Assembly: GCA_965220085.1 (NCBI GenBank)
Contig: CBDCOZ010000002.1
Location: 166,215-230,214, forward strand
Length of the DNA stretch: 64,000 nucleotides
Reading direction: 5' to 3'
From: Candidatus Oxydemutatoraceae bacterium
Lineage (GTDB): Bacteria > Pseudomonadota > Gammaproteobacteria > Poriferisulfidales > Oxydemutatoraceae
The notes beneath the pieces are model-generated. The model was not told the origin of the DNA and did not search any database. It saw only the letters and a list, made by a program, of their open reading frames with translations. The position numbers and the translations under genes are program-made. This document shows positions 1 through 64,000 of the stretch, one piece after another. The number at the start of each line of letters is the position of its first letter. Positions within the stretch are counted from its first letter, which is position 1.

Positions 1-85
1 TTTGCATCAACTGGTGAGCAATGCGATAGTGCTGGAGCGCGAAAGCGGCGCGGATGCCGAAACAGCGCAGGATGAAGCGGCGTAA
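1..85 (+). CDS. dsrK: 3' end of DsrK (partial, runs off window)
   Basis: Frame from nt 2 reads LHQLVSNAIVLERESGADAETAQDEAA*, resembling the DsrK C-terminus; lies immediately upstream of dsrL. Confidence 0.7.
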   Translation, partial: LHQLVSNAIVLERESGADAETAQDEAA

Positions 86-134
86 CCGAGTTATGCCACA
101 ATATAAAGAATAAAGACTGAGGAGAAAAAACAAC

Positions 135-2090
135 ATGTCAGACGCAACTACAAAACCGGAAGAGAAAAAACTTACTTTTAGAAAATTCAGAGACGGCGAA
201 AACAAATGGGGGAGCTTTACGGAAAGCATTTTCTCCGCCGATACCTCGAGCAAGTGCCCGACCTATGTGCACCGCACTCCCCCGTGTCAGGGCAGTTGCC
301 CTTCGGGCGAAGACATTCGCGGCTGGTTGTCGATCGTGCGCGGGATTGAGAAACCGGCGGAAGGCGTTTCTATGCAGGAGTATGCATTTGAGCGCGTCAC
401 CGCCGCCAACCCGTTTCCGTCCATGATGGGCAGAGTGTGTCCGGCGCCGTGTCAGGACGGGTGCAACCGCAATCACGTCGAGGACTATGTCGGCATCAAT
501 GCGATCGAACAATACATAGGCGACACCGCGATTGAGAAGAACCTCGCCTTTGAGTGCGACACGCCCTTGAGCGGCAAGAAGGTCGCTATCATCGGCGGCG
601 GGCCTGCGGGCATGTCGGCGGCGTATCACTTGCGGCGCAAGGGTCATGCCAGCGTCATTTTTGATGAGCACGAAGAGCTCGGCGGCATGATGCGCTACGG
701 CATACCGAATTACCGGACGCCGCGCGCATTCCTGAACAAGGAGATTGAGCGCATCCTGGCGATGGGCGGCATCGATACCCGCTTGAACGTCTGCGTGGGC
801 AAGGATGTCAGCGTTGAAGAGATTGAAAAAGAATACGATGCGGCGCTGTGGTGCGTCGGTTGTCAGACCGGTCGCGATCTGCCGATTCCAAATGGCGATG
901 CGCCAAACTGCGTCAGCGGCGTCAAGTTTCTTGAGGCCTTTAACAAGGGCTTGCTCAAGGTCACGGCGGACAAAGTCATCTGCATCGGCGGCGGCGACAC
1001 ATCCATCGATGTGGTATCGGTTGCCAGACGCCTCGGGCGCATCGATCTGCCGGATAAGAAAGCGCGTCCGGAGCATGTCATCGGCGGCTATGTCGCTCAC
1101 GATTCGGCTTTTGCCTTGGCGCGCGAAGGCGCGCAGGTCACATTGACTTCGCTGTTTGCGCAGGAAGAGATGACCGCCAGCGAGCACGAAGTGCAAGACG
1201 CATTAAAGGAAGGGGTTGAGATTATCAACGGTGTGATGCCGGTTGAGGCGTTGCTCGACGACGAAGGCCGCGCGAAAGCGGTGAAGTTGGCAAAGTGCGA
1301 ATTTGCAGACGGCAAGCCGAAGCCGATAGAAGGCACCGAGTTTGAAATTGCGTGCGACTTGGTTGTCAGCGCGATAGGACAGGGCGGGCGCCTTGACGGT
1401 CTGGAGCAGTTTGACAACGGGCGCGGCTTGATGGATGTCGACAAGTTCTATGCGCTTGCCGACAAGCCGGGGCACTTTGCCGCCGGCGATATCATCCGCC
1501 CGCATTTGCTAACGACGGCGATCGGGCAAGGGTCTATCGTTGCCGACAGCATTGACTGCTACTTGGAGAGCGCCGAGCAACCTAAGCGCCCGCGCGTCGA
1601 TGTGCACCATTTTAATTTGCTCAGAAAGCTGGGCGAAGCAGGGCTTGAGCCGGAGAATTTTGAGGGCGGCGAAAAGCGCGGCACCTGCGAAGCGGACTTT
1701 TCCATTCACAACTACGAAGACCGCTCGGCGCAGGAGATCATCTCGCACGAGCGATTGTTTTTGGCGCACTTTGAATATGTCGATCGCAATATCCGCGAAG
1801 GCCGCGGGCCCGATACCGAAGCGGTGCTCGGTCACTTTGAGGAGCGGAGCATAGGGCTTGATGAGGCGCAGGCGATTGCGGAAGCAAACCGTTGCATGAG
1901 TTGCGGCATGTGCTTTGAATGCGACAACTGCGTTATTTTCTGTCCGCAGGATGCGGTCTTTCGGGTGGACAAGGCGAAGCAGACGCTGGGGCGCTATGTG
2001 GATACCGATTACGACCGTTGCGTGGGCTGTCATATCTGCGCCGATGTCTGTCCGACCGGCTATATTGACATGGCATTGGGGGATCACTGA
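135..2090 (+). CDS. dsrL: DsrL iron-sulfur flavoprotein (NAD(P)H:acceptor oxidoreductase)
   Basis: GltD-like N-terminal Fe-S cysteines (CQGSCP, GRVCPAPCQDGC), GGGPAG FAD motif, GGGDTS, C-terminal ferredoxin motifs; RBS GAGGAG; dsr operon context. Confidence 0.95.
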   Translation: MSDATTKPEEKKLTFRKFRDGENKWGSFTESIFSADTSSKCPTYVHRTPPCQGSCPSGEDIRGWLSIVRGIEKPAEGVSMQEYAFERVTAANPFPSMMGRVCPAPCQDGCNRNHVEDYVGINAIEQYIGDTAIEKNLAFECDTPLSGKKVAIIGGGPAGMSAAYHLRRKGHASVIFDEHEELGGMMRYGIPNYRTPRAFLNKEIERILAMGGIDTRLNVCVGKDVSVEEIEKEYDAALWCVGCQTGRDLPIPNGDAPNCVSGVKFLEAFNKGLLKVTADKVICIGGGDTSIDVVSVARRLGRIDLPDKKARPEHVIGGYVAHDSAFALAREGAQVTLTSLFAQEEMTASEHEVQDALKEGVEIINGVMPVEALLDDEGRAKAVKLAKCEFADGKPKPIEGTEFEIACDLVVSAIGQGGRLDGLEQFDNGRGLMDVDKFYALADKPGHFAAGDIIRPHLLTTAIGQGSIVADSIDCYLESAEQPKRPRVDVHHFNLLRKLGEAGLEPENFEGGEKRGTCEADFSIHNYEDRSAQEIISHERLFLAHFEYVDRNIREGRGPDTEAVLGHFEERSIGLDEAQAIAEANRCMSCGMCFECDNCVIFCPQDAVFRVDKAKQTLGRYVDTDYDRCVGCHICADVCPTGYIDMALGDH

Positions 2091-2138
2091 GCATTCCGGC
2101 AGGCGCAAGAATGACCCGTTCCGTCGTTGTGGCAGTTG

Positions 2139-2522
2139 ATGAGGCTAAATACTACACTGTTGCTGGTTCCGACCTTTCTGCTCGGCGGTTTGATAGCGCT
2201 GTATGCGGACGAGAGCTTGCTGCCAAAGATTCCGCCGGCGGACCCCGCCGTTGCGCAATGTGTTGAGCCGACCGAAGTAATGCGCCGCCGCCATCACGAA
2301 TTCATTTTGCATCAGCGCGATGAGACCGTGCGCAAGGGCATCCGCACCGACCGCCACCGCTTTGTGAATTGCATCAACTGCCATGTGCAACCGGATGCCG
2401 CCGGCGACTATCCGCGACACACCGACAGCGACCACTTCTGCACCGCGTGTCATGTGTACAGCAGTGTCAGCATAGACTGCTTCGGCTGTCATGCCGACCG
2501 GCCCGAGGCGGCTTACGAATAA
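2139..2522 (+). CDS. dsrJ: DsrJ periplasmic triheme cytochrome c
   Basis: Signal peptide, MRRRHH motif, three CxxCH motifs (CINCH, CTACH, CFGCH). Confidence 0.93.
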   Translation: MRLNTTLLLVPTFLLGGLIALYADESLLPKIPPADPAVAQCVEPTEVMRRRHHEFILHQRDETVRKGIRTDRHRFVNCINCHVQPDAAGDYPRHTDSDHFCTACHVYSSVSIDCFGCHADRPEAAYE

Positions 2523-2534
2523 CAGGAGCGGGCG

Positions 2535-3317
2535 ATGGGGCGGACATTTAACTATTCGCAAAGCAAGCGCGCACGGCAATCGGAGCACTCTCCCAAGCGC
2601 CGCCGCTTTCTCAAAGCGACCGCCTTTGCGGGCATGACGATTGCCCCCGGGGTGTTGCTGTACAGACTCGGGCACACCGCCCCCCGCGCCGCGGACGAAG
2701 CGGTTACCGACAAGGTGCGCTGGGGCATGCTGGTGGATGTCAACGCCTGTGCCGACGGTTGCGATGCGTGCGTGCGCGCGTGCGACGAAGAGCACGGCTT
2801 GACCGGCGCCGGACGCGCGCAGACCGATGCGCAATGGATACGCAAGCTGACGATACGCGACACACAAACCGGACACAGCAAATCCTTCCCGGTCATGTGC
2901 CAGCATTGTGAGAACCCGCCTTGCGCGGATGTCTGCCCGACCGGCGCATCGTTTAAGCGCGAAGACGGGATCGTGCTGGTCGACAAACACACCTGCATCG
3001 GTTGTCGCTATTGCATGATGGCGTGTCCGTATAAGGCGCGCTCTTTTATCCATGAAGATTTGGACGGGCAACTGCCGCACGCGCCGCGCGGCAAAGGCAC
3101 CGTTGAAAGTTGCACCTTGTGCGCGCACAAAGTCGATCGCGGCGACGGCACGACCGCTTGCGCCGACGCGTGCGAGCGGGAAGGACACCGCGCGCTTATC
3201 TTTGGCGATCTCAACGACCCGCACAGCGAGATTTCCAAGCGTCTGAGCAAACACGGCGGCGCTCAGATTCGCGCCGACCTCGGCCTCAATACGGGCGTGC
3301 GCTACGCGGGAATCTAA
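2535..3317 (+). CDS. dsrO: DsrO periplasmic 4Fe-4S protein
   Basis: Tat motif RRRFLK, CQHCENPPC and CIGCRYCMMACP motifs. Confidence 0.93.
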   Translation: MGRTFNYSQSKRARQSEHSPKRRRFLKATAFAGMTIAPGVLLYRLGHTAPRAADEAVTDKVRWGMLVDVNACADGCDACVRACDEEHGLTGAGRAQTDAQWIRKLTIRDTQTGHSKSFPVMCQHCENPPCADVCPTGASFKREDGIVLVDKHTCIGCRYCMMACPYKARSFIHEDLDGQLPHAPRGKGTVESCTLCAHKVDRGDGTTACADACEREGHRALIFGDLNDPHSEISKRLSKHGGAQIRADLGLNTGVRYAGI

Positions 3318-3327
3318 GGAGCCGCTT

Positions 3328-4533
3328 ATGCTTCCGATACGTTACGAAGCGCTCGAAGGTCGTAGCCCGGGCTATATGGCGCTGCTCGGTCTGTTCGCAG
3401 CGCTGGTTGTCGCCGGCGCCGTGAGCGCCTATCACATGGAGCATCACGGGCATTATGTGACCGGCATGAACAACCAGATCGTCTGGGGCATCCCGCATGT
3501 GTTCGCAATCTTTTTGATCATCGCCGCATCGGGCGTGCTCAATGTCGCCTCCGTCGGCTCGGTATTCGGCAAGGTCGACTACAAGCCGTTGGCGCGGCTG
3601 TCGTCGTTGCTGGCGGTCGCGTTTTTAGTCGGCGGCCTGGCGGTCTTAGTCCTTGATCTCGGCCGTCCCGACCGCCTGATCGTGGCGATGACATACTACA
3701 ATTTCAAATCCATATTCGCCTGGAACATTTTGCTCTATGCCGGTTTCTTCGTCGTCTTGTTCTTGTATATGTGGACGCTGTTTGAGCGCAGGATGAAACC
3801 CTGCCAAAAGACCGCGGGCGTGGCGGCTTTGATCTGGCGCCTGATACTGACGACCGGCACCGGTTCCATCTTCGGTTTTCTCGTTGCCAGACAAGCCTAC
3901 GATGCGGCGATCATGGCGCCGCTCTTTGTGATGATGTCGTTCGCCTTGGGCTTGGCGCTTTTTATCGTGATTATGATGGCGACCGCCGCGCTCGATCGGC
4001 GCGCCGTGGGCGATTATATCCTGTTCAAGCTCAAGAATTTGCTCGCGGTCTTTGTCGCCGCCGTGCTTTATTTCGTCTTTGTGTTCAACATCACCAACCT
4101 GTACGCCGCCGAGCACGGCGGCATTGAACGTTTCATCCTGCTGGACGGCGGCATCTACACATGCATATTCTGGGCGCTGCAAATCGGCATCGGCAGCGTG
4201 TTGCCGCTGCTGCTGTTTTACCTTCCGCAAACGAGCCGCTCCCGCACCGCCGTCTGGCTGGGCTGTAGCCTGGTACTCGTCGGCATGTTCGCCCAGTTGT
4301 ATGTCATCATCATCGGCGGACAGGCCTACCCGCTGGTGATGTTTCCCGGCATGGAAGAGAGCAGCAGCTTCTTTGACGGTGTCGTCGCCGAATACACCCC
4401 CAGCTTGCCGGAGATCGTTCTTGGCATCGGCGGTGTCGGTCTCGCGATGGCCATCGTCGTTTTTGCGCTGGCGGTTCTGGACTTCTTCCCGCAGAGTTTG
4501 GCGGATAAACATTTTTGCGAACCATCCGACTGA
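3328..4533 (+). CDS. dsrP: DsrP NrfD/PsrC-family membrane protein
   Basis: Many hydrophobic helices, TGMNNQIVWG and DLGRPDR motifs. Confidence 0.93.
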   Translation: MLPIRYEALEGRSPGYMALLGLFAALVVAGAVSAYHMEHHGHYVTGMNNQIVWGIPHVFAIFLIIAASGVLNVASVGSVFGKVDYKPLARLSSLLAVAFLVGGLAVLVLDLGRPDRLIVAMTYYNFKSIFAWNILLYAGFFVVLFLYMWTLFERRMKPCQKTAGVAALIWRLILTTGTGSIFGFLVARQAYDAAIMAPLFVMMSFALGLALFIVIMMATAALDRRAVGDYILFKLKNLLAVFVAAVLYFVFVFNITNLYAAEHGGIERFILLDGGIYTCIFWALQIGIGSVLPLLLFYLPQTSRSRTAVWLGCSLVLVGMFAQLYVIIIGGQAYPLVMFPGMEESSSFFDGVVAEYTPSLPEIVLGIGGVGLAMAIVVFALAVLDFFPQSLADKHFCEPSD

Positions 4534-4563
4534 CCCGCCGTTTTTCGCAAATGGCAAAAGGCC

Positions 4564-5928
4564 GTGTCGCACATACTGATCAGCGCAGCGCATAAATCGT
4601 CCGGCAAAACGGTGATCAGCGCCGGCTTGTGTGCCGCGCTGACGGCGCGCGGCCTGCGGGTGCAACCGTTTAAGAAGGGCCCCGATTACATCGACCCCGC
4701 ATGGCTTGCGCTCGCCAGCGGTCGGCCGTGTTTCAATCTGGATTTCAATGTCCAAACCGAGCAAGAACTGAGGGAGACCTGCGGCCACAGGAGCGCCGGC
4801 GCCGACATCAGCGTGATTGAGGCGAACAAGGGTCTGTATGACGGGCTTGACCCGGATGGTCACGACAGCAACGCCGCGCTGGCAAAGTTATTGCAGTGCC
4901 CGGTCATCCTCGTGCTTGATTGCGCCGGCATGACACGCGGTGTCGCGCCCTTGTTGCAAGGCTACGAGCAATTTGACCGCGACCTGTCCATCGCCGGCGT
5001 CATTCTCAACCGCATAGCGGGCCCCAGACATCGCGGCAAACTGGTCGCCGCGGTTGAGAAATATACCGATGTGCCTGTGCTGGGCGCGGTCAGCAAAGAT
5101 GCGCGCCTTGCAATGCCCGAAAGACATTTGGGCCTGATTCCGGCAAACGAAGCCGGCGATGCAACGGCAATGGCGGAGGCAATGCGCGAGGCCGTCGCCG
5201 AGCAAGTCGATATGGACGCCATCCTGGCAATAGCGGCGAAAGGCAAACCGCTTTCCGACTTGCCTCCCGCAGCGACGACGAGCAAAGCCAGCAATTTGCG
5301 TTGCGGCATTTTCAGAGACAGCGCGTTTTCTTTTTACTATCCCGATGACTTGGAACGCTTTGAACAGTGCGGTGTTGAACTGGCGCCGATCGACAGCTTG
5401 CGTGACAAGGCTTTGCCGCCGCTGGATGCTCTGTTTATCGGCGGCGGTTTTCCGGAGACGCAAGCGGCGGGGCTTGCGCGCAATGCGGATATGCGCAATG
5501 CCGTTCGCAGCGCGATAGAAAACGGCATGCCGACCTATGCGGAATGCGGCGGCCTGATGTACCTTGCCCGCAACATCATCCGGCACGGCGAGCGCTACCC
5601 GATGTGCGGCGTGCTTGAGGCGGATGCGCTGACGCGCGACACCCCTTGCGGTCGCGGCTATGTTGAATTCGCAGAAACGGATGCGATGCCATGGCCGGAT
5701 GTATCCGCCAGTCGCCGCTACCGCGCGCACGAATTCCACTACTCGCGACTGGTCAATGCAAAGAACTTGGCGGCGACCGCGATGACCTTATCGCGCGGCG
5801 ACGGCATCGGCGACGGGCGCGACGGCATCGTCTACAAAAACCTGCTTGCGACATATTTGCACCGGCGCAATTGCAAGGCGGATCAGTGGGTGCGACGCTT
5901 CGTCCGCTTCGCCAAACAACGCGCTTAG
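4564..5928 (+). CDS. dsrN: DsrN siroheme amidase (CobB/CbiA-like)
   Basis: KSSGKT P-loop, FKKGPDYID, AECGGLMYL, HEFHYS; GTG start; last gene of the dsr run. Confidence 0.9.
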   Translation: MSHILISAAHKSSGKTVISAGLCAALTARGLRVQPFKKGPDYIDPAWLALASGRPCFNLDFNVQTEQELRETCGHRSAGADISVIEANKGLYDGLDPDGHDSNAALAKLLQCPVILVLDCAGMTRGVAPLLQGYEQFDRDLSIAGVILNRIAGPRHRGKLVAAVEKYTDVPVLGAVSKDARLAMPERHLGLIPANEAGDATAMAEAMREAVAEQVDMDAILAIAAKGKPLSDLPPAATTSKASNLRCGIFRDSAFSFYYPDDLERFEQCGVELAPIDSLRDKALPPLDALFIGGGFPETQAAGLARNADMRNAVRSAIENGMPTYAECGGLMYLARNIIRHGERYPMCGVLEADALTRDTPCGRGYVEFAETDAMPWPDVSASRRYRAHEFHYSRLVNAKNLAATAMTLSRGDGIGDGRDGIVYKNLLATYLHRRNCKADQWVRRFVRFAKQRA

Positions 5929-6003
5929 CGCTCGCCTTCGTTCCGGCTCTGGAATTAATGATTGGGGTTGGTCGGCGGCTTCGCTCCGCCGGCAGGTTTG
6001 GCA

Positions 6004-7602
6004 TCACTTGCTATTGTCCTCGCAGAACTTGCCAAGATTTTTAGACGCTTTTTTTGTAACCTCCGAGTCGCCCGAAAGTTCGGCCCGGCGTTGGGCTTCT
6101 GCCCAGGCGGCGCACGCTTCGTTGAGATGCTCCAAATCATGCAGGGCGTTCCCCCGGTGAAGATGTGCCTCCGCATATTTTGGATCCAACGCAATAGCTT
6201 TGTCGCAGGCTACAAGCGCCTCCCGATGACGACCCAAATGATTCAAGACTTCTCCCCGATTACTATGTGCCATCGCATGTTTCGGATTCAACGCAATGGC
6301 CTTGTCGTAAGCTACGAGTGCCTCCTCGTGACGATTCAAATCATATAGGGCAACCCCCCGATTGTTATATGCATCCGCATATTTTGAATCTAATGCGATG
6401 GCCATGTCGTAAGCTTTAAGTGCCTCCTTGTGACGACCCAAATCACGTAGGACGCACCCCCGATTGTAATGTGCCTCCGCATATTCTGGATCCAACGCAA
6501 TGGCCGTGTCATAATCTTCAAGTGCCTTCTTGTGACAATCCAAATCACGCAGGACATTTCCCCGATTGTTATATGCATCCGCATTTTCCGGATCCAACGC
6601 AATGGCCTTGTTGTAAGCTGCAAGTGCTTTTTCATGGCGACCTAAGTCACACAGGGTGTTCCCCCGATTAATATGTGCCCCTGCCCCTCTCGGCTCCAAC
6701 CTAATGGCTTCGTCATAATCTGCAAGTGCCTCCTCGTAGCATTCCAGTGCACTGTTGAGATTTCCCCTTTCAAAGTACAGTAGAGCTTTTTGTTCTCCGC
6801 TCGTACGGATTTTCTCATCAAGGTAAGCTCTGGTCTTGACAAAATTATAAGCTTTGCCGTTCGCGTTAGCTGCCGCAAAACCGGAGAAATCAGAGAACAT
6901 AAAAGTTTCTGATATTCCTGATCGCTCAAGAATTCCCCTCAACGATTCTTTTTCTTCGTTCTGTACCTCGTAGGGGTTCCCATGAAAAAATTCCTCCCCG
7001 ATGCTTGGTCGGCCAAAAATAAACAGCGATTGCTGGGTCACCATCCGGATATCGCTGTCGCCGGGTCGCCATGCCTGCAATTTGTCCGGCGGGTTTCTTT
7101 CTCCGAAGAAGTCTTTCAACTCTCCTTGTAATTTTTCACGGGTTTTGATTTCCTCAATTTTTTCAGGTTCGTCCAAGCGCAAAGCAAAAACTTTTCCATT
7201 CTTTTCGGGGTGGTCCTTGCAGGCGAACCACAGCGCAGCCAGAGCGTTTTCGGTGAAGTCAATCAAGCCGGTAGCGGCCCCGTGATGTTGCAAGTGTGCC
7301 ATGACTTCAAGCGGTTGCTTATCGCCGTGTTCGGAAAAGCGCATGAGCACCTCGTTCACGCGTTCATGCAAATAGCCGACAAAGAGCGAATGTTCCGCAT
7401 ACGAGTGTGGTTTTATTTTCTCCTTCAAGCGCCGATATGCGCTGGAGTCCAGTTCCCAATCGGCGTCGGCTTGGCCGCGAAAGGCAAGCCGCCCGTCCAA
7501 GTTTTCCACCCATTCCATATAGTTCCGCAACAGCATCTTGCCGTCTTGCTTACGGCCTTTCTTTGCTTTTGTGCGTTGCAATTTTTTGGGTTGTTGGGAC
7601 AT
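6004..7602 (-). CDS. FRG-domain protein with C-terminal TPR repeats (paralogue 1)
   Basis: FRGQADADW and QHHGAATGLIDFT..ALWFAC FRG motifs, then ~7 TPR units; ATG at 7602 with AAGGAA RBS. Confidence 0.88.
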   Translation of the reverse strand: MSQQPKKLQRTKAKKGRKQDGKMLLRNYMEWVENLDGRLAFRGQADADWELDSSAYRRLKEKIKPHSYAEHSLFVGYLHERVNEVLMRFSEHGDKQPLEVMAHLQHHGAATGLIDFTENALAALWFACKDHPEKNGKVFALRLDEPEKIEEIKTREKLQGELKDFFGERNPPDKLQAWRPGDSDIRMVTQQSLFIFGRPSIGEEFFHGNPYEVQNEEKESLRGILERSGISETFMFSDFSGFAAANANGKAYNFVKTRAYLDEKIRTSGEQKALLYFERGNLNSALECYEEALADYDEAIRLEPRGAGAHINRGNTLCDLGRHEKALAAYNKAIALDPENADAYNNRGNVLRDLDCHKKALEDYDTAIALDPEYAEAHYNRGCVLRDLGRHKEALKAYDMAIALDSKYADAYNNRGVALYDLNRHEEALVAYDKAIALNPKHAMAHSNRGEVLNHLGRHREALVACDKAIALDPKYAEAHLHRGNALHDLEHLNEACAAWAEAQRRAELSGDSEVTKKASKNLGKFCEDNSK

Positions 7603-7699
7603 GGCTTGCTTTCCTTTAGTGATGGATTCTACTCCTCCCCTGCCAACCTTGCAAGGCATATCCCGCACCGGGACTTATATGCTTGACTCCGTCCGGCCA

Positions 7700-7961
7700 A
7701 CACCGGAAGCGGTTAACTGCGGCGCTTGGAATGCGCCGACGCGGTGGTAAAATGAAAGCAATGCCTATTCCGAATACGACAAAAGAAACATTGCAGACAA
7801 CGGCACATAAAAATGTCCGCAAGGGTTCTGCTATCTTTACGGATGGAAGCCCTTCGCACAACGATGTTGCCAATCGTCATTACGCTGTTCATCATTCTGC
7901 CAAAGAGTATGTCGCCGGCATGCACGGAAAGCATATCGCTTATAACGGATTGACGGCATGA
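7700..7961 (+). mobile_element. Internally deleted IS1595-family transposase remnant
   Basis: NVRKGSAIFTDG..H..VHHSAKEYV resembles the IS1595 DDE core and is fused directly to a C-terminal-like GKHIAYNGLTA. Confidence 0.7.
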
Positions 7962-8686
7962 CCGAAGCAATAAAACCCAATAGCGTGTTGTTAGGGGATT
8001 GTGTGAAACTGTTGCCAAAGGTTCGCGCATCATCTGTTGATTTGATAGCGATTGATCCGCCGTATGAGATAGGATATAACGGTTGCGATTGGGATCAAAA
8101 GGGCGGGTTAAGTTGGAACATCTTGGAACAAGAATTTACGCGGGTATTGAAACCCGATGGCAATCTGATTATCTTTCAGGGATGGACGAATGTATCCCAA
8201 ACAATCACAAGCCTGTCAAACTCTTTTCATCTTAAAAATTGGATCATTTATGACAGAATCAAAGGGCGAGGGGCAAGAACCAATCTCGTTTCTACGAGAG
8301 AGGATATATTATGGTTTGTCAAAGATACCGATAACTACACCTATAACAAAATACCATCGACGATAAAGAAAAAAACGGGGGGAACCATCGGAAAGAAAAA
8401 CGGCAATGCTTATAGGGCAATGTCCAATGTATGGACTGATATCGCGCCTATTGTGCCTTGGAGCAAAGAGAGGGCAAAACATCCCACACAAAAACCGCTA
8501 CAAATAATGGACAGAATCCTGCGCATATTCAGTAACAAAAATGACATTGTGCTGGATTGTTTTGCCGGCAGCGGCAGTACGATTATTTCTGCCATAAAAA
8601 CCGAAAGGCAATATATTGGTTTTGAGAAGGATGACAGTTACTTTGGAATAATACAAGGTAGGATTACATCAGAAAATGAAAAATGA
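7958..8686 (+). CDS. Site-specific DNA methyltransferase (N4/N6, beta-class order)
   Basis: DPPY motif IV near N-terminus, HPTQKP, VLDCFAGSGST motif I near C-terminus; AT-rich. Confidence 0.93.
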   Translation: MTEAIKPNSVLLGDCVKLLPKVRASSVDLIAIDPPYEIGYNGCDWDQKGGLSWNILEQEFTRVLKPDGNLIIFQGWTNVSQTITSLSNSFHLKNWIIYDRIKGRGARTNLVSTREDILWFVKDTDNYTYNKIPSTIKKKTGGTIGKKNGNAYRAMSNVWTDIAPIVPWSKERAKHPTQKPLQIMDRILRIFSNKNDIVLDCFAGSGSTIISAIKTERQYIGFEKDDSYFGIIQGRITSENEK

Positions 8687-9281
8687 TATAAAGCGTTTTA
8701 GGGATGGGATTATTGATGTTAATACCCGACAATTTGGAAGAGTGGCGGAAGTCATTGTAAAGATATTGCGAGATTTGTTAGAAAGTGGTGATCTTAAGTT
8801 TGATTTAATTGAAGAGATGACTTCTAACAAAATTGAAGTGAAAGCATCAAAGGTATTAAGGGCAAACAAATTAAAGATTGATGAAAGTAACTTCTATGAT
8901 GTAATTATAAAAAATAGTAACAGGGATAGGTTATTAGCCACTACCGATATTGATACTAAAAAGTTTGACTGCAACATACAACAAATAAAAGCCAAACTAT
9001 TTGACAAATTAGTTTATTTGCTATTTTTTAAGGATGCGGTAGAGATATTTGAAGTTGATTGTGATGCTATTGTGGCAGACCCCTCAATCCTATACGTTGA
9101 CAAGCAACACAGAGGCAATATAGGCGAGGGGCAATTTCATGTGAATAACAAAACCTATCCGCACCACAAACAAAACTATTTTGTGCGGGCAGTTACTTAT
9201 GAGGAACTTGTAAATGAAGCAAAAAGATCCGGACAGAGCGGCAAGGGCATGACTAAACGCGAGAAGACCGCCAAGGGATAA
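8676..9281 (+). CDS. Putative type II restriction endonuclease (PD-(D/E)xK-like)
   Basis: Overlaps the MTase stop, very AT-rich, E..KFDL..IEVKAS pattern. Confidence 0.65.
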   Translation: MKNDIKRFRDGIIDVNTRQFGRVAEVIVKILRDLLESGDLKFDLIEEMTSNKIEVKASKVLRANKLKIDESNFYDVIIKNSNRDRLLATTDIDTKKFDCNIQQIKAKLFDKLVYLLFFKDAVEIFEVDCDAIVADPSILYVDKQHRGNIGEGQFHVNNKTYPHHKQNYFVRAVTYEELVNEAKRSGQSGKGMTKREKTAKG

Positions 9282-9416
9282 AGGTTGTCCGATACCAAGG
9301 CTGACCCAAACCGTTAACTGTACGAAAGGACGTAAGATGGATTCGACGGGTTTGGCAAAGATTGCCTCCAAACATGCGATAAGCCAATAAAATGCAGCCC
9401 GAATAAGCGAGAGACA

Positions 9417-11024
9417 TCATGCGCTATTGTCCTCGCAAAACGCGCCGAGTTTCTGAGACGCTTCTGCCGCCACCGCCGCATCACCGGCAAGCTCGGCCAG
9501 CCGTCGGGCTTCTGCCCAAGCAACGCGCGCCTCTTGGAGGCGCTCCAAATCATGCAGGGCGTTCCCCCGATTATGATGCGCCGTCGCATCTGTCGGCTGC
9601 AACTTAATGGCCGTGTCAAAAGCCTCAAGCGCCTCCCGATGACGGCCCAAATGGCTCAGGGCTTCTCCCCGGTTACTATGCGCCATCGCATGTTGCGGCC
9701 GCACCGCAATCGCCTTGTCGTACGCCTCAAGCGCCGCCTCGTAGCGCTCCAAGTCATACAGGGCGGTGCCCCGATTGTTATGCGCCTTCGCATCCTCAGG
9801 ATTCAGCGCGATGGTCTTGTCGCAAGCCGTGAGCGCCTCCTCATAGCGCCCCAAATCGCGCAGCGCCGCCCCCCGATTGTTATGCGCCTCCGCATCGTCC
9901 GGGTCCAACGCAATAGCCGTGTCGTACGCCGCAAGCGCATCCTGCGGGCGATGCAAATCGCGCAGGACATTGCCCCGATTGTAATGCGCCTTCGCATATT
10001 CCGGATTCAGCGCGATGGCCTTGTCGTACGCCGCAAGCGCCTCCTGCGGGCGATGCAAATTGCGCAGCGTAATCCCGCGGTTATAATGCGCCTTCGCATA
10101 TTTTGCATCCAGCGCGATGGCCTTGTCGTAATCCGCCAGCGCATCCTCGTGGCACTCCAGCGCACTGTTGAGATTGCCCCGTTCAAAATAGCGCAGCGAC
10201 AGCGTCTCTTGTTCGCCGTCGGTACGGATTTTCTCATCGAGGTAAGCCCGGGTCTTGACAAAATCATAAGCCTTGTCGTTCGCGTTCGCCGCCGCAAGGC
10301 CGGCGAGATCGGAAAACATAAACGTCTCCGATATTCCCGATTGCTCAAGGATGCGCAACAACAATTCTTTCTCCTCGCGCCGCACCTCGTAGGGCCGCCC
10401 GTGAAAAAATTCTTTCCCGATGCCGGGCCGCCCAAAGATAAACAGCGACTGCTGGGTTACCATCCGGATATTGCTGTCGCCGGGACACCACGCCTGCAAT
10501 TTGTCCGGCGGTTCTCTCTCGCCAAAGAAGTCTTTCAACTCCCCTTTCAATTTTCCGCGCGCTTTGATCTCCTCAATCTTTTCGGGCTCGTCCAAGCGCA
10601 AGGCAAACACCTTCCCGTTCTTCTCAAGTTGGTCCTTGCAAGCGAACCACAGCGCGGTCAGGGCGTTTTCGGTGAAGTCAATCAAGCCGGTCGCGGCGCC
10701 GTAATGTTGCAAGTGCGCCATGATTTCAAGCGGTTGCTTATCGCCGTGTTCGGAAAAGCGCATGAGCGCCTCGTTCACGCGTTCGTGCAGATAGCCGACA
10801 AACAGCGAATGTTCCGCATACGGGTGTTGTTCTATCTTCCGCTTCAAGCGCCGATATGCGCCGGAGTCCAACCCCCAATCGGCGTCGGCCTGACCGCGAA
10901 AGGCAAGCCGCCCTTGCAACGGCATCACCCAACGCATATAGTTTGCCAAGGCTTCGCGGGCTTTTTCCTCCGCCGTGCCGGACGGTTGCGCAGGTTGCGG
11001 CAATTTTTCGGGTTGTCGGGGCAT
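9417..11024 (-). CDS. FRG-domain protein with TPR repeats (paralogue 2)
   Basis: Highly similar to 6004-7602; ATG at 11024 preceded by GGAGGA; upstream ~80 bp also similar. Confidence 0.88.
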   Translation of the reverse strand: MPRQPEKLPQPAQPSGTAEEKAREALANYMRWVMPLQGRLAFRGQADADWGLDSGAYRRLKRKIEQHPYAEHSLFVGYLHERVNEALMRFSEHGDKQPLEIMAHLQHYGAATGLIDFTENALTALWFACKDQLEKNGKVFALRLDEPEKIEEIKARGKLKGELKDFFGEREPPDKLQAWCPGDSNIRMVTQQSLFIFGRPGIGKEFFHGRPYEVRREEKELLLRILEQSGISETFMFSDLAGLAAANANDKAYDFVKTRAYLDEKIRTDGEQETLSLRYFERGNLNSALECHEDALADYDKAIALDAKYAKAHYNRGITLRNLHRPQEALAAYDKAIALNPEYAKAHYNRGNVLRDLHRPQDALAAYDTAIALDPDDAEAHNNRGAALRDLGRYEEALTACDKTIALNPEDAKAHNNRGTALYDLERYEAALEAYDKAIAVRPQHAMAHSNRGEALSHLGRHREALEAFDTAIKLQPTDATAHHNRGNALHDLERLQEARVAWAEARRLAELAGDAAVAAEASQKLGAFCEDNSA

Positions 11025-11195
11025 ATCTGCTTTCCTCCAGTGACGGATTCTACCCTTCCCCCGCAAACCCCGCAAGGCATCCCCGCGCCGAGACTGATAT
11101 GCTTGCCTCCGCTTCGCTCCAACACCTCCGCAGCGCTTCTGGGGCGCTACAATACATGCGACGTATTCGTCAAAAATAATGAGGGGGACTTTCTC

Positions 11196-11459
11196 ATGAC
11201 AACACACCGCACACGACAGGAAGAAGCAGATCGCAACAGCGAAGCGCTTGACAAATTATTGCCGCAGTATATTCAAGATAATTTTGCGGGGCAATATGCT
11301 TTGATGCGCGATGGCAAGGTCGAACTCATCCTTAAAGGTTTTCACGTTGCCGTCATGGCAGGAAACAGGATGTTTAAGGATCGGTTATTTTCTGTTGAGA
11401 AGATCACCGACGCGCCTATCCATTTGGGATTTTATTCTTACTTTCATCCCGGCTCTTGA
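11196..11459 (+). CDS. Small hypothetical protein (87 aa, DUF5678-like)
   Basis: GAGGGGG RBS then MTTHRTRQEE..GQYALMRDGKV..; the real 3' end of the spurious antisense ORF 9534-11459. Confidence 0.65.
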   Translation: MTTHRTRQEEADRNSEALDKLLPQYIQDNFAGQYALMRDGKVELILKGFHVAVMAGNRMFKDRLFSVEKITDAPIHLGFYSYFHPGS

Positions 11460-11743
11460 TCACATTGCCATCATAAGCCGGCCTCGCGCCCGCCCCTCTG
11501 CCACCGAGGGCATCCGTGCGATCTAAGGGGGTCACATTCTCCCGGTTCAACCCGCAAGCCGCAGAACCGATTGCCCAAGCGGTGATACACCGTTAGAACC
11601 GCGCTGACACAGCGCACGGATTCCGCGTGCCATCGCGCTTGTGAGTTGGTCATGTGCGCACTCAATTCCGTGCGCAGAACTCGCGCTATCGCAGCCGGCC
11701 TTCCAGACGGAGTGTGTCGCGCAAGCGCTGTGGGTTGCTCGCG

Positions 11744-11950
11744 CTATCGCAACGGGCCCTCAAGAAAGAGGCGCAACCGCAAGCGTATATCGGTAGACTT
11801 CAGGTTGATGGTCATCGTATGGAGGACGCTGGAGTCGGTGCCATCGCTGACTCTGAAGGTGAAACTGGCGTAGCCATCCATGCCGCCGACCCCAGGTACC
11901 GGAGAAAACCTCAGGTCGCCTATATTCGCTTGCGGTTGCGCCTCATTAAA
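11744..11950 (-). pseudogene. 3' fragment of a FLEGPLR-family cadherin-like protein
   Basis: NIGDLRFSP..GYASFTFRVSDG..HTMTINL..RLRLRLFLEGPLR*; no signal peptide or credible start. Confidence 0.75.
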
Positions 11951-12197
11951 TGTTATCTGCGTATCATAAACAATACGCAGATAACTCGGTAGCGGTTTTG
12001 GGTCTGCCGATAGGCAGATGCGCCGACGCAAGTTTTCAGGAACGCGGAAGGGACGAGGCGTCTGTCGGTTATGCCGAATGCGGCGGTGGATACGTGTATA
12101 GCATGGATGCTCGGAGTGTCAGTCCGTAGTCCTTTCCGTGGTGTTCCGGTGTTAAATCATAGCCAGATGGTCTGTTCGACCCCCCGTAAAGGGCTTC

Positions 12198-12650
12198 AAA
12201 TGACCTATCTCTGCTCTTTTAAGCCGGAAGTGGCCGCTTTTAGAAGGCTTCGATGCCGTATGATGGCCTATTGTTGCAGAATACCGTGTTGAAACCGGAA
12301 ATCCGGCGTATTTTTGGCGTTATCAAGAGATATCGGGCATATTGGCAGGTTTCGTTTGCGTTAAAATATGGAATTCCGTATAAATCATACAGATATTATA
12401 CACAGGGCCTTCAGTGCCGGTTGCAATGAAATGAGAATCATGCCTGTGGGCAGGCAGGTATCTGGGGCACACTTGCGGGTTCCGGTTGCGATGAAATAAG
12501 AAAGCCTTGATAAATCATGCAATTAAAGCAGGGGTTGCGGTTGCGATGAAATAAGAATGGTGCCTGCGATGGTTGGTATCTGCCATATCTTCCGGCTTTT
12601 GATGAGGGCTGGCTTGATCATCTGTCTCTTGCGTCGGAAGTGATAGGGGA
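12198..12650 (+). repeat. Decayed duplicate of 15243-15625, with local CCGGTTGCGATGAAATAAGAA-like repeats
   Basis: 12198-12410 aligns by eye with 15243-15450; 12545-12650 aligns with the 3' end of the ATP-binding gene fragment. Confidence 0.75.
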
Positions 12651-12862
12651 CACGCGCTACACTTTGACCGACCGCAATGCCCCCCATTGCTGTCTCTTGT
12701 GTCGGAAGTGGTAGGGGACACGCGCGCTTCTTGCGAGCGATTTGCAAGCGCTTGCGAGACGCTATCCTGCGGGTGGCGGCATGTCGCGCAAGCGCTTCTC
12801 GGTCGCGCTTAGGCGTTGCTATAATGGGGCAAGCCGCCGATACAAAGCCCGATGAGTTCCCG

Positions 12863-14050
12863 ATGAAAATTAAATACGCTTTGATGAGTTCCAACTCCGA
12901 CCCGGAGTATCTGGATTTCTGGCCGGTCGTCGCCGAAGCGTGGCAGAAGCTCGGCATAACACCGGTGCTGTTTTACATTCCCGACCACCCCGCCGATGCG
13001 CCGGTTGTGCCGCAGGAGGCGCCCGGTACGCAAGTGCACACCGTGCCGCTGTTGCCCGATGTGCACCTCGTGTTGCAGGCGTCGTTGCTTCGGTACTGGG
13101 GGAGTTGCAAGTATCCGAACGATGTGGTGATCATCAGCGACATCGATCTGTTGCCTCTGTCGCGGCGGTTCTTCGTAGAGCGGTTGCGCGAAGTGGCGGA
13201 TGATTGCTATGTGCATCTGAAAGTGAGCAGGGTCGGGTACGGGCATTTTACTTTGTGCGAGACGGCGGCGGGCGGGCGGCGTGATGCCACGAAAATGCGT
13301 TACTTGACGGCTTGCTATCACATCGCCAAGGGCGAGTTGATGCGCCGGGTGTGGTGGCCTGCAGATGCTTCCGATAGCGGGGGCGCGCCGGCGAGCCCCT
13401 CCGATTGGAAGCGCTGTTGCGAACGGGCGCTGCCGTACTTCTACTATGAGTGGGATTGGGGGAAGATGCTTTGCAAGGCAGATGCGCAAACGGATGCGCC
13501 GCGGGAGTTTGGCAAAAGGAAATTTAACCGATTCGGCGATGAGTTGTACTCGTCGGTGCGCGCGCATCGGTTTGCGCGGCAAGATGTGTTTCGGCACATC
13601 ACCCATGAGGCGCATGAGTATCACTTTTTGCATCGCGCCGCGTGGATGTATGACCCCGAGCGGTTGCGACAGGGCTATTACTCGGCGGCACACCTGCCGC
13701 GCCCGTATGGTCAATACAAGTCGGTGATAGATGCGTTGCTACGGCGCCGCGCCCCGCCGCTGACCTACCGCGTGTTGTTTCGGATGACAGAGGCGCTCGG
13801 CGCGGGCGCCCGGCGTTCGCCCAAACCCATCGCGTTTCTTTTTTGCTTTGCTATCGCGGCGGGCGAGGATGTGTTCAGGGTGGCTTACCGGCGCACCGGC
13901 AGGAGCGGCGCGGCATTGTTGTGCGAGTATTGCAAAGCGATGTGCCATGCGCAAGCCGGCGACCCGCGCATGGTCGCAACGCAGAAAAGGTATCGGCGAT
14001 GGAAGGGAGTGTTGCGCCGCTTGTTGCCGCGCGCGCGGGCGCACTCGTAG
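12863..14050 (+). CDS. Putative GT-A-like glycosyltransferase (paralogue 1)
   Basis: MKIKYALMSSNSDPEYLDFWP N-terminus, ISDIDLLPL DxD motif, GDE and AHLPRPY; extended -10 TGCTATAAT at 12817-12825. Confidence 0.65.
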   Translation: MKIKYALMSSNSDPEYLDFWPVVAEAWQKLGITPVLFYIPDHPADAPVVPQEAPGTQVHTVPLLPDVHLVLQASLLRYWGSCKYPNDVVIISDIDLLPLSRRFFVERLREVADDCYVHLKVSRVGYGHFTLCETAAGGRRDATKMRYLTACYHIAKGELMRRVWWPADASDSGGAPASPSDWKRCCERALPYFYYEWDWGKMLCKADAQTDAPREFGKRKFNRFGDELYSSVRAHRFARQDVFRHITHEAHEYHFLHRAAWMYDPERLRQGYYSAAHLPRPYGQYKSVIDALLRRRAPPLTYRVLFRMTEALGAGARRSPKPIAFLFCFAIAAGEDVFRVAYRRTGRSGAALLCEYCKAMCHAQAGDPRMVATQKRYRRWKGVLRRLLPRARAHS

Positions 14051-14439
14051 CCGGGAAGGCGCACGACCATAGCCGGATGCAGACACGCCGCAAGCCCTGC
14101 GCCCATCTCTGTGGTCGGCGCACTGGGTGGTGCCATGCGAGTGGGTGGCCGCTGGCTCGCGGGCCTGTCCGGAGGCCACTGCTCGCGAGCGCCAAGTCAA
14201 GCGCAAGCGACAAAGACGGACGCGGGCTACGGTCGCCAAGCGCCGTAGCGAGCGCAGCCAGTCCGCCCAAGCGCCCCTGTGTTGTTCTGCGACAGCGCTA
14301 CCGGCGGTCTGGCGGGGCGGGGTTCATGTCGTGCATGTGCTCAAGGCAAGCGCAAGAGCGTAGCGAGCGCGGCGGAGGCGCAACGGTGCCCCTGTGGGGG
14401 CCGGTGACAGTGCTGGCAGCGCGACCGGTGCGCGGTGCA

Positions 14440-15243
14440 GGACAAGCTAAGCCGCGCTCGTCACACCACGGTTGAATCAGCAGGTATGGCTTGGGTGGGC
14501 AAACAACATGTAATGAGGCACAATAATGAGAGGCACAAACAACTTTGTTGTTTGTGTATTTTTTGATGAGAGCACAAACAACTTTGTTGTTTGTGTATTT
14601 TTTGATGAGAGCACAAACAACTTTGTTGTTTGTGTATTTTTTGATGAGAGCACAAACGATATAAGAGCACAATAATGAGAGGCACAAACAACTTTGTTGT
14701 TTGTGTATTTTTTGATGAGAGCACAAACAATATTATTGTTTGTGTTCCATAAACTGTTTGTGGTTTCTTAAGTTGTTTGTGTTCCATAAACTGTTTGTGG
14801 CTTCTTAAGTTGTTTGTGTTCCATCAACTGTTTGCGGGTTGTTTATGGGGTGCGCCATGGAAGATAGCTTGGGGGATAGTTTCCGCGGTGTCGCCGAATC
14901 TCTGCGACTATCTTCGCAGGCCAGTTGCGGCGGCGCAGATGGAGTGGGCGAGCGCTCTGATTGACTAAGCCGTTAATGCCATAGTCCCGATATTTTTTCC
15001 GCCACGCATAGAGTGGATGAAGGGCTGATGTGGTAAGCGTCCATACTGGCTTTTATGCCGTGTTTCTCCCATAATGTAAGGGCTTCAAGTTTCTGTTGGG
15101 TCTTATAACTCATAGTTGCCTCCTTTGCTGAAAAAGCAGCTATTTTATAGAAACCTTTGACGCCGTAGCCGATGTGTTGATATTGCATGTCGGCTACGTT
15201 TTTTGTTGAAGCCAAGAATCCAGAATGTTTCTGGCATTATGCA
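14440..15243 (-). mobile_element. Degenerate IS481-family copy with nested insertion (left limit approximate)
   Basis: Terminal IR (TGCATAATGCCAGAAACATTCTGGA on minus strand) ends at 15243; frameshifted N-terminal transposase matching 20797-21877. Confidence 0.85.
14498..14847. repeat. CACAAAC/GTTTGTG hairpin-repeat element nested in the IS remnant
   Basis: Flanked by GGGTG direct repeat (single copy in the intact IS); tandem units containing CACAAACAACTTTGTTGTTTGTG. Confidence 0.8.
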
Positions 15244-15524
15244 ATGACCCATCGCTGCCTTTTTTAAGCCGAAGTGGCCGCTTTTAGAGGGTTTTGATGC
15301 CGTGTGAGGGCTGATTATTGCAGAATACCGTGTTGGAGCCGGCAATCCGGCGTATTTTTGGCGTTATTTAGAGATATCTGGCATATTGACAGGTTCTGCT
15401 TGCGCTAAAATAGAAAATCTCGTATAAATCATGCAGATATTATACACAGGCACCTGCGCTGGAATAGGGAACTTCATATGAATCATACGGCTATTATCCA
15501 CAGATATCTGCGCTAAAATAAGAA

Positions 15525-16030
15525 TCATGCCCACGATGGTAAATATCTAACATATCTTCTGGCTTTTGATCCGTTAGGGGCTGGCTTAATCAGGTTGTTA
15601 TCTCTTGCGTCTGAAATGATATGGGAAACTCTGCTCATGCTTCTTGCGGACAATCCGAAGCGCTTGCGAAGTGTCTGATTTGTCATCTGTTGCGCCAATA
15701 CCCACTGCAAAACGCAGTGTTGGTAACAGGCGCGAATACGCTCAGCACGGTCCATTTTACTGAATGGGCGCGGACCAAAGATAATAACGATTGTGCGCTT
15801 CAAGTCGGCTCGGAAATCCGGCGCGGGCAATTGATAATCTTCCGCCTCTTGTATTACCTTATCAATCCCGCTGCTCCTTTCTTCACAGATGCCAAAGCGC
15901 CGCATGATATCCGTAAGATCCTCGTTGCGGGATTGGTGTCTGTCAATGAAGCGTTTAACAGGCACAATTGGTTCGCCAGGATTGCTTATCTCAACTCGGT
16001 CGGGATATATCTCAATCATAGGCGACATCC
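15525..16030 (-). pseudogene. C-terminal fragment of an ATP-binding protein (HATPase_c_4 / RecG C-terminal-like regulator)
   Basis: PMIEIYPDRVEISNPG..SRNE..MRRFGICEERSSGIDK; 5' part replaced by a dispersed repeat at ~16040-16110. Confidence 0.75.
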
Positions 16031-16282
16031 CGCGCACTCCCCTCGCAGGGGAATTGCTCGCACTCAGTGCAAAGGCCGAGTCGCGGGCAAGGGCGATGCG
16101 AAGAGCGGGCGAGTAAGAGTTGGTGCGAGCGGGAGTCATGCGGCGCGGGGTTGCCGGTTGCGCTAAAATAAGAATCAAGCCCGCGATGGCAAATATCTAA
16201 CATATCTTCCGTGTTTAGGCTCTGTGACCGACTAGTACTTATAATGGGGCAAGCCGCCGATACAAAGCCCGATGAATTCCCG

Positions 16283-17464
16283 ATGAAAATCAAATACGCT
16301 TTAATGAGTTCCAACTCCGACCCCAAGTATCTGGACTTCTGGCCGGCCGCAGCCGAAGCGTGGCAGAAGCTCGGCATAACACCGGCGCTGTTTTACATTC
16401 CCGACCACGCCGCCGATGCGCCGGTTGTGCCGCAGGAGGTGGCGGGCACCGAGGTGCACACCGTGCCGCTGTTGCCCGATGTGCACATCGTGATGCAAGC
16501 GTCGTTGCTTCGGTACTGGGGGAGTTGCAAGTATCCGAACGATGTGGTGATCATCAGCGACATCGATCTGTTGCCTCTGTCGCGGCAGTTTTTCATAGAG
16601 CAGTTGGTCGAAGTGGCGGATGACCGCTATGTGCATCTGAAATTTGACAACGCCAGATACAAGCATTTTTATTTGTGCGATGCGGCGGCGGGCGCGCGGC
16701 ACGATGCCACAAGGATACGTTATCTGCCCGCTTGCTATCACATCGCCAAAGGCGGCTTGATGCATGCGGTGTGGTGGGGCTCCGATGTTGCCGACAGTTC
16801 GGGAGAGACAGGCAGCGCCCCTTCCGACTGGAAGTCTTGTTGCGAACGAGTGCTGCCGTATTTCCGGCGGCGGGAGGGGGAGGATATGAAACATACGTTT
16901 GCTCCCAAAACCGATACCGCGCAGGAGTCCGGCAACGGCATATTTAACAGGTTCGGCGATGAGCTGTACTCGTCTGCGCGTGTGCATCGGTTTGCGCATC
17001 AAGAGGTGTTTCATTACGTAACCTACCCGGCGCAGCAATATTATTTTTTGAATCGCAACGCATGGATGTATGACCCCGAGCGGTTGCGGCAAGGCTATTA
17101 CTCGGCGGCGCATCTGCCGCGCCCGTATGGGCAATACAAGTCGGCTATAGATGCGTTGCGACGGCGCCGCGCCCCGCCGTTGATCTACCGCGCATTATTT
17201 TGGACGATAAAAGCATTCGGCGCGGCAGGCCGGCGTTCGCCCAAACCCGTCGCGTTTCTTTTTTACTTTGCTATCGCGGCGGGTGAGGATGCATTCGGGG
17301 CGATTGACCGGCGCACCGGTTCGGGCGGCGCGGCATTGTTGCAAGAGCATTGCAAGGGGATGTGCCAGGCGCATGCCGACAACCCGCGCATGGTCGCGGC
17401 GCAGAAAAGGTATCGGCGGTTGCAGGAAGCGCTGCGCCGCTTACTGCCGCGCCCGCGACCATAG
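16283..17464 (+). CDS. Putative GT-A-like glycosyltransferase (paralogue 2)
   Basis: Close paralogue of 12863-14050 with the same upstream TATAAT module. Confidence 0.65.
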   Translation: MKIKYALMSSNSDPKYLDFWPAAAEAWQKLGITPALFYIPDHAADAPVVPQEVAGTEVHTVPLLPDVHIVMQASLLRYWGSCKYPNDVVIISDIDLLPLSRQFFIEQLVEVADDRYVHLKFDNARYKHFYLCDAAAGARHDATRIRYLPACYHIAKGGLMHAVWWGSDVADSSGETGSAPSDWKSCCERVLPYFRRREGEDMKHTFAPKTDTAQESGNGIFNRFGDELYSSARVHRFAHQEVFHYVTYPAQQYYFLNRNAWMYDPERLRQGYYSAAHLPRPYGQYKSAIDALRRRRAPPLIYRALFWTIKAFGAAGRRSPKPVAFLFYFAIAAGEDAFGAIDRRTGSGGAALLQEHCKGMCQAHADNPRMVAAQKRYRRLQEALRRLLPRPRP

Positions 17465-18613
17465 CCGGACGCAAGCGCGCCACAACCGTCGGGGGATGCA
17501 GAGCGCGATGTTCTTGAGAATGTTCTTGGCATAGCGCAGGCTGATATTCGGGTTGCGACAAAGCATGCGGCAGACGCAAAAGAGCTTGTGCGGGCGCGCG
17601 AATAAACGCATCAGAAAGGACGGCTTCTCGGCGCGCCGCGCCAAGGCCGCCTCGGCTATGGATGCCCACGCCTTGCCCATCTTGGTCGGCACATCGTAGT
17701 AGTGATGGCGGGGCAAGACGGGCGGCGCCTTGCGGTACTCTTCGTATAGTTTGGGTTCGTTGTCTATTTCCCGTATGCGGTCGATGACATCGTCCGTGTT
17801 TCCGTAGTCGTGGCAATTGACGAAGGCGCGCGGGTTATAGTAGTCGGCAATCGCGGGGCAACCGTGATATATCGGGATGCTTCCCACCGCCAACGGGTGT
17901 GATATTTTTTCCGTGACATAGCCGTTGATAGAAGTGTTTTCAAAAGCGATGGTGAATTTGTAGTCTTTGATGAAGCGGAGTTTTAAATCAAAGGGGTGAA
18001 TCCACCCGGGCTCGGTTTGCTCGGGGAATGACATGTTGTTGAGAGACTGCCCGGGGCAATCGACCGGCTTGTATCGCATGAGTTTGCGGCAGAAGTCACG
18101 ACGGATTTTTGTTCCGGGCCGGCGGTCGTTTGAATAGACGTAATTGCAGAATTTTGTTTTCGCTATCTCTTTGTGCCGATGCCAGTTACCCAAGAAGTCC
18201 AGCAGTCCCAGCCCCAGACAGACGTTCTCGCAGTCTCCCTTGCGCGCGGGAGGAAACGATGAAAAAACATAGTCGTACCCGTCCGGGTTCGCTATCATGG
18301 GTTCGCCGATTTTTGTTAATAGCAATGGCCGGGCGCCGAACGTCCAGCGCGCGAAAAGGGCGGACATAAACAACTGGGCATCGTCGCCGGACAGGACGCT
18401 GAGCAATATCAAATCCGGATCTTTTGCGACCCTGACGAAGCGATAGGGAAGCGCGTCATATTCTTTGCGGAAGTTTACGGGGAAAGGCAGAACCGCCTCC
18501 TTGTCTTCTTGATAAGAAAACGGTTGCGCCGACGAATGCGGCGCGCGGCATATGATGCACAGATAGCGGATGACCGCCTTGGCATCATCCGCCGCACAGT
18601 TTTGTTTGCGCAT
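17441..18613 (-). CDS. Alpha-1,3/4-fucosyltransferase (GT10 family)
   Basis: FCNYVYSN, YKFTIAFENTSINGYVTEKI, SIPIYHG and NPRAFVN motifs as in Helicobacter FucT. Confidence 0.9.
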   Translation of the reverse strand: MRKQNCAADDAKAVIRYLCIICRAPHSSAQPFSYQEDKEAVLPFPVNFRKEYDALPYRFVRVAKDPDLILLSVLSGDDAQLFMSALFARWTFGARPLLLTKIGEPMIANPDGYDYVFSSFPPARKGDCENVCLGLGLLDFLGNWHRHKEIAKTKFCNYVYSNDRRPGTKIRRDFCRKLMRYKPVDCPGQSLNNMSFPEQTEPGWIHPFDLKLRFIKDYKFTIAFENTSINGYVTEKISHPLAVGSIPIYHGCPAIADYYNPRAFVNCHDYGNTDDVIDRIREIDNEPKLYEEYRKAPPVLPRHHYYDVPTKMGKAWASIAEAALARRAEKPSFLMRLFARPHKLFCVCRMLCRNPNISLRYAKNILKNIALCIPRRLWRACVRLWSRARQ

Positions 18614-18636
18614 CGGCTTGGGGGAGTGACTCGGGT

Positions 18637-20655
18637 TTATCGCAACGGGCCTTCCAGGAAGACGCGCAACCGCAAGCGCAGGCGCAGGCGCTCCGCCAAG
18701 CTAATGGTCATGGTGTGGGTTGCGCTGTCTAAGGCGCCATCGTTTACGGTGAAGGTGAAACTGGCGAAGTCAGGGGCGGCGGCGGAGTTGTCCGGGGGAT
18801 AGAAAGTGAGGTTGCCGTTGCGCAGCTCGTCGTCGGTTACTTCGGTGTTGGCGGTCACTGCGGCGCTGCCGTTGCGCAATGTGCCCTTGCCGGATGCTAT
18901 CGGGGTGACTATGGTTATGTGATCCAGGCTGTTGCCTTCCTCGTCCCTGTACGGGAAGTCGGATTCCGTGAAGATGTACGGATTGGTTGCGCTTGTGTTG
19001 ACGGATACGCTCACCGAATTGTCAGCGCTGGTGGGCACATCATTGACATGGGTTACCACGGCGCCGTCGGAGCACAGCATGGGGGCGCCGACGCTGCCGC
19101 CCTCGGCGTTGTTCAGAGCATCGCGGAAGAATGCGCAGACTCTGATGTGCATGTTCCCATCCGCCTGCGAGGGGGTGAAGGCGGCGGCGTTGGCTCCGGA
19201 GATGGCGGCGTATGGGCCGGTCTGGGCATCGGCGCGGTACCATTGCCAGCGTATGTTTGCATTGCTTATGCCGTTGGGGTCGGTAATGCCGTCGGTACTG
19301 GCGGTCAGCTCGGTATCCTCGTCATAGCCGGCGGTCGGGTCTGCGGCCGGAGTCACTGTGGGGGCGCCGCTGGCGGCGCCCTGAGTGGCACTGACGAGGT
19401 CTATGATGAGGGTGGCATCGGCGGTGGCCTCGTTGGCGACTGCCGTTGAGGGTGCTGATGTTGTGCCGGTGTCGCGCACCCGGTATGTGAATGTCGCATA
19501 GTCGTCGGTGACGGTGGCGCCGTCAGCCGGGTAGTATGCCAGAGTGTCCAGTTCGGCCAGAGTCAGCGTGGCGTTTGCGCCGCCGGTGACGGCTGTGTTG
19601 GAAGCGCCCACCCGCCGCACCAGAGTGCCCGCCGTGGGCAGGGTGACTATGTGGATGCCGTTGATGGTGTCGTCATCGACATCGCTAAATGGAAAATCCG
19701 CCCTGACAAAGCGGTGCGGATTGTTGCTGCTGACATTGGCCGGCACCGCAACCGTGCTGGTGCTGCCGACAGGCGCATCGCTGATATTGTCTATGCGGGC
19801 GACCTCGGAGCAACGCGTCTCGTCGCCGGGAGGGGTATGCAGATCCTTGAAGCTGACGCAGAGGCGCACATACTGCTCCGCCTGTTCATCGCCGGGGGCA
19901 AAGTGGTCGGGCATGTTCCCGGTGGAGGTCGCGCCTCTGATGTCGGCGTATGGGCCGGCGCGGGCGGGGGATTGTTGCCATTGCCAACTATAGGCGATAG
20001 CGACGTTGCCTTCTCTGCCGAAGCCGACTGGGTCGATGCCGCCGTTCAGGTCATTGATATCGCCAGGTCCGCCTTCGAGTATCTCATCCTCCCAGTAACT
20101 TTCTCTGGAAAATGTGGTCAGGGACTGGTGGAAGGGCGCGCCGATGGCGGGTGTTTGCGCGACCGCGCGAAGGTTGATGCTGAGCGTGGCTTCGTTGGAA
20201 TCCAGGAAACCGGCCCTGACAGTGAATGTAAAACTGGTGTAGCCGAATTGTGCCTCCTGATTGGCTTCCGGCCAGTATTTGATGTCGCCGAGGTTGGCGG
20301 CGGTCACATTCTGATTCACCGTAGCGGCGGAGCTGGCCACCTGCAGGGTGCCCCGAGCCGGCAGGCTCTTTATCGTGATGTTGACCAGAGTATCCCCGTC
20401 CCTGTCGTTGAAAGGGAAGTCGTCCCTCTTGAAGGTGTACGGCATGTCGGAGGTGGCGTTGTGCGGTATCCAAAGCGTGTTAGGCATGGCCTCCGGCGCC
20501 GCCGCCGATGCCTGAGCAATCGCTTGGTTCGCCGTGGCGAGCAGGGCAAGCATAGCCGACAACAAGAGGCCTCGGCGCATCATCGTTGCTCGCCAGTTGC
20601 GCTGTCGCAGCGCATGCGGGAAGACCCGCTCTTTGAGTTGAGATTTAATTCGCAT
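18637..20655 (-). CDS. Secreted cadherin-like/Ig-repeat protein, FLEGPLR family
   Basis: Signal peptide (..LLLSAMLALLATANQAIA|Q), alternating DFPF.D.DGD and WQW..GA..F.P Ig-like repeats, ends RLRLRLRVFLEGPLR*. Confidence 0.85.
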   Translation of the reverse strand: MRIKSQLKERVFPHALRQRNWRATMMRRGLLLSAMLALLATANQAIAQASAAAPEAMPNTLWIPHNATSDMPYTFKRDDFPFNDRDGDTLVNITIKSLPARGTLQVASSAATVNQNVTAANLGDIKYWPEANQEAQFGYTSFTFTVRAGFLDSNEATLSINLRAVAQTPAIGAPFHQSLTTFSRESYWEDEILEGGPGDINDLNGGIDPVGFGREGNVAIAYSWQWQQSPARAGPYADIRGATSTGNMPDHFAPGDEQAEQYVRLCVSFKDLHTPPGDETRCSEVARIDNISDAPVGSTSTVAVPANVSSNNPHRFVRADFPFSDVDDDTINGIHIVTLPTAGTLVRRVGASNTAVTGGANATLTLAELDTLAYYPADGATVTDDYATFTYRVRDTGTTSAPSTAVANEATADATLIIDLVSATQGAASGAPTVTPAADPTAGYDEDTELTASTDGITDPNGISNANIRWQWYRADAQTGPYAAISGANAAAFTPSQADGNMHIRVCAFFRDALNNAEGGSVGAPMLCSDGAVVTHVNDVPTSADNSVSVSVNTSATNPYIFTESDFPYRDEEGNSLDHITIVTPIASGKGTLRNGSAAVTANTEVTDDELRNGNLTFYPPDNSAAAPDFASFTFTVNDGALDSATHTMTISLAERLRLRLRLRVFLEGPLR

Positions 20656-20718
20656 TTGTTAGTTTCTCCGACAATCTTTTTTCTTCGGCATGGAAGCAAA
20701 ACTCAAATCAACATGCCG

Positions 20719-21822
20719 TTAGCATAACCGCTTGTGCAATCGGCATGGATGGCGTACGCTCGCATTATACAATACGGTTTGCATGTTGCCGGTATGTGTA
20801 TGATGCCAGTACATATTGGAAACTTTGGGCAAATGTTGTGTAATTAGTGCCATAGGTGTTTGGAGCCTCAATCCATAATGTGGTCGTTGGGTATTAAACC
20901 ATAGCAGGTAGTCTATCATACGCTCATTGAATTCCCGAATATCGGTCAGCAACAAGCCCTCTTCAAACTCCACAAACTCTTCCTGGAGCGTGCGGTTAAA
21001 GCGTTCATTGAATGCGTTCATCTTCGGACATTTGGGATACGTGTAGCAGTGCCGGATACCTTGCTCTTGCAGGCAGCGATCAAACGCGCCGCAGAACTCG
21101 GAGCCGTTGTCGGTGAGCACTTGCTCTATCTTGGCGGGGAACACTTCCATCATCAGCTTCATAAAGAACTCGGCAGCGATGCTGTTGCCACGAGGGACGC
21201 CGATAGCAAAGCCAAACCGGCTATGCAAATCTACGGCCGTGAACAGATAGCGACGCTGACCTTGAATAAACCGTTGCACGGTATCCATGGCGATGCAATG
21301 CCCGATACGCTTTGCATTGAAACCCTTTTCAAGACGCTCCTTGCTCTTGCTTTGCGTTGTGCGTTGCCGACGCGGTTTTGCGGGCACCCAGCGCATCTTA
21401 TCGGGTGCGCTGGCAATCAGTCGCACGATGGTGCGCGGCTTGGGACAACGCAAGCCGCGCTCGTCACACCACGGTTGAATCAGCAGGTATATCTTGGGTG
21501 CGCCGTAGGGATAGTTTTTGCGGTGTCGCCGAATCTCGTCGATAATCTCCGGAGGCCAGTCGCGCCGGCGTGGCTGGCGCGGGCAAGTGCTCTGATTGAT
21601 TAAGCCGTTAATGCCATAAAGCCGATATTGTCTCCGCCACTCATAGAGTGATGATTTGCTGATGTGGTAAGCGTCCATGCTGGCTTTTATGTTGTGGTTC
21701 TCCCATAATATAAGGGCTTCAAGTTTCTGTTTTGCTTTATAGCTCATAGTTGCCTCGTCTATTGAAAAAGCAGCTATTTTATAGAAACCTTTGATGCCGT
21801 GGCCGATGTGTTGATATTGCAT
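20719..21822 (-). CDS. IS481-family DDE transposase (integrase core)
   Basis: HTH region, AMDT, VLTDNGSEF, NERFNRTLQEE, FNTQRPH; ORF reads through the IR; start may be 21747. Confidence 0.9.
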   Translation of the reverse strand: MQYQHIGHGIKGFYKIAAFSIDEATMSYKAKQKLEALILWENHNIKASMDAYHISKSSLYEWRRQYRLYGINGLINQSTCPRQPRRRDWPPEIIDEIRRHRKNYPYGAPKIYLLIQPWCDERGLRCPKPRTIVRLIASAPDKMRWVPAKPRRQRTTQSKSKERLEKGFNAKRIGHCIAMDTVQRFIQGQRRYLFTAVDLHSRFGFAIGVPRGNSIAAEFFMKLMMEVFPAKIEQVLTDNGSEFCGAFDRCLQEQGIRHCYTYPKCPKMNAFNERFNRTLQEEFVEFEEGLLLTDIREFNERMIDYLLWFNTQRPHYGLRLQTPMALITQHLPKVSNMYWHHTHTGNMQTVLYNASVRHPCRLHKRLC

Positions 21823-21877
21823 GTCGGCTACGTTTGTTGTTGAAGCCAAGAATCCAGAATGTTTCTGGCATTATGCA
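20797..21877 (-). mobile_element. Intact IS481-family element (1081 bp)
   Basis: Imperfect IRs TGTATGATGCCAGTACATATTGGA / TGCATAATGCCAGAAACATTCTGGA; 5-bp target duplication GTATG at 20792-20796 and 21878-21882. Confidence 0.9.
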
Positions 21878-22135
21878 GTATGTTGCGGACGAACCGGTTG
21901 TCGCCGCCGTCGCTTTCTTGCGGCAGGAGGTGCGATAGCCCCGCGCCTCGTCACCCCTGCGGGCAGCGCCTTCGTGGAATAGACATCCGCGCCCATGACG
22001 GTCCGCCATTCTGCCCTGTAGCGGGCACACACGGACAGGCCCGTTACGGCAATAGCAGCGGCAGGGCTGCCAGTGTTCGGGGGGAGGGAATCAAGGCGGC
22101 TCCTCTTTCGGAGCTTCGGCGGCGGCCCCGGCGGG

Positions 22136-23152
22136 CTAGCCCACGACCCTCATGTAGAAGGCAGCGGGCCCGTGCTCGGGGGTCAGGTAAGGGCAGACCT
22201 CGCCGAGCCGCTTCTGGTGGCGGTGCTGGAGAAAGTTTAGCGCGGCCACCACCTCGTAGCGGGCGGTGTTGGTGAGCAACACCTCCAGCAGGTACTGCTC
22301 GTTCCAGAACCAGACATTGTCGACCACCCAGGCTTCCGGATAGTCCTTGGGCGTGAAGATGTCGTGGATGTGGATGTAGACCCCGGCCTGCAACTGCGGG
22401 AGGATCTCCTGGTATTCATAGAGCACATCGCCCTGCGGCCGGATTATGTGCGAGGAGTCGATGAACAGCAGGTCCTCTGGCCCCAGCTCCTTCGCCCAGT
22501 CCAGGTCGCATTCCTCCACGGGCTTGCGGACGATCTCGATGTCTTCCATCTTCTCCAGCCAGGGGGCTTCTCGTGTAGCGTAGGGCTCGATGCAGATGTG
22601 CTTGCAGGCTGGCCCGCCCTCGTCCCTGTTCTTGCGCAGCGCCACGCGGGCAATCTTGGTCGAGTGACCGCTGCCGATCTCGATGACCTTGTTCGGCTTG
22701 GTGTGCCGCAGGAACTGGTACAGAAAGTCAGCGTCGCCCGGGAGGTAGAAATTGTTGCGAATGGAATACAACACCGAGTCAAAGGGCTGTTCCTGCGCCA
22801 GATCCATGGCGACGAGTTCTTCGCCGAAACTAAGATTCCGCAGAAATTCCAGTTGTGCCGCCTCGTTGAGGTCGATGCCGGGAAGGCGGCGGTCGTCCGA
22901 CAGCGGGTGCCGGAGATTGCGGTGATTGAAAAGAGGCTCGTAGTAGCGGTCCACGATGGGATAGAGCCCCATGTCTTTCAGGCGCAGTTGCGTTCTGGGC
23001 CACTGGTTGCGCTTGTGGATGCGGTACTGCTTCAGTAGTCGGACGCCCGGAATGATGGCGATGGAGATGGCCAGATCCAGAAGCTGATGCCGCCGCCGCA
23101 CACCCCTCTTGACGCGCTCAAGCGCGGACCGAAGTCGTGATTTAATTCGCAT
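22136..23152 (-). CDS. Class I SAM-dependent methyltransferase (Methyltransf_24-like)
   Basis: VIEIGSGHST, LLFIDSSH, IHIHDIF, WNEQYLLE. Confidence 0.88.
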   Translation of the reverse strand: MRIKSRLRSALERVKRGVRRRHQLLDLAISIAIIPGVRLLKQYRIHKRNQWPRTQLRLKDMGLYPIVDRYYEPLFNHRNLRHPLSDDRRLPGIDLNEAAQLEFLRNLSFGEELVAMDLAQEQPFDSVLYSIRNNFYLPGDADFLYQFLRHTKPNKVIEIGSGHSTKIARVALRKNRDEGGPACKHICIEPYATREAPWLEKMEDIEIVRKPVEECDLDWAKELGPEDLLFIDSSHIIRPQGDVLYEYQEILPQLQAGVYIHIHDIFTPKDYPEAWVVDNVWFWNEQYLLEVLLTNTARYEVVAALNFLQHRHQKRLGEVCPYLTPEHGPAAFYMRVVG

Positions 23153-23269
23153 TTGTTAGTTTCTCCGACAATCTTTTTTCTTCGGCATTGAAGCAAAACT
23201 TAAATCAGCATGCCGTTAGTGTAATCGCTTGTGCAATTAGCATGTGCGGCAAACGGGCATTCTACTACA

Positions 23270-23470
23270 TTAATAGGAGAACAAACGATAATGGAGCACA
23301 TGATGAGAGGCGCAAACAGTTTATGGAGCACAAACAGTTTATGGAGCGCAAACAGTTTATGGAGCGCAAACAGTTTATGGAGCGCAAACAATACTCAATT
23401 GTTTGCGGGTTCTTCAATTGTTTGTGGGTTCTTCAATTGTTTGTGGCTTCTTCAATTGTTTGTGGCTTCT
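23270..23470. repeat. Opposed tandem repeats (18-bp GAGCGCAAACAGTTTATG x~4, then 19-bp TTCTTCAATTGTTTGTGG-type x~4)
   Basis: Direct inspection; central hairpin GCAAACAAT-ACTCA-ATTGTTTGC. Confidence 0.85.
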
Positions 23471-23830
23471 TAGGGCTGCCTGCCGCCGGGTTGCTTGCCG
23501 GTCAGCCCCGCCGGCGAGTTGTTCGCGCAGGGAGTCGGGGCTGCCTGCCGCCGGGTTGCTTGCCAGTCAGCCCTTAGCTTGCCGCCTCCCCGCGAGGAGA
23601 GTGTTCCGGGGAGAACTCCGGTCGGCATTGTGCCGTATCCCGACTCCTGCGAGGGGAGAGTGTTTCCTGTCTCCCGCGAGGGGAAAATAATGCGGCACGG
23701 CGTTGCCACGCTATGCTTATAATGGGCAAACCGCCCGGTGTCGTCCGTCCGGCTTATGATGCCCTTCTCAGTTGCCGCTCTCTGTGCTTATAATGGGCAA
23801 GCCGCCGATACAAAGCACGACGAATTCCCG

Positions 23831-24967
23831 ATGAAAATTAAATACGCCTTAATGAGTTCCAACTCCGACCCGGAGTATCTGGACTTCTGGCCGGTCGCCG
23901 CCGAAGCATGGTTGAATCTCGGCATCACACCGGTGTTGTTTTACATTCCGGACCGCGTCAAAGACGTTCCGGTTGTGCCGCGGGAGGTGGCGGGCGCCGA
24001 GGTGCACACCGTGCCGCTGTTGCCCGATGTAAACATCGTGTTGCAAGCGTCGTTGCTTCGCTACTGGGGAAGTTGCAAGTACCCGGACGATGCGGTGATT
24101 GTCAGCGACATAGATCTGTTGCCTTTGTCGCGGCGGTTCTTTGTCGATCAATTGACCGCGATAGATGATGATTGTTATGTGCATTTGAAATGTGTCGCAG
24201 ACAAGTACGAGAGTTACGACTTGCGTAATATCCCCGGAGAAAAAGTGACGGACATATCGAATATGCGCTTCCTGAACGCTTGTTATCACGCGGCAAACGG
24301 CGCCCTGATGAGCGAAGTGCTGTGGCCGTCAAACGGAGGCGGACGCGATTGGGAGAGCGACTGCAAGCGCGCGGTTCCGTATCACTATGTGCGCGCCAGC
24401 GTCACCGGCGGCGCCTACATAATCACCGACAGATATGTCCGACGCGGGAAGTTGTTGCCCCGCTTTAACGCCCGCGGCGACGAGTTGTATATGTCCGCGC
24501 GCGCACACTTGTTCCCGCGGCAGGATGTCTTCCGCTTTATCACGCACGAGTGCGATTTTTTGAATCGCGGTCGTTGGTATTACAAACCCGAGCGCTTGTT
24601 GCGGGAGCAGTATTCGGCGGCGCATTTGCCGCGACCGTATCGTCGCCACAAGTCGGCGATAGACGCCTTGATGCAACGACGCCCTTTGTCCCTGTTTTAT
24701 CGCATTCTTTTTCGGGGGACAGAGAGGATATACAAATTGCGTTGGCGTGCTCCCGAGCGCGGTGTGTTTTTCTCCTACCCCGCTCTCTGGGCGGGCGAGG
24801 TTGCGTTCGGGGTGATGTATCGGTGCAGCGGTTGGAGCGGCGCCGAATTGCTCAGAATGTATTGTCGAACGCAACGTCTGTGGACACGCCGTGACAACGC
24901 TCGTCTGGCCGGGTTGTATGTGAGATACAAACGATGCAAGAAAGCAATATGTCGCCTATGGTCGTGA
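23831..24967 (+). CDS. Putative GT-A-like glycosyltransferase (paralogue 3)
   Basis: Same N-terminus and SDIDLLPL motif, diverged middle and C-terminus. Confidence 0.65.
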   Translation: MKIKYALMSSNSDPEYLDFWPVAAEAWLNLGITPVLFYIPDRVKDVPVVPREVAGAEVHTVPLLPDVNIVLQASLLRYWGSCKYPDDAVIVSDIDLLPLSRRFFVDQLTAIDDDCYVHLKCVADKYESYDLRNIPGEKVTDISNMRFLNACYHAANGALMSEVLWPSNGGGRDWESDCKRAVPYHYVRASVTGGAYIITDRYVRRGKLLPRFNARGDELYMSARAHLFPRQDVFRFITHECDFLNRGRWYYKPERLLREQYSAAHLPRPYRRHKSAIDALMQRRPLSLFYRILFRGTERIYKLRWRAPERGVFFSYPALWAGEVAFGVMYRCSGWSGAELLRMYCRTQRLWTRRDNARLAGLYVRYKRCKKAICRLWS

Positions 24968-25331
24968 ACCCGCGCATATATAGAGTCGGTCAGAGCGTCG
25001 GACTCCGCGAGGACGGCTTGCCGGCGGTCATGGCCGGCCATCTGATCCGAAGAACCCTGCAAGATGTTGCGGGGCATATGGGCTTGCCGGCGGGCATGAC
25101 CGGGCGTCCGCTCCGAGGCAAGGAAGCCCTTTGCGGCCGCCTTTTTGCGCCCCTGCTCCGGCGGTTGATTCCTTAGCGATACCGGCATCCGTGCGGCGGT
25201 CTTGATATGAGGCTAAATTTCATGCTAATATTCGCACCCTTGGGCGTCATCAGCGATGCCCTAAGTGTTCATAAAGTTACTAGCTTAATACTATTGAGTA
25301 AGTCAATCGCGCGGCAGGAACCGTCTGAGAG

Positions 25332-25718
25332 CTGTTATTACAAGAGAAAATTAGCAGACTTCTTATCTGGCAGTTTTTTGTCACAGCGGTTGTAAGCGCA
25401 ATTATGTTTGTTTATCAAGGTCAGCAATCGGCAATCAGCGCGGCATTCGGCGGCGCGAGCGCGATGTTATTGTCATCGTGGTTGGGCGCATCGCTCAAGC
25501 GTCTTGACCGGCGTTTGGGCGACAAACAAAAAGCCGGCGCCGGCGTATTTGTCTTCGGTTTCATTCCGCGCTTTATTTTGGTTTTGGCTCTGTTTTCGCT
25601 GGGCCTTGGTTATCTCGGCTTATCCCCGTTACCGATGCTTGCGGCATTCATCGCCGCCTACGCCGCATACTGGGTCGAGTTGTATCGTATGCAGGCGGAC
25701 AATCCGGAAAAACTATGA
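25332..25718 (+). CDS. atpI: ATP synthase protein I
   Basis: Hydrophobic ORF overlapping the atpB start; frame is open upstream of ATG 25404 to CTG 25332, adding the first helix (RLLIWQFFVTAVVS); start uncertain. Confidence 0.75.
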   Translation: MLLQEKISRLLIWQFFVTAVVSAIMFVYQGQQSAISAAFGGASAMLLSSWLGASLKRLDRRLGDKQKAGAGVFVFGFIPRFILVLALFSLGLGYLGLSPLPMLAAFIAAYAAYWVELYRMQADNPEKL

Positions 25719-26548
25719 GCGAAGGCAGCGGCGGCACAGTCGAATATATCAAGCATCACCTGACCAACCTGTGCGTCGGGGATTGCGACCCGGTCACGCA
25801 CGAGGCCGCGGGCTTCTGGGCATGGCACGCCGATACGATTTTCTTCAGCGTCTTTCTCGCGCTCGTCATCGTCTTGCTGGCGTGGCGAATCGGGCGCGCG
25901 GCGACAGCGGACGCGCCCTCCGGCATGTTGAATGCGGCCGAGACCTTGGTCGAATTTGTGAACAAACAGATCAGCGAGGTCTTCGTCAAACACAACCCCC
26001 TGATCGGCCCGATGGCTCTGACCGTCTTCACTTGGGTGCTGTTAATGAATTCCATGGATTTGGTTCCCGTCGATTTGCTGCCGGAGCTTGGCAAACTCAT
26101 CGGCGTGGAATATCTCAAAGTCGTGCCGACGACCGATGTGAACGCGACCTTCGCGTTGTCCTTGAGCGTGTTTGCGCTGATTATTTTTTACAACATCAAG
26201 AGCAAGGGCTTCGTCGGCTACTTGAAGACCTTTTTGTTTCACCCCTTCGGCAAGTTTCTCATCCCGGTCAATGTCGTAATGACCGCGATTGAGGAAGTCG
26301 CAAAATTATTGAGCCTGGCGTTGCGCTTGTTCGGCAACCTGTTCGCCGGCGAGTTGGTGTTCCTGCTGATCGCGCTGATCGGCGGGACGCTGGCGGTCGG
26401 CTATGCGGCGTTGCTCTGGATACCGCTGCAGATCACCTTTGACTTGGGGTGGCTGCTTTTTCATTTGCTTGTGGTGACGCTGCAAGCGTTCATCTTCATG
26501 GTCCTGACGATTGTCTATATTGGCATGGCGCAGGAAGACAGCCATTGA
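25715..26548 (+). CDS. atpB: F0 subunit a
   Basis: YIKHHLTNL, LSLALRLFGNLFAGE, LQAFIFMVLT. Confidence 0.97.
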   Translation: MSEGSGGTVEYIKHHLTNLCVGDCDPVTHEAAGFWAWHADTIFFSVFLALVIVLLAWRIGRAATADAPSGMLNAAETLVEFVNKQISEVFVKHNPLIGPMALTVFTWVLLMNSMDLVPVDLLPELGKLIGVEYLKVVPTTDVNATFALSLSVFALIIFYNIKSKGFVGYLKTFLFHPFGKFLIPVNVVMTAIEEVAKLLSLALRLFGNLFAGELVFLLIALIGGTLAVGYAALLWIPLQITFDLGWLLFHLLVVTLQAFIFMVLTIVYIGMAQEDSH

Positions 26549-26581
26549 TAACCGAATTTCACTTTCGCATAGGAGACAGTA

Positions 26582-26860
26582 ATGACACCTGACATAATCG
26601 CTAACATATACGCTTCCACCGCCCTTGGGGTGGGTATCATCCTTGCCGCCGCCGGTTTGGGCTCCGCCATTGGCTGGGGTTTGATTTGCGCCAAGACCTT
26701 GGAAGGAATCGCCCGCCAGCCGGAGTTGCGCCCGCAGTTGATGACCAATATGTTCATCTGCGGCGGCTTGATGGAATCGTTTCCGTTTATCATTCTGGCG
26801 TTTGCCATGTGGTTCTTGTTCGCCAACCCGTTTGTCGGCGCGCTACAGACGGCGATATAA
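26582..26860 (+). CDS. atpE: F0 subunit c
   Basis: ARQPEL loop and proton-binding Glu in LMESF. Confidence 0.96.
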
Positions 26861-26888
26861 GATCCTTGGCACAAGAGCGAGGCAGGCG

Positions 26889-27359
26889 ATGAATATTAAC
26901 GCAACGCTGATTGCCCAGATTCTGGCGTTTCTGATTCTGATCTGGATGGTCAACCGCTTGATGTGGGGGCCTATGATCAACGCGCTGGAAGAGCGGCGCA
27001 AACGTATCGCCGACGGACTGGCGGCTGCCGAAGACAGCAAGAAAGGTTTGGCGGACGCGCAAGCGCAAGCGACGCAGATGAAGCAACAAGCCCAGACCAA
27101 GGCCGCCGATATCATCGCCGCTTCCGAGAAACGCGCGCAGGAGATCGTCGCAGAGGCGAAGGTCGCGGCGCGCGAGGAAGGCGAGCGCATCAAAGCCGCC
27201 GCGCAGGCCGAGATCGACCGCGAGATTGAGCAAGCAAAAGAGCAGTTGTCGCAGCGGGTGGCGGAGCTCGCCGTCGCCGGCGCCGAGCGCATTCTGGCGA
27301 AGGAGATCGATCGCAACACCCACAGCGGCGCGATGAAAGATTTGGAAGGCAAGATATAA
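26889..27359 (+). CDS. atpF: F0 subunit b
   Basis: MNINATLIAQ..ERRKRIADGL. Confidence 0.96.
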   Translation: MNINATLIAQILAFLILIWMVNRLMWGPMINALEERRKRIADGLAAAEDSKKGLADAQAQATQMKQQAQTKAADIIAASEKRAQEIVAEAKVAAREEGERIKAAAQAEIDREIEQAKEQLSQRVAELAVAGAERILAKEIDRNTHSGAMKDLEGKI

Positions 27360-27362
27360 ACC

Positions 27363-27908
27363 ATGTCGGAACCGGTCACAGTAGCAAGACCTTACGCGCG
27401 GGCGGCGTATGCCGCTACGCAAGGCGCGGACGATGCGAAGCGGTGGGGGCAGATGCTTGCCAAGCTCTCTGCACTGACCGAAGATGCCGTCGTTAAGAGA
27501 TTGATCGGCGACTTGCGTTACTCCGCCGCACAGGTGGCGGATGCTGTGCAAGCCTTGTTAGGCGATGATGTGTCGCACGCCGGCCGCTTGAACTTCGTGC
27601 GCTTGCTATCGGCGAACCGCCGCTTGGTTTTGGCGCCGGAGATAGCGCGCCTGTTTGAGCGCTACGCCGCGCGCGCCGAGCGCATCGTGCGGGCGACGGT
27701 TATCAGCGCACAGCCGCTGGATGACGCGCAGCAAGAGGCGATTCGCAACGCGCTGGCAAAGCGCGCGGATGGCCGCATTGAGCTGGACTGCTCGACGGAT
27801 GAATCGTTGCTGGGCGGCGCGGTCGTGCGGCTCGGCGACTTGGTGATAGACGGCTCGGTCAAAAGCCGTCTGCAAAGGTTTTCTGCGACACTGATCGCTC
27901 GAACGTAA
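27363..27908 (+). CDS. atpH: F1 subunit delta
   Basis: TVARPYARA..LLGGAVVRLGDLVIDGSV. Confidence 0.96.
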   Translation: MSEPVTVARPYARAAYAATQGADDAKRWGQMLAKLSALTEDAVVKRLIGDLRYSAAQVADAVQALLGDDVSHAGRLNFVRLLSANRRLVLAPEIARLFERYAARAERIVRATVISAQPLDDAQQEAIRNALAKRADGRIELDCSTDESLLGGAVVRLGDLVIDGSVKSRLQRFSATLIART

Positions 27909-27935
27909 TACATAACTTTTATAGAGAGTCAAACA

Positions 27936-29480
27936 ATGCAACTCAACCCAACCGAAATCAGCAATCTGATTAAACAGAGAATAGACAATTTTGAAGCCGG
28001 CGCCGAAGTGCGTACCGAGGGCGCTATCGTGTCCCTGACGGACGGCATCGTGCGCATTCACGGTCTTGGCAACGTGATGTACGGAGAGATGATTCGCTTT
28101 AACGAGAACCTCTACGGTATGGCGCTGAACCTGGAGCGCGATTCGGTCGGCGCGGTGGTGCTCGGCGAGTATCGCGGCCTCAAGGAAGGCGATACCTGCC
28201 AGTGCACCGGCAGGATTCTTGAAGTGCCCGTCGGGCCCGAGCTCGAGGGGCGTGTTGTGGACGCGCTCGGCAACCCGATTGACGGCAAGGGTCCGATTAA
28301 TGCGGCACAGACCGCACCGGTCGAGAAAGTCGCCCCGGGCGTGATCGAACGGCAGTCGGTCAGCCAGCCGGTGCAGACCGGACTCAAGGCGATCGACGCG
28401 ATGGTGCCGGTCGGGCGCGGCCAGCGTGAGTTGATCATCGGCGACCGTCAGGTCGGCAAGACCGCCGTTGCGATTGATACGATTATCAACCAGAAAGGCG
28501 GCGACCTGAAATGCATTTATGTCGCGGTCGGTCAGAAGCAATCTTCTATCGCGGCAACGGTGCGCCGTCTTGAGGAATACGGCGCGATGGAACATACGAC
28601 CATCGTGGCGGCGGGCGCCGCCGATCCGGCGCCGATGCAGTTTCTGGCGCCGTTCTCGGGTTGTTCTATGGGCGAATACTACCGCGACCGCGGGCAGGAC
28701 GCGCTGATCATCTATGACGATTTGACCAAGCAGGCATGGGCCTACCGACAGATTTCGCTGTTGTTGCGCCGACCGCCCGGGCGCGAAGCGTATCCCGGCG
28801 ATGTGTTCTATCTGCACTCGCGTTTGCTGGAGCGCGCCGCGCGCGTGAATCCCGCCTATGTCGAGCGCGAGACCGGCGGCGAAGTCAAAGGCCGCACCGG
28901 TTCGCTGACGGCGCTGCCGATCATTGAAACGCAAGCGGGCGATGTGTCCGCGTTTGTGCCGACCAATGTGATCTCCATCACCGACGGGCAGATATTTCTT
29001 GAGACCGACCTGTTCAATTCCGGCTTTCGTCCGGCGATGAACGCCGGGCTTTCGGTCTCCCGTGTCGGCGGCGCGGCGCAGACGAACATCATCAAGAAGC
29101 TCGGCGGCGGGGTGCGGCTGGCGCTCGCCCAGTACCGCGAACTCGCGGCCTTTGCCCAGTTCGCATCGGACCTGGATGAGCAAACCCGTCATCAACTGGA
29201 GCGCGGGCAGCGCATCATGGAATTGATGAAGCAGAAACAATACTCGCCGCTGAAAGTCGCCGAGATGGCGGTGTCGCTGTATGCGGCCGACCAAGGCTAT
29301 CTGGACGATGTGGAAGCGGACAAGGTCGGCGCGTTTGAGGAAGCGTTGCACAGTTATATGAACGCCGAGCACGCCGAGTTCATGGCCGCCTTGAACCAAG
29401 ACGCCGAGTTGAGCGACGAAGCCAAGGCCACGATGAAAACGGCGTTGGATGCGTTCAAGCAGAAGGAAGGCGCGTGGTAA
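27936..29480 (+). CDS. atpA: F1 subunit alpha
   Basis: [31 protein letters not shown]. Confidence 0.98.
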
Positions 29481-29506
29481 GACAAGCGCGATAACAGGGC
29501 AAGGCA

Positions 29507-30367
29507 GTGGCAAACGAAAAAGAAATCCGCACCAAGATCGCAAGCATCGGCAGCACCCGCAAGATTACCAAAGCGATGGAAATGGTCGCCGCCAGCAAGA
29601 TGCGCAAGGCGCAGGAGCGCATGGGCGCCAGCCGTCCCTATGCCGATCGGATTCGCCATGTCATCGGTCACATTGCCAAAGCCTCGCTGGAATATCGCCA
29701 CCCGTGGCTGACGCCGCGAGAAGAGATCAAAGGGGTCGGCTTCATCATCGTCGCCACCGACCGCGGGCTGTGCGGCGGTTTGAACATCAACCTGTTCAAA
29801 GCCGGACTGACCGCGATGAAGGAATGGCAAGACCGAGGCGCGGACGCGAAAGTGTGCGCGATCGGCAGCAAAGCGATCGCATTTTTCAAACGCATCGGCG
29901 GGCTCTCTTCGCAGATTGCGCACCTCGGCGACGTGCCCCATCCGGATGATTTGATCGGGCCGATCAAAGTGATGCTGGACGCGTACGAAGCGGGCGAGAT
30001 AGACCGCCTGTTCCTGGTCGAGAACAAATTTGTCAGCACGATGGCGCAAACGCCGATCGTCTCCGAACTGGTGCCGGTGGCGGCGAGCGACGACAAGGTG
30101 TTGGACTACCACTGGGATTACCTCTACGAGCCCGATGCCAAAGGGGTGCTGGACATGATGTTGCGACGCTATATTGAGTCGCAGATATATCAGGCGGTGA
30201 TAGAGAATATTGCTTGCGAGATGGCGGCGCGCATGATTGCGATGAAGAGCGCGTCGGACAATGCGGGCGAGTTGATAAAAGAATTGCAACTTGCGTATAA
30301 CAAAGCCCGACAGGCGGCGATTACGCAGGAGATATCCGAGATTGTCGGCGGCGCGGCGGCGGTATAG
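29507..30367 (+). CDS. atpG: F1 subunit gamma
   Basis: [35 protein letters not shown]. Confidence 0.98.
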
Positions 30368-30410
30368 CGTCTGCTCCGGCGAGTGAATTAGAAACATAAC
30401 ATAGTTATAG

Positions 30411-31807
<1,397 letters not shown>

Positions 31808-31808
<1 letters not shown>

Positions 31809-32227
31809 TGAGTACGATACGCGTCCAAATCGTCAGTACCGAGAAGGAGATCTTCGCCGGCGAAGCTGAAGTCGTCTTTGCCGATGCCGAGCAAGGCGAA
31901 GTCGGCATCTACCCGCAACACGCTCCGCTCCTGTCCTTGCTCCGCCCGGGGCAAGTCCGTTTGCAGACCGAGAGCGGCGAGCAAAGCTACTACATCTCAG
32001 GCGGCATTCTGGAAGTGCAACCGCACGAAGTTGTCATTCTTGCCGACACCGCCATGCGCGGCGAAGACATTGATGAATCACGCGCACAAGAAGCCAAGAC
32101 CCGCGCTGAAGAAGCGCTGAAAGGCAAACTCTCCGATGTGGAAGCGGCCAAAGCATTGGCTGAAATCGCCGAAGCCGCGGCGCAGATTCGCACCCTGCAA
32201 GAATTGCGCAAAAAAGGCGGACGCTAA
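31808..32227 (+). CDS. atpC: F1 subunit epsilon
   Basis: GEVGIYPQHAPL, SGGILEVQP. Confidence 0.96.
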
Positions 32228-32329
32228 CCCCGCGCACAACCGGCGCGCCCTCGCGCCAACCCGCGTTCCCTCGCACAAGCACACGCCTTGCGCTTGGGCA
32301 GTCTATGCTTTCCCCCTCGCCGCAGCGTT

Positions 32330-32694
32330 TATCGCCTGCGACTCAAAAAAGCTCGGAGTCATAGCGGACTCTGCACTGAGTGCGAGCAATTCCCCCGCGA
32401 GGGGAAGGTGCGGTCGGCGCAAGGGCAAAGCTTGCGCTTGGGAATACCCTATATAATGTAGGCATTACGGGGATAAATGCGCCGGTTGCAAAGCGTGTAC
32501 AAATCGTGTATAGTGCGGGTTTTACGGACGGACAATGTGTGCGCAAACAGCGCTTAGCTGTTTGCGGATTGCTTACCGGAGGTTACGAAACCCAATGGAA
32601 AATATTCTATATAATCTGGGCATCATCAAAGATGTACGCGCTCAATCGCAGGGCAGCGCGAAGGTCTTGTGTAATGCAAACTTCAGGAGGATAC
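32330..32694 (+). promoter_or_regulatory. Conserved upstream promoter/leader module of FLEGPLR genes (copies at ~34620-35059, ~36900-37395, partial ~41400-41584)
   Basis: Near-identical blocks with CTATATAAT, CGTGTATAGT, GCAAACA..TGTTTGC hairpin, ATGGAAAATATT and AGGAGG RBS. Confidence 0.75.
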
Positions 32695-33886
32695 ATGAAA
32701 ATGTTTACAATGTTTAGCCAGTTCACCCCCCCCCCCCCCCCCCCGCATTGACTTAAGCGGGCGCGGCCTCCGGTCGCTCTTCCTGCTCGCCCTCTTCATC
32801 GTATCCGCTCAGGCTCAGGCGCAGAATGCCACCGGCATGCCATCGGTGGCTTACGCCAGTGGCAGCGCACCCACCGAGGATGTGCGGATAACCGCATCGG
32901 GTGACAACATAGCCGATGCCGATGGCTTGGGCGCCTTCGGTTGGCAATGGAGCGCGGCCGACACCAACGGCGGCGCCTACGCCAATATCTCCGGCGCGAC
33001 CAATGCCGCATTCACTCCGGGCGATGACGAGGTAGGCAAGTTTCTGCGGGTCTGCGCATCGTTCATGGATATGGCCGCCACCCCCAATATGGAGAAGCGA
33101 TGCCTGCAGATAGCCACCGCTGTGGCCAACATCAACGACAAGCCATTGGCCACCTCTTTCACAATTGCAGTGCGCACCGCCGCCAGCGCCGCCGACCCCT
33201 ACAGGCTCCGACCAACTGACTTCACTTTCAGAGATGCCGATAACGACATGCTGGCCAGCGTAGTCATACACGGCCTGCCGGCCGCCGGTACCATGTCCTT
33301 GGATGGCACGGCCCTGACCGCCGACGATGTCCCCACAGCGGAGATAACTGTGGTCCGACTGACCGCCGGCGCTCTGACCTATTACCCGGAGTCAGGCCAG
33401 GAGCCCACCAACCCCAGCGATTCCTTTGAAATTTATACCAGTTTCAGATTCGGCGTGACAGACGATGGCAGCGATGGCACCGGCAACAATGCCAGCGACA
33501 ACATCGCCAGCATCAGCATCCGTCTGGTATCGGCGGTCCAGACCGCCGCCTCTGGCAGTCTCATCACACTTCCACTTCCCAACGGGGTAGGGCTGTCCGC
33601 CAATACCGTCGGAATCAGAGATCCCAACGGCATAAATCGCAACACTCTGATGTATGAATGGCAACAGTCCGCCGCCAGCGATGGCCCCTTTGCCCCCATA
33701 GAGGGTGCCACCTCCAGAGAATTCACCCCCCGGCCAGGCCAGTTGAATCAATACATCCGCGTCTGCGTAACCTTTATGGATCAACACACACCCCCGGCAG
33801 AGGAGGGCCCGCTCTGCTCTGCCGCCGTTCGTGTCGGCCCCATACGCTTGCGCTTGCGCATCTTCCTGGAAGGCCCGTTGCGATAG
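32695..33886 (+). CDS. Phase-variable FLEGPLR-family Ig/cadherin-like secreted protein (out of frame in this sequence)
   Basis: AGGAGG-ATG MKMFTMFSQFT then C19; removing one C joins RIDLSGRGLRSLFLLALFIVSAQAQAQ signal peptide and the 32837-33886 ORF. Confidence 0.82.
32726..32744 (+). repeat. Poly-C tract (C19)
   Basis: Direct count; lies at codon 11 of the gene. Confidence 0.9.
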
Positions 33887-34055
33887 CGCGAGCAACATTC
33901 GCCCCTTGTGGGCTTGCGCCACACACTGGAGCGACTCAACGCGATGCGTTGGTAGCGGGAGCAATCCCGTCGCGGGACGCACCGCTAATATGTTCCCTTG
34001 CGGAGAGTCGGCAAGCTAAGGGGGCTGACGAGCGGGTAGCCTGGCGGTAACTGCT

Positions 34056-34447
34056 CCGACACGTTGCTCGCACCATCCCGCAAGCGCGCATTCCGAGCGC
34101 TTTGCCTTGCGCTTAAAAATTGAAAACCGACATGTTGCTCGCATCATCCTCGCAAGCGCGCATTCCGAGCGTTTTGCCTTGCGCTTAAAAATTGAAAACC
34201 GACATGTTGCTCGCATCATCCTCGCAAGCGCGCATTCCGAGCGTTTTGCCTTGCGCTTAAAAATTGAAAACCGACATGTTGCTCGCATCATCCTCGCAAG
34301 CGCGCATTCCGAGCGTTTTGCCTTGCGCTTAAAAATTGAAAACCGACATGTTGCTCGCATCATCCTCGCAAGCGCGCATTCCGAGCGTTTTGCCTTGCGC
34401 TTAAAAATTGAAAACCGACACGTTGCTCGCATCATCCTCGCAAGCAC
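34056..34447. repeat. 72-bp tandem repeat, ~5.4 copies
   Basis: Unit GCATCATCCTCGCAAGCGCGCATTCCGAGCGTTTTGCCTTGCGCTTAAAAATTGAAAACCGACATGTTGCTC, nearly invariant. Confidence 0.95.
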
Positions 34448-35059
34448 ACCGGAGAGGGGAGCAATGATTAGTGCCAGCACGAAGCTTTCCCCCTCGTCGC
34501 ATCGTCTATCGTCTGTGGCTCGGACTCTGCGACTCTCAAAAAAAGCTCGGAGTCATAGCGGACTCTGCGACTCCTGCAAGGGGAGAGTGCGACCGGCACT
34601 CGCACACCTTGCGCTACGGTAGTCTCTGCGTTCCCTCACCGCATTGTCTGTCGCCTGTGGCCCGGACTCTGCGACTCCCGCGTGGGGAGCGTCGTGCCAG
34701 CACCCGCACAAAGCTTGCGCTGAGGAAAAGTCTATATAATATAGGCATTACGGGGATAAATGCGCCAGTTGCAAGGCGTGTGCAAATCGTGTATAGTGCA
34801 AGTTTTACAGGAAATGTGTGCGCAAACAATTAATCAAGGACACACAAACAACATAAGAAACCGCAAACGATTAAATATCGTTTGTGCTCTTATTACCGTG
34901 CTCTTATCACTGTGTTCCATAAACTGTTTGCGGAATGTTTATTGGAGGTTACGAAACCCGATGGAAAATATTTTGTATCATTATAGGCATCACCAAAGAT
35001 GTGTGCGCTCAATCGCAGGCGGGTGCAAAGGCCTTGTGATGCAGACTTCAGGAGGACGC

Positions 35060-36816
35060 ATGAAAATGTTTACAATGCTTAACCAATTCACCCCCCCCCC
35101 CCCCCCCTAGTCCTTGAGCGGATTTGCGTAGCACTGCTCGCTTGCGCTTTGTCTTTGCTTACGAACACCGCACACGCACAAACCAACAGCTGTGCGGCGG
35201 TCATCCACGGCACCGAATGCATGGACGCATGCCCCGCCGGATTCACCGCCACAACCCAAGACCGCGTGTGCATTGAAAACGCGCACATCGATGGCGCGAA
35301 CAAATGCGAAGCCAAAGGATGGACAACCCGACTGGAGATTGCCGGCTTCGCCTTTTCCCTTTGTAACATAAAAAACAAAGACCCGACATCAACCCAGGAC
35401 TTTTGCATTTTGGGCATCAACTGCGCAGACCGTTTCGGTCCGGACCTTGACTTTCCGCAACGCCCGGCGGACGACCCGGCAACGGCGGAAGACGAAAGCG
35501 ACCCGCGCTATGTCTACAACTGCGACACGGGCGGAACCACCGGACATCTTCCGGCGACTTTCGCCGACGGGCGCACGATGTGCGAATGTCCCGCCGCCGC
35601 GACAGAAAACGCGGACGGCGTGTGCGTTTGTCCGGCGCAAACCGTCTTGCTGGGCGAGGCTTGCCTCGCCGACACGCCGGAAAACAGATGCAAAGCGGCG
35701 GGATGGACGGTCTCAACCGACAATCAATGCGTCGTCCCCATCACCTCCCCGGACGGCGGCAATGCGGACGGATGCTTCTTGGCCGGCAACGGCAGTCCGC
35801 AATGCGCCGATGTGTTCGGACCGGATCTGTCGTTTCCAGACCCTTCGACCGACTCCGCCGCGCGGTTTGTCTACGACTGCGGTCTGGACATGATCCCGCC
35901 GCGGGCAAACACCGACGGCGAAACCGAATGCGCGCCCGACCCGCAAGCGTGCGGGTTCAGCGACGTAGCAAGCACATTCAGCGGTCAGGACAGTGCGCAA
36001 CAAATTTCCATGCAGTTTGATGTCTGCGCGGCAAAAGGATGGCAGGCGAAAAAGCATCCCAGTTTTGAATCCGTTTTGAAGTCTTGCTACTGCGACATCA
36101 ATGTGCGGGACGCGTCAGCCGCAGTAGCATGCCCCTACTCCCACTCTTCCTCCCGCTTCGGAAATGTCAGCGGAAATACCTTCCTTCGCCATCACTTCGG
36201 CCCCGCCCTGCAATACCTCCCGCAATGGACGGCCGAAAATGCGGACACCTGCTTTGTGTCGCATTGTCCGGACGGGATGGAACCGACCGAGTTCAACACC
36301 AACGGCGCGACCGAATGCCTGGCGCCCAGCGGGACGGTTTGCGGGGAGTTGAGTCCGGCGAAACGCTTTGACGGCAGCGCCTGCGTGGAAGACTGCGCGA
36401 TGGCGGCGACATTGAACGAGGCGGCGAATGTGTGCGAATGCCAAGCGCCCAATGTGGGGACGGGTTCGGATTGCCGTGCGCCGAGCCCACAGGTTTGCGC
36501 GGGTTTGACACCGGCAAAATTCTTCAACGAAACAGCCTGCGTTGATTTTGTTTTGTGCGCCGCACCGGCGACATTGAACGAGGCGACGAATGTTTGCGCA
36601 TGCAATTCGCCAAATGTGGGGACGGGTTCGGATTGCCGCGCACCGAGCATACAGGCTTGCGCGGGTTTGACGCCGGCGAAACACTTTGACGGGGCGACCT
36701 GCGTTAATCTTGTTTTCTGCGACGCGCCGCTGGTGCCGGACATAGCGACGAATACCTGCGTGTCCGGCGATATCAACCTGCGCCTGCGCATCTTCCTGGA
36801 AGGCCCGTTGCGGTAG
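35060..36816 (+). CDS. Phase-variable cysteine-rich (EGF/furin-like repeat) secreted protein, FLEGPLR family (out of frame)
   Basis: MKMFTMLNQFT then C17 then TAG; adding one C joins LVLERICVALLACALSLLTNTAHA|Q and the Cys-rich ORF ending INLRLRIFLEGPLR*. Confidence 0.82.
35091..35107 (+). repeat. Poly-C tract (C17)
   Basis: Direct count. Confidence 0.9.
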
Positions 36817-37395
36817 TGCGAGCATCCCCTCGCCGCATCGTCTATCGCATCATCTCGCAAGCACACCGGAGAGGGGAACGATGATTGGCGCAAGCACACA
36901 GCTTTCCCTCTCACCGCATTGTCTGTCGCCTGTGGCCCGGACTCTGCGACTCCCGCGTGGGGAGCGTCGTGCCAGCACCCGCACAAAGCTTGCGCTGAGG
37001 AAAAGTCTATATAATATAGGCATTACGGGGGATAAATGCGCCAGTTGCAAGGCGTGTGCAAATCGTGTATAGTGCAAGTTTTGCAGGAAATGTGTACGCA
37101 AACAGCAGTTTAATGAGGCACAGTGATAAGAGCACAAACAACTTTGTTGTTTGTGGCTTTTTCATGAGAGCACGGTAATAAGAGCACAAACGATATTTAA
37201 TCGTTTGTGGTTCCATAAACTGTTTGTGGTTTCTTAAGCTGTTTGTGTTCCATAAACTGTTTGCGGAATGTTTATTGGAGGTTGTACGGAACCCGATGGA
37301 AAATATTTTGTACCATTATAGGCATCATCAAAGATGCGCGCGCTCAATCACAGGGCGGGTGCAAAGACCTTATAATGCAAACTTTAGGAGGATGC

Positions 37396-38382
37396 ATGAA
37401 AATGTTTACAATGTTTAACCAATTCACCCCCCCCCCCCCCCCCCCCCCCCCTCATGTAGCTGCTGAACAGCGGCTCAGTTGCCGTAGCCTGCGGTCGTTG
37501 ACCATCCTCGCTTTGTTTGCGTTGTACGGCACGGCACAGGCGCAGGACAGTGCGCCGGACTTTGGCGATGCATCGGTTGCGGATCAGGGTTGGCTGACCG
37601 GCACAGCGCTCAGTCTGGTGTTGCCTGAGGCTACCGGCGGCGATGGCGCTCTCTCATACACGCTGACCCCGGCTTTGCCGGCGGGCCTGACCTTTGATGC
37701 GACCGCCCGCGCCATCAGCGGCACGCCGACCGCTGTGGCGACCGAAGCCGCCTATGCCTACACGGTCACCGATAGCGACAGCAACACCATGTCCGCCGAT
37801 GCGGACACCTTGACTTTTGCCATCATCGTGGAAAGCGCTCCCGACAGGCTTTGCACCCGTCGGGGCTGGACTTACGACACCGCTTCCGACAAATGCCAAA
37901 TCCCCCTTTTCTCAGGCGGAATCAACTTTGACGGATGCTTCTTCTCCGGAGACGATGCCCCCCAATGCACCGATGTCTTCGGCGGATCACTCGCCATTCC
38001 CTCCACTCTGACCGGAGTCGCACTGTCTCTTTACAACGCCTTTCACGCCGCCGCCATCGACCCTAATACGAGCTCCCATGTTGCCCCCGCCGCCGCCATT
38101 TGGCGCGATGCCGTTGTGGCGCGGCACACCGGCGATCCAGACTACGCCGACGGCCCCGTCGCCCACTCTGCGGTCACCAGCAGTCTTATAAACGAATTTA
38201 TCTCCGAGCGGTTGGGGCATCATTTCAACGCCAACGGAATTCCCTTTGAGGACGACAGCGAAGACTTTGAAAGTGAAATCCGCACCGCCTTTGCCCAAAT
38301 CCCCGTGCGCCAACCCTTCGTCTTCCCATCGGACACGCTCAACTTGCGGTTGCGCATCTTCCTCGAAGGCCCGTTGCGGTAG
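37396..38382 (+). CDS. Phase-variable putative-Ig (He_PIG) protein, FLEGPLR array member 1 (in frame)
   Basis: MKMFTMFNQFT-P8, signal peptide ..GTAQAQ, LPAGLTFD..ISGTPT Ig motif, Cys module, FLEGPLR end. Confidence 0.85.
   Translation: MKMFTMFNQFTPPPPPPPPHVAAEQRLSCRSLRSLTILALFALYGTAQAQDSAPDFGDASVADQGWLTGTALSLVLPEATGGDGALSYTLTPALPAGLTFDATARAISGTPTAVATEAAYAYTVTDSDSNTMSADADTLTFAIIVESAPDRLCTRRGWTYDTASDKCQIPLFSGGINFDGCFFSGDDAPQCTDVFGGSLAIPSTLTGVALSLYNAFHAAAIDPNTSSHVAPAAAIWRDAVVARHTGDPDYADGPVAHSAVTSSLINEFISERLGHHFNANGIPFEDDSEDFESEIRTAFAQIPVRQPFVFPSDTLNLRLRIFLEGPLR
37427..37451 (+). repeat. Poly-C tract (C25)
   Basis: Direct count; keeps the reading frame. Confidence 0.9.
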
Positions 38383-38389
38383 CGCGAGT

Positions 38390-39352
38390 ATGTTTGCGAT
38401 GTTCACACCCATTTACACCCGTCGGCGGAACAGAACACGCACTCGGCGTAGCCTGCGGTCGTTGACCATCCTCGCTTTGTTTGCGTTGTGCGGCACGGCA
38501 CAGGCGCAGGACAGCGCGCCGGACTTTGGCGATGCATCGGTTGCGGATCAGGGTTGGCTGACCGGCACAGCGCTCAGTCTGGAGTTGCCTGAGGCTACCG
38601 GCGGCGATGGCGCGCTCTCATACAGCCTGACCCCGGCTTTGCCGGCAGGCCTGACCTTTGATGCGACCGCCCGCGCCATCAGCGGCACACCGACCGCTGT
38701 GGCGACCGAAGCCGCCTATACCTACACGGTCACCGATAGCGACAGCAACACCATGTCCGCCGATGCGGACACCTTGACTTTTGCCATCATCGTGGAAAGC
38801 GCTCCCGACAGGCTTTGCACCCGTCGGGGTTGGACTTACGACACCGCTTCCGACAAATGCCAAATCCCCCTTTTCTCAGGCGGAATCAACTTTGACGGAT
38901 GCTTCTTCTCCGGAGACGATGCCCCCCAATGCACCGATGTCTTCGGCGGATCACTCGCCATTCCCTCCACTCTGACCGGAGTCGCACTGTCTCTTTACAA
39001 TGCCTTTCACGCCGTAGCCATCCTCTCCGGAAACCCCCCATGGGTCCCGGTCATCGCCGTCGCTTGGCGCGATGCCGTTGTGGCGCGGCACACCGGCGAT
39101 CCGGACTACGCCGACGGCCCCATCGCCGCCCTTGCGGGCAACACTCGCACTCAGAATGCGCTCGCCCTCGAGATCCTTAATACGAATGGTTTCGTTCCCA
39201 ACGGAATTCCCTTTGAAGATGCCGTCGCCGCCGACTATGAGCATGAAATCCGCACCGCTTTTGCCCTAATCCCCGTACGCCAACCCTTCGTCTTCCCATC
39301 AGACACGCTCAATTTGCGGTTGCGCATCTTTCTAGAAGGCCCGCTACGGTAG
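38390..39352 (+). CDS. He_PIG protein, FLEGPLR array member 2
   Basis: ATG 7 nt after the previous stop; MFAMFTPIYTRRR leader; near-identical N-terminal two thirds. Confidence 0.85.
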   Translation: MFAMFTPIYTRRRNRTRTRRSLRSLTILALFALCGTAQAQDSAPDFGDASVADQGWLTGTALSLELPEATGGDGALSYSLTPALPAGLTFDATARAISGTPTAVATEAAYTYTVTDSDSNTMSADADTLTFAIIVESAPDRLCTRRGWTYDTASDKCQIPLFSGGINFDGCFFSGDDAPQCTDVFGGSLAIPSTLTGVALSLYNAFHAVAILSGNPPWVPVIAVAWRDAVVARHTGDPDYADGPIAALAGNTRTQNALALEILNTNGFVPNGIPFEDAVAADYEHEIRTAFALIPVRQPFVFPSDTLNLRLRIFLEGPLR

Positions 39353-39359
39353 CGCGAGT

Positions 39360-40325
39360 ATGTTTGCGACGTTCACACCCATTTACACCCGTCGGCGGAC
39401 AACACGCCCTCGGCGTAGCCTCTGGTCGCTGACCATCCTCGCTTTGTTTGCGTTGTGCGGCACGGCACAGGCACAGAACAGCGCGCCGGACTTTGGCGAT
39501 GCATCGGTTGCGGATCAGGATTGGTTGACCGGCGTAGCGCTCAGTCTGGTGTTGCCCGCGGCTACTGGCGGTAATGGCGCTCTCTCATACAGCCTGACCC
39601 CGGCTTTGCCGGCGGGGCTGACCTTTGATGCGGACACCCGCGCCATCAGCGGCACACCGGCCTCTACGGCAACCGAAGCCGCCTATACCTACACGGTCAC
39701 CGATAGCGACAGCAACACCATGTCCGCCGATGCGGATACTTTGACTTTTGCCATCACCGTGGAAAGCGGAACTCCCGACAGGCTTTGCACCCGTCAGGGT
39801 TGGACTCACGACACCGCCTCCGACAAATGCCAAATCCCTCTGACCTCGGGCGGACGCGACTTTGACGGTTGCTTCCTCTCCGGAGACGATGATCCCCAAT
39901 GCGCCGATGTCTTCGGCGAATCACTCGCCTTTCCCTCCTCCGCTCTGACCGGAGTCGCATTGTCCCTTTACAACGCCTTTCACCGTGAGGCTTTCAGAAC
40001 CGACAACTCTGCCGGCGGCTCTGCAATTCGCGCAAATGCCATCGCTTGGCGCGATGCCGTCGTTGCGCGACACAACGGCGATCCGAACTACGCCGCCGGC
40101 CCCGTCGCCGCCCTTGCGGATAGCTCCTTTGCTCTAAGCATCTTCCTCGCCCAACAGTTGGAGATTCATTTCAAAGACAACGGAATCCCCTTTGACAAAG
40201 ATACCAACGACCTTGCGAATGAAATCAGCGTTGCCTTTTCCAAAATCCCGGTACGCCAACCCTTCGCCTTCATGAGCTCGATCAACCTGCGGTTGCGCAT
40301 CTTCCTGGAAGGCCCGTTGCGGTAG
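39360..40325 (+). CDS. He_PIG protein, FLEGPLR array member 3
   Basis: Same architecture, different variable region. Confidence 0.85.
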   Translation: MFATFTPIYTRRRTTRPRRSLWSLTILALFALCGTAQAQNSAPDFGDASVADQDWLTGVALSLVLPAATGGNGALSYSLTPALPAGLTFDADTRAISGTPASTATEAAYTYTVTDSDSNTMSADADTLTFAITVESGTPDRLCTRQGWTHDTASDKCQIPLTSGGRDFDGCFLSGDDDPQCADVFGESLAFPSSALTGVALSLYNAFHREAFRTDNSAGGSAIRANAIAWRDAVVARHNGDPNYAAGPVAALADSSFALSIFLAQQLEIHFKDNGIPFDKDTNDLANEISVAFSKIPVRQPFAFMSSINLRLRIFLEGPLR

Positions 40326-40332
40326 CGCGAGT

Positions 40333-41283
40333 ATGTTTGCGATGTTCACACCCATTTACATCCGTCGGCGGACAACACGCACTCGGCGCAGCCTTTGGTC
40401 GCTGACCATCCTCGCTTTGTTTGCGTTGTGCGGCACGGCGCAGGCACAGAACAGTGCGCCGGACTTTGGCGATGCATCGGTTGCGGATCAGGGTTGGCTG
40501 ACCGGCACAGCGCTCAGTCTGGTGTTGCCCGCGGCTACCGGCGGCGATGGCGCTCTCTCATACAGCTTGACCCCGGCTTTGCCGGCAGGCCTGACCTTTG
40601 ATGCGACCGCCCGCGCCATCAGCGGCACACCGACCGCTGTGGCGACCGAAGCCGCCTATACCTACACGGTCACCGATAGCGACAGCAACACCATGTCCGC
40701 CGATGCGGACACCTTGACTTTTGCCATCATCGTGGAAAGCGTTCCCGACAGGCTTTGCACCCGTCGGGGTTGGACTTACGACACCGCTTCCGACAAATGC
40801 CAAATCCCCCTTTTCTCAGGCGGAATCAACTTTGACGGATGCTTCTTCTCCGGAGACGATGCCCCCCAATGCACCGATGTCTTCGGCGGATCACTCGCCA
40901 TTCCCTCCACTCTGACCGGAGTCGCACTGTCTCTTTACAATGCCTTTCACGCCGTAGCCATCGCCGCACACGCCGGATATCTCACAGCCGCCGCCGCCAT
41001 TTGGCGCGATGCCGTCGTGGCGCGGCACACTGGCGAGTCAAACTACGCCGCCGGCCCCGTCGCCGCCCTTGCGAACAATTCCCTTCCTATAAACGGCCTC
41101 ATCGTTCAGGAGTTGGGGCATCATCTCAACGAGAGCGGAATCCCCTTTGACGACGACACCGACGGCGACCTTGAAAAGGAAATCCGCGCCGCCTTTTCCA
41201 AAATCCCGGTACGCCAACCCTTCGCCTTCATGTCTTCGATCAACCTGCGGTTGCGCATCTTTCTTGAAGGCCCGTTGCGGTAG
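40333..41283 (+). CDS. He_PIG protein, FLEGPLR array member 4
   Basis: Same architecture, different variable region. Confidence 0.85.
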   Translation: MFAMFTPIYIRRRTTRTRRSLWSLTILALFALCGTAQAQNSAPDFGDASVADQGWLTGTALSLVLPAATGGDGALSYSLTPALPAGLTFDATARAISGTPTAVATEAAYTYTVTDSDSNTMSADADTLTFAIIVESVPDRLCTRRGWTYDTASDKCQIPLFSGGINFDGCFFSGDDAPQCTDVFGGSLAIPSTLTGVALSLYNAFHAVAIAAHAGYLTAAAAIWRDAVVARHTGESNYAAGPVAALANNSLPINGLIVQELGHHLNESGIPFDDDTDGDLEKEIRAAFSKIPVRQPFAFMSSINLRLRIFLEGPLR

Positions 41284-41584
41284 CGCGCGCAACATTCGCC
41301 CCTTGCGGACTCACACTACACACTCCTACCGCACCATCCCGCAAGCACACCGGCGAGGGGAACGATGATTAGCGCCAGCACGAAGCTTTCTCCTCGCCGC
41401 ATCGTCTATCGCCCGACAGCTCGGACTCTGCGACTCTCCGGCGAGGGGAGGGTGCGGTTGGCGCAAGGGCAAAGCCTGCGCTTAGGAATACTCTATATAA
41501 TGCGGGCGTCGTCAAAGATGAATGCGTTGATTGCGGGGCGTGTGCGAGTCGTGCATATTGCAAGCTTGCCGAGGATACATTAAA

Positions 41585-42787
41585 GTGTTTGCGATGTTCA
41601 CACCCATTTGCACCCGCCGACGGACAACACGAACTCGGCTTAGCCTGCGGTCGCTCATTCTGCCGGCGCTGTTTGTTGTCTGCGCTCAGGCGCAGGCGCA
41701 GAACACTGTCGCCACCGGGGAACCGGCGGTGACGGCGGCGGACAGCGCTGACCTGACTATGGTGGGGCCCAATGAGGACATTGTGCTGACTGCGGCCCGC
41801 GGCACGATAATGGATGATACCGATGACATCACCACATTCAGCCCGACCTGGGCCTGGCAACAGGCCGATGCCCCGAACACCGGCACTCCGGCGGACAGCG
41901 ACTACTCCGCCATAGCCGGCGCCACCGCCGCCACCTTCACACCCCTGCAGGAACATGGCGGCAAGTTCATCCGCGCCTGCGCCACCTTTGACGATGATGC
42001 CGGCAACAGCGAGACCCGATGCTGGACCTCCGCCGCCGCTGTGGTCAATGTCAATGACAAACCGGTTGCGCTGGACAACACCATCTTTGTGCCGGTGGGC
42101 GGCAGTTACACTTTCTCGGCGGACGACTTTCCGTTCACCGATGAAGAGCGTGACACTCTGCGTTGGGTGACCGTTAACACCGTGCCCTCCAGAGGCACTG
42201 TGGCCATATTGGGATCAGGCGCCAGCAGAAGCTTTGACGTTTCGAAGTCACATTTGGATAGCAACAACCTGACCTACGTCCCTTCCGCTGATGCCACCGC
42301 TCCCATGGCCGGCTATACCACCTTTACCTTCGTTGTGAGAGCCGGCGGCGGTAACCGCGAACACGCCAGTGCCGCCGCCACCATGACCATAGATCTGGTG
42401 CAGGCCACGCAATCGGCGGCAACCGGCACACTGATTGTGACGGCGGCATCGGGCGCAGCCTACAACGAGGGCGCGGAACTGACCGCCTCCACCGCCGGCA
42501 TCATCGAACCCAACGGCATCCGCCCCCACGGCCTGATGTGGCAATGGCAATCCGCCAGCGCGCCAATCAGCGGCGCCCCGCCCGCCAGCGCATATGGCGA
42601 CATCACTTCGTTCACCGACGCCACCTTCACCCCTTCGCAAGCGTATGTCGGCACATACATCCGCGTTTGCCTCAATTTCACCGATGGCTTGGGCACCGCC
42701 GAGGGCCCGTTCTGCTCCGCCGGCGCCCGTGTGTTTGACGCCTTGCGCTTGCGGCTGCGCCTCTTCCTTGAAGGCCCGTTGCGGTAG
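41585..42787 (+). CDS. Ig/cadherin-like secreted protein, FLEGPLR family
   Basis: GTG 41585 or ATG 41594 start, signal peptide ..CAQAQAQ, WAWQQ/DFPFTD repeats, ends ALRLRLRLFLEGPLR*. Confidence 0.83.
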   Translation: MFAMFTPICTRRRTTRTRLSLRSLILPALFVVCAQAQAQNTVATGEPAVTAADSADLTMVGPNEDIVLTAARGTIMDDTDDITTFSPTWAWQQADAPNTGTPADSDYSAIAGATAATFTPLQEHGGKFIRACATFDDDAGNSETRCWTSAAAVVNVNDKPVALDNTIFVPVGGSYTFSADDFPFTDEERDTLRWVTVNTVPSRGTVAILGSGASRSFDVSKSHLDSNNLTYVPSADATAPMAGYTTFTFVVRAGGGNREHASAAATMTIDLVQATQSAATGTLIVTAASGAAYNEGAELTASTAGIIEPNGIRPHGLMWQWQSASAPISGAPPASAYGDITSFTDATFTPSQAYVGTYIRVCLNFTDGLGTAEGPFCSAGARVFDALRLRLRLFLEGPLR

Positions 42788-43016
42788 CGCGAGCGATTCC
42801 CTCGCAGGACTTGCGCCACTAATACGCCTCCCCTTGGGAGCGGCGGCAAGCGAAGGGGGCTAGCGAGCGGGTAGCCCGGTCACTCCGACACGCTCCTCGC
42901 ACCATCCCGCAGGCGCATCAGCGGGGAGTGTTATCGGATAAATGTGTATAATCAGCGCCATATTGACAAGGGAGAATTCTATAATCCTTGTCGTACCTAT
43001 AGCGGAGGTTCAAACT

Positions 43017-43382
43017 ATGACAAAAGAAATTTTAGGCGTTGATAAGCCGGTGCGTGTGCTCGTTTCGTTGTGCGCGGATGACGAGTCCGATTACAAATGG
43101 TTCGCTGTCGCATTGGAGATGGATGTATGGGGTTTTGGCAATACCAAAACAGAAGCGATGGATGATCTAAAAGAGTCGGTCGCTACGCAGATAGAGTTTG
43201 CTACGGCGCGCGGTGAGGCCGAGATGTTAGAGCATCTGGCTCATAAAAAATGGTTTGATCTGTGGGAGGACGTTGAAAGGTCCGAACAGGAATCCCAATT
43301 AAGAAAGCTTTGTGAAACTATTTTGATAAACAGTCCGTTAGGCGAAATCAGTGCGGAGTTTCAATTTAAGAAAGCGGCGTAG
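43017..43382 (+). CDS. Small HicB-like-fold hypothetical protein
   Basis: GGAGG RBS; WFAVALEMDVWGFGNTKTEAMDDLKE resembles the HicB N-terminal pattern; no adjacent hicA seen. Confidence 0.55.
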   Translation: MTKEILGVDKPVRVLVSLCADDESDYKWFAVALEMDVWGFGNTKTEAMDDLKESVATQIEFATARGEAEMLEHLAHKKWFDLWEDVERSEQESQLRKLCETILINSPLGEISAEFQFKKAA

Positions 43383-43894
43383 CATTGCATTGAGCAGCGG
43401 TTTGCTCGATTAGGCAAACTGCCATAAGCAACCCGCTTGCCCTTTCTATCACGGTGTCGATTCGGTCTGCAGCGATGATTGGCATGGTGTTTCCGTCGCG
43501 CTAGCGCATGGCGAGAACAGCCTCCGGTTGTAGCGGATTGCCTGAGTCTGTCGCGGGCGCTGTCGTATCTTTGCCAGTGTTCGGACGCTGTTGCCGTATC
43601 TTTGCCGGTGTTCGGACGAGGCCGCTCGCAAATCGGATTCGGCACAGCAAAAGGGCAGGGGGCTTGGCTCGGTTATTCCCTTGTCTGCGGTGTTTTTGGT
43701 TATCTGCCGGGTTTGCGATATAATCCCTGCTCAGAATACGAGTCGGCTACAAGCGCCGGCCGGAATTTTCAATGCCGCCCAAGGCAAATACCGAGCAAAA
43801 CAGACTATACAAAGCCCAACGAGAAATCCTTACGCTGCCGAGGCGGTCTGTAGTTTCATTCAAAAACCATTAACCAAAAAGAGAGTTTATTAGC

Positions 43895-45304
43895 ATGTCC
43901 ACAAAAGATATTATGAAAATGATAGCGGACAATGATGTCCGTTATGTTGATCTTCGTTTTACCGACCCGCGCGGCAAAGAGCAACACGTAACGATACCTG
44001 CGTCGTTTGTCGACGAGGATCTGTTTGACAAAGGCAAGATGTTTGACGGTTCGTCCATCGCCGGTTGGAAGACCATCAATGATTCGGATATGATCATGAA
44101 GCCCGACACGAGCACCGCGGTCATGGACCCTTTCTTCCACGATACGACTTTGCAGGTGCGTTGCGACATATTGGAGCCCGATGATCTCAGCACCTATAAC
44201 CGCGACCCGAGAGGGATTGCGCGCCGGGCGGAGGCGTATTTGGTCTCGTCGGGGGTTGCGGACAAGGCTGTTTTCGGCCCCGAACCGGAGTTCTTTGTTT
44301 TTGACGATGTGCGCTGGCACAATGATTTCAGCGGGTCGTCCTGTCAGGTAGACTCGGAAGAGGCGGCATGGAACAGCGCGCGCCCGCTTGAGGAGGGCAA
44401 CATCGGTCATCGTCCCGGCATCAAGGGCGGTTATTTTCCGGCGCCGCCGGTCGATTCGTTGCAGGACATTCGTTCGGCGATGTGTTCGGCGCTTGCGGAC
44501 ATGGGGGTGCAGGCGGAAGTGCATCACCACGAGGTCGGCACCGCCGGGCAGTGCGAGATCGGCACCCGTTGCGACACCGCGGTCAGGCGCGCCGATATGA
44601 ACCAGATATTCAAATATGTGGTGTTGAATGTTGCGAACAATTACGGCAAAACCGCCACCTTCATGCCCAAGCCGATTGTCGGCGACAACGGCAGCGGCAT
44701 GCATGTTCACCAGTCGTTGGTCAAGGGCGATACCAACCTGTTTGCCGGCGAGCAATACGGCGATCTGTCGCAAGCAGCGCTTCACTACATCGGCGGCATC
44801 ATCAAGCACGGTCGCGCTATCAATGCTTTTGTCAATGCCGGCACGAACAGCTACAAGCGGCTGGTGCCGGGCTTTGAGGCGCCGGTGATACTGACGTACT
44901 CGGCGCGCAATCGCTCGGCGGCGATTCGCATTCCGCATGTCTTGAACCCGAAGGCGCGGCGGATAGAGGTGCGCTTCCCGGATGCGGCGGGCAATCCGTA
45001 TCTGACTTTTGCGGCGTTGCTGATGGCCGGCTTGGATGGCATCGTCAACAAGATTGATCCGGGCGAACCGGCGGCGCAAGACTTGTATGAACTGTCGAGC
45101 GCGGAGGAGAAGGCGTTGCCGACAGTGTGCTCGTCTTTGGCGCAGGCGCTGGAGGCTTTGGACGGCGATCGCGAGTTTCTCAAGATGGGCGGCGTCTTTG
45201 ACGATGATTCCATAGACGCTTATATCGGGCTCAAGATGGAAGAGGTTGTGCGCTATCGCGCGGCGACCCATCCGGTTGAGTTTGATATGTACTACAGCTG
45301 CTAA
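43895..45304 (+). CDS. glnA: Glutamine synthetase type I
   Basis: [50 protein letters not shown]. Confidence 0.98.
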
Positions 45305-45481
45305 GTTTTTAGCGCGCCGACCAGCGCGCCGAGCCCGGCGAGTTGATGCGCCGCCATGTAGTCTTGCAAGCGGGCGTTGATTTGCCGGCAGAGCAGCGGT
45401 TCATAGAACAGGGCGGTGCCGATGCCGACCGCAGACGCGCCGGCTAACATAAACTCTATGACATCGTCGGCTGTGCGCACT
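45301..45481 (-). repeat. Tandem duplicate of the pyrD 3' end (186-bp offset)
   Basis: Matches 45487-45667 with a few substitutions. Confidence 0.9.
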
Positions 45482-45486
45482 GGCTG

Positions 45487-46419
45487 CTAAGTTTTTAGCG
45501 CGCCGACCAGCGCGCCGAGGTCGGCGAGTTGATGCGCCGCCATGTAGTCTTGCAAGCGGGCGTTGATTTGCCGGCAGAGCAGCGGTTCATAGAACAGGGC
45601 GGTGCCGATGCCGACCGCAGACGCGCCGGCTAACATAAACTCGATGACATCGCCGGCTGTGCGCACTCCCCCTTGGCCGATAATCGGTATGCCGTGCGGC
45701 TTGCAGACCCGATAGACCTCAAACACTTTGAGCAGGGCAATCGGCTTGATTGCGGGGCCCGACAAGCCGCCGCGCACATTTCCAAGCGCCGGGGTTTGGC
45801 TTTCAATGTCTATGGCCATGCCGGATATCGTGTTGATGACAGCGAAGGCATCGCTGCCGGCTTCCAGACAGCGCCTTGCGTTCTCGGCAATGTCCGCTTG
45901 ATTCGGCGACAGTTTGGCGATCAGCGGCTTTTGCGTTTGCTGCCGGCACACAGCCACTACCTGCGCCGACATGTCGGGGTCGTTGCCGAATTCGGCGCCG
46001 CCGCGCGCCACATTGGGGCAGGAGATATTGATCTCTATCGCACTGATCGGCGAGTCGTCCAGCCGCGCCGCAAGCTCGCCGTATTCGGCTATCGTTGAGC
46101 CGGATATGTTGGCGATGTAATGCGTCTCGGAGGGGTCTAAGCCGGGCAATATCTCATTGGCCAGCGCGTCGATGCCGGGGTTTTGCAAGCCGATCGCATT
46201 CAACATGCCCGACGGGGTTTCGGCGATCCGGTGCGCGGGGTTGCCAAGGCGCGGCGCAAGCGTCGTGCCTTTCAGGCATACCGCGCCGACATCGGCATGC
46301 GAGAAACCTTCGACCCGCGTGTACTCATCGCCGAAGCCGACACAGCCCGACAGCAACACCAGCGGGGTGTTAAAACGCAGGCCGCAAAACTCCGCGCTCA
46401 AGTCGAATGCGTTACTCAT
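45487..46419 (-). CDS. pyrD: Dihydroorotate dehydrogenase, family 1 catalytic subunit
   Basis: GMLNAIGLQNPG, EINISCPN, KLSPN, GGLSGPAIKP; start MSNAFD at 46419. Confidence 0.93.
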   Translation of the reverse strand: MSNAFDLSAEFCGLRFNTPLVLLSGCVGFGDEYTRVEGFSHADVGAVCLKGTTLAPRLGNPAHRIAETPSGMLNAIGLQNPGIDALANEILPGLDPSETHYIANISGSTIAEYGELAARLDDSPISAIEINISCPNVARGGAEFGNDPDMSAQVVAVCRQQTQKPLIAKLSPNQADIAENARRCLEAGSDAFAVINTISGMAIDIESQTPALGNVRGGLSGPAIKPIALLKVFEVYRVCKPHGIPIIGQGGVRTAGDVIEFMLAGASAVGIGTALFYEPLLCRQINARLQDYMAAHQLADLGALVGALKT

Positions 46420-46609
46420 GTCTCTTTTATAAGTATAAGCCGGCGCGCGAGCATCGCCGTCATGATAGCCAGCGCCAGATTGCCGCTTGGGGTCGCAAAC
46501 AACCGCGCAACGCCAAAGAGTCCCCCTATAAGCATCGCCAGCCATAAGACCACCGTCATCATGCGCTTGAGCCCCGTCAGCACATGCTTCCCCACGCTGC
46601 GGCGGACAT

Positions 46610-47617
46610 TTATTTGCCGGCCCCTTCCATCTTGCTCGGCCTCTGTAGCAGGTCATGCACCGCATCATACGGCGTGGCGTCCCCTTTGATGACGCGTTCA
46701 ACCTGTTCGCAGATGGGCATCTCCACCCCGTGCTTGCGCGCCAGTTCAAGCACGACAGATGTCGTTGAGTGTCCTTCTACCACGCCGCCGGCTCTTTCCA
46801 GAGCTTGTTCGGAGATCAAGCCTTGACCCAGCAAAAAGCCGTAGCGGTGATTGCGCGACCGGCTGCCGGCACAGGACAGCACGATATCGCCCAAGCCGGA
46901 CAAGCCCATGACCGTCTCATGGCGGCCGCCCGCTGCGGCGACCAGTCCGAGCACTTCGTTCAAGCCGCGGGTAATCAGCGCCGCTCTGGCGTTCTCGCCG
47001 AAGACAAGGCCGTCGCATATTCCCGCCGCGATGGCGATGACATTTTTCAGCGCGCCGCCAAGCTCCACTCCGATGACATCGGTCGTTGTGTACACGCGCA
47101 GCGTTCCCCCGCGCAGCAAGCCGGCGAAGCCTGCGGCCACATCGTGATTTGCAGCGGCGATGGTGATGGCGGTCGGCTTCTCTTCGGCCAACTCCATCGC
47201 AAACGACGGCCCGCCGATAGCGGCAAGGGGCGCTTTGTCGCCAATCGTCTCGGCGACCACTTCGTGCGCCAAGACGCCGCTGTTTAACTCGATGCCTTTG
47301 CATGCCAAGGCCAAGCCCTTCAGGCGGCCGCTGATCTCGCCCGCGATGTTGGCGCTGATCTGACGCACGGCGGCGGTCGGCGCGGCGAGGATGATAAATT
47401 CATTGCCGGCGGTCGCGGCTTCCAAGTCGGAATGGAACTTGATCATGTCGGGCAAAAATATGCCGGGCAGATAGACATCGTTGCAACGGTCTTCGCTCAT
47501 CCTGCTGATCAGGTCGCGGTCGCGCCCCCAGAGATTGACGCTGTGCCCCGACCTGGTTATCTGCAAGGCAAGCGCGGTCCCCCATGACCCCGCTCCGAGT
47601 ACCGCGATAGAAGCCAT
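46610..47617 (-). CDS. gpsA: NAD(P)H-dependent glycerol-3-phosphate dehydrogenase
   Basis: GAGSWGTALA, GGALKNVIAIAAG, SRN, VEG. Confidence 0.96.
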   Translation of the reverse strand: MASIAVLGAGSWGTALALQITRSGHSVNLWGRDRDLISRMSEDRCNDVYLPGIFLPDMIKFHSDLEAATAGNEFIILAAPTAAVRQISANIAGEISGRLKGLALACKGIELNSGVLAHEVVAETIGDKAPLAAIGGPSFAMELAEEKPTAITIAAANHDVAAGFAGLLRGGTLRVYTTTDVIGVELGGALKNVIAIAAGICDGLVFGENARAALITRGLNEVLGLVAAAGGRHETVMGLSGLGDIVLSCAGSRSRNHRYGFLLGQGLISEQALERAGGVVEGHSTTSVVLELARKHGVEMPICEQVERVIKGDATPYDAVHDLLQRPSKMEGAGK

Positions 47618-47620
47618 GCT

Positions 47621-48094
47621 TTAGTGGGGCTTGCTGCGCCCGGGTTCCCGTTGCAACGCCTGCAACTTCTGGTTGTATATCGCTTCAAAGTTGATCGGGC
47701 CGATCAACAACTGCGGGAAGCCGCCTTTGACAATCAAACTTGCCACCGTTTCGCGCACAAACGGGAACAGTATGTTCGGGCAATGAATCTGCAAAACTCT
47801 GTCCGCTTCCTTTTCGTTGACATTGACAAGGTCAAACATTCCCGCTTGTACGACATCGACCAGAAAGATAACTTCCTCATCCTGACGCGCGGTGATGGTC
47901 ATGTGCAGGTCCACTTCGTAGGTGTGCTCCCGATTCAGTTTGGCGCTGGAACTGCGCAGTTGAACATCAAGGTGCGGCTGCCATTTTTCCGTCAGCGCAA
48001 CGGACGCTTTGGGCGATTCAAATGACATATCTTTGATGTAGACTCTTTTTATATCCAGCCGTTTATCAACAAGGCCATCCGCTGTCATCTTCAA
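47621..48094 (-). CDS. secB: Protein-export chaperone SecB
   Basis: RVYIKDMSFESP, CPNILFPFVRE..GGFP. Confidence 0.95.
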   Translation of the reverse strand: MKMTADGLVDKRLDIKRVYIKDMSFESPKASVALTEKWQPHLDVQLRSSSAKLNREHTYEVDLHMTITARQDEEVIFLVDVVQAGMFDLVNVNEKEADRVLQIHCPNILFPFVRETVASLIVKGGFPQLLIGPINFEAIYNQKLQALQREPGRSKPH

Positions 48095-48369
48095 ACTCCT
48101 TGCGGCGCTTCGCCCGCTAACATTTTATCCAATTCGCCCTCGCTGTCTAAGGCGACCATCTCTTGATAACCGCCGACATGATGCTCTCCGATGAAAATCT
48201 GCGGCACCGATGTGCGCTTTGCCAGAGCGACCATCTGTTCCCGTTTTTCATCGTCCAGATCAACCCGAATCTCCTCGTAGGCGACCTGCTTCTTGTCCAG
48301 CAGCTTTTTCGCCCACATGCAGAATGAGCAATTGGAAGAAGTATAAACTTTTATTGTTGGTGTGCTCAT
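48091..48369 (-). CDS. grxC: Glutaredoxin 3
   Basis: CSFC, TSVPQIFIG; conserved synteny with secB. Confidence 0.9.
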   Translation of the reverse strand: MSTPTIKVYTSSNCSFCMWAKKLLDKKQVAYEEIRVDLDDEKREQMVALAKRTSVPQIFIGEHHVGGYQEMVALDSEGELDKMLAGEAPQGV

Positions 48370-48795
48370 TTACTTCGTCAACGGCAGGTTCGCTTGAATC
48401 CAAGCCGTCAGTCCTCCTTTTAAGTGATAAACATTCGTGAAGCCGTTCTTGGTCAGGGTCTGGCAGACCCGGCCCGCTTTCAGCCCGTTGGCGCAAAAGG
48501 CCAGGATAGGCTTGGCCTTGTATGGCTCCAACTCCGCGAGCCGCTCGGCGATGACACTGCTTGCAATCTGTTTGGCGCCGCGTATTGTGCCCGCGCTGAG
48601 CTCGTTGGATTCGCGCACATCAAGAATCAACGGGTCTTCGCGGTTGAGCAACTTCACTGCCTCCGCCGTCCCTATGTCGGCGTACTTGCGCATGGCCCGT
48701 TTGCTTTCGGCATAGACGATGAACGCAACCAATGCGATGGCTGCGACAATGAGAAACATGTTTTCGGAAATGAAGCCGGCCAGATTGTTTGTCAT
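48370..48795 (-). CDS. Rhodanese-like membrane-anchored protein (YibN-like)
   Basis: N-terminal TM helix, LDVRE, LKGGLTAW; synteny with grxC-secB-gpsA. Confidence 0.9.
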   Translation of the reverse strand: MTNNLAGFISENMFLIVAAIALVAFIVYAESKRAMRKYADIGTAEAVKLLNREDPLILDVRESNELSAGTIRGAKQIASSVIAERLAELEPYKAKPILAFCANGLKAGRVCQTLTKNGFTNVYHLKGGLTAWIQANLPLTK

Positions 48796-48943
48796 TCGTT
48801 TTTATTTTTTAGCGTATCGGACAGAATAGTTTATGCCTTTCTGCCGCTTTGTTAGCAAAGTGTGCCCGCTCGGTCGGCGCTGAGACCGCGCCTGTCGTCG
48901 GCACACCCTTAATTATAGTTGTTTGCGGCATATATGCCAGTTG

Positions 48944-50203
48944 TCAGCCCAAGTATCTCGCCCACCGTTTTTTGTGCAAGTTGTCCAGTATGCTTTGCTC
49001 ATCCAGCAAAGCGCGGCTCATCGCCGCATAATCGCAGATTCTTAACTTCTCGCGCAAATCGGCCGGCGAATCAAAATACATCACATTGCGCCGATACCAT
49101 TCGCATTTGTCCAGCCAGAAGTCAACCGCATCCTTGTCCAGATTGTTGTTCGGGTCGGGCATCGCGGCCGCCGCTTGCGAGACGATTCCGGAGAAGCCGC
49201 CGCGCGTTCGGCGGTTATTTTTGCCCTTATTTGTTGTCGATGTTTTTTCATTCAATGCGCCGTATCGCAGATGCCATTCGCTCATCAACTTCTTGGACGG
49301 GAAAAACATCGGGACTCCCATCTTCATGAACTCCAACATCTGCCCCGAGTAAACACTGTGCGGAAAGAACACCGCCGCCTTGTGTCTGAGAACATCCTCA
49401 ACGGCATACGGCAAACGCAAAACCGGCATGTTCAAGGCGCGTCGGGTTTTGTGCCAAGCCCTCGTCATTGCCGACCGCGCAAGGGCGAGCGGCGCTTTGA
49501 TGTTGCTTCGGGTCAGCGCAAGGGGCGTTGCCCTTCGCCCGTACATCCGCAACTTGATACGCGTGTTGCGCCGAAACCATCGCCCGTATTCTTCGTGTAT
49601 CTTTTCCCTGAGCACCATAGGCCCTCTGACGGGGAACATCAGTATCTCCTTGTGACACACATTCTCTTCGCGCCATTGATAGTTGTCCATATAAGCCAAC
49701 CGCAACGGCATGCGGGAAATGTCGCGGCCGGTGAAATACTTAAAGTACGCAATGTCGTAATCGCAACACGCGTGCGCAAACAGTTTCTTGTCATCCATCA
49801 AACGCAGCGTCTTCTCTATCAGCCGATCAAAGTTTTCTGCGGACGGCTGATAACCGCCCTCCAGCCGGAAGTACAAGTTGAGTATGGTCGGCGCCTCGCA
49901 ACGGCTGTACAGATGGAAAAGCCAAGTGTTGTAGCCGCAGTAGAAATAGTCCGCATCCAACGCCCGCACCGCTTCGGGAAATGTCTTTGCCATGCGCTCC
50001 ATCGTCGCAAAATCGTATTGCCGCGGGATGCGGCTGCTGTCAAACCCTATCGCTTGGGACGCCCTCTCAAGCGGGTAGTACCCCGCATAGGCGGCATCGG
50101 CATGATTGAGCGCCTTGGCGCCCATTGACGGCAATGCGCTGACAAGGTCGCGAACTACCACCGCGTGCCTGTCCATCGTGAATACGGTTTTGCCGGCTTT
50201 CAT
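48944..50203 (-). CDS. Hypothetical protein, possibly glycosyltransferase-like
   Basis: Long ORF from MKAGKTVFTMDRH; HKAAVFFPHSVYS..LEFMKMGVPMFFPS resembles a GT-B donor-binding segment; may extend 5' through repeats to 50548. Confidence 0.55.
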   Translation of the reverse strand: MKAGKTVFTMDRHAVVVRDLVSALPSMGAKALNHADAAYAGYYPLERASQAIGFDSSRIPRQYDFATMERMAKTFPEAVRALDADYFYCGYNTWLFHLYSRCEAPTILNLYFRLEGGYQPSAENFDRLIEKTLRLMDDKKLFAHACCDYDIAYFKYFTGRDISRMPLRLAYMDNYQWREENVCHKEILMFPVRGPMVLREKIHEEYGRWFRRNTRIKLRMYGRRATPLALTRSNIKAPLALARSAMTRAWHKTRRALNMPVLRLPYAVEDVLRHKAAVFFPHSVYSGQMLEFMKMGVPMFFPSKKLMSEWHLRYGALNEKTSTTNKGKNNRRTRGGFSGIVSQAAAAMPDPNNNLDKDAVDFWLDKCEWYRRNVMYFDSPADLREKLRICDYAAMSRALLDEQSILDNLHKKRWARYLG

Positions 50204-50204
50204 G

Positions 50205-50500
50205 AGTCGCCTTGCATCTGTTGTGCGGCGGTTGGCATCTGACGGGCGCTTGGTCGTAAGCATCGCTTGCAGTTGCCCCGCATCTGTTTTGCGGCGGTTG
50301 GCGTCTGACGACTGCCTGATTGCAAGCATCGCTCGGAGTTGTCCGGCGTCTGCTTTGCGGCGGTTAGCATCTGACGGGCGCTTGATCGTAAGCATCGCTC
50401 GGAGTTGCCCGGCGTCTGTTTTGCGGCGGTTAGCATCTGACGGGCGCTTGGCCGTAAGCATCGCTTGTAGTTGCTCCGCATCTGTTTTGCGGCGGTTGGC
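50205..50500. repeat. 66-bp imperfect tandem repeat (~4.5 copies; second set at ~51780-52075)
   Basis: Unit encodes SDANRRKTDAGQLRAMLTIKRP-like 22-mers in frame with the downstream ORF. Confidence 0.85.
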
Positions 50501-50879
50501 AGAGGTTGCGATATTTTTGGACGGGGGGTTGTTGTGTGCGGCGAGCAAGCGACCATTCGCTTTCTCGGAGGTTGCGATATCTTGGGACGGAGGGTTGTTG
50601 TGCGGGTCGGAAGCTCTTGCAATGTTTTGTCTGTCGTTTCGTTAAGAAGTGCGATGTGTGATTGTTAGTCAAGCGCTTCTATTGTATCAGGCTCCGGATT
50701 GTGTTGCTTGTCACATGTGCCGACGCTTGTGTGGGGCTGATGTATTCCGGATAAAGCGGCGGGTGTTTTTGACTTGTGCATAGTGTTTTCAATTTGAGTC
50801 CGTGATAGAATTTTCGCTTCGGAAAATGCTTTTGCCTTGGCGAAACAGGGCGCAAGCCTTGTGTTATGCAGTGTTCGCA

Positions 50880-51030
50880 CACACAATCACCGCTCGCAGA
50901 GGGCGGCAGGCAATGTCATCAAAAGCCCAATGCTACCGCTCACACAATCACCGCTCGCAGAGGGCGGCAGGCAATGTCATCAAAAGCCCAATGCTACCGC
51001 TCACACAATCACCGCTCGCAGGGGGCGGCA
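50880..51030. repeat. 61-bp tandem repeat, ~2.4 copies
   Basis: Unit CACACAATCACCGCTCGCAGAGGGCGGCAGGCAATGTCATCAAAAGCCCAATGCTACCGCT. Confidence 0.85.
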
Positions 51031-51238
51031 ACATCTGGCAATCGCTGACCGGCGACACACCGGCACAGAGTGGCGGCACTGCATGGGCGCATCCGGGGCG
51101 ACTGCCAGTGCCCGCCCGCTACCCGCTGTTTCAAACTGTTGCGTGGCGCTACATGGGCGCACCCGGAGCGACTGCCAGACCACCGACTGGCGCACCACAG
51201 GGCGCGCAGATGGTGTTGCGCACACCACAGGCCGCAAT

Positions 51239-51499
51239 CTATTTTGGTGTCAGGTGTTCTCCCGCTTCCCTAAGGGCGCCACCCGCATTCTCAAGGTTGG
51301 CACCCGTAGCCTTAAGGTCGGAACCCAGAGTTTTAAACTCGCTATCCAGCCTTTGAGCCAGCATCTTTTCCAGTCTGGCCTCCGAGCCTTTAATCTCCTC
51401 CCGCAACCCTTGATCCACGGCTGCAATCTGCTTCTCCGTCTTGGCGAAACCTCCCCTGAGTAATCGCGCCACTTCTTCCATGCCTTTCAAAACGGTCAT
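51239..51499 (-). CDS. Small coiled-coil hypothetical protein
   Basis: AGGGG RBS, MTVLKGMEEVARLLRGGFAKTEKQI.. with heptad pattern. Confidence 0.55.
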   Translation of the reverse strand: MTVLKGMEEVARLLRGGFAKTEKQIAAVDQGLREEIKGSEARLEKMLAQRLDSEFKTLGSDLKATGANLENAGGALREAGEHLTPK

Positions 51500-51571
51500 A
51501 AAACACCCCTGTTGAAAAATAGTATGAGCAGGCACTATAACACAAAACAGGGATGTTTCTGGCATTATTCC

Positions 51572-52326
51572 CCACCGTCGCAAAATCGTACTCCCGCGGG
51601 ATGCGGCTGCTGTCAAACCCTATCGCTTGGGACGCCCTCTCAAGCGGGTAGTACCCCGCATAGGCGGCATCGGCATGATTGAGCGCCTTGGCGCCCATTG
51701 ACGGCAATGTGCCGGCGAGGTCGCGAACTGCCGTTGCGCGCTTGTCCATCGTGAATACGGTTTTGCCGGCTTTCATAAGTTGCCCCGCATCTGGTTCGCG
51801 GCGGTTGGCATCTGACGGGTGCTTGATCGTAAGCATCGCTCGGAGTTGTCCGGCATCTGTTTTGCGGCGGTTGGCGTCTGACGACTGCCTGATTGCAAGC
51901 ATCGCTCGGAGTTGTCCGGCATCTGCTTTGCGGCGGTTAGCATCTGACGGGCGCTTGGTCGTAAGCATCGCTCGGAGTTGCCCGGCGTCTGTTTTGCGGC
52001 GGTTAGCATCTGACGGGCGCTTGGTCGTAAGCATCGCTTGCAGTTGCTCCGCATCTGTTTTGCGGCGGTTGGCAGAGGTTGCGATATTTTTGGACGGGGG
52101 GTTGTTGTGTGCGGCGAGCAAGCGACCATTCGCTTTCTCGGAGGTTGCGATATCTTGGGACGGAGGGTTGTTGTGCGGGTCGGAAGCTCTTGCAATGTTT
52201 TGTCTGTCGTTTCGTTAAGAAGTGCGATGTGTGATTGTTAGTCAAGCGCTTCTATTGTATCAGGCTCCGGATTGTGTTGCTTGTCACATGTGCCGACGCT
52301 TGTGTGGGGCTGATGTATTCCGGATA
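51572..52326 (-). pseudogene. Truncated duplicate of 49999-50753
   Basis: 1573-bp offset copy; broken next to an IS481-like IR (GATGTTTCTGGCATTATTC, ~51552-51570); other end lies 19 bp before the first CRISPR repeat. Confidence 0.85.
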
Positions 52327-52345
52327 TGCCCCGCTGACGCCGCAT

Positions 52346-55300
52346 GTTTTGACTTCCCCCCCAATCAAGCCTGATATAATCAACCGGCAGTTTCACTGAT
52401 GACGACGCCGGGTTTTGACTTCCCCCCCAATCAAGCCTGATATAATCGCGTGATAAAAAAACCGGCGAGAAGATCGAGTTTTGACTTCCCCCCCCAATCA
52501 AGCCTGATATAATCCGATGGGAACTTCACCGGCGAGCGCTATATGTTTTGACTTCCCCCCCAATCAAGCCTGATATAATCTTTTTGCACTTGTTGACAAG
52601 GCGACCGGGGGTTTTGACTTCCCCCCCAATCAAGCCTGATATAATCTCGAGCTGATCAGGCTCACGCATCTGTAGAGGTTTTGACTTCCCCCCCAATCAA
52701 GCCTGATATAATCTGCGCGGCTGCGCATAACCACCGCCAGCGAGTTTTGACTTCCCCCCCAATCAAGCCTGATATAATCATGGTCTCTGCATAACAATGC
52801 TTGCATCCGGTTTTGACTTCCCCCCCAATCAAGCCTGATATAATCCCACAGGCGGCCACAGGCGGCCACAGGCGGCCACGTTTTGACTTCCCCCCCAATC
52901 AAGCCTGATATAATCGTGATGGCCTATTGCGCACGAGCGAACTTAGTTTTGACTTCCCCCCCAATCAAGCCTGATATAATCAGCAGCAACAGCTGGAATA
53001 ACATGAAGCCAGTTTTGACTTCCCCCCCAATCAAGCCTGATATAATCTTTACGGTCGAAGACATCCGCGGCATGGCGTTTTGACTTCCCCCCCAATCAAG
53101 CCTGATATAATCAAAGGTGCACATACACTCTATAACATCTTAGTTTTGACTTCCCCCCCAATCAAGCCTGATATAATCCTACGCAGTCGATCGGGACTAT
53201 CAGGTCGAGTTTTGACTTCCCCCCCAATCAAGCCTGATATAATCGCGATATTTCGAGGCATGCGGCGCGCAAGAGTTTTGACTTCCCCCCCAATCAAGCC
53301 TGATATAATCGCGCACGCTAACCGACGTGCACATCAAGCAGTTTTGACTTCCCCCCCAATCAAGCCTGATATAATCCAAGAGCGTGAACATTCAATATGC
53401 GGCTGAGTTTTGACTTCCCCCCCAATCAAGCCTGATATGATCCTCAAGCCAAAAATCAATCTTGCGATGGCGGTTTTGACTTCCCCCCCAATCAAGCCTG
53501 ATATAATCGCAGTTCAGACGGACACGAGATACCGTCAGGTTTTGACTTCCCCCCCAATCAAGCCTGATATAATCCGACAACGTGTATATATATAGAGTGA
53601 CCGGGTTTTGACTTCCCCCCCAATCAAGCCTGATATAATCTGAACAGCGCCGCGCCGTTGCGGCCTGAGGGTTTTGACTTCCCCCCCAATCAAGCCTGAT
53701 ATAATCCGCTCCGCGTCAAAGCGCGGGTTGTTCGCGGTTTTGACTTCCCCCCCAATCAAGCCTGATATAATCACGGCGCGATGAACATCATCACGACCTA
53801 TGTTTTGACTTCCCCCCAATCAAGCCTGATATAATCTTATCTGGTGGCGGCAATGCTCTGGCATGGGTTTTGACTTCCCCCCCAATCAAGCCTGATATAA
53901 TCGCCAGCCAGATCCAGCCAGATGGCGGACATGTTTTGACTTCCCCCCCAATCAAGCCTGATATAATCCGTGATGTCGCCATCCTCGAATACGTTGAAGT
54001 TTTGACTTCCCCCCCAATCAAGCCTGATATAATCGCGCCGCCGGCGTTCAGCATGACAACTATAGTTTTGACTTCCCCCCCAATCAAGCCTGATATAATC
54101 ACCGATAACGCTAACAAGATCGAACTCAAAGTTTTGACTTCCCCCCCAATCAAGCCTGATATAATCGGACTGGCTGGCCGACGAGCTCGACATAGTGTTT
54201 TGACTTCCCCCCCAATCAAGCCTGATATAATCTTTCTTCGATTATCGGAAACTCTGATGTTGGTTTTGACTTCCCCCCCAATCAAGCCTGATATAATCTT
54301 TTCTGGTGAGTTCTGTAATCAGTTAATGTTTTGACTTCCCCCCCAATCAAGCCTGATATAATCGGACAGCAGTTACGAACCAGTAACGTATGCGTTTTGA
54401 CTTCCCCCCCAATCAAGCCTGATATAATCTTTATTCCGTTGTCAAAGACGGCAAAGACAGTTTTGACTTCCCCCCCAATCAAGCCTGATATAATCGGCAG
54501 TCATGAGCAATCGAGAGATTACGCTGTTTTGACTTCCCCCCCAATCAAGCCTGATATAATCTTTCCGGGTCATCTGTTTCGCATTGCTGGTGTTTTGACT
54601 TCCCCCCCAATCAAGCCTGATATAATCCGTTGTTCCAATCATTGGAACAGCAACTATGTTTTGACTTCCCCCCCAATCAAGCCTGATATAATCTTGCATA
54701 GGCAGCAACGGGGTGTTTACCTAGTTTTGACTTCCCCCCCAATCAAGCCTGATATAATCTGCGCAACTGCGCACCGGCATGGAATCCGGGTTTTGACTTC
54801 CCCCCCAATCAAGCCTGATATAATCTTGCTGTTGTGTTGTGTGTGTTGGTGGTGTGTTTTGACTTCCCCCCCAATCAAGCCTGATATAATCGTACGGACT
54901 TCCGATGTGGTTGGGCGACAGGTTTTGACTTCCCCCCCAATCAAGCCTGATATAATCTCTGGTTGGCATTGCCCAAGAAACTGTCGAGTTTTGACTTCCC
55001 CCCCAATCAAGCCTGATATAATCGGCATGGTACTTCCCAATGCGACATACTGTGTTTTGACTTCCCCCCCAATCAAGCCTGATATAATCTCGCCAGTATG
55101 GCGCCGCGCCGGTGACATAGTTTTGACTTCCCCCCCAATCAAGCCTGATATAATCCGAGATTAAAATTAGTATTCCTAAGTTGAGGTTTTGACTTCCCCC
55201 CCAATCAAGCCTGATATAATCTCCATGATTTCTGGCGGTTAATCCGCGCCTGTTTTGACTTCCCCCCCAATCAAGCCTGATATAATCCCCAAGCATTAGT

Positions 55301-56672
55301 ACCAGGATAAGCTTGATGTTTTGACTTCCCCCCCAATCAAGCCTGATATAATCACTTATACAGAGGCGCACAACAACGTGCTGGTTTTGACTTCCCCCCC
55401 AATCAAGCCTGATATAATCCTGAGCCAATATGTCGCGGGCAAGTACAACGTTTTGACTTCCCCCCCAATCAAGCCTGATATAATCAGCCCGCCGCAAACA
55501 ACGATAGTCATTATAGTTTTGACTTCCCCCCCAATCAAGCCTGATATAATCATGAATGATATACAACGCCGTGAACATTGGTTTTGACTTCCCCCCCAAT
55601 CAAGCCTGATATAATCCTCAAAATGCGCAGGAGCGGGCAGATCTAAGTTTTGACTTCCCCCCCAATCAAGCCTGATATAATCCAATGTCATGTTGCAGAC
55701 TGCCACGCCGTTGTTTTGACTTCCCCCCCAATCAAGCCTGATATAATCGTGAATTCCATGTCTGATCTTTTTATGGGTGTTTTGACTTCCCCCCCAATCA
55801 AGCCTGATATAATCTATTCCGCCGAGTCACCGTTGACGTCATGGGTTTTGACTTCCCCCCCAATCAAGCCTGATATAATCCAAAGCGCTGCGCGCTTGCG
55901 TGGACGACATGTTTTGACTTCCCCCCCAATCAAGCCTGATATAATCTAAGGATGTGTTTTATGGGCTTCAGATCATGTTTTGACTTCCCCCCCAATCAAG
56001 CCTGATATAATCTACCGACAATCATTTCGAAAATTATCCTACGTTTTGACTTCCCCCCCAATCAAGCCTGATATAATCTGGGCGCGAAAGACAAAGACAC
56101 GCTGCACAGTTTTGACTTCCCCCCCAATCAAGCCTGATATAATCATCCTGCACAAATTGCGCGGTTTCGCGCCGGTTTTGACTTCCCCCCCAATCAAGCC
56201 TGATATAATCTAAGGATGTGTTTTATGGGCTTCAAATAATGTTTTGACTTCCCCCCCAATCAAGCCTGATATAATCTGTATCTACGCAACATATCGATGC
56301 TAGATAGTTTTGACTTCCCCCCCAATCAAGCCTGATATAATCTAAGTTTCTTAGAATGCGCCCCCGTCTCCGGTTTTGACTTCCCCCCCAATCAAGCCTG
56401 ATATAATCCGTCGGCGTTGTGAAGCGCGTAAGATTCACGTTTTGACTTCCCCCCCAATCAAGCCTGATATAATCATTCTCGCCGAGCTCGCGCTTGTATC
56501 GCTCGTTTTGACTTCCCCCCCAATCAAGCCTGATATAATCGCAGTCTTCGATCACAATGATAAATGTCACGTTTTGACTTCCCCCCCAATCAAGCCTGAT
56601 ATAATCCGCGGGCACTGCCCGCAGGAGAAAATGAAAGTTTTGACTTCCCCCCCAATCAAGCCTGATATAATC
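52346..56672 (+). CRISPR. Type II CRISPR array, 66 repeats / 65 spacers
   Basis: 36-bp repeat GTTTTGACTTCCCCCCCAATCAAGCCTGATATAATC, spacers mostly 30 bp; each repeat ends in an extended -10 (TGATATAAT) as in II-C arrays, implying plus-strand transcription. Confidence 0.99.
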
Positions 56673-56779
56673 CGGCTTGATTTAAGTGGCTGAAAGTGCT
56701 AACTTATATGCAGGGAAGTCTTAACTGACGAACCACCCAGGCACTCCCTGCGAAAGTACATTGTTCTGGGTGGTTTTTT
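56673..56779 (+). ncRNA. Probable tracrRNA
   Basis: Anti-repeat GGGAAGTCTTAAC (56713-56725) pairs with repeat 5' GTTTTGACTTCCC; stem AACCACCCAG/CTGGGTGGTT followed by a T run. Confidence 0.7.
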
Positions 56780-56793
56780 ATTGACTTGGGATT

Positions 56794-57189
56794 TTATTCC
56801 CAAAAAATTGTCTGTCTGGGCATGACGAGTTTAGTCTGCCTGCTTCCGTGATTATAATCAGAACCCATAACAGTTATTCCGCGTTGCCACTGGTAGTCTG
56901 TTAAAAACAATACACGGATGTTACCCGCATGAGGCACAATCCGCCGCAAACGTGATTTGTGCTTATCTAGTCGCTCAGATGTGGGGCAAGATCTGGCATA
57001 GACACTATATTGAATCATATAGTATCCGTCATCTAGCAAAGCGTTCCGGAATTTTGTCGCTTGCTGTCGTTGCTTCTTGGTTAGCACCGGCAAGTCAAAC
57101 ATTACGAGTACCCATCCCATTTTGAAAGGGCTCAGCCTATTTCTATCTCGGGAAACCACAGTGGCGTTATCTTCATTTCCGAATAACAT
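56794..57189 (-). CDS. cas2: CRISPR-associated endoribonuclease Cas2 (true start probably ~57120-57165)
   Basis: MGWVLVMFDLPV, FRNALLDDGYYMIQYSVYAR. Confidence 0.93.
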   Translation of the reverse strand: MLFGNEDNATVVSRDRNRLSPFKMGWVLVMFDLPVLTKKQRQQATKFRNALLDDGYYMIQYSVYARSCPTSERLDKHKSRLRRIVPHAGNIRVLFLTDYQWQRGITVMGSDYNHGSRQTKLVMPRQTIFWE

Positions 57190-58037
57190 CGGACAAGACT
57201 CTGAACCGTCTTATCTATCGCACTGACTAATCGAATAGAGTGATTTTCACTTTTCACAAGATTCTCCGTAAGCTGTGTGCTAACTAACTCCGTCCAGTCT
57301 CGCATCGCTGGTATAAGGTTGCCCGACAGGAACTGAAACAAGTAACAATCTATAAACGGTCTATACGGTTCCATTACATCATAGGCTAACGGGTTAGAAC
57401 CATAGCGTGCCACATGACCTGTTCCTAAAAGAGGTGACAAGCCGTGTGCGACTAATGACCTATGGCAAAGAGAGGTCAACACAGTGTAACCATAATTTAG
57501 CATTGCGTTAGGAACATCACTATCTTGACGATTCCTTCGTGCTTGCGGATATCCGATCAAAGGGAAATATTCTCGCCAGTAATAGCGCGCGCAGTTACCC
57601 TCATCAATGTGCTTGCTTTCTATAGCGCGTCCCAAATATGCCGAACTAGCCCCCATAGACTCTAAGCCCAATTTTTGATTTACTGTTTTTGCTATCAGCA
57701 TCCGCTTCCATAGTGACTTGTTGAAGCGAACCGGTTGTTTGGCTTGGTTTGAATAAGCGGCAGTATTCAACGATTTCTCAAGAGGGCAAGTAATGCCGGA
57801 TGGTAGAAACTTGTCATCGCAATGTAAGATGATTGCTCCCTCAGAAAGCACGGCACTAATCAAGTTAGAGGTAAATGTAACACCTTTAGCGGCAATAACA
57901 ATTGCGCGTATATCTTCAATCGGATGTTTTAGTTCTTTACACTGCTTCTGCCTATCAAGCGACCTGCAAACTAAGAAACCCCTTTCTTTGCAGATGAAAG
58001 AATTGTGTTGAAGGATGTGAATAATGTTGTGACTCAT
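57132..58037 (-). CDS. cas1: Type II Cas1
   Basis: PIEDI, EGNCARYYW, NAMLNYGYTVL, LAYDVMEPYRP. Confidence 0.95.
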   Translation of the reverse strand: MSHNIIHILQHNSFICKERGFLVCRSLDRQKQCKELKHPIEDIRAIVIAAKGVTFTSNLISAVLSEGAIILHCDDKFLPSGITCPLEKSLNTAAYSNQAKQPVRFNKSLWKRMLIAKTVNQKLGLESMGASSAYLGRAIESKHIDEGNCARYYWREYFPLIGYPQARRNRQDSDVPNAMLNYGYTVLTSLCHRSLVAHGLSPLLGTGHVARYGSNPLAYDVMEPYRPFIDCYLFQFLSGNLIPAMRDWTELVSTQLTENLVKSENHSIRLVSAIDKTVQSLVRCYSEMKITPLWFPEIEIG

Positions 58038-61000
58038 TCATGCTTTCGTTTTTTTAAAACAAATTTCTTCTTTTCCCTATCTGACTCTTCCTTTATAAAG
58101 GAATTCAGAGTCCCTTCACACTTCTTTCCTTTTGAAGATGTCATTTCTATTCTCCCATTAGATTTAATAGTGTTAAGCATATATGTACCAGAACTTATTT
58201 CTTTCTGGTTCTTTTTAGTAATTACGGCTTCAGTCACTTCTATAAGACACTTTGAATGGAAAAAATCAAATATTTTTTGTACATCTGGGTTACTCTCTAA
58301 TTCTTTTTTAACTGTATGCTTTGACTCAAATACTCTTACTGGTTTAACACGCACTTTGTCTTTACTATCCAAGTAAAGAAACTGTCCTTGGTCTGGCCCT
58401 TTGCGAGTTCTAAATTGTCCAAATTGGCCTCTGGAAATGTCCTTGTAATTACTGATGCCTCTGTCTGCAACTCGGACTTTCTTCACTAAGGGGCTATTCT
58501 TATTCAATCGGAAATCCTTACAGTATTCTTGCCATTGTTTTTCATCCATTTGCTTATTCTCACTAATCCAATCTTTTACCTTTTTGCGGATATCATCATC
58601 ATATATTTTTTCAGCCCTCTTTTTTATTGCTGTCATTCCTTTCCACTTGCCATTTTCATCATACGCTAAAGAGTCAAGAGACACTCGATAAGTTGCTTGC
58701 TCTTCACCGTCAACTTCTCGCTTCCCGTATATTGTTTCCCTGAGAATAGGCTTGTCAAAGCATATTTGGTGCGGCATGACTTGTTCAAGCACAGAACCAA
58801 AGAATCTTTGCGGGTTAGCCTTGCGCACTTCTGGGGGAAGAGCAAAATAAAGCCGCTTCTTAGAATCTCTTACCCAGTTTGGGATAAAAGACAATATCAT
58901 TGCGTCCAGCGCATGGTGTCGCTTATCATTTCTATTCTTTTCCACGTTCGTTCCTTCGTGCAACAACTCAAACAGCTTATACTTTTGAGCAACCATGTTT
59001 GTCGCACCCCCGCTCAGCACAACCACCTTCCTATCATTCCCTTCAAAATCCGGTTTCCAACCGAAATGTAGGCACACTATCATCTGTGTTAATTTTGCAA
59101 TCCAAGCTGTTTGCTGGAGTTTGACGCGATTGTCGGCAGCCTTTAAAGCATCTTCCATGTTCGTCGCTGATAGAAGTGTGGCTTTAAATTTAGGGTACTT
59201 CTTTCCTTTCACCATTCCTTTGAGACGCTCTACAAAGGCGCTCCATATGCCTTCCTGCTTTAGCCAATCAGATGGCAAGCGGTCGCCTTGATTACCATTA
59301 CAATTCCTACACGCAAGCACAATATTCATGTAAGCACGCGGACCGCCTTGAGAATTCGGAACTATATGGGTTATTTCTGTATTTTCAAAAGGTATTGCCT
59401 TACGTAAACCGGATGATTCAGACAGAGTAATCAGACGATCACAAAATATACAACGCTCTTGTTGCTCTTTCAAAAGTTGCCATTTCAGTATGTTTTCCCG
59501 GGAAGGAGATAGCTTTTTCTCTCCCAATTCTTCCCGTGCATCCTTATTTGCTTTTTCACGTTTTTTCGCATGTGTCGTGTATTCACTCTTTCTCCTTTTC
59601 GATAACCAATCTTCTCTGACAAATTCAATGGCCACTCTGTCAGGGGTACCAAACTCCTCTTGCATATTTTTTATCTGTGAAAGAAAGACCCCTAATCTAT
59701 GGCGAACTACAGGGTCGTTTTGGCTGGCAATAATCTTTTGAATAGCATATTCTTTGGCTTGCTCATCTTCTTTACCTATGGTTTTATATTCCGACAGTGT
59801 TTCATCTGGAATGTAAAGCCCAGCCCAACTATTTCCCATACGCTCCATAAAGGATAAATCTTCTTTAACCAGGCCTTTTTTCTTATCGGAGTTTCCATCA
59901 ATCAGCCTCTTTTCATTTTCCTTCAAGAATTGTCGGGGCGCTTTCCCAGAAAGAATAATATCTTTGATTATCTTCAGGGCTGGGCGTGAAAATCGAGCTC
60001 TTCCGGAAAATTTCGGAGCATCAACTTTGTTATTCTCCGGAGCCGCATGTGCACTATCTCCGCCATATCGGCAAATATACTTTGCCAGTTTTTTCTCTGT
60101 CAACTTCAGTTTGTTCGTGATCTTTCTTTCTGATGTGTCTTGCTTCTTATTGTTAACATCTTGCATGCACTCATCAAATATTTCTTTCAACTTATTGTTA
60201 ACATCTTGCATGCACTCATCAAATATTTCTTTCAACTGCTCACATGTAAATGCCTTTTTATCTTCTCCGACTATAAATCGGAAATTTTTTAACTTCATTA
60301 AAAATGTGACTTGTGCGGGTAGCAACGAGTCTCCCACAATATCACCGTTTTTAACTTTGGGAGTAGCACGGCAAACATTGAGCCGAGGGATGAGGGCACA
60401 TTTATTTGGAGAACGATTATCAAATGTCGGTATCTTTTGTGCCAAAATTCCCTGCCAGTCGGTTTCCTTGCCTCTAAGTAATTTTTTTCTGCCCCCTACT
60501 TTTTCGTATAATTCGGGGGTCTCGCACTCGGCACGATACGATGCATAGGCTTCGCCTGCGGGCCCGTACAGCAGATAGTCTTCTTTTCCTGTAAGGGCGG
60601 GGTATTGCTTTTCTGCTTGCTTGAACATGCAACGCAATTGTTTCTCTATCATGTGCCTGGGATACACGGCCATCGTGGGAGGCAACCACTCTATATCCTC
60701 TTTTGCCTTGCCTTTCTTTTTTTCGTTGTTTAACTTTTCTCTTGCTATCGGATCTTTCGTCTCACCCACATGGGTGCTTTTGGCGTTATGGTCAATACGC
60801 ACTTTGTATGTGTCGGGTAATTTCGGATCCCATAAACCCATGCGATACGCTTCCCAATAACATGGGTGATGGTGATTTGCATCCTTGCTTATGTTTTTTA
60901 TTTCTTTCTGAATGCAGGTTGCTCGTTCAGCAGTTTCGGTAAATTCCCCATTTTCTTCTTCGCTTTTTTCTCCACTTCTATCGGCGGTTTTTGCAACATT

Positions 61001-61471
61001 TTTCCATGGGATGTACTTGTCAAACCCTCGTTTTTGAATCGCCGAATGAAACGCTTTGTACAGTTGCCACTCTTCAAGTTTTTCGCCTTGCAAGAGCATC
61101 ATCTGCAATAACGCCCCGCAGTACGCTGTGTCATCATCCTTTGCGGGAAATTCTCTTTCCAGTCTCTCATCGCCGCTCTTCAGTTTCTCTTTTCCTTCAC
61201 TACCGATAATCTCCGCGCCGTTCAGCACTTCCAGCCCCGCTTCTTGGAAAACTTTCCGAAGCCACTCTTCCCGTTTTTTGTGTGCCAATCTGGTTCTGTA
61301 AGCGCGACGCCGCTCCGCCGCAGACTTCGTTTTCGCAAACTCATCGGGAATCAACAAAGAGTCAACTTTGTTAAACTCAAAAGGGTCGCCTTTGGCTCCG
61401 CGAACTGCGTATCCTAGTGAGCCGGTTCCAATATCAAATGACCAGATGTGTTTTGGTTGCTCATTCGCCAT
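58034..61471 (-). CDS. cas9: Cas9 (1145 aa, divergent)
   Basis: RuvC-I SFDIGTGSLG, Arg-rich bridge helix, RuvC-II IEFVRE, HNH with CxxC..THIVP..N..CxxCN, RuvC-III HHALDA; no csn2 or cas4 in the operon. Confidence 0.95.
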   Translation of the reverse strand: MANEQPKHIWSFDIGTGSLGYAVRGAKGDPFEFNKVDSLLIPDEFAKTKSAAERRRAYRTRLAHKKREEWLRKVFQEAGLEVLNGAEIIGSEGKEKLKSGDERLEREFPAKDDDTAYCGALLQMMLLQGEKLEEWQLYKAFHSAIQKRGFDKYIPWKNVAKTADRSGEKSEEENGEFTETAERATCIQKEIKNISKDANHHHPCYWEAYRMGLWDPKLPDTYKVRIDHNAKSTHVGETKDPIAREKLNNEKKKGKAKEDIEWLPPTMAVYPRHMIEKQLRCMFKQAEKQYPALTGKEDYLLYGPAGEAYASYRAECETPELYEKVGGRKKLLRGKETDWQGILAQKIPTFDNRSPNKCALIPRLNVCRATPKVKNGDIVGDSLLPAQVTFLMKLKNFRFIVGEDKKAFTCEQLKEIFDECMQDVNNKLKEIFDECMQDVNNKKQDTSERKITNKLKLTEKKLAKYICRYGGDSAHAAPENNKVDAPKFSGRARFSRPALKIIKDIILSGKAPRQFLKENEKRLIDGNSDKKKGLVKEDLSFMERMGNSWAGLYIPDETLSEYKTIGKEDEQAKEYAIQKIIASQNDPVVRHRLGVFLSQIKNMQEEFGTPDRVAIEFVREDWLSKRRKSEYTTHAKKREKANKDAREELGEKKLSPSRENILKWQLLKEQQERCIFCDRLITLSESSGLRKAIPFENTEITHIVPNSQGGPRAYMNIVLACRNCNGNQGDRLPSDWLKQEGIWSAFVERLKGMVKGKKYPKFKATLLSATNMEDALKAADNRVKLQQTAWIAKLTQMIVCLHFGWKPDFEGNDRKVVVLSGGATNMVAQKYKLFELLHEGTNVEKNRNDKRHHALDAMILSFIPNWVRDSKKRLYFALPPEVRKANPQRFFGSVLEQVMPHQICFDKPILRETIYGKREVDGEEQATYRVSLDSLAYDENGKWKGMTAIKKRAEKIYDDDIRKKVKDWISENKQMDEKQWQEYCKDFRLNKNSPLVKKVRVADRGISNYKDISRGQFGQFRTRKGPDQGQFLYLDSKDKVRVKPVRVFESKHTVKKELESNPDVQKIFDFFHSKCLIEVTEAVITKKNQKEISSGTYMLNTIKSNGRIEMTSSKGKKCEGTLNSFIKEESDREKKKFVLKKRKHE

Positions 61472-61560
61472 GTTGTTTCTCCTAATATTTCACAAGTATA
61501 CAGTATGAGGCATCTGCGGGAGGTGAAGGTAGGAGCATTGAATACCGCAGACGCATATAC

Positions 61561-61589
61561 TCCTTGCCCACACTAGTGGGGGTGAACCG
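61561..61589 (+). repeat. Orphan type I-E-like CRISPR repeat (single copy)
   Basis: 29-mer TCCTTGCCCACACTAGTGGGGGTGAACCG with CCCAC/GTGGG stem and TGAACCG end. Confidence 0.6.
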
Positions 61590-61700
61590 CCCATCGCGGT
61601 TCTGCTCTGCCAGCCAATCCCAAAATGCCGGGCAAAAATCAAATCCGTAATGCAGATTCTTGGCCTGGATAAAGATGTTTGCATCCAGCAGGCAGGTCAT
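61590..61700 (-). pseudogene. Truncated DUF4411 (PIN-like) gene
   Basis: LLDANIFIQAKNLHYGFDFCPAFWDWL N-terminus; similarity ends at the orphan repeat. Confidence 0.8.
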
Positions 61701-62845
61701 GTGATCGCCCCCACTTTTCGCCCCAGTTTGTCAAAGGTGCGGGTTTTGGAGATGCCGAGCATGCGAAAGGCGTCCCGGTACAGGGTGCGCCCCTCCAGGG
61801 TGCTGACTATGAGGGCATGGACAAACCGGCGGCCTGCGCGGGACAGAGTGGTGCGGTAGAAGTCGCCGCCGCTCCTGTTGCTCCCCATATTTGCCAGTCG
61901 TTTGCTTTCCTGCTCCCAGGCGGCAGCAAAGGCATCCCGGCCCAGCCAGCGCACATCTTTCAGCCGCCTGAGTATGACCAGTGCGCTAACCTTGAAGGAC
62001 TTTGCCAGCCGAGGCATGGCCATTGCCAACGGCTCGCCCTGACGTAGTTCGCTTTGCAACGCGGCTCTGGGCACCAGAAGCTCAGCCGCCACCGCATTGC
62101 ACCAAACCTCCTCGGTGCGATATCCCGACACCGGGGCCATCCCTATGTCGGACAAGGCGGAATCGCCCAGCCACAGATGCGCCAACTCGTGGGCCAGCGT
62201 GAACATCTGCGCCGCTCTGGTATCGGCGCCGTTTATAAATATAAGCGGAGCCTGAGGGTCGGATAGCGCAAAGCCGCGAAACTCTCTGGGGTTTAGCTTG
62301 CGATGGGTGTTGCTGCCAACAATGCCATTGACCATCACCAAAACGCCAATGTCCTCCGCCTGACGGATAAACTCACGCAATGCTTCGGACCATGTGGGGC
62401 ATTCCTTGCGGGCCTCCACGCCAAACCCCAGCGCCTTGCGCATCTGCGTCGCCACATCCTCCGCCGGCGCATCCATAGTGGCGCTGCCGACAAAGCCCGG
62501 CCCGCCGCGTCGGCTTGCCCGCGCGAAATCCCTGTACCAGTCCTGTCGTTCCTGGCAGGCGTAAATGGTGTCCAGCAAATCCGGGCTGGGGCGCTCAGGA
62601 ATCCGCCCGCCAAAGGTGCGAAAATCAGGGATGGGCACATCCTCCTCCGGCGGCTCATCAAGAAACAGATAGCCCACCGGCACATGCACCGCCTGTGCGA
62701 ACCGCTCAACCTGTCGCAGGGTGGGTTGCAACTCCCCGCTCTCCCACTCCGCAATCTTGCCAAACCGGGCCACAAGCGCATCCTGACCCACCCCGGCGCG
62801 CTCCCGCGCCCAGCGCACAAGATCAGGATTGACCGCAACACGCAT
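61697..62845 (-). CDS. XRE-HTH plus ImmA/IrrE-family metallopeptidase
   Basis: N-terminal HTH (WARERAG..WESGE.QPT), FTLAHELAH HExxH, EEVWCNAVAAELLVP; coupled to DUF4411. Confidence 0.92.
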   Translation of the reverse strand: MRVAVNPDLVRWARERAGVGQDALVARFGKIAEWESGELQPTLRQVERFAQAVHVPVGYLFLDEPPEEDVPIPDFRTFGGRIPERPSPDLLDTIYACQERQDWYRDFARASRRGGPGFVGSATMDAPAEDVATQMRKALGFGVEARKECPTWSEALREFIRQAEDIGVLVMVNGIVGSNTHRKLNPREFRGFALSDPQAPLIFINGADTRAAQMFTLAHELAHLWLGDSALSDIGMAPVSGYRTEEVWCNAVAAELLVPRAALQSELRQGEPLAMAMPRLAKSFKVSALVILRRLKDVRWLGRDAFAAAWEQESKRLANMGSNRSGGDFYRTTLSRAGRRFVHALIVSTLEGRTLYRDAFRMLGISKTRTFDKLGRKVGAIT

Positions 62846-62868
62846 TACGACAACCTCTTGTTACAAGG

Positions 62869-63105
62869 CGTATGATGCCAAGACATATCGGACGCGCGCG
62901 GCAAATGTTGTGCGATTTGTGTCATGGGTGTTTGGAGCCTCAATCCATAGTGTAACCGTTGGATATTAAACCATAACAGATAGTTTATCCGACAATCATT
63001 GAATGTCCGCATATCGGCCCTCAACAAACCCTCTTCAAATTCCGCAGACTCTTCCCGAAGAGGCGGTGAAAGCGTCCATTGAACGCATTCATTCTTCGGG
63101 CATTT
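62869..63105 (-). mobile_element. IS481-family 3'-end remnant
   Basis: IR CGTATGATGCCAAGACATATCGGA and decayed ..YLLWFNIQRLHYGLRLQTPM. Confidence 0.85.
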
Positions 63106-63160
63106 GTCATCTCCGGCATCCCCCCGAAACCAAGCGCTTTCAGATGGCGCGAGGGGAGCG

Positions 63161-64000
63161 TGAATAATGCCAGAAACATTCCAGATTCCTGACTTCAACA
63201 AAAAACGTAGCCGACATGCAATAGCAACACATCGGCTACGGCATCAGAGGTCTCTATAAAATAGCTGCTTTTTCAGTACAGGAGGCAACTATGAGTCATA
63301 CGACCCAACAGAAACTTGAAGCCCTTACATTATGGGAGAAACACGGCATAAAAGCCAGCATGGACGCTTACCACATCAGCCAATCATCACTCTATGAGTG
63401 GCGGAGACAATATCGGCTTTATGGCATTAACGGCTTAGTCAATCAGAGCGCTTGCCCGCGCCAGCCACGCCAGCACAACTGGCCTCCGGAGATAATCGCC
63501 GAGATTCGGCGACACCGCGAAAACTATCCCTGCGGCGCACCTCATAAACAACCCGCAAACAGTTTATGGAACACAAACAACTTAAGGAACCACAAACAAC
63601 AAATCTAAGAACACACAAACAACAGAGTTGTTTGTGCTCTTATCACTGTGCTCTCATATCGTTTGTGCTCTCATCAAAAAACACACAAACAACAAAGCTG
63701 TTTGTGCTCTCATCAAAAAATACACAAACAACAAAGTTGTTTGTGCCTCTCATTATTGTGCCTCATTACATGTTGTTTGCCCACCCAAGCCATACCTGCT
63801 GATTCAACCGTGGTGTGACGAGCAGGGCTTAGCTTGTCCCAGTCCGCGTACCATCGTGCGACTGACTGCCGGTGCATCCGATAAGATGCGCCGGTGCGCA
63901 CAACGCCGCGTTGGCAGCGCACACCGCAACACAAGCCCCGTCTTGACAAGGGTTCCAAGGCAAAGCATCCCAGGCAGTGCATCGCTATGGATACCGTGCA
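63161..64000 (+). mobile_element. Degenerate IS481-family copy with nested hairpin-repeat insertion (63543-63781)
   Basis: IR TGAATAATGCCAGAAACATTCCAGA, MSHTTQQKLEAL.. transposase interrupted after YPCGAP. Confidence 0.85.

Follow-up and report, generated by a model that had tools for sequence, protein, structure and literature searches.

A C-terminal strand shared by over 200 adhesin-like genes of a probable sponge symbiont: a candidate natural tag-and-acceptor display system

Introduction

Why should nine open reading frames (ORFs) in a single stretch of bacterial DNA all stop directly after the same peptide? The stretch analyzed here (the window; 64,000 nucleotides) belongs to a Candidatus Oxydemutatoraceae bacterium, a probable sponge symbiont, and each of the nine ends in LRLR[ILV]FLEGPLR with an immediate stop codon. 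An initial annotation took this tail for a candidate undescribed sorting or assembly signal, an amphipathic beta-strand acting either in export or as a donor that docks interchangeable passengers onto a shared scaffold. The second idea agrees better with our results: over 200 surface-protein genes of this bacterium probably plug into one common adaptor.

Results and Discussion

The tail in the window

On the minus strand, the tag closes an open frame of 124 amino acids (11744..12118) and a gene of 672 amino acids (18637..20655). The former is a tag-gene fragment with a weak Big_9 match but neither start nor signal peptide, ending IRLRLRLFLEGPLR-TAG (tag codons at 11747-11782). The latter carries a Sec leader and Big_9/cadherin-like repeats, and ends LRLRLRVFLEGPLR-TAA. 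The remaining ORFs lie on the plus strand. The open frame at 32699..33886 encodes three beta-sandwich domains and the tag, and the one at 35083..36816 Cys-rich repeats without a Pfam family, ending INLRLRIFLEGPLR-TAG. These are followed by a gene for a He_PIG domain, a C-terminal part and the tag (37219..38382), a He_PIG-family paralogue without a poly-C tract (38390..39352), a He_PIG gene of 321 amino acids (39360..40325), a further He_PIG-family paralogue of 316 amino acids (40333..41283) and a Cadherin_4/Big_9 gene of 418 amino acids (41531..42787) that ends LRLRLRLFLEGPLR-TAG. The stop is TAG in eight of the nine ORFs and TAA in the one ending at 18637.

About 58 nt downstream of the fragment's tag lies a degenerate second copy of the 3' half of the tag with its stop (QRLRDTLRLEGRLR and stop; 11686..11728, minus strand), one unit of a 56-58 bp minisatellite that also follows certain tag genes in other parts of the genome.

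The initial annotation described the window accurately in most respects. All nine ends match, the eight full-length members have Sec-type leaders (ending AQA, AHA or AIA before Q), and the FLEGPLR codons vary only synonymously. The bodies do differ, as it stated, when judged by Pfam, which assigns them to Big_9/cadherin-like, to He_PIG or to no family; genome-wide, however, single-linkage BLAST unites 183 of 188 tagless bodies in one cluster, because leaders and modules are common to them. The absence of a transmembrane-type sorting end was likewise correct, the tail consisting of 12 residues with GPLR at the end, without the helix of the usual arrangement of signature motif, hydrophobic helix and basic tail. 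LPXTG, PEP-CTERM, GlyGly-CTERM and T9SS CTD signals are also C-terminal elements common to many secreted proteins of one genome, but the tag has no transmembrane helix, basic tail or CTD of about 80 amino acids, and its proposed reader is a binding partner rather than a sorting enzyme.

Two simple explanations found no support. A match to a known sorting domain did not emerge from Pfam or NCBIfam (no NCBIfam sorting domain in the seven window proteins searched). Nor does the tail look like the last strand of its own protein's fold, since one window tag protein, modelled as a monomer with a mean pLDDT of 90.4, has its tag as coil (pLDDT 52-55).

Genome-wide census and conservation of the peptide

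The motif search that had been suggested for this genome and its relatives took the finding far beyond the window. Six-frame translation of the whole 2.49 Mb genome contains 223 matches to [FL]LEG[PA]LR; in 218 of these the next codon is a stop (TAG 138, TAA 52, TGA 28), and tag-ended genes occupy about 19.6% of the genome's DNA. A back-translated DNA pattern of the tag has 214 matches in this genome and the reversed pattern has 0; the frequency of the tag is far beyond chance. The same peptide recurs in other genera. In G011 it is written in different codons (e.g. AIRVRVKVFLEGPLR and stop), and ...KVFLEGPLQ with an immediate stop was found in 12 of 12 sampled places of G007, G017, G015 and G002.

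Codon usage indicates what is being conserved. Among 216 DNA-defined tag copies found by nhmmer, the seven codons of FLEGPLR depart from the consensus codon 507 times synonymously and 10 times non-synonymously, and there are 184 distinct versions of the 36-nt tag, bearing out the proposed selection on the peptide. Third codon positions and the first positions of Leu and Arg are free while the peptide is fixed, which, together with the use of three different stop codons and of other codons in another genus, argues against an element conserved mainly as DNA or RNA (a cassette recombination site, a terminator or an mRNA 3' stabiliser) and only incidentally translated. Nor is there excess RNA folding energy (mean z -0.41 vs -0.17 for adjacent coding sequence; 60 of the 218 copies, mononucleotide shuffles). 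Such an element would fit the tandem duplications of gene 3' ends, the mosaic network formed by the bodies, the minisatellites, which comprise no more of the tag than its last codons, together with sequence downstream of it, and some conservation beyond the stop, but we consider it very unlikely. Recombination between tails may occur as a side effect.

The conservation beyond the stop takes the form of a weak YGCGAG motif (CGCGAG after 59 of 138 TAG stops; TGCGAG after 10 of 52 TAA and 5 of 28 TGA stops), which is without explanation under the strand-docking reading.

The parent C-terminal domain

By sequence comparison, the tail is homologous to strand 1 (ΦxΦ[KR]ΦFLEGP[YFL]) of a widespread, unnamed C-terminal domain. 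In unsplit relatives this domain opens LNLKIFLEGPFMGAVMNTML..., LDLTVYLEGPY... or LNAKVFMEGPF..., and LRLR[ILV]FLEGPLR follows the same opening-strand pattern as LNLKIFLEGPF and the latter two. The complete layout is ΦxΦKΦFLEGP[FY], 5-6 residues, MNT.L..LP..QPY...DWVLVELR...HRNHL and a dockerin-like part. A profile of the acceptor described below matches 11,050 representative proteins (E<=1e-3), and in most of them the matching part is a C-terminal domain. The domain is without a model in Pfam and NCBIfam, and its carriers, secreted proteins, are called 'hypothetical protein' in their sources. The nearest clusters of unsplit relatives are commonly from Bacteroidota; the (K/R)VFLEGPY strand that the initial annotation attributed to many secreted proteins of that phylum is real, and it opens the C-terminal domain.

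In this genome the remainder of the domain is not in the same polypeptide as the tag, since a stop stands behind 218 of the 223 copies. The proposal of an undescribed stand-alone sorting signal was not upheld, as the tail is homologous to strand 1 of an existing, unannotated domain, which a sister genome encodes in fused form.

A single acceptor gene and the splitting of the domain

The domain remainder is encoded by a single gene copy in this genome, against 218 tags. Its product, a secreted protein of 320 amino acids encoded outside the window (contig C3, 469169-470137), matches the entire domain apart from strand 1. In each of 40 aligned stand-alone acceptors the signal peptide ends A.AQ, and in all but two of the 40 rows the acceptor starts 0-5 residues before a conserved M. 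The spacing from GP to MNT is 5 residues in the unsplit proteins P0068, P0066 and P0082, and also 5 across the tag and acceptor of this genome (LR + QRS) if the leader is cut after ANA; the inferred mature N-terminus of the acceptor starts about where the tag stops.

Judged from gene layouts, relatives show fused, adjacent-split and dispersed-split states of the domain. The sister genome (G001) has no tags and 30 giant proteins with the whole domain, in open frames of 687-17,496 amino acids. In G015 and G002, giant FLEGPFR genes are succeeded by an acceptor gene that encodes a signal peptide of its own, at a distance of 31 bp in G015 and with an overlap in G002. Genomes of genus g5 contain stand-alone acceptors and no tag detectable with the tag profile used, and neither tag nor domain was found in 34 genomes of the order's other three families.

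That there is a family of acceptors which lack the strand and bring a signal peptide of their own also counts against the idea that the tails are inert stumps of a deleted C-terminal domain, or artefacts of assembly or annotation. That idea could draw on the 30 of 218 copies that lie behind open frames of <100 amino acids, which are gene fragments, and on about 10 near-copies with one non-synonymous change (e.g. FLEDPLR, FLKGPLR). Stumps would be expected to decay, yet the peptide is invariant across 218 copies and across genera despite heavy synonymous divergence, and the stop is constantly at the same residue. We regard this explanation as extremely improbable.

In two structure searches, the best matches of the unsplit domain were type II X-module-dockerin (XDoc) chains. 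Foldseek returned 5k39_B at E 0.012 (XDoc matches E 0.012-0.12, TM 0.52-0.60 on the target); VIA returned 3kcp_A (Z 7.5, rmsd 4.3, 152 aligned) and 5g5d_B (Z 7.4, rmsd 4.2, 150 aligned), with the next row at Z 4.9, which are middling matches, best Z values of 7-8 being typical even of models without clear relatives. The type II XDoc of Clostridium thermocellum scaffoldins binds cell-surface cohesins. Its order of parts, with an Ig-like sandwich ahead of a pair of dockerin-like repeats, seems to agree with that of the unsplit domain, whereas sequence identity is 7-14% and Dockerin_1 scores remain below the Pfam cut-off of 22.9 bits (15.8 for the G015 acceptor, 17.5 for a fused copy of the sister genome). 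The acceptor of this genome has no Dockerin_1 match; its dockerin-like half is a degenerate version whose first loop contains an insertion. Among Atlas neighbours, Dockerin_1 is present in 15-19% of members. No cohesin was found in this genome, the best match (14.4 bits vs a cut-off of 24.1) containing a stop; a more divergent receptor may be present. We know of no split form of XDoc.

Predicted complex of tag and acceptor

Co-folding of the tag with a partner lacking a strand, which had been proposed as a check, was carried out with the last 36 residues of the tag gene at 39360..40325. The tag-acceptor complex obtained an ipSAE of 0.84 (runs 0.86, 0.84 and 0.81), compared with 0.02 for the best of three controls. 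At least 92% of contacts agree between runs, with a pLDDT of 60 or more for the partner. The predicted interface joins tag residues 20-36 to acceptor strands at about 137-139, 170-173 and 213-217 and to its first residues, 30-34. Of 80 solved complexes 58 reach the ipSAE mark, as do 2 of 110 mismatched pairs, a calibration that is rough here, with our own alignments. Such a pass is to be expected of the two parts of a split domain, whose unsplit family the model recognises; it is evidence that tag and acceptor together resemble the complete domain rather than evidence that they meet in the cell. With binding predicted in silico only, the earlier suggestion that the tail is a donor strand, by which exchangeable passengers dock onto a shared partner, gains support from a concrete acceptor and a modelled complex.

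The alternative role suggested for the tail, export, found no support in the analysis. It would require the tail to be an autonomous export or sorting signal for other machinery, such as an Omp85/BAM-type protein or the T2SS whose cluster (GspJ, K, L, M and secretin) lies 3-15 kb upstream of the acceptor gene, the likeness to strand 1 being ancestry alone. The strand is amphipathic, and the full-length members, all with Sec leaders, must still cross or reach the outer membrane. No candidate reader came to light, however, and in a model of a fused relative the strand (residues 7-16) is buried in the fold (pLDDT 92 for residues 11-20). All 40 acceptor-family members lack exactly this strand and its uptake is predicted, so there would be little need for a second reader. 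Moreover, in three proteins the tag strand is N-proximal and runs into a GGS linker, so that the strand does not depend on a free C-terminus, in keeping with a strand donor. We judge an export signal improbable.

Proposed mechanism and related systems

The strand-docking reading, in which a natural tag-and-acceptor display system was built by gene fission and the tag donates its strand to a single acceptor, is in our view likely, with support in silico only. The tail ΦRΦRΦFLEGPLR would be the first beta-strand of a C-terminal module of about 250 residues, consisting of an Ig-like sandwich resembling an X-module and a dockerin-like pair of calcium-loop repeats. Gene fission would have split this module in the present lineage, passengers retaining strand 1 and then a stop, and the remainder being made once, separately, as the Sec-exported 320-residue acceptor. 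After export, the tag would enter the incomplete sandwich of the acceptor as a strand (donor-strand complementation), so that about 200 different cadherin/Ig-like passengers would share one adaptor, whose dockerin-like half presumably fixes the complex to a cell-surface receptor. Where assembly takes place, that the complex is anchored at the surface, what the dockerin-like half does and that phases actually switch are inferences. The stoichiometry, with 218 donors to one acceptor gene, is odd and counts against docking. Further points against this reading are the degenerate dockerin-like half of the acceptor, the Dockerin_1 and cohesin scores below their cut-offs, the middling fold matches, the genus g5 genomes with acceptors but no detectable tag, and the YGCGAG motif after the stop.

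Both halves fit the unnamed FLEGPY...DWVLVELR...HRNHL domain, the tag its first strand and the acceptor the rest, but here they are two polypeptides, with about 218 donors per acceptor. Donor-strand complementation and exchange are features of chaperone-usher and type V pili. There too, a terminal strand with alternating hydrophobics completes the Ig-like fold of another chain, as predicted here. Those pili, however, are polymers of like subunits, whereas the arrangement proposed here is one of hub and spokes, with a single acceptor for many unrelated passengers, and its donor strand corresponds to the first strand of the acceptor's fold. In SpyTag/SpyCatcher and other engineered split-domain tags, an Ig-like strand peptide of about 13 residues attaches arbitrary cargo. 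The likeness lies in a one-strand peptide recognised by the remainder of its Ig-like domain, whereas the proposed system is natural and without sign of a covalent isopeptide bond.

If the tail does dock onto the acceptor, this would to our knowledge be the first natural hub-and-spoke beta-strand complementation, attaching hundreds of cargo proteins modularly to one adaptor as engineered split-domain tags do. It would save about 218 x 250 residues of repeated anchor domain (about 160 kb, 6-7% of the genome), explain a huge, variable adhesin repertoire in a small symbiont genome, and show what a very large family of unannotated domains, with 11,050 representative clusters, is for. The system would also provide a ready-made orthogonal peptide/adaptor pair for protein engineering, and sponge symbiont-host recognition could be tested through one gene, the acceptor, rather than 200.

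Poly-C tracts at the 5' ends of tag genes

A poly-C tract of 9–28 nt stands behind a short leader in 82 of the 188 larger tag genes, and 82 of the 100 C/G tracts of at least 8 nt are at the 5' end of tag ORFs. Three are in the window. In the gene ending at 33886, a 19-nt tract (32726..32744, plus strand) separates the upstream leader ATG (MKMFTMFSQF) from the signal-peptide core; the ATG is out of frame in this assembly. The leader ATG is also out of frame in the gene ending at 36816, with a 17-nt tract at its 5' end (35091..35107, plus strand). In the gene ending at 38382, the leader (MKMFTMFNQF) is in frame in this assembly through a 25-nt tract (37427..37451, plus strand), translated PPPPPPPP.

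Overall, 23 of the 82 tracts keep the frame and 59 do not, a distribution suggestive of phase variation. Short-read contigs break at the tracts, where only 4 raw reads could be placed. Homopolymeric-tract contingency loci are known from Neisseria, Campylobacter and Bordetella. The tag genes resemble them in a long poly-C in the 5' coding region, about one third being in frame, but differ in their unusual scale, 82 genes of one protein superfamily in a 2.5 Mb genome. The tracts in the 82 leaders would switch single passengers on or off, and the probable sponge symbiont could present an ever-changing coat on a constant socket. For the whole picture, a tag-and-catcher display in which one secreted adaptor serves more than 200 adhesin-like proteins that take up a fifth of the genome, 82 of them switched by poly-C, we hold the chances to be even.

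Distribution of the C-terminal tag

The initial annotation had described nine ORFs in the window that share the C-terminal sequence LRLR[ILV]FLEGPLR (hereafter, the tag or tail), and all nine ORF ends do read in this way with an immediate stop, TAG in eight cases and TAA in one. The Sec-type leader ascribed to eight of these ORFs is likewise present, the ninth, ending at 11744, being a 124-aa fragment. The complete assembly of the source genome (G000; 2,492,841 bases in 3 contigs, C1 to C3, 55.6% G+C, the window corresponding to C2:166215-230214) was examined for further copies. Its six-frame translation contains 223 matches to [FL]LEG[PA]LR, of which 218 are immediately followed by a stop (TAG 138, TAA 52, TGA 28). 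Open frames of at least 100 aa are terminated by 188 of these 218 tags, the longest measuring 15,193 aa, and together these frames total 162,599 residues or ∼19.6% of the genome. By a crude scan, 136 of these 188 frames start with a signal-peptide-like stretch; most of those lacking such a start begin within or just upstream of a proline run. The tag phenomenon is genuine and its scale is extraordinary. No known sorting domain was found on seven tag proteins of the window, whose NCBIfam and Pfam matches are all of the Ig/cadherin type, and no recurrent partner gene near the window tag genes was found among the 20 other window ORFs scanned, which are housekeeping and mobile genes.

Conservation of the tag as a peptide

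Within the tag, variation is confined to third codon positions and to the first base of Leu and Arg codons; all other first positions and all second positions are constant. As the copies in this first count had been selected by their peptide, the count was repeated on copies retrieved with a DNA profile (nhmmer, E ≤ 1e-5, full coverage). In the resulting 216 copies, which comprise 184 distinct versions of the 36-nt tag, departures from the consensus codons of FLEGPLR are synonymous in 507 instances versus non-synonymous in 10. About ten additional near-copies with a single amino-acid change look like decaying copies. An RNA hairpin around the stop was also considered and was dropped, since RNA spanning the tag and 40 further nt folds no more stably than shuffled sequences (mean z of −0.41 versus −0.17 for adjacent coding sequence, 60 of the 218 copies sampled). 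A weak YGCGAG motif does lie immediately 3' of the stop, as CGCGAG at 59 of 138 TAG codons and as TGCGAG at 10 of 52 TAA and 5 of 28 TGA codons. Tandem minisatellites of 56-58 bp, the unit of which takes in no more of the gene than its final tag codons and stop, together with sequence further downstream, occur at C3:1659727-1660524, C3:648598-648967, C3:1577968-1578277 and window 11686-11728, and whole gene 3' ends are tandemly duplicated at C3:513743-514211 and C3:908957-909461 (156 and 168 bp, respectively).

Among the 53 genomes of the order, the exact DNA pattern FLEGP[LF]R-stop is confined to G000 (214) and four genomes of one other genus, Candidatus Porisulfidus (G011 16, G015 2, G017 2, G002 1); the reversed pattern, used as a control, gave 0 matches in every genome. 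Candidatus Porisulfidus is named among known sponge symbionts (PMC12988363) and served as a SUP05 outgroup (PMC9123188). Across the family, a profile built on the C-terminal 36 residues recovered 39 copies in the related genome G007, 23 in G015, 17 in G002, 16 in G011 and 14 in G017, weaker matches in genus g4, and no tag-type end in the sister genome G001. All 12 of the 12 places excised from these matches have a tail reading ...[RK]VFLEGPLQ followed by a stop, so that the tail is conserved as a peptide across genera of differing codon usage. A global DNA scan gave no match with the strict RLRx pattern and four stretches with a broader one, three from Ca. Porisulfidus and one from a Thermoanaerobaculia contig, in which the frame reads on and the match is probably due to chance.

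A proposed single-copy acceptor from an unnamed domain family

Giant secreted proteins (2,421-4,974 aa) of G015 and G002 end in ...VFLEGPLQ or ...LFLEGPFR, and behind every FLEGPFR gene there is one that encodes a secreted protein of ∼276 aa, located 31 bp downstream in G015 and overlapping in G002. The single G000 homologue (tblastn E 3e-17) is a 320-aa secreted protein encoded at C3:469169-470137, henceforth referred to as the acceptor. It is single-copy in G000, with 1 match in the genome comparison and a lone six-frame HMM match at E ≤ 1, and no Pfam or NCBIfam family was found on it. A word-based homologue search with the acceptor yielded 3 matches and was replaced by an exhaustive search with a family profile built from five such proteins. 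At E ≤ 1e-3 this profile matched 11,050 representative proteins, as a C-terminal domain in most of them, with about 40 stand-alone proteins of 258-330 aa among the matches.

Unsplit members open the domain with LNLKIFLEGPFMGAVMNTML..., LNAKVFMEGPFSGTQMNTSL... or LDLTVYLEGPY..., after which follow LP..QPY, DWVLVELR, HRNHL and a dockerin-like repeat pair. The strand of secreted Bacteroidota proteins to which the initial annotation had likened the tag is this opening strand. The source names of the unsplit proteins read 'hypothetical protein', one of them coming from a Bacteroidota MAG, and their closest Atlas clusters are commonly from Bacteroidota.

Two other candidate partners were considered. 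A 449-aa neighbour in G015 was dropped, being 79% identical to a G000 protein at another site and housekeeping-like. The 1369-aa secreted protein encoded directly after the G000 acceptor (C3:470148-474257) was weighed as an anchor or receptor. Neither a paralogue nor, beside the acceptors in the other loci compared, a homologue was found. The C-terminal end of this protein combines a run of Gly, a hydrophobic helix and the sequence RRQRRYE; it has a choice-of-anchor-U match below threshold and is a possible anchor. The acceptor gene is closely preceded by a type II secretion cluster with a secretin, pseudopilins and GspJ, K, L, M (C3:454279-466032).

Fused and split states of the domain

The sister genome G001 carries the domain 30 times, within open frames of 687-17,496 aa. 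There, strand and remainder form a single chain, ...ARVYLQGAYggsrgMSTGL...DWVLVELR...HHRNHL...GDVDRNGVIDERD...stop. The stand-alone proteins, when aligned, have a signal peptide ending in A.AQ in 40 of 40 cases, and all but two of the 40 start 0-5 residues ahead of the conserved post-strand M. The GP-to-MNT spacing is 5 residues in three unsplit proteins; it is likewise 5 when the end of the G000 tag (LR) is joined to the mature start of the acceptor (QRS), taking the cleavage site as inferred, and by this count tag and acceptor together would fit the unsplit domain. Fused, adjacent-split and dispersed-split states all occur within one family and would make up a plausible fission series there. 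In the three other families of the order (34 genomes), neither tag nor domain was found. Three genomes of genus g5 (G004, G009, G013) possess stand-alone acceptors, with the tag undetected by the last-36-residue profile; their tags may have diverged, since the fused G009 copy begins ...EINVLLGGAVRG.

Predicted structural relation between tag and acceptor

A simple alternative is that the tail forms the last strand of each protein's own fold. In the AlphaFold prediction for the window protein that ends at 33886 (mean pLDDT 90.4), the tail lies outside the modelled fold, as a coil with a pLDDT of 52-55 in an otherwise confident model. For complex prediction, the mature G000 acceptor was supplied with an alignment of 40 sequences and its partner chain, the 36 C-terminal residues of a window tag protein, with an alignment of 14. 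The ipSAE was 0.84 (runs 0.86, 0.84 and 0.81), versus 0.02 for the best of three controls; 58 of 80 solved complexes attain the mark used, as do 2 of 110 mismatched pairs. Contact agreement between runs was at least 92% and partner pLDDT at least 60. On the tag side, predicted contacts are limited to residues 20-36, which face acceptor residues 137-139, 170-173 and 213-217 and the first acceptor residues, 30-34. Because two halves of one domain will often pass a prediction of this kind through likeness to the whole family, the model is read as showing that tag and acceptor resemble the intact domain, in-cell binding not being implied.

Three G000 proteins (C1:36358-37998, C1:23868-25289 and C3:1171425-1173512) consist of a signal peptide, ∼22 aa, the same strand LRLRVFLEGPLR, a GGS linker and a passenger, which contains PPC repeats in two of them and is without family in the third. 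Since the strand precedes the passenger here, it does not require a free C-terminus. A trypsin-like protease assignment for C1:36358-37998 was dropped, as it relied on motifs spotted by eye, with no Pfam match and no PDB sequence match at E ≤ 1.

For a fused G001 copy (pLDDT 77.7, pTM 0.82), Foldseek returned no PDB match at E ≤ 0.001, and type II X-module-dockerin chains fill its nine best rows. A second, independent all-against-representatives alignment placed the same two entries on top, with middling scores (Z 7.5 for 152 aligned residues and 7.4 for 150; next 4.9). The Pfam Dockerin_1 match on the domain is sub-threshold and a cohesin was not found in G000, so that anchoring through the dockerin-like half is suggested only by analogy.

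The best explanation, fairly probable on in silico evidence, is that the tail is a detached donor strand for one shared acceptor, having arisen through fission of an unannotated X-module/dockerin-like C-terminal domain.

Poly-C tracts at the 5' ends of tag genes

A count of C or G runs of 8 nt or longer gives 100 in G000; 82 of them are located at the 5' ends of tag ORFs, one per ORF and always on the coding strand. These tracts measure 9-28 nt, bearing in mind that homopolymer lengths in the assembly may be erroneous; A/T runs in the genome never exceed 9 nt. Every tract is preceded by a conserved short leader, M[NK][RK]Q.FNT. The leader ATG shares the frame of the gene at 23 of the 82 tracts and is out of frame at the other 59, about the one-third in frame expected from slippage-driven switching. 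Judged by these sequence features, the tracts have the appearance of very large-scale phase variation. In the window, the leader is out of frame at the tracts 32726-32744 and 35091-35107 and in frame at 37427-37451.

Strand complementation as a principle is known from pili and engineered tags. Literature searches found no relevant paper containing the tag or strand motifs and, among the matches listed, none joining sponge symbionts with phase variation; matches for dockerin, sponge and symbiont were unrelated, judged by title and the start of the abstract. The proposed hub-and-spoke layout, the number of clients and the link to mass poly-C switching are absent from the literature searched.

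Other genes near tag genes and in the window

Near the giant tag genes of Ca. Porisulfidus, small proteins built from tandem repeats of the MATKDDIKN type, with a hydrophobic helix at the C-terminus, are encoded (G015 C1:1216713-1217294), relatives of which are found at several sites on G000 C3. In the window, the tag gene ending at 18637 is adjoined by an rve-family integrase/transposase gene (20719-21849, minus strand) and flanked by a GT10 fucosyltransferase-like gene and a methyltransferase gene (17441-18613 and 22136-23152, both minus strand), which may be linked to surface glycan work. A 1145-aa ORF with HNH and RuvC_III domains (58034-61471, minus strand) looks like Cas9, and the ORF at 6004-7668 (minus strand) encodes an FRG domain followed by TPR repeats.

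Follow-up and report, generated by a model that had tools for sequence, protein, structure and literature searches.

In the window, by which we mean the whole 64 000-nucleotide stretch of DNA analysed, three genes on the forward (+) strand share the same 5′ layout, established by direct reading of the sequence. Gene 1 has a ribosome-binding site, AGGAGG, at 32685-32690, followed by an ATG at 32695, the leader ATGAAAATGTTTACAATGTTTAGCCAGTTCA and a run of 19 cytosines (C19) at 32726-32744; gene 2 has AGGAGG at 35050-35055, ATG at 35060 and C17 at 35091-35107; and gene 3 has AGGAGG at 37386-37391, ATG at 37396 and C25 at 37427-37451. Four nucleotides separate AGGAGG from ATG in each gene, and the leader from ATG to tract is 31 nt and open; the segments carrying these elements (32685-32725, 35050-35090 and 37386-37426) encode MKMFTMFSQF(T), MKMFTMLNQF(T) and MKMFTMFNQF(T), respectively. 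Alignment showed that a promoter-like site, TTGCAA-17-TATAGT, detected by a consensus scan and a consensus match only, is kept 5′ of all three genes, at 32486-32514 (where it heads a conserved upstream module), 34769-34797 and 37045-37073. A search of the window for at least 10 consecutive cytosines gave 34 overlapping matches, every one inside the three tracts, compared with a mean of 0.07 in 100 dinucleotide-preserving shuffles of the window, none of which reached 34.

The frames beyond the tracts differ sharply in length. The numbers of open codons past the tract in the three frames are 3, 1 and 379 for gene 1, 0, 2 and 568 for gene 2, and 4, 309 and 1 for gene 3, both wrong frames thus ending within 0-4 codons. 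As assembled, genes 1 and 2 are OFF and gene 3 is ON, its tract being translated as T-P8-H; by frame arithmetic, C18 (or C21) would bring gene 1 into frame, and C18 (or C15) gene 2. The long frames are unbroken up to ...NLRLRIFLEGPLR-stop or ...IRLRLRIFLEGPLR-stop, and all three open with basic residues, a hydrophobic core and an A-x-A site (gene 1, SAQAQA; gene 2, AHAQ; gene 3, AQAQ). The body of gene 1 (32745-33886) comprises the signal peptide (..GRGLRSLFLLALFIVSAQAQAQ) and the 379-codon frame, ending in IRLRLRIFLEGPLR-stop, and a domain scan gave a sub-threshold ZirU-like match only; that of gene 2 (35108-36816) comprises the signal peptide (..ICVALLACALSLLTNTAHAQ) and a Cys-rich 568-codon frame, ending in INLRLRIFLEGPLR-stop, with no Pfam or NCBIfam match; and that of gene 3 (37452-38382) contains the signal peptide (..RSLRSLTILALFALYGTAQAQ), a He_PIG Ig-like domain and the tail LNLRLRIFLEGPLR-stop. 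From tract to hydrophobic core, all three lack an in-frame ATG, and the C tract is the sole connection between start codon and signal peptide. The preliminary description had reported the AGGAGG, the ATG, the shared leader and the C19, C17 and C25 tracts ahead of a signal peptide, with C19 and C17 running into stops, C18 rescuing both, C25 in frame and the downstream ORFs undecayed, and all of this was confirmed; its further proposal of a translational ON/OFF switch is well supported as far as the architecture goes, through the sole link, the immediate stops and the lack of a rescuing ATG.

Between genes 1 and 2 lies a tandem repeat of 72 bp in 5.4 copies (34056-34445, + strand, 98% matches), every unit of which contains a promoter-like TTGAAA-16-CATCAT. 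Downstream of gene 3, at 38390-42787 on the same strand, four further paralogues with a FLEGPLR C-terminal tail are arrayed head to tail (38390-39352, 39360-40325, 40333-41283 and about 41585-42787), the genes at 38390 and 39360 starting 10 nt past the previous stop. These have the leader MFAMFTPIYTRRR.. with a mere CCC at the tract site; they are fixed in frame and serve as internal controls.

The arrangement extends well beyond the window. The 2.49-Mb genome contains 86 C/G runs of at least 10 bases, mostly 13-28, in a bimodal length distribution with few runs at 8-9 bases and then these 86 at 10-28, while the longest A/T run genome-wide is 9. All but five of the 86 tracts (81) separate a short Met leader from one long frame that has a LEGxLx tail (...LRLRLFLEGPLR). 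At these loci, where tract lengths are 11-28 bases, an ATG lies 12-60 nt 5′ of the tract and is open to it in 69 of 81 cases, most commonly at a distance of 25 nt; 79 of the 81 frames encode a basic stretch and hydrophobic core, 73 of them with an A-x-A site too; and all 81, spanning 161 to 979 codons, are intact as far as the conserved tail. The three genes sharing a leader, to which the earlier account confined the switch, do form a sub-family, but that scope was too narrow, both because of the approximately 81 equivalent switches, nearly all on genes with a FLEGPLR tail, and because related and unrelated lineages use the layout on other genes.

In the assembly, 17 of the 81 loci are ON, 60 are OFF and four are unclear. 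The ON share of 22%, against 33% for random phase (p = 0.04), is close to random and is incompatible with ordinary fixed genes. One objection is that the tracts exist but would all be in frame at their true lengths, the genes being unremarkable apart from encoding a polyproline stretch, since long homopolymers are the weakest spot of a sequencing consensus; at 13-28 bases such a consensus is error-prone, and individual ON/OFF calls are therefore uncertain. We compared the tracts with contigs of public run X1, which come from one study and drop minor variants: a 270-base contig has C17 at gene 2, and a 254-base contig covering 37254-37512 (259 bases) has five fewer bases at the C25 tract and no other difference from the assembly. 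The latter mismatch could be quoted in favour of an artefact, heterogeneity and technical error both fitting it, but the former reproduces exactly, in an independent contig, a tract that is out of frame. In the public protein clusters we found one member apiece.

Two features of coding bear on the same point. First, wrong-frame stops come early: the median distances are 5 codons for the wrong frames (n = 170) and 21 codons for control positions within the same reading frames (n = 678; Mann-Whitney p = 3.6e-31). Secondly, the tracts consist solely of CCC, a codon that accounts for only 28.5% of proline codons as against 50.6% for CCG; this argues for selection on the DNA run rather than on a proline peptide. 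A selected proline peptide would also use the preferred CCG, immediate stops enriched in both other frames would be purposeless if the frame were constant, and wrong lengths would be required at 60 of 77 loci; we therefore consider an assembly artefact very unlikely.

Slippage might instead occur at the RNA level, by RNA polymerase or the ribosome, giving an in-frame fraction at any DNA length, so that the tract, instead of being a heritable switch, would attenuate expression or generate noise. Transcriptional slippage on long homopolymers is known, chiefly demonstrated for A/T runs, and the present tracts, at 13-28 bases, have sufficient length; such slippage would explain the near-random frames and intact ORFs equally well and is compatible with the early stops. 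During elongation, however, slippage is much weaker on G/C than on A/T runs, and the length difference at the gene 3 tract was found in DNA. Moreover, a DNA run this long must be unstable in replication, so that RNA slippage would operate at most alongside switching in the DNA, and as the principal explanation it appears unlikely.

Initiation behind the tract deserves separate consideration. There is no in-frame ATG between tract and hydrophobic core at 57 of the 81 loci, the focal three included; the remaining 24 do have one, with an SD-like motif at four, and initiation independent of the tract could occur there. These ATGs, just 5′ of the signal peptide (..ATM(T/I)RRSL..), invite the reading that leader and polyproline form an upstream regulatory frame, in which EF-P-dependent stalling or termination governs a downstream start and tract length tunes the effect. 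The tract indeed encodes proline in all frames, EF-P is encoded in the genome and the wrong-frame stops lie near the region of the signal peptide-proximal ATG. Such a mechanism lacks its start codon at the 57 loci and an SD-like motif at most of the others; in many paralogues the equivalent codon is L (..ATLTR..), so that a downstream start has been lost, and a proline stall does not require pure CCC. We regard it as distinctly improbable.

In length and position the tracts resemble contingency loci. The hypermutability threshold for G/C homopolymers is about 7-8 bases or more, which all of them exceed; in the three focal genes and at 69 of the 81 loci genome-wide they lie inside a reading frame past its ATG, and one frame is intact while the others are truncated. 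In Campylobacter and Helicobacter, loss of mismatch repair raises repeat instability; here MutS and MutL are both encoded and uninterrupted, and tract instability is therefore not boosted by such a loss. The runs could in principle be non-adaptive debris, neutral expansions at a tolerant spot with the out-of-frame genes as young pseudogenes, given that most copies are OFF (60 of 77) and that a family of 220 frames could be redundant. Against this stand the 81 frames open to the conserved tail, the maintenance of that tail through synonymous changes both within the genome and in a sister genus, the confinement of the tracts to a single defined position and the recurrence of the layout on unrelated proteins in separate lineages, and neutral decay seems to us scarcely credible. 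Separately, we note that gene callers cut OFF copies short; P0081 and P0087, for example, begin behind the tract. Such families will thus be mis-annotated as proteins lacking a signal peptide.

The tail ...LRLRLFLEGPLR is found on about 220 frames, which make up roughly 20% of the genome. The proteins are modular, reach thousands of residues and have only the leader and the C-terminal tag in common. The tag is previously undescribed: the FLEGPLR string was not mentioned in the literature searched, and the last 50 residues matched no NCBIfam model at E ≤ 10. Pfam scans of the four window proteins and 54 family members yielded only He_PIG (10 of the 54), Big_9 (4), cadherin-like families (1 to 4 each), PPC and a few others, and no domain similarity to Opa or PilC. 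Together with the signal-peptide features, the Ig-like and cadherin-like domains of this minority suggest that the family would be located at the surface. Like the PEP-CTERM/exosortase, GlyGly-CTERM, LPXTG and T9SS C-terminal domain systems, the family combines a short C-terminal signature with an N-terminal Sec signal on otherwise unrelated secreted proteins; unlike PEP-CTERM-type tags, FLEGPLR closes the protein, and neither a transmembrane helix nor a basic tail follows. We rejected PEP-CTERM, GlyGly-CTERM and LPXTG as identities for the tag on this ground, on the lack of a curated model and on the lack of an exosortase, no Exosortase_EpsH match being found in the genome. An outer-membrane beta-signal, an alternating hydrophobic C-terminal strand with an aromatic last residue, was also rejected: L-R-L-R-L-R-L-F alternates, but LEGPLR follows it and the protein ends in R or Q.

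The layout recurs on other secreted proteins and lipoproteins: of 20 loci retrieved from the relatives G003 and G001 about 11 show it, as do five of six retrieved from G314 and three of four from G062, which represent two other families of the class. C tracts of at least 13 bases, of which this genome has 81, occur within its family in 14 of the 18 further genomes (0-14 per genome) and in all 16 sister-family genomes (1-45 per genome), and are absent from the 17 genomes of a small-genome family. As to lifestyle, the earlier labels 'sulfur oxidiser' and 'host-adapted' are both plausible, the first from DsrL-like, NrfD/DsrP-like and CobB/DsrN-like domain matches at 135-5925, the second from a comparison of AtpD, by which the closest named relative, at 85% identity, is a MAG with the title Candidatus Porisulfidus, which an abstract counts among known sponge symbionts (PMC12988363). 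The bacterium is likely to be sponge-associated.

We consider slipped-strand translational phase variation of an adhesin-like family to be the best reading of the sequence, with a probability of roughly two in three. Each C tract would be a hypermutable homopolymer joining a short leader (SD, ATG and 7-10 codons) to the signal peptide of a putative secreted adhesin-like protein with the C-terminal tag, and replication slippage would add or remove C residues, probably at a high rate in vivo. One length in three would link start codon and signal peptide, with 4-9 prolines translated from the tract (ON); at either of the other lengths, translation would meet stops right behind the tract, yielding a peptide of approximately 15-25 residues but nothing that is secreted (OFF). 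The proteins would reach the surface or the medium, the approximately 81 switches together would turn a clonal symbiont population into a mosaic in which cells display different subsets of the family, and the variation may be adaptive, for instance as protection from phage or from phagocytosis or recognition by the host.

The nearest parallels are in Neisseria. PilC has a poly-G tract of about 10-13 bases in the signal-peptide coding region of its one or two genes per genome; as would apply here, a G/C homopolymer in the 5′ signal-peptide coding part shifts the frame of a surface-associated product by slipped-strand mispairing and turns it ON or OFF, but the present genome has approximately 81 loci with predicted switching, tracts of 11-28 bases and non-homologous proteins. 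Opa proteins, outer-membrane barrels in about 11 copies with CTCTT pentanucleotide repeats in the leader-peptide coding region, likewise form a surface multigene family in which each copy has its own repeat in the signal-peptide region, with independent states and combinatorial display; the present repeats, in contrast, are homopolymers in approximately 81 copies, and the FLEGPLR proteins are modular and variable in size, sharing only leader and tag. In Campylobacter and N. meningitidis, tracts are mostly 8-13 bases and spread over many unrelated gene classes. The Campylobacter poly-G/C phasomes (PMC6321876) and the N. meningitidis repertoire of simple sequence repeats, put at 115 candidate genes in the title of PMC5084427, resemble the present set in placing hypermutable repeats genome-wide in or before surface-structure genes, but the present set has a single repeat type, at a single position and in a single protein superfamily, and those host-restricted vertebrate pathogens or commensals contrast with a likely sponge-associated sulfur oxidiser with intact MutS and MutL.

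Textbook examples of phase variation through slippage of repeats come from a few vertebrate pathogens, with tracts one-half to one-third as long as those described here. The same principle would now extend to an uncultured, probably sponge-associated chemoautotroph, at approximately 81 loci, in one position and one superfamily occupying about 20% of the genome. We put forward only tentatively, at somewhat less than even odds, the full picture of a likely sponge-associated sulfur oxidiser in which about one-fifth of the genome encodes a FLEGPLR-tagged adhesin-like superfamily, the tag implying an unknown sorting or anchoring pathway, with approximately 81 members under independent, very fast poly-C switches giving combinatorial surface variation, by a design that appears to have arisen repeatedly in several uncultured gammaproteobacterial lineages. 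If true, a variation system of the vertebrate-pathogen kind would operate in symbiosis with an animal that has innate immunity only. If the switching is real, symbiont populations within one host would be phenotypic mosaics, a new secretion or anchoring signal would await characterization, and how symbionts evade being eaten or recognized by sponge cells, or by phage, would become a testable question.

The three poly-C genes of the window begin at ATG codons at 32695, 35060 and 37396 (genes 1, 2 and 3) and carry, on the plus strand, tracts of C19 (32726-32744), C17 (35091-35107) and C25 (37427-37451), respectively, as read from the sequence. The order of elements is common to all three: AGGAGG, a 4-nt spacer, ATG, a 31-nt leader (ATGAAAATGTTTACAATG(T/C)TTA(G/A)CCA(G/A)TTCA) and then the tract. 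Runs of at least 10 C gave 34 overlapping matches in the window, every one of them inside the three tracts, and the mean over 100 shuffles was 0.07, with none reaching 34. The three tracts together span 4.7 kb. Behind the tract a single frame is open, for 379, 568 and 309 codons in genes 1, 2 and 3. The remaining two meet a stop after 3 and 1 codons in gene 1, 0 and 2 in gene 2, and 4 and 1 in gene 3. Relative to the leader ATG, gene 3 is in frame (ON); the other two genes are out of frame (OFF), and C18 would bring each of them into frame. Each open frame starts with a basic stretch, followed by a hydrophobic core and an A-x-A site, and the bodies are uninterrupted up to ...LRLRIFLEGPLR-stop; between tract and hydrophobic core, an in-frame ATG was found in none of the three genes. 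The tract lengths, the leader layout with its AGGAGG, the frame relations and the undecayed downstream ORFs had all been claimed in the preliminary description and are borne out, and the architecture, through the frame relations and the early stops in the wrong frames, supports the ON/OFF reading offered there.

Upstream of genes 1-3 lies a conserved module of roughly 180-350 nt, which contains a promoter-like TTGCAA-17-TATAGT and variable inserts with inverted repeats. A longer leader, formed by a conserved 'MENILY' frame upstream, was rejected because indels shift its frame among the three genes. The variable part of the module in genes 2 and 3 carries an inverted repeat, C(G/A)CAAACGAT..ATCGTTTGTG (34862-34886 and 37185-37209), and several CAAACA/TGTTTG words; these may be a small mobile insert or the site of a regulator. 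A tandem repeat of 72 bp in 5.4 copies (98% matches), each unit of which contains a promoter-like TTGAAA-16-CATCAT, separates genes 1 and 2 at 34056-34445. Rfam gave no match at gathering thresholds over the entire window. Pfam and NCBIfam scans found He_PIG in the gene 3 product, only a sub-threshold ZirU-like match in that of gene 1 and no domain match in that of gene 2; the protein of gene 3 was modelled with AlphaFold2 from a 5-sequence alignment, at a mean pLDDT of 47.3 and a pTM of 0.32, too poor for a fold search.

Directly downstream, four FLEGPLR paralogues lacking the C tract are arrayed head to tail (38390-42787; leader MFAMFTPIYTRRR); they read TTC ACA CCC ATT at the tract position and are fixed in frame. 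The genes at 38390 and 39360, the two checked at sequence level, each begin 10 nt past the preceding stop and, on that spacing, probably share a transcript with the tract-bearing gene 3.

The claim of three genes stood but proved too narrow, as about 81 equivalent loci exist genome-wide. In the genome (2.49 Mb in three contigs, 55.6% G+C), the homopolymer spectrum is bimodal for C/G alone, with 86 runs of 10-28 bases (48 C and 38 G on the plus strand) beyond a few of 8-9, while A and T runs reach 9 at most. In the C orientation, one long frame of 161-979 codons with an LEGxLx tail, nearly always LRLRLFLEGPLR, follows the tract in 81 of the 86 cases. An upstream ATG, 12-60 nt away and open to the tract, is present at 69 of the 81 (commonest distance 25 nt; leader, for example, M(N/K)(R/K)Q.FNT), and a basic stretch and hydrophobic core follow the tract at 79, accompanied by A-x-A at 73. 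By frame state, 17 loci are ON, 60 are OFF and four are without a recognisable start; at 22%, the ON share lies slightly under the third that random phase would give (p = 0.04) and well away from ordinary genes, which are all in frame. Were the loci neutral debris, decay of the bodies might be expected, but all 81 frames are intact as far as the conserved tail, despite the OFF majority, and the debris reading fits the full set of signatures less well. The wrong frames stay open for a median of 5 codons (n = 170); at control positions within the same frames the median is 21 (n = 678; Mann-Whitney p = 3.6e-31).

Slipped-strand translational switching of each tract gene, supported in its architecture and putative in its dynamics, is the best reading of these features. 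Slipped-strand mispairing at the C run would alter the tract length, and the length would in turn set whether translation yields a full secreted precursor or a short abortive peptide, gene by gene. A regulatory leader acting through polyproline fits the full set less well: the tracts are pure CCC, although in long open frames proline is encoded by CCC in only 28.5% of cases and by CCG in 50.6%, which argues against the polyproline peptide as the function. Slippage at the RNA level likewise fits the full set less well than slipped-strand switching. MutS, MutL and EF-P are all present and uninterrupted in the genome. At 24 of the 81 loci the stretch from tract to hydrophobic core contains an in-frame ATG (..ATM(T/I)RRSL..), with an SD-like motif at four of the 24; this ATG could allow tract-independent initiation there. 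Many paralogues read L at the position of this Met, which suggests that these genes once had a start there and now depend on leader and tract for expression.

A further alternative, consensus error in the tract lengths, bears on how the contigs are read. The region was found in one study, as Logan contigs, which give no length distribution; public run X1, in which 0.83 of the sampled words occur, may be the source sample, and runs X2-X4, with small shares only, were left out as evidence on habitat or strain. A 270-base contig of X1 equals 34921-35190 with zero differences and reproduces the out-of-frame C17 of gene 2. Over 37254-37512 (259 bases), a 254-base contig of the same run shows no substitutions and lacks 5 bases, most simply read as C20 instead of C25 in gene 3; 37417-37460 is flagged as a repeat where reads seem cut, and length heterogeneity and technical error fit this difference equally. 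Among paralogue pairs with near-identical flanks, sought for different tract lengths, only four, an uninformative set, passed the filters: C18/C15 (90.8% flank identity), C22/C22 (88.5%), C22/C20 (84.5%) and C20/C20 (83.3%). Over the full set of signatures, consensus error again fits less well than slipped-strand switching.

In Neisseria, slipped-strand switching occurs at poly-G in the signal-peptide region of PilC and at CTCTT repeats in the leader region of Opa. The mechanism proposed here is alike in kind and in its position in the signal-peptide or leader region, but the present system differs in its scale on one superfamily, its tract lengths, the host context of the bacterium and the undescribed C-terminal tag of the proteins. 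In the literature searched, outside subscription journals, phase variation through poly-C or other homopolymers was found described neither for sponge symbionts nor for sulfur oxidisers.

That tag ends 220 stop-to-stop frames genome-wide ([FLIVM]LEGxLx-stop; 213 exactly FLEGPLR), amounting to 164,409 codons or about 19.8% of the genome; the longest include frames of 4,989 and 15,193 codons, and one example in the window lies at 18637-20655 on the minus strand. Pfam matched most of 54 tagged members with nothing; He_PIG Ig-like domains were found in 10, Big_9 in four, cadherin-like families in 4, 3 and 1, and PPC, InlB B-repeat and CshA repeat in single members. The tail motif is kept across synonymous variation, both here and in a sister genus, which argues that it is a peptide signal and not a DNA repeat. 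No NCBIfam model matched the tag, and the string FLEGPL is absent from the papers searched outside subscription journals. A profile of the last 40 residues gave 59 matches at E <= 0.001 among 1.84 billion representatives; 49 of the 58 examined come from this genome, 53 are tailed and four foreign ones end in FLEGPLQ, so that the tag is rare outside this lineage and nearly confined to this genome among those representatives. The gene 3 product matched 80 homologues, nearly all through He_PIG, and only one protein among them from outside this genome (P0036) has the tail. Two secretins, and no exosortase, were found in the genome.

By the degenerate pattern FLEGPL[RQ]-stop, there are 214 tags in this genome, 11-34 in each of the five genomes of genus g3, two in one further genome (G012) and none in the remaining 12 of the family; genera g2, g4 and g5 are free of the tag, and the reversed control gave 0. 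Genus g3 has the tag but only 2-9 C runs of at least 9 bases per genome, so the tag family is older than its association with tracts. This genome has 81 distinct C runs of at least 13 bases, compared with 0-14 in each of the 18 other family genomes; a sister family has 1-45 per genome (16 of 16 genomes), and 17 genomes of about 1 Mb have none. Across an even sample of 301 genomes of the class, such runs occur in 70; outside this order, counts above 20 are limited to six genomes, and the highest count of all is that of this genome. About 11 of 20 tract loci fetched from two relatives (G003 and G001) share the layout, in which a short ATG leader and a tract precede one long frame that carries a signal peptide or lipobox. 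Two unrelated members of the class, from two other families, share it too: G314 has C14-C38 ahead of lipoproteins with ..LTACAGGG (L113-L118), and G062 has a leader MPVK.ATSAIHNLI followed by C16-C45 (L124-L127). The design may have arisen repeatedly. Tract loci of G176 and G114 gave no clear layout. A JGI metagenome scan with the commonest leader end plus C12 returned six contigs, all low-GC and unrelated, none matching this genome.

By AtpD, the nearest named relative is an uncultured Candidatus Porisulfidus sp. MAG (85% identity), followed by a Candidatus Oxydemutatoraceae MAG (84%); Porisulfidus is counted among known sponge symbionts in the abstract of PMC12988363. Genes for DsrL-like (Pyr_redox_2 and 4Fe-4S), NrfD/DsrP-like and CobB/DsrN-like proteins at 135-5925 on the plus strand, identified by their domains, would fit a reverse-Dsr cluster for sulfur oxidation. 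The window also holds two paralogous proteins with an FRG domain and many TPRs, a eukaryote-like repeat type (6007-7668 and 9420-11207, both on the minus strand), a glutamine synthetase gene and, at 58037-61471 on the minus strand, a 1145-residue frame with HNH and RuvC_III that looks like a Cas9 (type II CRISPR-Cas).

In the public protein records for genes 1 and 2, P0081 (MPSVAYASG..) and P0087 (MDACPAGF..), gene callers have placed the start of these OFF genes behind the tract. Such starts remove the signal peptide and make the OFF products look cytoplasmic, a systematic annotation artefact at loci of this kind.

Follow-up and report, generated by a model that had tools for sequence, protein, structure and literature searches.

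The Neisseria opa genes form a surface multigene family in which a slippage repeat lies in the region encoding the signal peptide, conserved frameworks alternate with hypervariable regions, and paralogs recombine. The opa genes are scattered, each carries its own pentamer repeat, and their products are beta-barrel proteins. Other phase-variable surface families in the textbooks likewise come from a few pathogens and usually have their own switch for each gene. A different organization is found in Neisseria pilE/pilS, Borrelia vlsE, and Anaplasma msp2, in which the donor cassettes lack start codons and signal peptides. Literature searches on phase variation and homopolymeric tracts in sponge symbionts, and on phase-variable operons with translational coupling, returned pathogen papers only. 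In Neisseria meningitidis, HpuAB phase-varies through a poly-G tract in hpuA, as mentioned in a paper whose reference list names hpuAB as an operon (PMC3786947).

In the window analyzed here, a 64-kb stretch of DNA, ORF calling identifies four complete tandem ORFs at 37396-41283, all on the forward strand (Table 1). The array has a period of 964 to 973 nt, the proteins of units 2, 3, and 4 are 83%, 73%, and 82% identical to that of unit 1, and none of the four units contains a stop codon or frameshift. Unit 1 has an ATG at 37396 and another at 37402, and it is the latter that is homologous to the starts of units 2 to 4. All three junctions consist of TAG, the 7-nt spacer CGCGAGT, and ATG, and the internal ATGs have no GGAG, GAGG, or AGGA in the 20 nt upstream; the four genes thus share a single ribosome-binding site and a single promoter module. 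This agrees with the first-pass annotation, in which units 2 to 4 were described as having no promoter module or obvious ribosome-binding site and as starting 7 nt past the previous stop, and it can be read directly in the sequence. The k-mer contigs of run X1, which is probably the source sample, match the unique parts of units 1 to 4 with no differences, and one of them bridges the junction between units 2 and 3. The contigs of run X2 cover only 39441-39894 in unit 3 and the end of unit 4, and such holes between contigs prove nothing and are not taken as a sign of differences between strains. A joint in an X1 contig from 41595 back to 39371 (back 2225) was considered as a rearrangement and rejected; it was treated as an end-of-stretch or paralog artifact because the leader of the next gene is paralogous to the unit starts, the stretch having ended at 41600.

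Table 1. Features of the four-unit array and its surroundings (positions in the window)
Feature	Position	Strand	Remarks
Gene A, upstream family member	35060..36816	+	Promoter, leader, and poly-C head as in unit 1
Promoter module before unit 1	36842..37081	+	Putative; sigma-70-like TTGCAA-17-TATAGT at 37045-37073
Leader segment	37090..37280	.	Dispersed hairpin repeat CACAAAC...GTTTGTG
Shine-Dalgarno AGGAGGA of unit 1	37386..37392	+	Sequence reading; sole strong one in the array
Unit 1	37396..38382	+	328 aa; head gene with poly-C switch
Poly-C tract, 25 C	37427..37451	+	Encodes Pro8 between start and signal peptide
He_PIG (PF05345) Ig-like domain, unit 1	37576..37815	+	Also in units 2-4
Variable helical subdomain, unit 1	38047..38340	+	From alignment, divergence, and structure model
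7-nt spacer CGCGAGT	38383..38389, 39353-39359, 40326-40332	+	Between successive units
Unit 2	38390..39352	+	320 aa; variable subdomain 39011-39310
Unit 3	39360..40325	+	321 aa; most divergent scaffold; variable subdomain 39984-40283
Unit 4	40333..41283	+	316 aa; mosaic; variable subdomain 40951-41241; tail 41242-41280
Downstream family member	41585..42787	+	Own GAGGA ribosome-binding site, GTG start, promoter-module copy, no poly-C

The 25-C tract of unit 1 is in frame as sequenced. Among 11 tract lengths tested in silico, 22, 25, and 28 C are ON and give a product of 327 to 329 aa, and the remaining 8 give 19 to 24 aa, with a stop no more than 4 codons beyond the tract. The tract thus has the hallmark of a contingency locus, namely, a homopolymer in the 5' coding region in which a change of +/-1 shifts the frame. 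The only hint of variation in tract length is an X1 k-mer contig that is 5 letters shorter across the tract, a difference that homopolymer error could explain. Upstream gene A carries 17 C and is out of frame (OFF), and 15, 18, or 21 C would turn it ON. The sigma-70-like site before unit 1 is a consensus match only, at 9 of 12 positions. Copies of the promoter module stand before gene A (about 34600-34800) and before the gene at 41585 (41326-41567), the latter gene lying outside the coupled run. The hairpin repeat of the leader has dozens of blastn matches in both orientations, and depth spikes to 292 at 37122-37282. Several joints, including an opposite-strand joint, fall at 37104-37240 and are not assignable to the array locus, because the dispersed hairpin repeat there has dozens of copies.

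All four units encode a signal peptide with an R-rich n-region, a hydrophobic core, and the ending AQA|Q, followed by a He_PIG Ig domain, a four-Cys module, and the tail NLRLRIFLEGPLR. The PF05345 match is found in 4/4 units (E values of 1.6e-13 to 4.6e-12; 46.6 to 51.3 bits versus a cut-off of 24), the domain is modeled with a pLDDT of 84 to 97, and its nearest solved fold is the cadherin-like module of SraP (PDB 4m02; Foldseek E value of 9e-7, rmsd of 2.3 over 100 columns). The C-terminal two thirds of the protein, comprising the Cys module, helical insertion, and tail, match no Pfam or NCBIfam family, and a search of the ESM Atlas with residues 140-316 gave no usable match. The variable part is an insertion of about 95 residues within the unannotated Cys module and is predicted to be a 5-helix bundle in two separate models (pLDDT of 87 to 93); the Cys module itself is modeled with low confidence (pLDDT of 38 to 61). 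Against solved structures, the best Foldseek PDB match to the helical subdomain has an E value of 2.5, and the best VIA wide match has a Z score of 5.4, within the range of generic helical bundles; no fold is assigned, and this lack of a match is no proof of a new one. The tail comprises 13 residues without a hydrophobic helix. In six proteins, it was unmatched at an E value of <=1 by any NCBIfam family, the sorting-signal models (LPXTG, PEP-CTERM, GlyGly-CTERM, T9SS CTD, and others) included, and a full-text literature search for its letters returned only an unrelated human phosphoproteomics paper. In 30 relatives, none of the same genus, the matches are mostly to the He_PIG domain and mostly inside giant ORFs, with one match in relative G001 reaching query residue 220. 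A scan of genome contigs yielded no more than 3 He_PIG loci, and the MAGs that carry them are unrelated.

On this anatomy, we consider it fairly probable that the four paralogous genes form an operon for secreted, adhesin-like proteins under one poly-C switch and that the array grew by tandem duplication of a segment spanning the ATG to 7 nt beyond the stop. Transcription would start from the single promoter module before unit 1, translation would initiate at the sole strong ribosome-binding site, and ribosomes ending one unit would restart 7 nt on, at the next unit. Slippage in the 25-C tract would shift the frame of unit 1 and bring a stop 3 to 4 codons past the tract. With the tract OFF, the coupling of units 2 to 4 would be lost and about 0.9 kb of untranslated RNA would probably be exposed to Rho, so that all four proteins would switch together; rho, efp, and mutS are found in the genome. 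Each product would be exported by its own signal peptide, form two disulfide bonds within its Cys module, and carry the family C-terminal peptide LRLRIFLEGPLR for a putative partner. Gene conversion would hold the Ig and Cys scaffold nearly identical across units and the inserted 5-helix bundle would stay unit specific, so that one switch may display four alternative putative binding heads. The sequence analysis itself shows the layout of the array, the effect of tract length on the frame, the mosaic, the difference in selective constraint, and the genome-wide pattern of heads and followers. That the units are co-transcribed, that ribosomes reinitiate, that polarity acts, and that the products lie at the surface and bind ligands is what we infer.

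The tail occurs at the end of 214 ORFs genome-wide. At each position of the tail, the ORFs differ in synonymous codon, and they end in all three stop codons, which indicates selection at the protein level. Of the 185 tail genes at least 150 aa long, 82 carry a tract, counted as a run of 8 or more C at the 5' end. All 82 are head or solitary genes (57% of 145), and none is among the 40 followers. A stop-start overlap (TAATG or TGATG) marks 28 of the 39 genes that have a follower and 13 of the 146 that have none. The gene counts are not independent, as within-array paralogs share ancestry. In tight runs, the tract is in the head gene in 14/21 and in the follower in 0/21. An SD-like GGAGG in the tail is more frequent in genes with a follower (9/39 versus 12/146; p = 0.02, a value inflated by shared ancestry), and its link to having a follower is suggestive only. 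The four-unit array has GAAGG 20 nt upstream, and the GGAGG trend does not apply to it. The first-pass annotation had offered, as one of two options, a translationally coupled run controlled by the one switch. The genome-wide rule supports this option by inference, but the array itself lacks a stop-start overlap, as do 11 of the 39 follower junctions in all, and has the 7-nt gap instead.

The same rule bears on whether the four paralogs are expressed independently, driven by weak promoters inside the array or by leaky initiation, with the poly-C tract controlling unit 1 only. The RNA at the junctions shows no excess of structure relative to shuffled sequence (z of +1.2 to +1.7); it contains nothing that would make a unit depend on translation of the one before it, and ribosomes could bind de novo. 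Promoter-like hexamers are also present within units 2 and 4 (38972-39001 and 40912-40941), but they lie about 600 nt inside the coding sequence and not before a start, and the hexamer scan gave 5 sites versus 3.5 expected by chance. Together with three internal starts that lack a Shine-Dalgarno sequence, and with the absence of an own switch from all followers, which is hard to explain if each gene is expressed for itself, this makes independent expression unlikely.

Within the operon proposed here, the scaffold and the helical part of the units diverge to very different degrees. Units 1, 2, and 4 share 98 to 100% nucleotide identity over codons 81-222, and unit 3 has 80 to 95% over the same codons; the earlier statement that all units are nearly identical through LSLYNAFH is therefore correct for units 1, 2, and 4 but not for unit 3. 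Downstream of LYNAFH, nucleotide identity falls to 40 to 70%, with indels, in three variable patches separated by the anchors WRDAVVARH..G..YA.GP, GIPF, and EI..AF..IPVRQPF, as had been described from the sequence. The maximum likelihood omega is 0.39 for the scaffold, where a value of 1 is rejected (2dlnL of 15.3), 0.40 for the anchors, 1.30 for the patches, 0.001 for the tail, and 0.93 for the whole variable region. Among the units, the tail has a dN of 0 versus a dS of 0.2 to 0.9. Diversifying selection on the patches, which the first reading had suggested, is not demonstrated by the dN/dS analysis: the patch omega is clearly above 0.39 and not significantly above 1 (2dlnL of 1.1), and synonymous divergence is also raised in the patches, where the alignment is near saturation. 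One pairwise value, 8.5 for patch 1 of units 2 and 4, was rejected as a sign of positive selection, as it rests on one synonymous difference.

An omega of 0.93 across the variable region, and of about 1 in the patches, would also fit an array that is recent junk, a by-product of the frequent tandem duplication in this genome whose variable half is decaying under relaxed constraint and means nothing for function. All four reading frames are intact, however, and the anchors inside the variable domain are constrained. In addition, the helical domain is predicted to be confidently folded, and the positions varying among the four units track those varying in 17 other domain sequences (Spearman 0.49; 15 same-genome paralogs, P0131, and the outside protein P0129). 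Decay would also not spare the first 220 codons at 98 to 100% identity, and we regard this explanation as very unlikely.

The units are mosaic. VFPSDTLN is common to units 1 and 2, AFMSSIN to units 3 and 4, and the Cys module sequence to units 1, 2, and 4, and the alignment bears out this pattern of sharing as first noted. The 43 informative sites comprise 27 for 12|34, 10 for 14|23, and 6 for 13|24, and their distribution along the gene is clustered (permutation p = 0.003), so the recombination signal proposed for the units is real. Unit 4 resembles unit 3 at codons 24-80 and again at 301-322, and between them, at codons 91-220, it is identical to unit 2. This mosaicism, with its clustered incongruent sites, and the missing promoter module and Shine-Dalgarno sequence of units 2 to 4 would also fit antigenic variation from silent cassettes, in which unit 1 alone is expressed and units 2 to 4 are promoterless donors acting through gene conversion, as pilS into pilE. 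The first-pass annotation had raised this as its other option, with donors feeding the poly-C expression site, and it is not supported: units 2 to 4 are complete genes, each keeping its ATG, full signal peptide, and constrained tail, and the genome contains no further copy of the variable segments elsewhere, partial or truncated, that could serve as a donor. The only clear conversion tract lies in unit 4 rather than unit 1 and covers the conserved and not the variable part, its direction not being inferable from one genome. Moreover, the follower starts that overlap preceding stops genome-wide make sense only if the follower is translated. Silent cassettes are accordingly a highly improbable explanation. 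The indels, the 40 to 70% identity, and the lack of a second copy of the variable segment also differ from what is expected of the target of a diversity-generating retroelement, namely, a nearly identical template repeat, changes confined to adenines, and an absence of indels.

If the operon reading is confirmed, the switching unit is apparently an operon of paralogs and not a single gene. About 1 ORF in 10 of the genome ends in the same unexplained C-terminal peptide, and the array design recurs across the genome. This would place contingency loci, on a scale like that of pathogens or larger, in an uncultured bacterium that is apparently host associated, and tandem duplication with translational coupling would be a cheap route for putting new variants under an existing switch. 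The diversified part would be a new small helical domain within a new Cys-rich module, which makes this domain the candidate binding head. The array may even be one of about 14 to 21 batteries, in each of which a slippage tract in the head gene flips a coupled set of paralogs, with gene conversion keeping the scaffolds uniform and the helical heads held different; we advance this broader idea only tentatively. If true, the cell would exchange entire sets of binding specificities in one step, from a repertoire of about 200 proteins all targeted by a single new 13-residue tag at the C terminus, which would amount to a combinatorial surface-coat system in a nonpathogenic symbiont, unlike the one-gene-one-switch and silent-cassette organizations. 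With four genes in 4 kb, the array is a compact test bed for the function of the tail.

Compared with known systems, the N-terminal domain of the array proteins resembles the He_PIG or cadherin-like modules of adhesins such as SraP, whereas their C-terminal two thirds match no Pfam or NCBIfam family. Promoterless variant copies in tandem beside a copy with a promoter, and their mosaic sequences, recall pilE/pilS, vlsE, and msp2, but all copies of the array are complete genes under purifying selection, with no partial donors. As in Neisseria opa, there is a multigene family with a slippage repeat, a conserved framework, hypervariable regions, and recombining paralogs; in contrast to opa, the tract is present only in the head gene of each array, the followers ride on the head, and the Ig domain, Cys module, and helical bundle are unrelated in fold to the opa beta-barrel. 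A further analogy is with hpuAB of Neisseria meningitidis, in which a homopolymer near the 5' end of the coding sequence of the first gene likewise switches the whole system, as we propose for the array. Unlike in hpuAB, where the downstream gene is a functional partner, the downstream genes of the array are paralogs of the first gene, the tract, at 25 C, is much longer, and the design recurs in 14 of the 21 tight runs of one family.

The four tandem units of the array are complete ORFs that repeat with a period of 964 to 973 nt and encode proteins of 316 to 328 residues, with 73 to 83% identity to unit 1. They share one order of parts: start, signal peptide, He_PIG domain, four-cysteine module, a variable stretch of about 100 residues, NLRLRIFLEGPLR, and stop. 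The tandem of four units with a constant front and a variable rear described in the first-pass annotation is real, with four complete ORFs and an identity break after LYNAFH. The He_PIG Ig-like domain (PF05345) scores 46.6 to 51.3 bits in the units, against a cut-off of 24. The N terminus of each unit, with an arginine-rich n-region, a hydrophobic core, and AQA|Q, forms a putative signal peptide, as judged from the sequence. The n-region motif T-R-R-S-L-[RW]-S-L is twin-arginine-like, and tatC is present in the genome. Export of the family by the Sec route seems more likely than by the twin-arginine route, since many family members have R-L instead of R-R in the n-region and the mature proteins have disulfide-type cysteines. 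Only unit 1 is preceded by a promoter-like module (TTGCAA-17-TATAGT) and AGGAGGA, and only unit 1 carries a run of 25 C between the start and the signal peptide. Units 2 to 4 start 7 nt past the preceding TAG (TAG CGCGAGT ATG), with no Shine-Dalgarno-like sequence upstream of their starts. The ATGs of units 2 to 4 are homologous to the second of the two in unit 1, which indicates that the duplicated unit spans that ATG to 7 nt beyond the stop.

Coordinates of the array, its neighbours, and related features (window positions)
Feature	Position	Strand	Remark
Unit 1 ORF	37396-38382	+	complete
Unit 2 ORF	38390-39352	+	complete
Unit 3 ORF	39360-40325	+	complete
Unit 4 ORF	40333-41283	+	complete
Gene A, upstream family member	35060-36816
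Tandem repeat inside gene A	36404-36727
Downstream family gene	41326-42787		region
Promoter-like module	37045-37073
Leader, hairpin repeat	37090-37280		also 34820-34900
Terminator-like hairpin and T-run	37133-37155	+
AGGAGGA	37386-37392
Second ATG of unit 1	37402
Poly-C tract	37427-37451
Twin-arginine-like motif	38420-38450		and equivalents
Cys module	37846-38040		and equivalents
Front half of unit 3 in run X2	39441-39894
End of unit 4 in run X2	41137-41268

The unique parts of units 1 to 4 were recovered with zero differences in the k-mer contigs of sequencing run X1, and one contig bridges the junction of units 2 and 3; because X1 is probably the source sample, this agreement is an assembly check and not independent biology. 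In run X2, from a second sample of the same study, the front half of unit 3 is present with zero differences at a depth of about 14 to 16, the end of unit 4 is likewise identical, and little of units 1 and 2 is found, where holes in the contigs prove nothing. The array in the X2 sample may differ from that in the window.

Unit 1 is in frame (ON) at 22, 25, and 28 C, 25 C being the sequenced length, and the remaining eight lengths between 20 and 30 C give a peptide of 19 to 24 residues because both alternative frames meet a stop 3 to 4 codons past the tract. The sole sign of length variation is an X1 contig that crosses the tract with 5 letters missing, an OFF length, for which a homopolymer error is an equally good explanation. 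Gene A has the same promoter, leader, and head as unit 1 and is out of frame with 17 C (ON at 15, 18, or 21 C), so that the window holds one ON and one OFF locus. Gene A also contains an internal 162-nt tandem repeat. The tracts are not accounted for by loss of mismatch repair, since mutS is present in the genome; efp, which matters for reading eight consecutive prolines, is also present. The leader upstream of unit 1 is made up of a hairpin repeat (CACAAAC...GTTTGTG) that is dispersed over the genome in dozens of copies and both orientations. About 45 nt of it is inverted between the leaders of gene A and unit 1, and it includes a terminator-like hairpin with a T-run. The downstream family gene follows another copy of the promoter module and has a separate ribosome-binding site (GAGGA), a GTG start, and a leader (MFTPICTRRR) similar to those of units 2 to 4, with no poly-C; it has cadherin-like/Big_9 domains where the units have He_PIG.

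The 13-residue C-terminal tail (..RLR[LIV]FLEGPLR) ends 214 ORFs of the 2.49-Mb genome, 23 of them fragments of less than 60 aa. Every position of the tail shows synonymous codon variation, and each of the three stops is used (TAG, 135; TAA, 51; TGA, 28), indicating that the conserved entity is the peptide and not the DNA. The tail matched no curated sorting signal and contained no membrane helix. A 5' run of 8 to 28 C is found in 82 of the 185 tail ORFs of at least 150 aa, and C or G runs of at least 8 number just 100 in the entire genome. When a follower is defined as a tail gene starting at most 60 nt from the stop of another, the tract occurs in 0 of 40 followers versus 82 of 145 head or solitary genes, and it lies in the head gene of 14 of 21 tight runs. 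In addition, the stop overlaps the next start (TAATG or TGATG) in 28 of 39 genes with a follower versus 13 of 146 without one. Common descent of the genes within an array inflates these family counts, but the pattern is found in a dozen or more separate arrays. The glutamate codon of the tail is GAG in 20 of the 39 genes with a follower versus 26 of the 146 without, which places a GGAGG some 10 nt before the overlapping start; a ribosome-binding site concealed in the tail codons may be kept by selection. In a sister genus, the tail occurs as [IL]RVRVKVFLEGPLR on proteins of 447 to 4466 residues. Matches to the tail pattern number 16, 2, 2, and 1 in four related genomes (G011, G015, G017, and G002), with none in 26 others, and C or G runs of at least 8 are absent from the 3 to 4 G011 loci read (L033 to L035; L028). 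The tail seems to predate the poly-C switches, since the sister genus carries it and these loci are free of such runs.

Two readings of units 2 to 4 had been offered initially, namely, silent donor cassettes that recombine into the poly-C expression site or a translationally coupled run under one switch. The donor reading is not supported because the units are complete genes, each retaining a start, a signal peptide, and a tail under purifying selection, and because the genome holds no other copies of the variable segments: outside the array, tblastn with these segments found nothing above 48% identity, and blastn-short returned only the conserved anchors genome-wide. The coupled run is favored by the distribution of tracts and stop-start overlaps among heads and followers. 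The array conforms to the head/follower rule for tracts and is among the 11 exceptions, out of 39 genes with a follower, that have a short gap in place of an overlap. The 7-nt gap is identical to what normally follows the stop of a terminal family gene (TAG CGCGAG..), which suggests a duplication junction not yet tightened. With unit 1 OFF, about 930 nt would be left untranslated ahead of three genes without a ribosome-binding site, and, as rho is present in the genome (693.7 bits), Rho-type polarity over units 2 to 4 would be plausible. With moderate confidence, we interpret the array as an operon for four paralogous proteins, secreted and adhesin-like, that is phase variable and translationally coupled and in which gene conversion keeps the scaffolds alike and the inserted helical heads differ.

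The near identity of the units through LYNAFH holds for units 1, 2, and 4, which show 98 to 100% nucleotide identity over codons 81 to 222, but not for unit 3, which is 80 to 95% identical in the constant part. Within a few codons past LYNAFH, identity falls to 40 to 70%. Informative sites place unit 4 with unit 3 in codons 24 to 80; unit 3 is the odd one out in codons 81 to 222 (41 singletons), unit 4 is identical to unit 2 over codons 91 to 220, and units 3 and 4 group again in codons 301 to 322. Support for the three groupings is 27 (12|34), 10 (14|23), and 6 (13|24), and the site patterns occur in clusters along the gene (permutation P = 0.003). This block-wise incongruence calls for one or more conversion or recombination tracts some 400 nt long and bears out the mosaic structure suspected earlier. 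Selection was estimated by pairwise Nei-Gojobori values and maximum likelihood (ML) codon models, which were concordant. The ML omega was 0.39 for the scaffold, 0.40 for the anchors within the variable domain, 0.001 for the tail (dN = 0; dS, 0.2 to 0.9), and 1.30 for the three patches and the pre-tail stretch (52 codons). The last value is clearly above 0.39 (2dlnL, 25.2) and not above 1 (2dlnL, 1.1), and the diversifying selection proposed for the patches is not upheld; a claim of positive selection is precluded by the small number of sequences (four) and by patches that are close to saturation. Synonymous divergence also rises, from a range of 0.05-0.2 to one of 0.3-0.55 in the variable part, which points to different histories for the two halves. 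The contrast is not merely selective, and either the scaffold would have been homogenized or the heads would be imported or older.

A search with residues 140 to 316 of unit 4 against 1.84 billion representative proteins gave 46 matches at an E value of ≤0.001, including proteins P0121 to P0164. The Cys module (C..GW..C.IP..C..P.C..VFG..FP ... YVFNC..GATEC), for which there is no Pfam family, occurs in up to 24 copies in giant proteins of other organisms. These lack the tail of the array and terminate in a different domain that is Cys rich; in several of them, this end domain is conserved (..GLDA.GTFC.L.S.DAFPCRGLF..). The variable stretch, about 95 residues long, is inserted into the Cys module. 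In the paralogs P0153, P0155, and P0141, the insertion is absent, and ..FP.. leads directly to ..YVFNCG... Outside the present genome, only 2 of the 46 matches (P0124 and P0129) have the insertion, and 15 further paralogs in the genome carry it with 33 to 45% identity. In units 1 to 4, the second half of the module (NCG..GATEC) is missing, and IPVRQPF.F runs straight into the tail. Two AlphaFold2 models, whose input alignments were shallow (20 and 21 rows), each gave the Ig domain at a pLDDT of 84 to 97 and five helices in the insertion at 87 to 93; the Cys module and tail were badly modeled in both. The modeled Ig domain is similar to the cadherin-like module of the adhesin SraP (E value, 9e-7), and the helical bundle has no convincing relative among solved structures (best Foldseek E value, 2.5; best VIA Z, 5.4). 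The positions that vary among units 1 to 4 are also the most variable in 17 other sequences (Spearman, 0.49; P = 1e-7), which indicates that the patches are where a genuine domain family is under least constraint and argues against random decay as their source.

The array is a variation on a known type of system, and its protein parts belong to no described family. It does not show what defines a silent-cassette system, nor what defines a DGR target. In the opa family, the repeat lies in the signal-peptide region and hypervariable parts sit on a conserved frame, and the array shares both of these features. The arrangement works like a contingency locus whose repeat sits in the leading gene of an operon, for which hpuAB of Neisseria meningitidis is the known example (PMC3786947). 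In contrast to hpuAB and opa, the genes that would switch together in the array are paralogous to the head gene, the tracts are long, and the design recurs across one family in the same genome.

Follow-up and report, generated by a model that had tools for sequence, protein, structure and literature searches.

A type II-C tracrRNA gene directly behind the terminal CRISPR repeat, with a predicted single-guide-like read-through RNA for the last spacer

In the 64,000-nt stretch of Candidatus Oxydemutatoraceae DNA analysed here (the window), the element that directly follows the last repeat of a CRISPR array is, judged by its sequence, the tracrRNA of a type II-C CRISPR-Cas9 locus, encoded on the array strand. 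Its position is generic for the whole Cas9 clade, while the short, split site with which it pairs to the repeat is unusual here. On balance, we favour an ordinary tracrRNA that acts in trans from the clade's usual place, with an RNA fused to the last spacer and repeat arising as a precursor or side product rather than as the main form. That the fused RNA serves as a working natural single guide for the last spacer is no more than plausible.

The array converges on cas2-cas1-cas9, and array and tracrRNA both lie downstream of cas2. Past the array, the plus strand carries first GGCTTGATT and a small hairpin, then GGGAAGTCTTAAC, and finally a long hairpin followed by a T6 run. The sequence anatomy, as observed, is as follows:

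52346-56672, plus strand: CRISPR array of 66 repeats, each 36 nt, with 65 spacers, 59 of them 30 nt long
56571-56606, plus strand: penultimate repeat, whose extended -10 would start the last-spacer RNA (a promoter role suggested by the TGATATAAT consensus and by Campylobacter jejuni)
56607-56636, plus strand: last (cas2-proximal) spacer, 30 nt
56637-56672, plus strand: terminal repeat, with AATCAAGCC (56654-56662) followed by the extended -10 TGATATAAT (56663-56671)
56674-56682, plus strand: GGCTTGATT, the reverse complement of repeat positions 18-26, overlapping a predicted -35 box TTGATT (56677-56682)
56683-56706, plus strand: small linker hairpin, holding the 17-nt promoter spacer and a predicted -10 box TAACTT (56700-56705)
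56713-56725, plus strand: anti-repeat (lower stem) GGGAAGTCTTAAC, pairing with repeat positions 1-13 with two U.U mismatches
56726-56779, plus strand: tracrRNA scaffold with TGACGA, the long hairpin (~56732-56774), an apical CUGC..G(C/U)AC motif and T6
56794-57189, minus strand: cas2 (Pfam CRISPR_Cas2, 1.6e-18), convergent with the tracrRNA
57132-58037, minus strand: cas1 (Pfam Cas_Cas1, 1.4e-28)
58034-61471, minus strand: cas9, 1145 aa (Pfam HNH and RuvC_III)

With cas9, cas1 and cas2 only, and csn2 and cas4 absent, the locus has the gene content of type II-C. Next to cas9 on its upstream side, the open reading frame 61697-62845 encodes an M78 peptidase that has a weak HTH; it is not a cas gene. 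The HNH and RuvC_III matches agree with the HNH plus split RuvC architecture of Cas9, and the cas9 product has 341 homologues at E <= 1e-10, several of them named Cas9/Csn1 by their sources; one (P0002) is 85% identical. In a 27-sequence alignment, D13, H702, H853 and D856, which we take to be the catalytic residues, are among the invariant or nearly invariant columns. This Cas9 was found in none of 18 other genomes of the family, a single-protein scan of genome contigs returned no closer relatives, and a pattern of the tracrRNA core had 0 matches in metagenomes. A repeat-pattern scan yielded 62 loci, each with a single match that we took for chance. Near-identical copies of parts of the locus occur on other contigs: 56647-58389 on one of 5418 nt, the contig that encodes P0002, with 41 differences, and 56673-56824 with 3 differences. 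Besides, repeats with a 66-nt period (50139-50609 and 51712-52182) were considered as an old array and rejected as tandem repeats that are not CRISPR; they sit inside a flank that is duplicated and open on the minus strand.

The initial annotation had placed a tracrRNA directly behind the terminal repeat and on its strand, with an anti-repeat complementary to the repeat's 5' end but for two U-U mismatches, followed by a stem and a T run. All of these elements are borne out. A covariance model (R1) built from 29 distant relatives, with the window and a paralogous locus (on contig C1) left out, matched 56713-56784 over model positions 1-70 (39.7 bits, E 1.8e-07), and throughout the genome the tracrRNA was found twice, in the window and beside a second cas9 on C1. 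The scaffold hairpin shows compensatory changes in the family at 11/11 pairs and is followed by an intrinsic terminator, whose T6 run occupies 56774-56779. The 13-nt anti-repeat forms 11 pairs, including one with repeat position 1, and its two U.U mismatches fall at repeat positions 4-5; the hybrid has a predicted energy of -17.5 kcal/mol. The orientation of the tracrRNA sets the strand on which the array would be read. Clade tracrRNAs are not in Rfam, and no Rfam match at E <= 1 was found in 49000-64000. A search for a better tracrRNA or anti-repeat elsewhere in the genome, as the initial annotation had proposed, found none. The strongest other pairing, with an orphan repeat fragment on C3 read from its opposite strand (-42.5 kcal/mol), was rejected as an anti-repeat: it involves only the repeat's 3' two thirds, and the fragment has no scaffold. 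Other strong repeat-pairing sites in the genome were G-runs.

For comparison, we analysed 46 of 80 related loci (L013-L092), mostly from Verrucomicrobiota MAGs, whose Cas9 proteins are only 30-39% identical to that of the window (tblastn); the host of the window is, tentatively, a proteobacterium. Shared with the window are the gene order, a similar repeat start (often GTTTTGACTTC, elsewhere with single changes, for instance GTTTTGCCTTC or GTTCTGACTTC) and a TA..AT-type repeat end, the anti-repeat end ...AAGTCTTAAC with its two U.U mismatches, the joint, one long covarying hairpin, the apical motif and the geometry of a promoter in the linker. In these relatives the tracrRNA nearly always lies directly behind the terminal repeat, in most with the anti-repeat 31-51 nt downstream of it. 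Their anti-repeats, however, are continuous and 26-33 bp long, with predicted hybrid energies of -45 to -65 kcal/mol, in 39/46, whereas that of the window has 13 nt and a separate 9-nt piece that has moved onto the -35 box. Among II-C systems the median hybrid energy is -39.4 (PMC6546382); compared with these values, -17.5 kcal/mol makes a purely trans mechanism look marginal on paper.

How might such a tracrRNA be transcribed? The array repeats are highly uniform: 63/66 are identical, and a perfect extended -10 TGATATAAT closes 65/66, the repeat at 53407 having TGATATGAT instead. At the sequence level, this agrees with the annotated extended -10 elements. TG and a 6/6 hexamer occur together in 0/46 of the relatives' terminal repeats, and by consensus the window's repeat promoter would be the best of the clade. 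The initial annotation had named a separate promoter between repeat and tracrRNA as grounds against its reading; TTGATT, 17 nt and TAACTT are predicted as such a promoter at the clade's fixed place, and at the level of sequence prediction this counts against the reading. Promoter-like pairs of at least 8/12 consensus matches whose -35 starts 4-6 nt past the repeat occur in 26/46 relatives versus 24/2300 shuffles. The window's own copy, with 7/12 matches, was missed by a consensus scan that needed 9/12 and is predicted to be weak, among the weaker ones of the clade. The linker as a whole is homologous to those of the relatives (23/33 positions identical with L023, reached by 0/5000 shuffles). 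As for a terminator between repeat and tracrRNA, its absence was correctly noted: a scan of 56300-57300 found no terminator-like site on the plus strand, and on the plus strand of 56571-56800 at least four T in a row occur only within the GTTTT that each of the two repeats carries, in the T6 run (56774) and at 56792.

From these features we infer promoter activity, the RNA species and Cas9 loading along the following lines. The tracrRNA gene lies directly after the last repeat, at the acquisition end, and would be read on the array strand towards cas2. Its core RNA (~56712-56779) would form only the lower stem with the crRNA repeat through the 13-nt anti-repeat, followed by the joint, one long hairpin and the U-run, and may serve all 65 spacers in trans. 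Polymerase could enter at three places: at the weak own promoter in the clade's fixed position, at the perfect extended -10 of the terminal repeat ~34 nt upstream, or by read-through from earlier repeat promoters, which is possible because no terminator intervenes. The second entry had been annotated as the driver of the tracrRNA; a start there, at ~56676-56679, would exclude the greater part of GGCTTGATT and bring next to no benefit in trans. Read-through RNA would necessarily carry the terminal repeat and should fold on itself, with a 9-bp AAUCAAGCC/GGCUUGAUU hairpin as its cap, so as to resemble a single guide for the last spacer. As in C. jejuni, this fused RNA is in our view likely to be a precursor or a side product and not the form that does most of the work.

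RNA folding reproduced the annotated spacer-repeat-linker-antirepeat-tracr structure: it is the predicted minimum free energy (MFE) fold of the 169-nt RNA 56612-56780 (-58.7 kcal/mol, z -5.09, with 0/200 shuffles as stable). The layout is not special to this locus; the one-transcript (cis) fold is the MFE in 44/47 cases and need therefore not be an adaptation here. An alternative fold in which GCAGGGA (56710-56716) pairs with TCCCTGC (56745-56751), thereby masking the anti-repeat, had also been put forward. The two sequences are present and complementary, but the pairing is absent from both MFE folds. TCCCTGC falls within the family's conserved apical motif, and the C1 paralog retains the pairing, with one pair turned into G.U by an A-to-G change. 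By eye, we saw no matching complement in the relatives.

Also unusual is GGCTTGATT, which the initial annotation had described as complementary to part of the repeat. It is indeed the exact reverse complement of AATCAAGCC, yet it is no dedicated anti-repeat and overlies the -35 box. By chance, repeat and 40-nt linker shared a perfect complement of at least 9 nt in 76/20000 linker shuffles and 81/20000 repeat shuffles (~0.4%), in a test chosen post hoc, after the match had been seen. The complement is useful only with an RNA start at or before 56675 (-28.1 to -24.2 versus -20.6 kcal/mol from 56676), and by these models it could in practice pair only in read-through RNA. It also costs two consensus positions of the -35 box, for which the clade consensus is TTGAC(A/G). 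A match that worsens the -35 and is unlikely by chance hints at selection for pairing in read-through RNA and not for the promoter.

Taken further, the fused RNA could be the selected working form: an encoded single guide that would start at the penultimate repeat, fold co-transcriptionally and load on Cas9 without RNase III, so that the newest spacer is prioritised and each acquisition shifts the previous spacer out of the slot. RNase III would play no part because no helix is long enough to cut: the longest continuous helices are 8 and 9 bp, probably too short for the enzyme. The MFE of 56612-56780 is exactly the fold that this account needs, and the weak trans hybrid, the contrast between the best repeat promoter of the clade by consensus and one of its weaker own promoters, the rarity and placement of the 9-nt complement and the probable position of the newest end all fit it. 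Nevertheless, we think it rather unlikely. The array is large, uniform and evidently active, and its remaining 64 spacers would still need a trans tracrRNA. In addition, the topology is shared by most loci compared, the C1 paralog lacks the 9-nt complement, relatives such as L091, L038, L055 and L042 manage with short anti-repeats and without a hairpin of the 9-bp type, and the chance estimate carries the post hoc caveat given above.

A historical variant would be that this lineage lost the upper-stem half of its anti-repeat and that the repeat then evolved to pair with the adjacent, transcribed promoter, leaving the newest spacer as a hard-wired, RNase III-independent single guide and the older spacers on weak 13-nt trans pairing. 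Priority for the newest spacer would then be built in and would pass to the next newcomer whenever a spacer is acquired. We put this forward as speculation that is unlikely to hold in full.

Alternatively, the inverted repeat AATCAAGCC / 11 nt / GGCTTGATT might have a DNA-level role, or be an accident, and not form an RNA helix at all. It might mark the site for Cas1-Cas2 integration or act as the operator of a dimeric regulator that covers both promoters; it could also have arisen by a template switch in the quasi-palindrome of terminal repeat and anti-repeat and then have spread along the array by repeat duplication. Consistent with this, it spans the repeat-leader junction, which is the reported insertion site in II-C systems (PMC6008519, PMC12080349), and covers both the -10 of the terminal repeat and the -35 of the own promoter. 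Seven of the nine GGCTTGATT positions (7/9) equal ancestral promoter sequence, and in one relative (L063) this junction carries a perfect complement of 11 nt. Besides, the repeat's 3' part with AATCAAGCC stands alone as a likely promoter before a chromosomal gene on C3, so its conservation need not come from pairing. Against these points, 43/46 relatives have a complement of at most 6 nt in the first 25 nt past the repeat, which indicates that the clade does not need such a palindrome, and we hold a DNA-level explanation to be improbable.

The annotated view that the cas2-proximal spacer is the newest is supported. Variant repeats are confined to 52478, 53407 and 53802, and II-C systems are reported to acquire spacers at the last, cas2-proximal repeat (PMC12080349, PMC6008519); for these two reasons this end of the array is probably the newest. 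For the last spacer itself, searches of its own genome, of phage and plasmid records and of the genomes of the family returned no match. Likewise, the array spacers gave no protospacer in phage records, plasmid records or the family's genomes and no self-targets, and two spacer patterns had no match among viral contigs.

Single-guide RNAs are commonly seen as a product of engineering. If the newest spacer were indeed transcribed fused to its scaffold, cells could make single guides as well, and type II-C systems, in which spacers are reportedly added at the transcription-distal end, would have a simple means to favour the latest one. The window is a good test case for this, because its trans pairing is minimal, no helix of RNase III length was seen and the 9-bp helix can be mutated and restored. 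Independently of that outcome, the analysis delineates a tracrRNA family outside Rfam, belonging to a Cas9 clade that is large and mostly uncultured, in which the predicted tracrRNA promoter, the anti-repeat and the acquisition leader share ~100 nt between array and cas2.

Among known systems, C. jejuni offers a close precedent. Its tracrRNA is reported to be largely transcribed from upstream repeat promoters and co-transcribed with crRNA (PMC3656092), and in the window, likewise, the tracrRNA follows the array on its strand with no terminator between. Both loci consist of a minimal cas9-cas1-cas2 set with repeats that end in an extended -10-like box and, by prediction in our case, with starts inside spacers (PMC3656092) and an array transcribed against the cas operon (PMC3737331). 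However, a stretch of perfect complementarity between crRNA and tracrRNA, cut by RNase III, is described for C. jejuni (PMC3656092), whereas here the anti-repeat has 13 nt and two mismatches and a helix of RNase III length appears to be absent. Another difference is the separate promoter-like element between repeat and anti-repeat in the window. Given this precedent and the generic layout in the clade, the arrangement is no peculiarity of the locus.

Tracr-L, the long tracrRNA form and natural single guide of Streptococcus pyogenes, reportedly represses the cas promoter and needs no CRISPR repeat to fold back on itself. The window would resemble that system in having a long and a short tracrRNA form from two start sites, with a single-guide topology possible (10.1101/2020.05.21.102756), but its fused form would carry a real spacer and repeat. 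A guide matching the cas operon promoter, as in tracr-L, was not seen: between the last spacer and both strands of the 351 nt around the cas9 start (61400-61750) there was no 8-11-nt seed and no shared 9-mer.

Finally, prioritisation by leader RNA and suppression of extraneous crRNAs have been described in II-C systems (PMC12080349). The Introduction and Discussion of that survey of more than 650 II-C systems do not describe a structure favouring the last repeat. There as here, the structure of an end repeat with its flank could bias crRNA use; yet the reported mechanisms concern the repeat transcribed first, where they silence a crRNA that lacks a guide (PMC12080349), whereas the one in the window would act at the last repeat and favour a real guide.

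The window forms the end of the 230-kb contig C2, in a genome of 2.49 Mb in three contigs, and carries an array on which cas2, cas1 and cas9 converge. RpoB features place the host closest to Pseudomonadota clusters, a weak hint at its phylum. Neither csn2 nor cas4 is present at the locus, which is therefore type II-C by gene content. The elements that the initial annotation listed after the last repeat are all found in the sequence:

52346-56672, plus strand: CRISPR array, 66 repeats of 36 nt and 65 spacers
56637-56672, plus strand: terminal repeat, followed by one C and then GGCTTGATT
56674-56682, plus strand: GGCTTGATT, exact reverse complement of repeat positions 18-26
56683-56706, plus strand: small hairpin directly after GGCTTGATT
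56713-56725, plus strand: anti-repeat GGGAAGTCTTAAC, able to pair with repeat positions 1-13 except for U.U mismatches at 4 and 5
After the anti-repeat, plus strand: TGACGA, a long hairpin (about 56732-56774) and T6 (56774-56779)
56794-57189, minus strand: cas2
57132-58037, minus strand: cas1
58034-61471, minus strand: cas9, 1145 aa

Identical repeats make up 63 of the 66, and the three variants (52478, 53407 and 53802) all lie within the cas-distal third of the array. Spacers measure 30 nt in 59 cases, 29 nt in four, and 31 and 34 nt in one case each. Each repeat ends with TGATATAAT and then C, by sequence a perfect extended -10 element. No protospacers were found for the spacers in the bacterium's own genome, in phage and plasmid records or in the family's genomes, nor for two spacer patterns in viral contigs, so the array offers no PAM and no independent strand check. 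Two spacers (55947-55976 and 56211-56240) differ at only 2 of 30 positions, as if two variants of one target had each supplied a spacer. Besides, the array's far flank is duplicated (50000-50775 and 51573-52345; 91% over 300 nt) and holds 66-nt tandem repeats that mimic the CRISPR period, in minus-strand open frames without a Pfam match; the first copy closes with an 11-nt fragment of the repeat start (50765-50775). The product of the gene immediately upstream of cas9 (61697-62845, minus strand) is an IrrE/ImmA-like M78 peptidase that also matches an HTH weakly; regulators of this type are frequent in mobile elements.

Rfam gave no match to the window tracrRNA, and relatives were therefore collected. 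The window Cas9 is isolated: there is one 85%-identical protein, on a 5.4-kb contig, and one paralog in its own genome, all remaining homologues share at most 43% identity and stem mostly from Verrucomicrobiota, and none of the host family's 18 other genomes contains it. An alignment-based scan of genome contigs returned 193 relatives, the best 80 of which were kept; the cas2-proximal array end was located in 47 of these loci, and removal of one for Ns left 46 for analysis (L076, L082, L086 and L090, with arrays whose repeats fall outside the search expression, are not among them). Most of these 46 loci carry the array after cas2, with its reading direction pointing to that gene; their repeats usually start with GTTTTGACTTC or a variant differing by one or two bases, and a TA..AT-like hexamer closes them. 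A short distance past the terminal repeat, on the same strand as the array, comes the anti-repeat, which ends in ...AAGTCTTAAC or a close variant of it and carries the same pair of U.U mismatches; behind it, most loci have TGA, a single long hairpin and a T-run that abuts the cas2 stop. Only in L061 was an anti-repeat not recognisable. Compensatory changes occur in 11 of 11 pairs of the family hairpin, and R1, a covariance model built from 29 relatives with the window and its paralog excluded, matches 56713-56784 over its whole length (39.7 bits, E 1.8e-07). Across the genome, R1 returned only the window copy and a paralog on contig C1, and a search for repeat-pairing sequences found nothing else with the lower stem; the stronger tracrRNA elsewhere that the initial annotation had considered was therefore not found. 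That the downstream element is the tracrRNA of this locus, in the usual place of its Cas9 clade, is well supported.

The C1 paralog (42.1 bits with R1) keeps a 13-14-nt anti-repeat and lacks GGCTTGATT. It lies with three decayed repeats beside a second cas9 (G000:C1:64335-68297), an intact 1134-aa open frame 73% identical to the first, without cas1 or cas2 except for a remnant of the cas2 end. This second locus may be decaying, or its Cas9 may borrow crRNAs from the C2 array. Contig C3 holds, on its minus strand (42686-42714), an orphan copy of the 3' part of the repeat with both AATCAAGCC and TGATATAAT. It lies some 30 nt ahead of a 446-aa ORF that by eye looks like a DNA methyltransferase and is followed by a 701-aa ORF; the copy may serve as a promoter, derived from the repeat, for a chromosomal operon. 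Homopolymer runs of G or C longer than 20 nt also came up repeatedly on C3 in the anti-repeat scan (e.g. near 125845, 168330, 360276, 902182 and 1297756).

The single-guide-like fold proposed in the initial annotation proved to be the minimum free energy (MFE) structure of the RNA 56612-56780 (-58.7 kcal/mol, z -5.09; its stability was matched by none of 200 shuffles). No terminator-like site was found on the plus strand in a scan of 56300-57300, and plus-strand runs of at least four T within 56571-56800 are confined to the two repeat starts, T6 and one at 56792. Perfect complements of at least 9 nt between repeat and 40-nt linker arose in 76 of 20,000 and 81 of 20,000 shuffles, a test chosen post hoc. 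In relatives, repeat:anti-repeat hybrids comprise 26-33 pairs and reach -45 to -65 kcal/mol in 39 of 46 (exceptions: L038, L042, L055, L061, L063, L070 and L091), and Faure et al. quote a II-C median of -39.4 kcal/mol (PMC6546382). The short window tracrRNA yields -17.5 kcal/mol with the repeat, and RNA from 56676-56679, the start expected for the promoter of the terminal repeat if C. jejuni is taken as the analogue, -20.6 kcal/mol. The 9-nt piece adds pairing only for starts at or before 56675 (-24.2 to -28.1 kcal/mol). RNA with the whole GGCUUGAUU must start upstream of the terminal repeat's -10 and so contains that repeat too; the 9-bp helix, whose local hairpin amounts to -12.9 kcal/mol, would thus in practice form in cis, within read-through RNA.

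Between terminal repeat and anti-repeat, relatives have 31-51 non-random nucleotides with the conserved start AGG(C/T)TTGAC. Of the 46 relatives, 26 have a promoter-like pair of at least 8/12 whose -35 hexamer begins 4-6 nt past the repeat, versus 24 of 2300 shuffled linkers. The window linker has the same geometry (TTGATT, 56677-56682; 17 nt; TAACTT, 56700-56705) at a score of only 7/12, below the 9/12 needed in the consensus promoter scan of the window. With 23 of 33 positions identical to the linker of the relative L023 (reached by 0 of 5000 shuffles), it is homologous to the relatives' linkers, and this homology together with their conserved start indicates that GGCTTGA within GGCTTGATT is ancestral promoter sequence. 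The middle of the repeat would then have become complementary to GGCTTGA, and the last two T's of GGCTTGATT would lengthen the match but shift the -35 box off consensus. From -10 box to anti-repeat end, the window spans 20 nt versus 31-50 nt in most relatives, and an own-promoter tracrRNA would thus carry only the 13-nt lower-stem anti-repeat. That the fused RNA is a selected single guide seems unlikely to us; it would account for the very weak trans hybrid, the lack of a helix that looks long enough for RNase III, the weak own promoter beside the clade's best repeat promoter by consensus (TG plus 6/6 hexamer in 0 of 46 relatives), and a complement that is improbable by chance in the post hoc test, takes the promoter further from consensus and finds its partner only in read-through RNA.

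In II-C systems, spacers are reported to be added at the cas2-proximal repeat, the last one to be transcribed (PMC12080349), and the same entry point is reported for R. anatipestifer and C. jejuni (PMC6008519). Together with the position of the variant repeats far from cas2, these reports make the last spacer probably the newest, as the initial annotation had supposed. The tracrRNA gene would then double as acquisition leader. The palindrome at the repeat-leader junction could have a DNA-level role or a mutational, accidental origin, which we regard as quite improbable; the repeat's 3' part also stands alone before a chromosomal gene, so its conservation need not reflect pairing.

Pairing of the terminal repeat with the downstream anti-repeat in one transcript was the MFE structure in 44 of 47 cases (45 relatives with an anti-repeat found by expression, L061 having none, plus the window and C1), the exceptions being L038, L063 and, owing to a misplaced anchor, L064. 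The one-transcript layout is therefore no special trait of the window. In the Gracilibacteria MAG L091 (10291-10445), the 14-nt anti-repeat begins 5 nt past the terminal repeat. A separate promoter would not fit in that gap, and transcription of the tracrRNA must depend on the repeat promoter. In L063 (4782-5045), the terminal repeat is followed by 11 nt perfectly complementary to the 3' part of the repeat, and the lower-stem anti-repeat lies about 95 nt beyond, behind a hairpin with T-run and a promoter-like pair. On balance we lean towards an ordinary trans-acting tracrRNA, with the fused RNA as precursor or side product: an array this large and uniform has 64 other spacers that need it, its own predicted promoter sits at the conserved place, short anti-repeats occur in other relatives too, and the cis topology is generic. 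Co-transcription of II-C crRNA and tracrRNA is already in print: in C. jejuni, most tracrRNA is reported to originate from the upstream promoters in the repeats, the product not being called a single guide in the passages of that paper drawn on here (PMC3656092). In the read-through RNA of the window, the 9-bp helix would cap the repeat and thereby resemble the loop of an engineered single guide.
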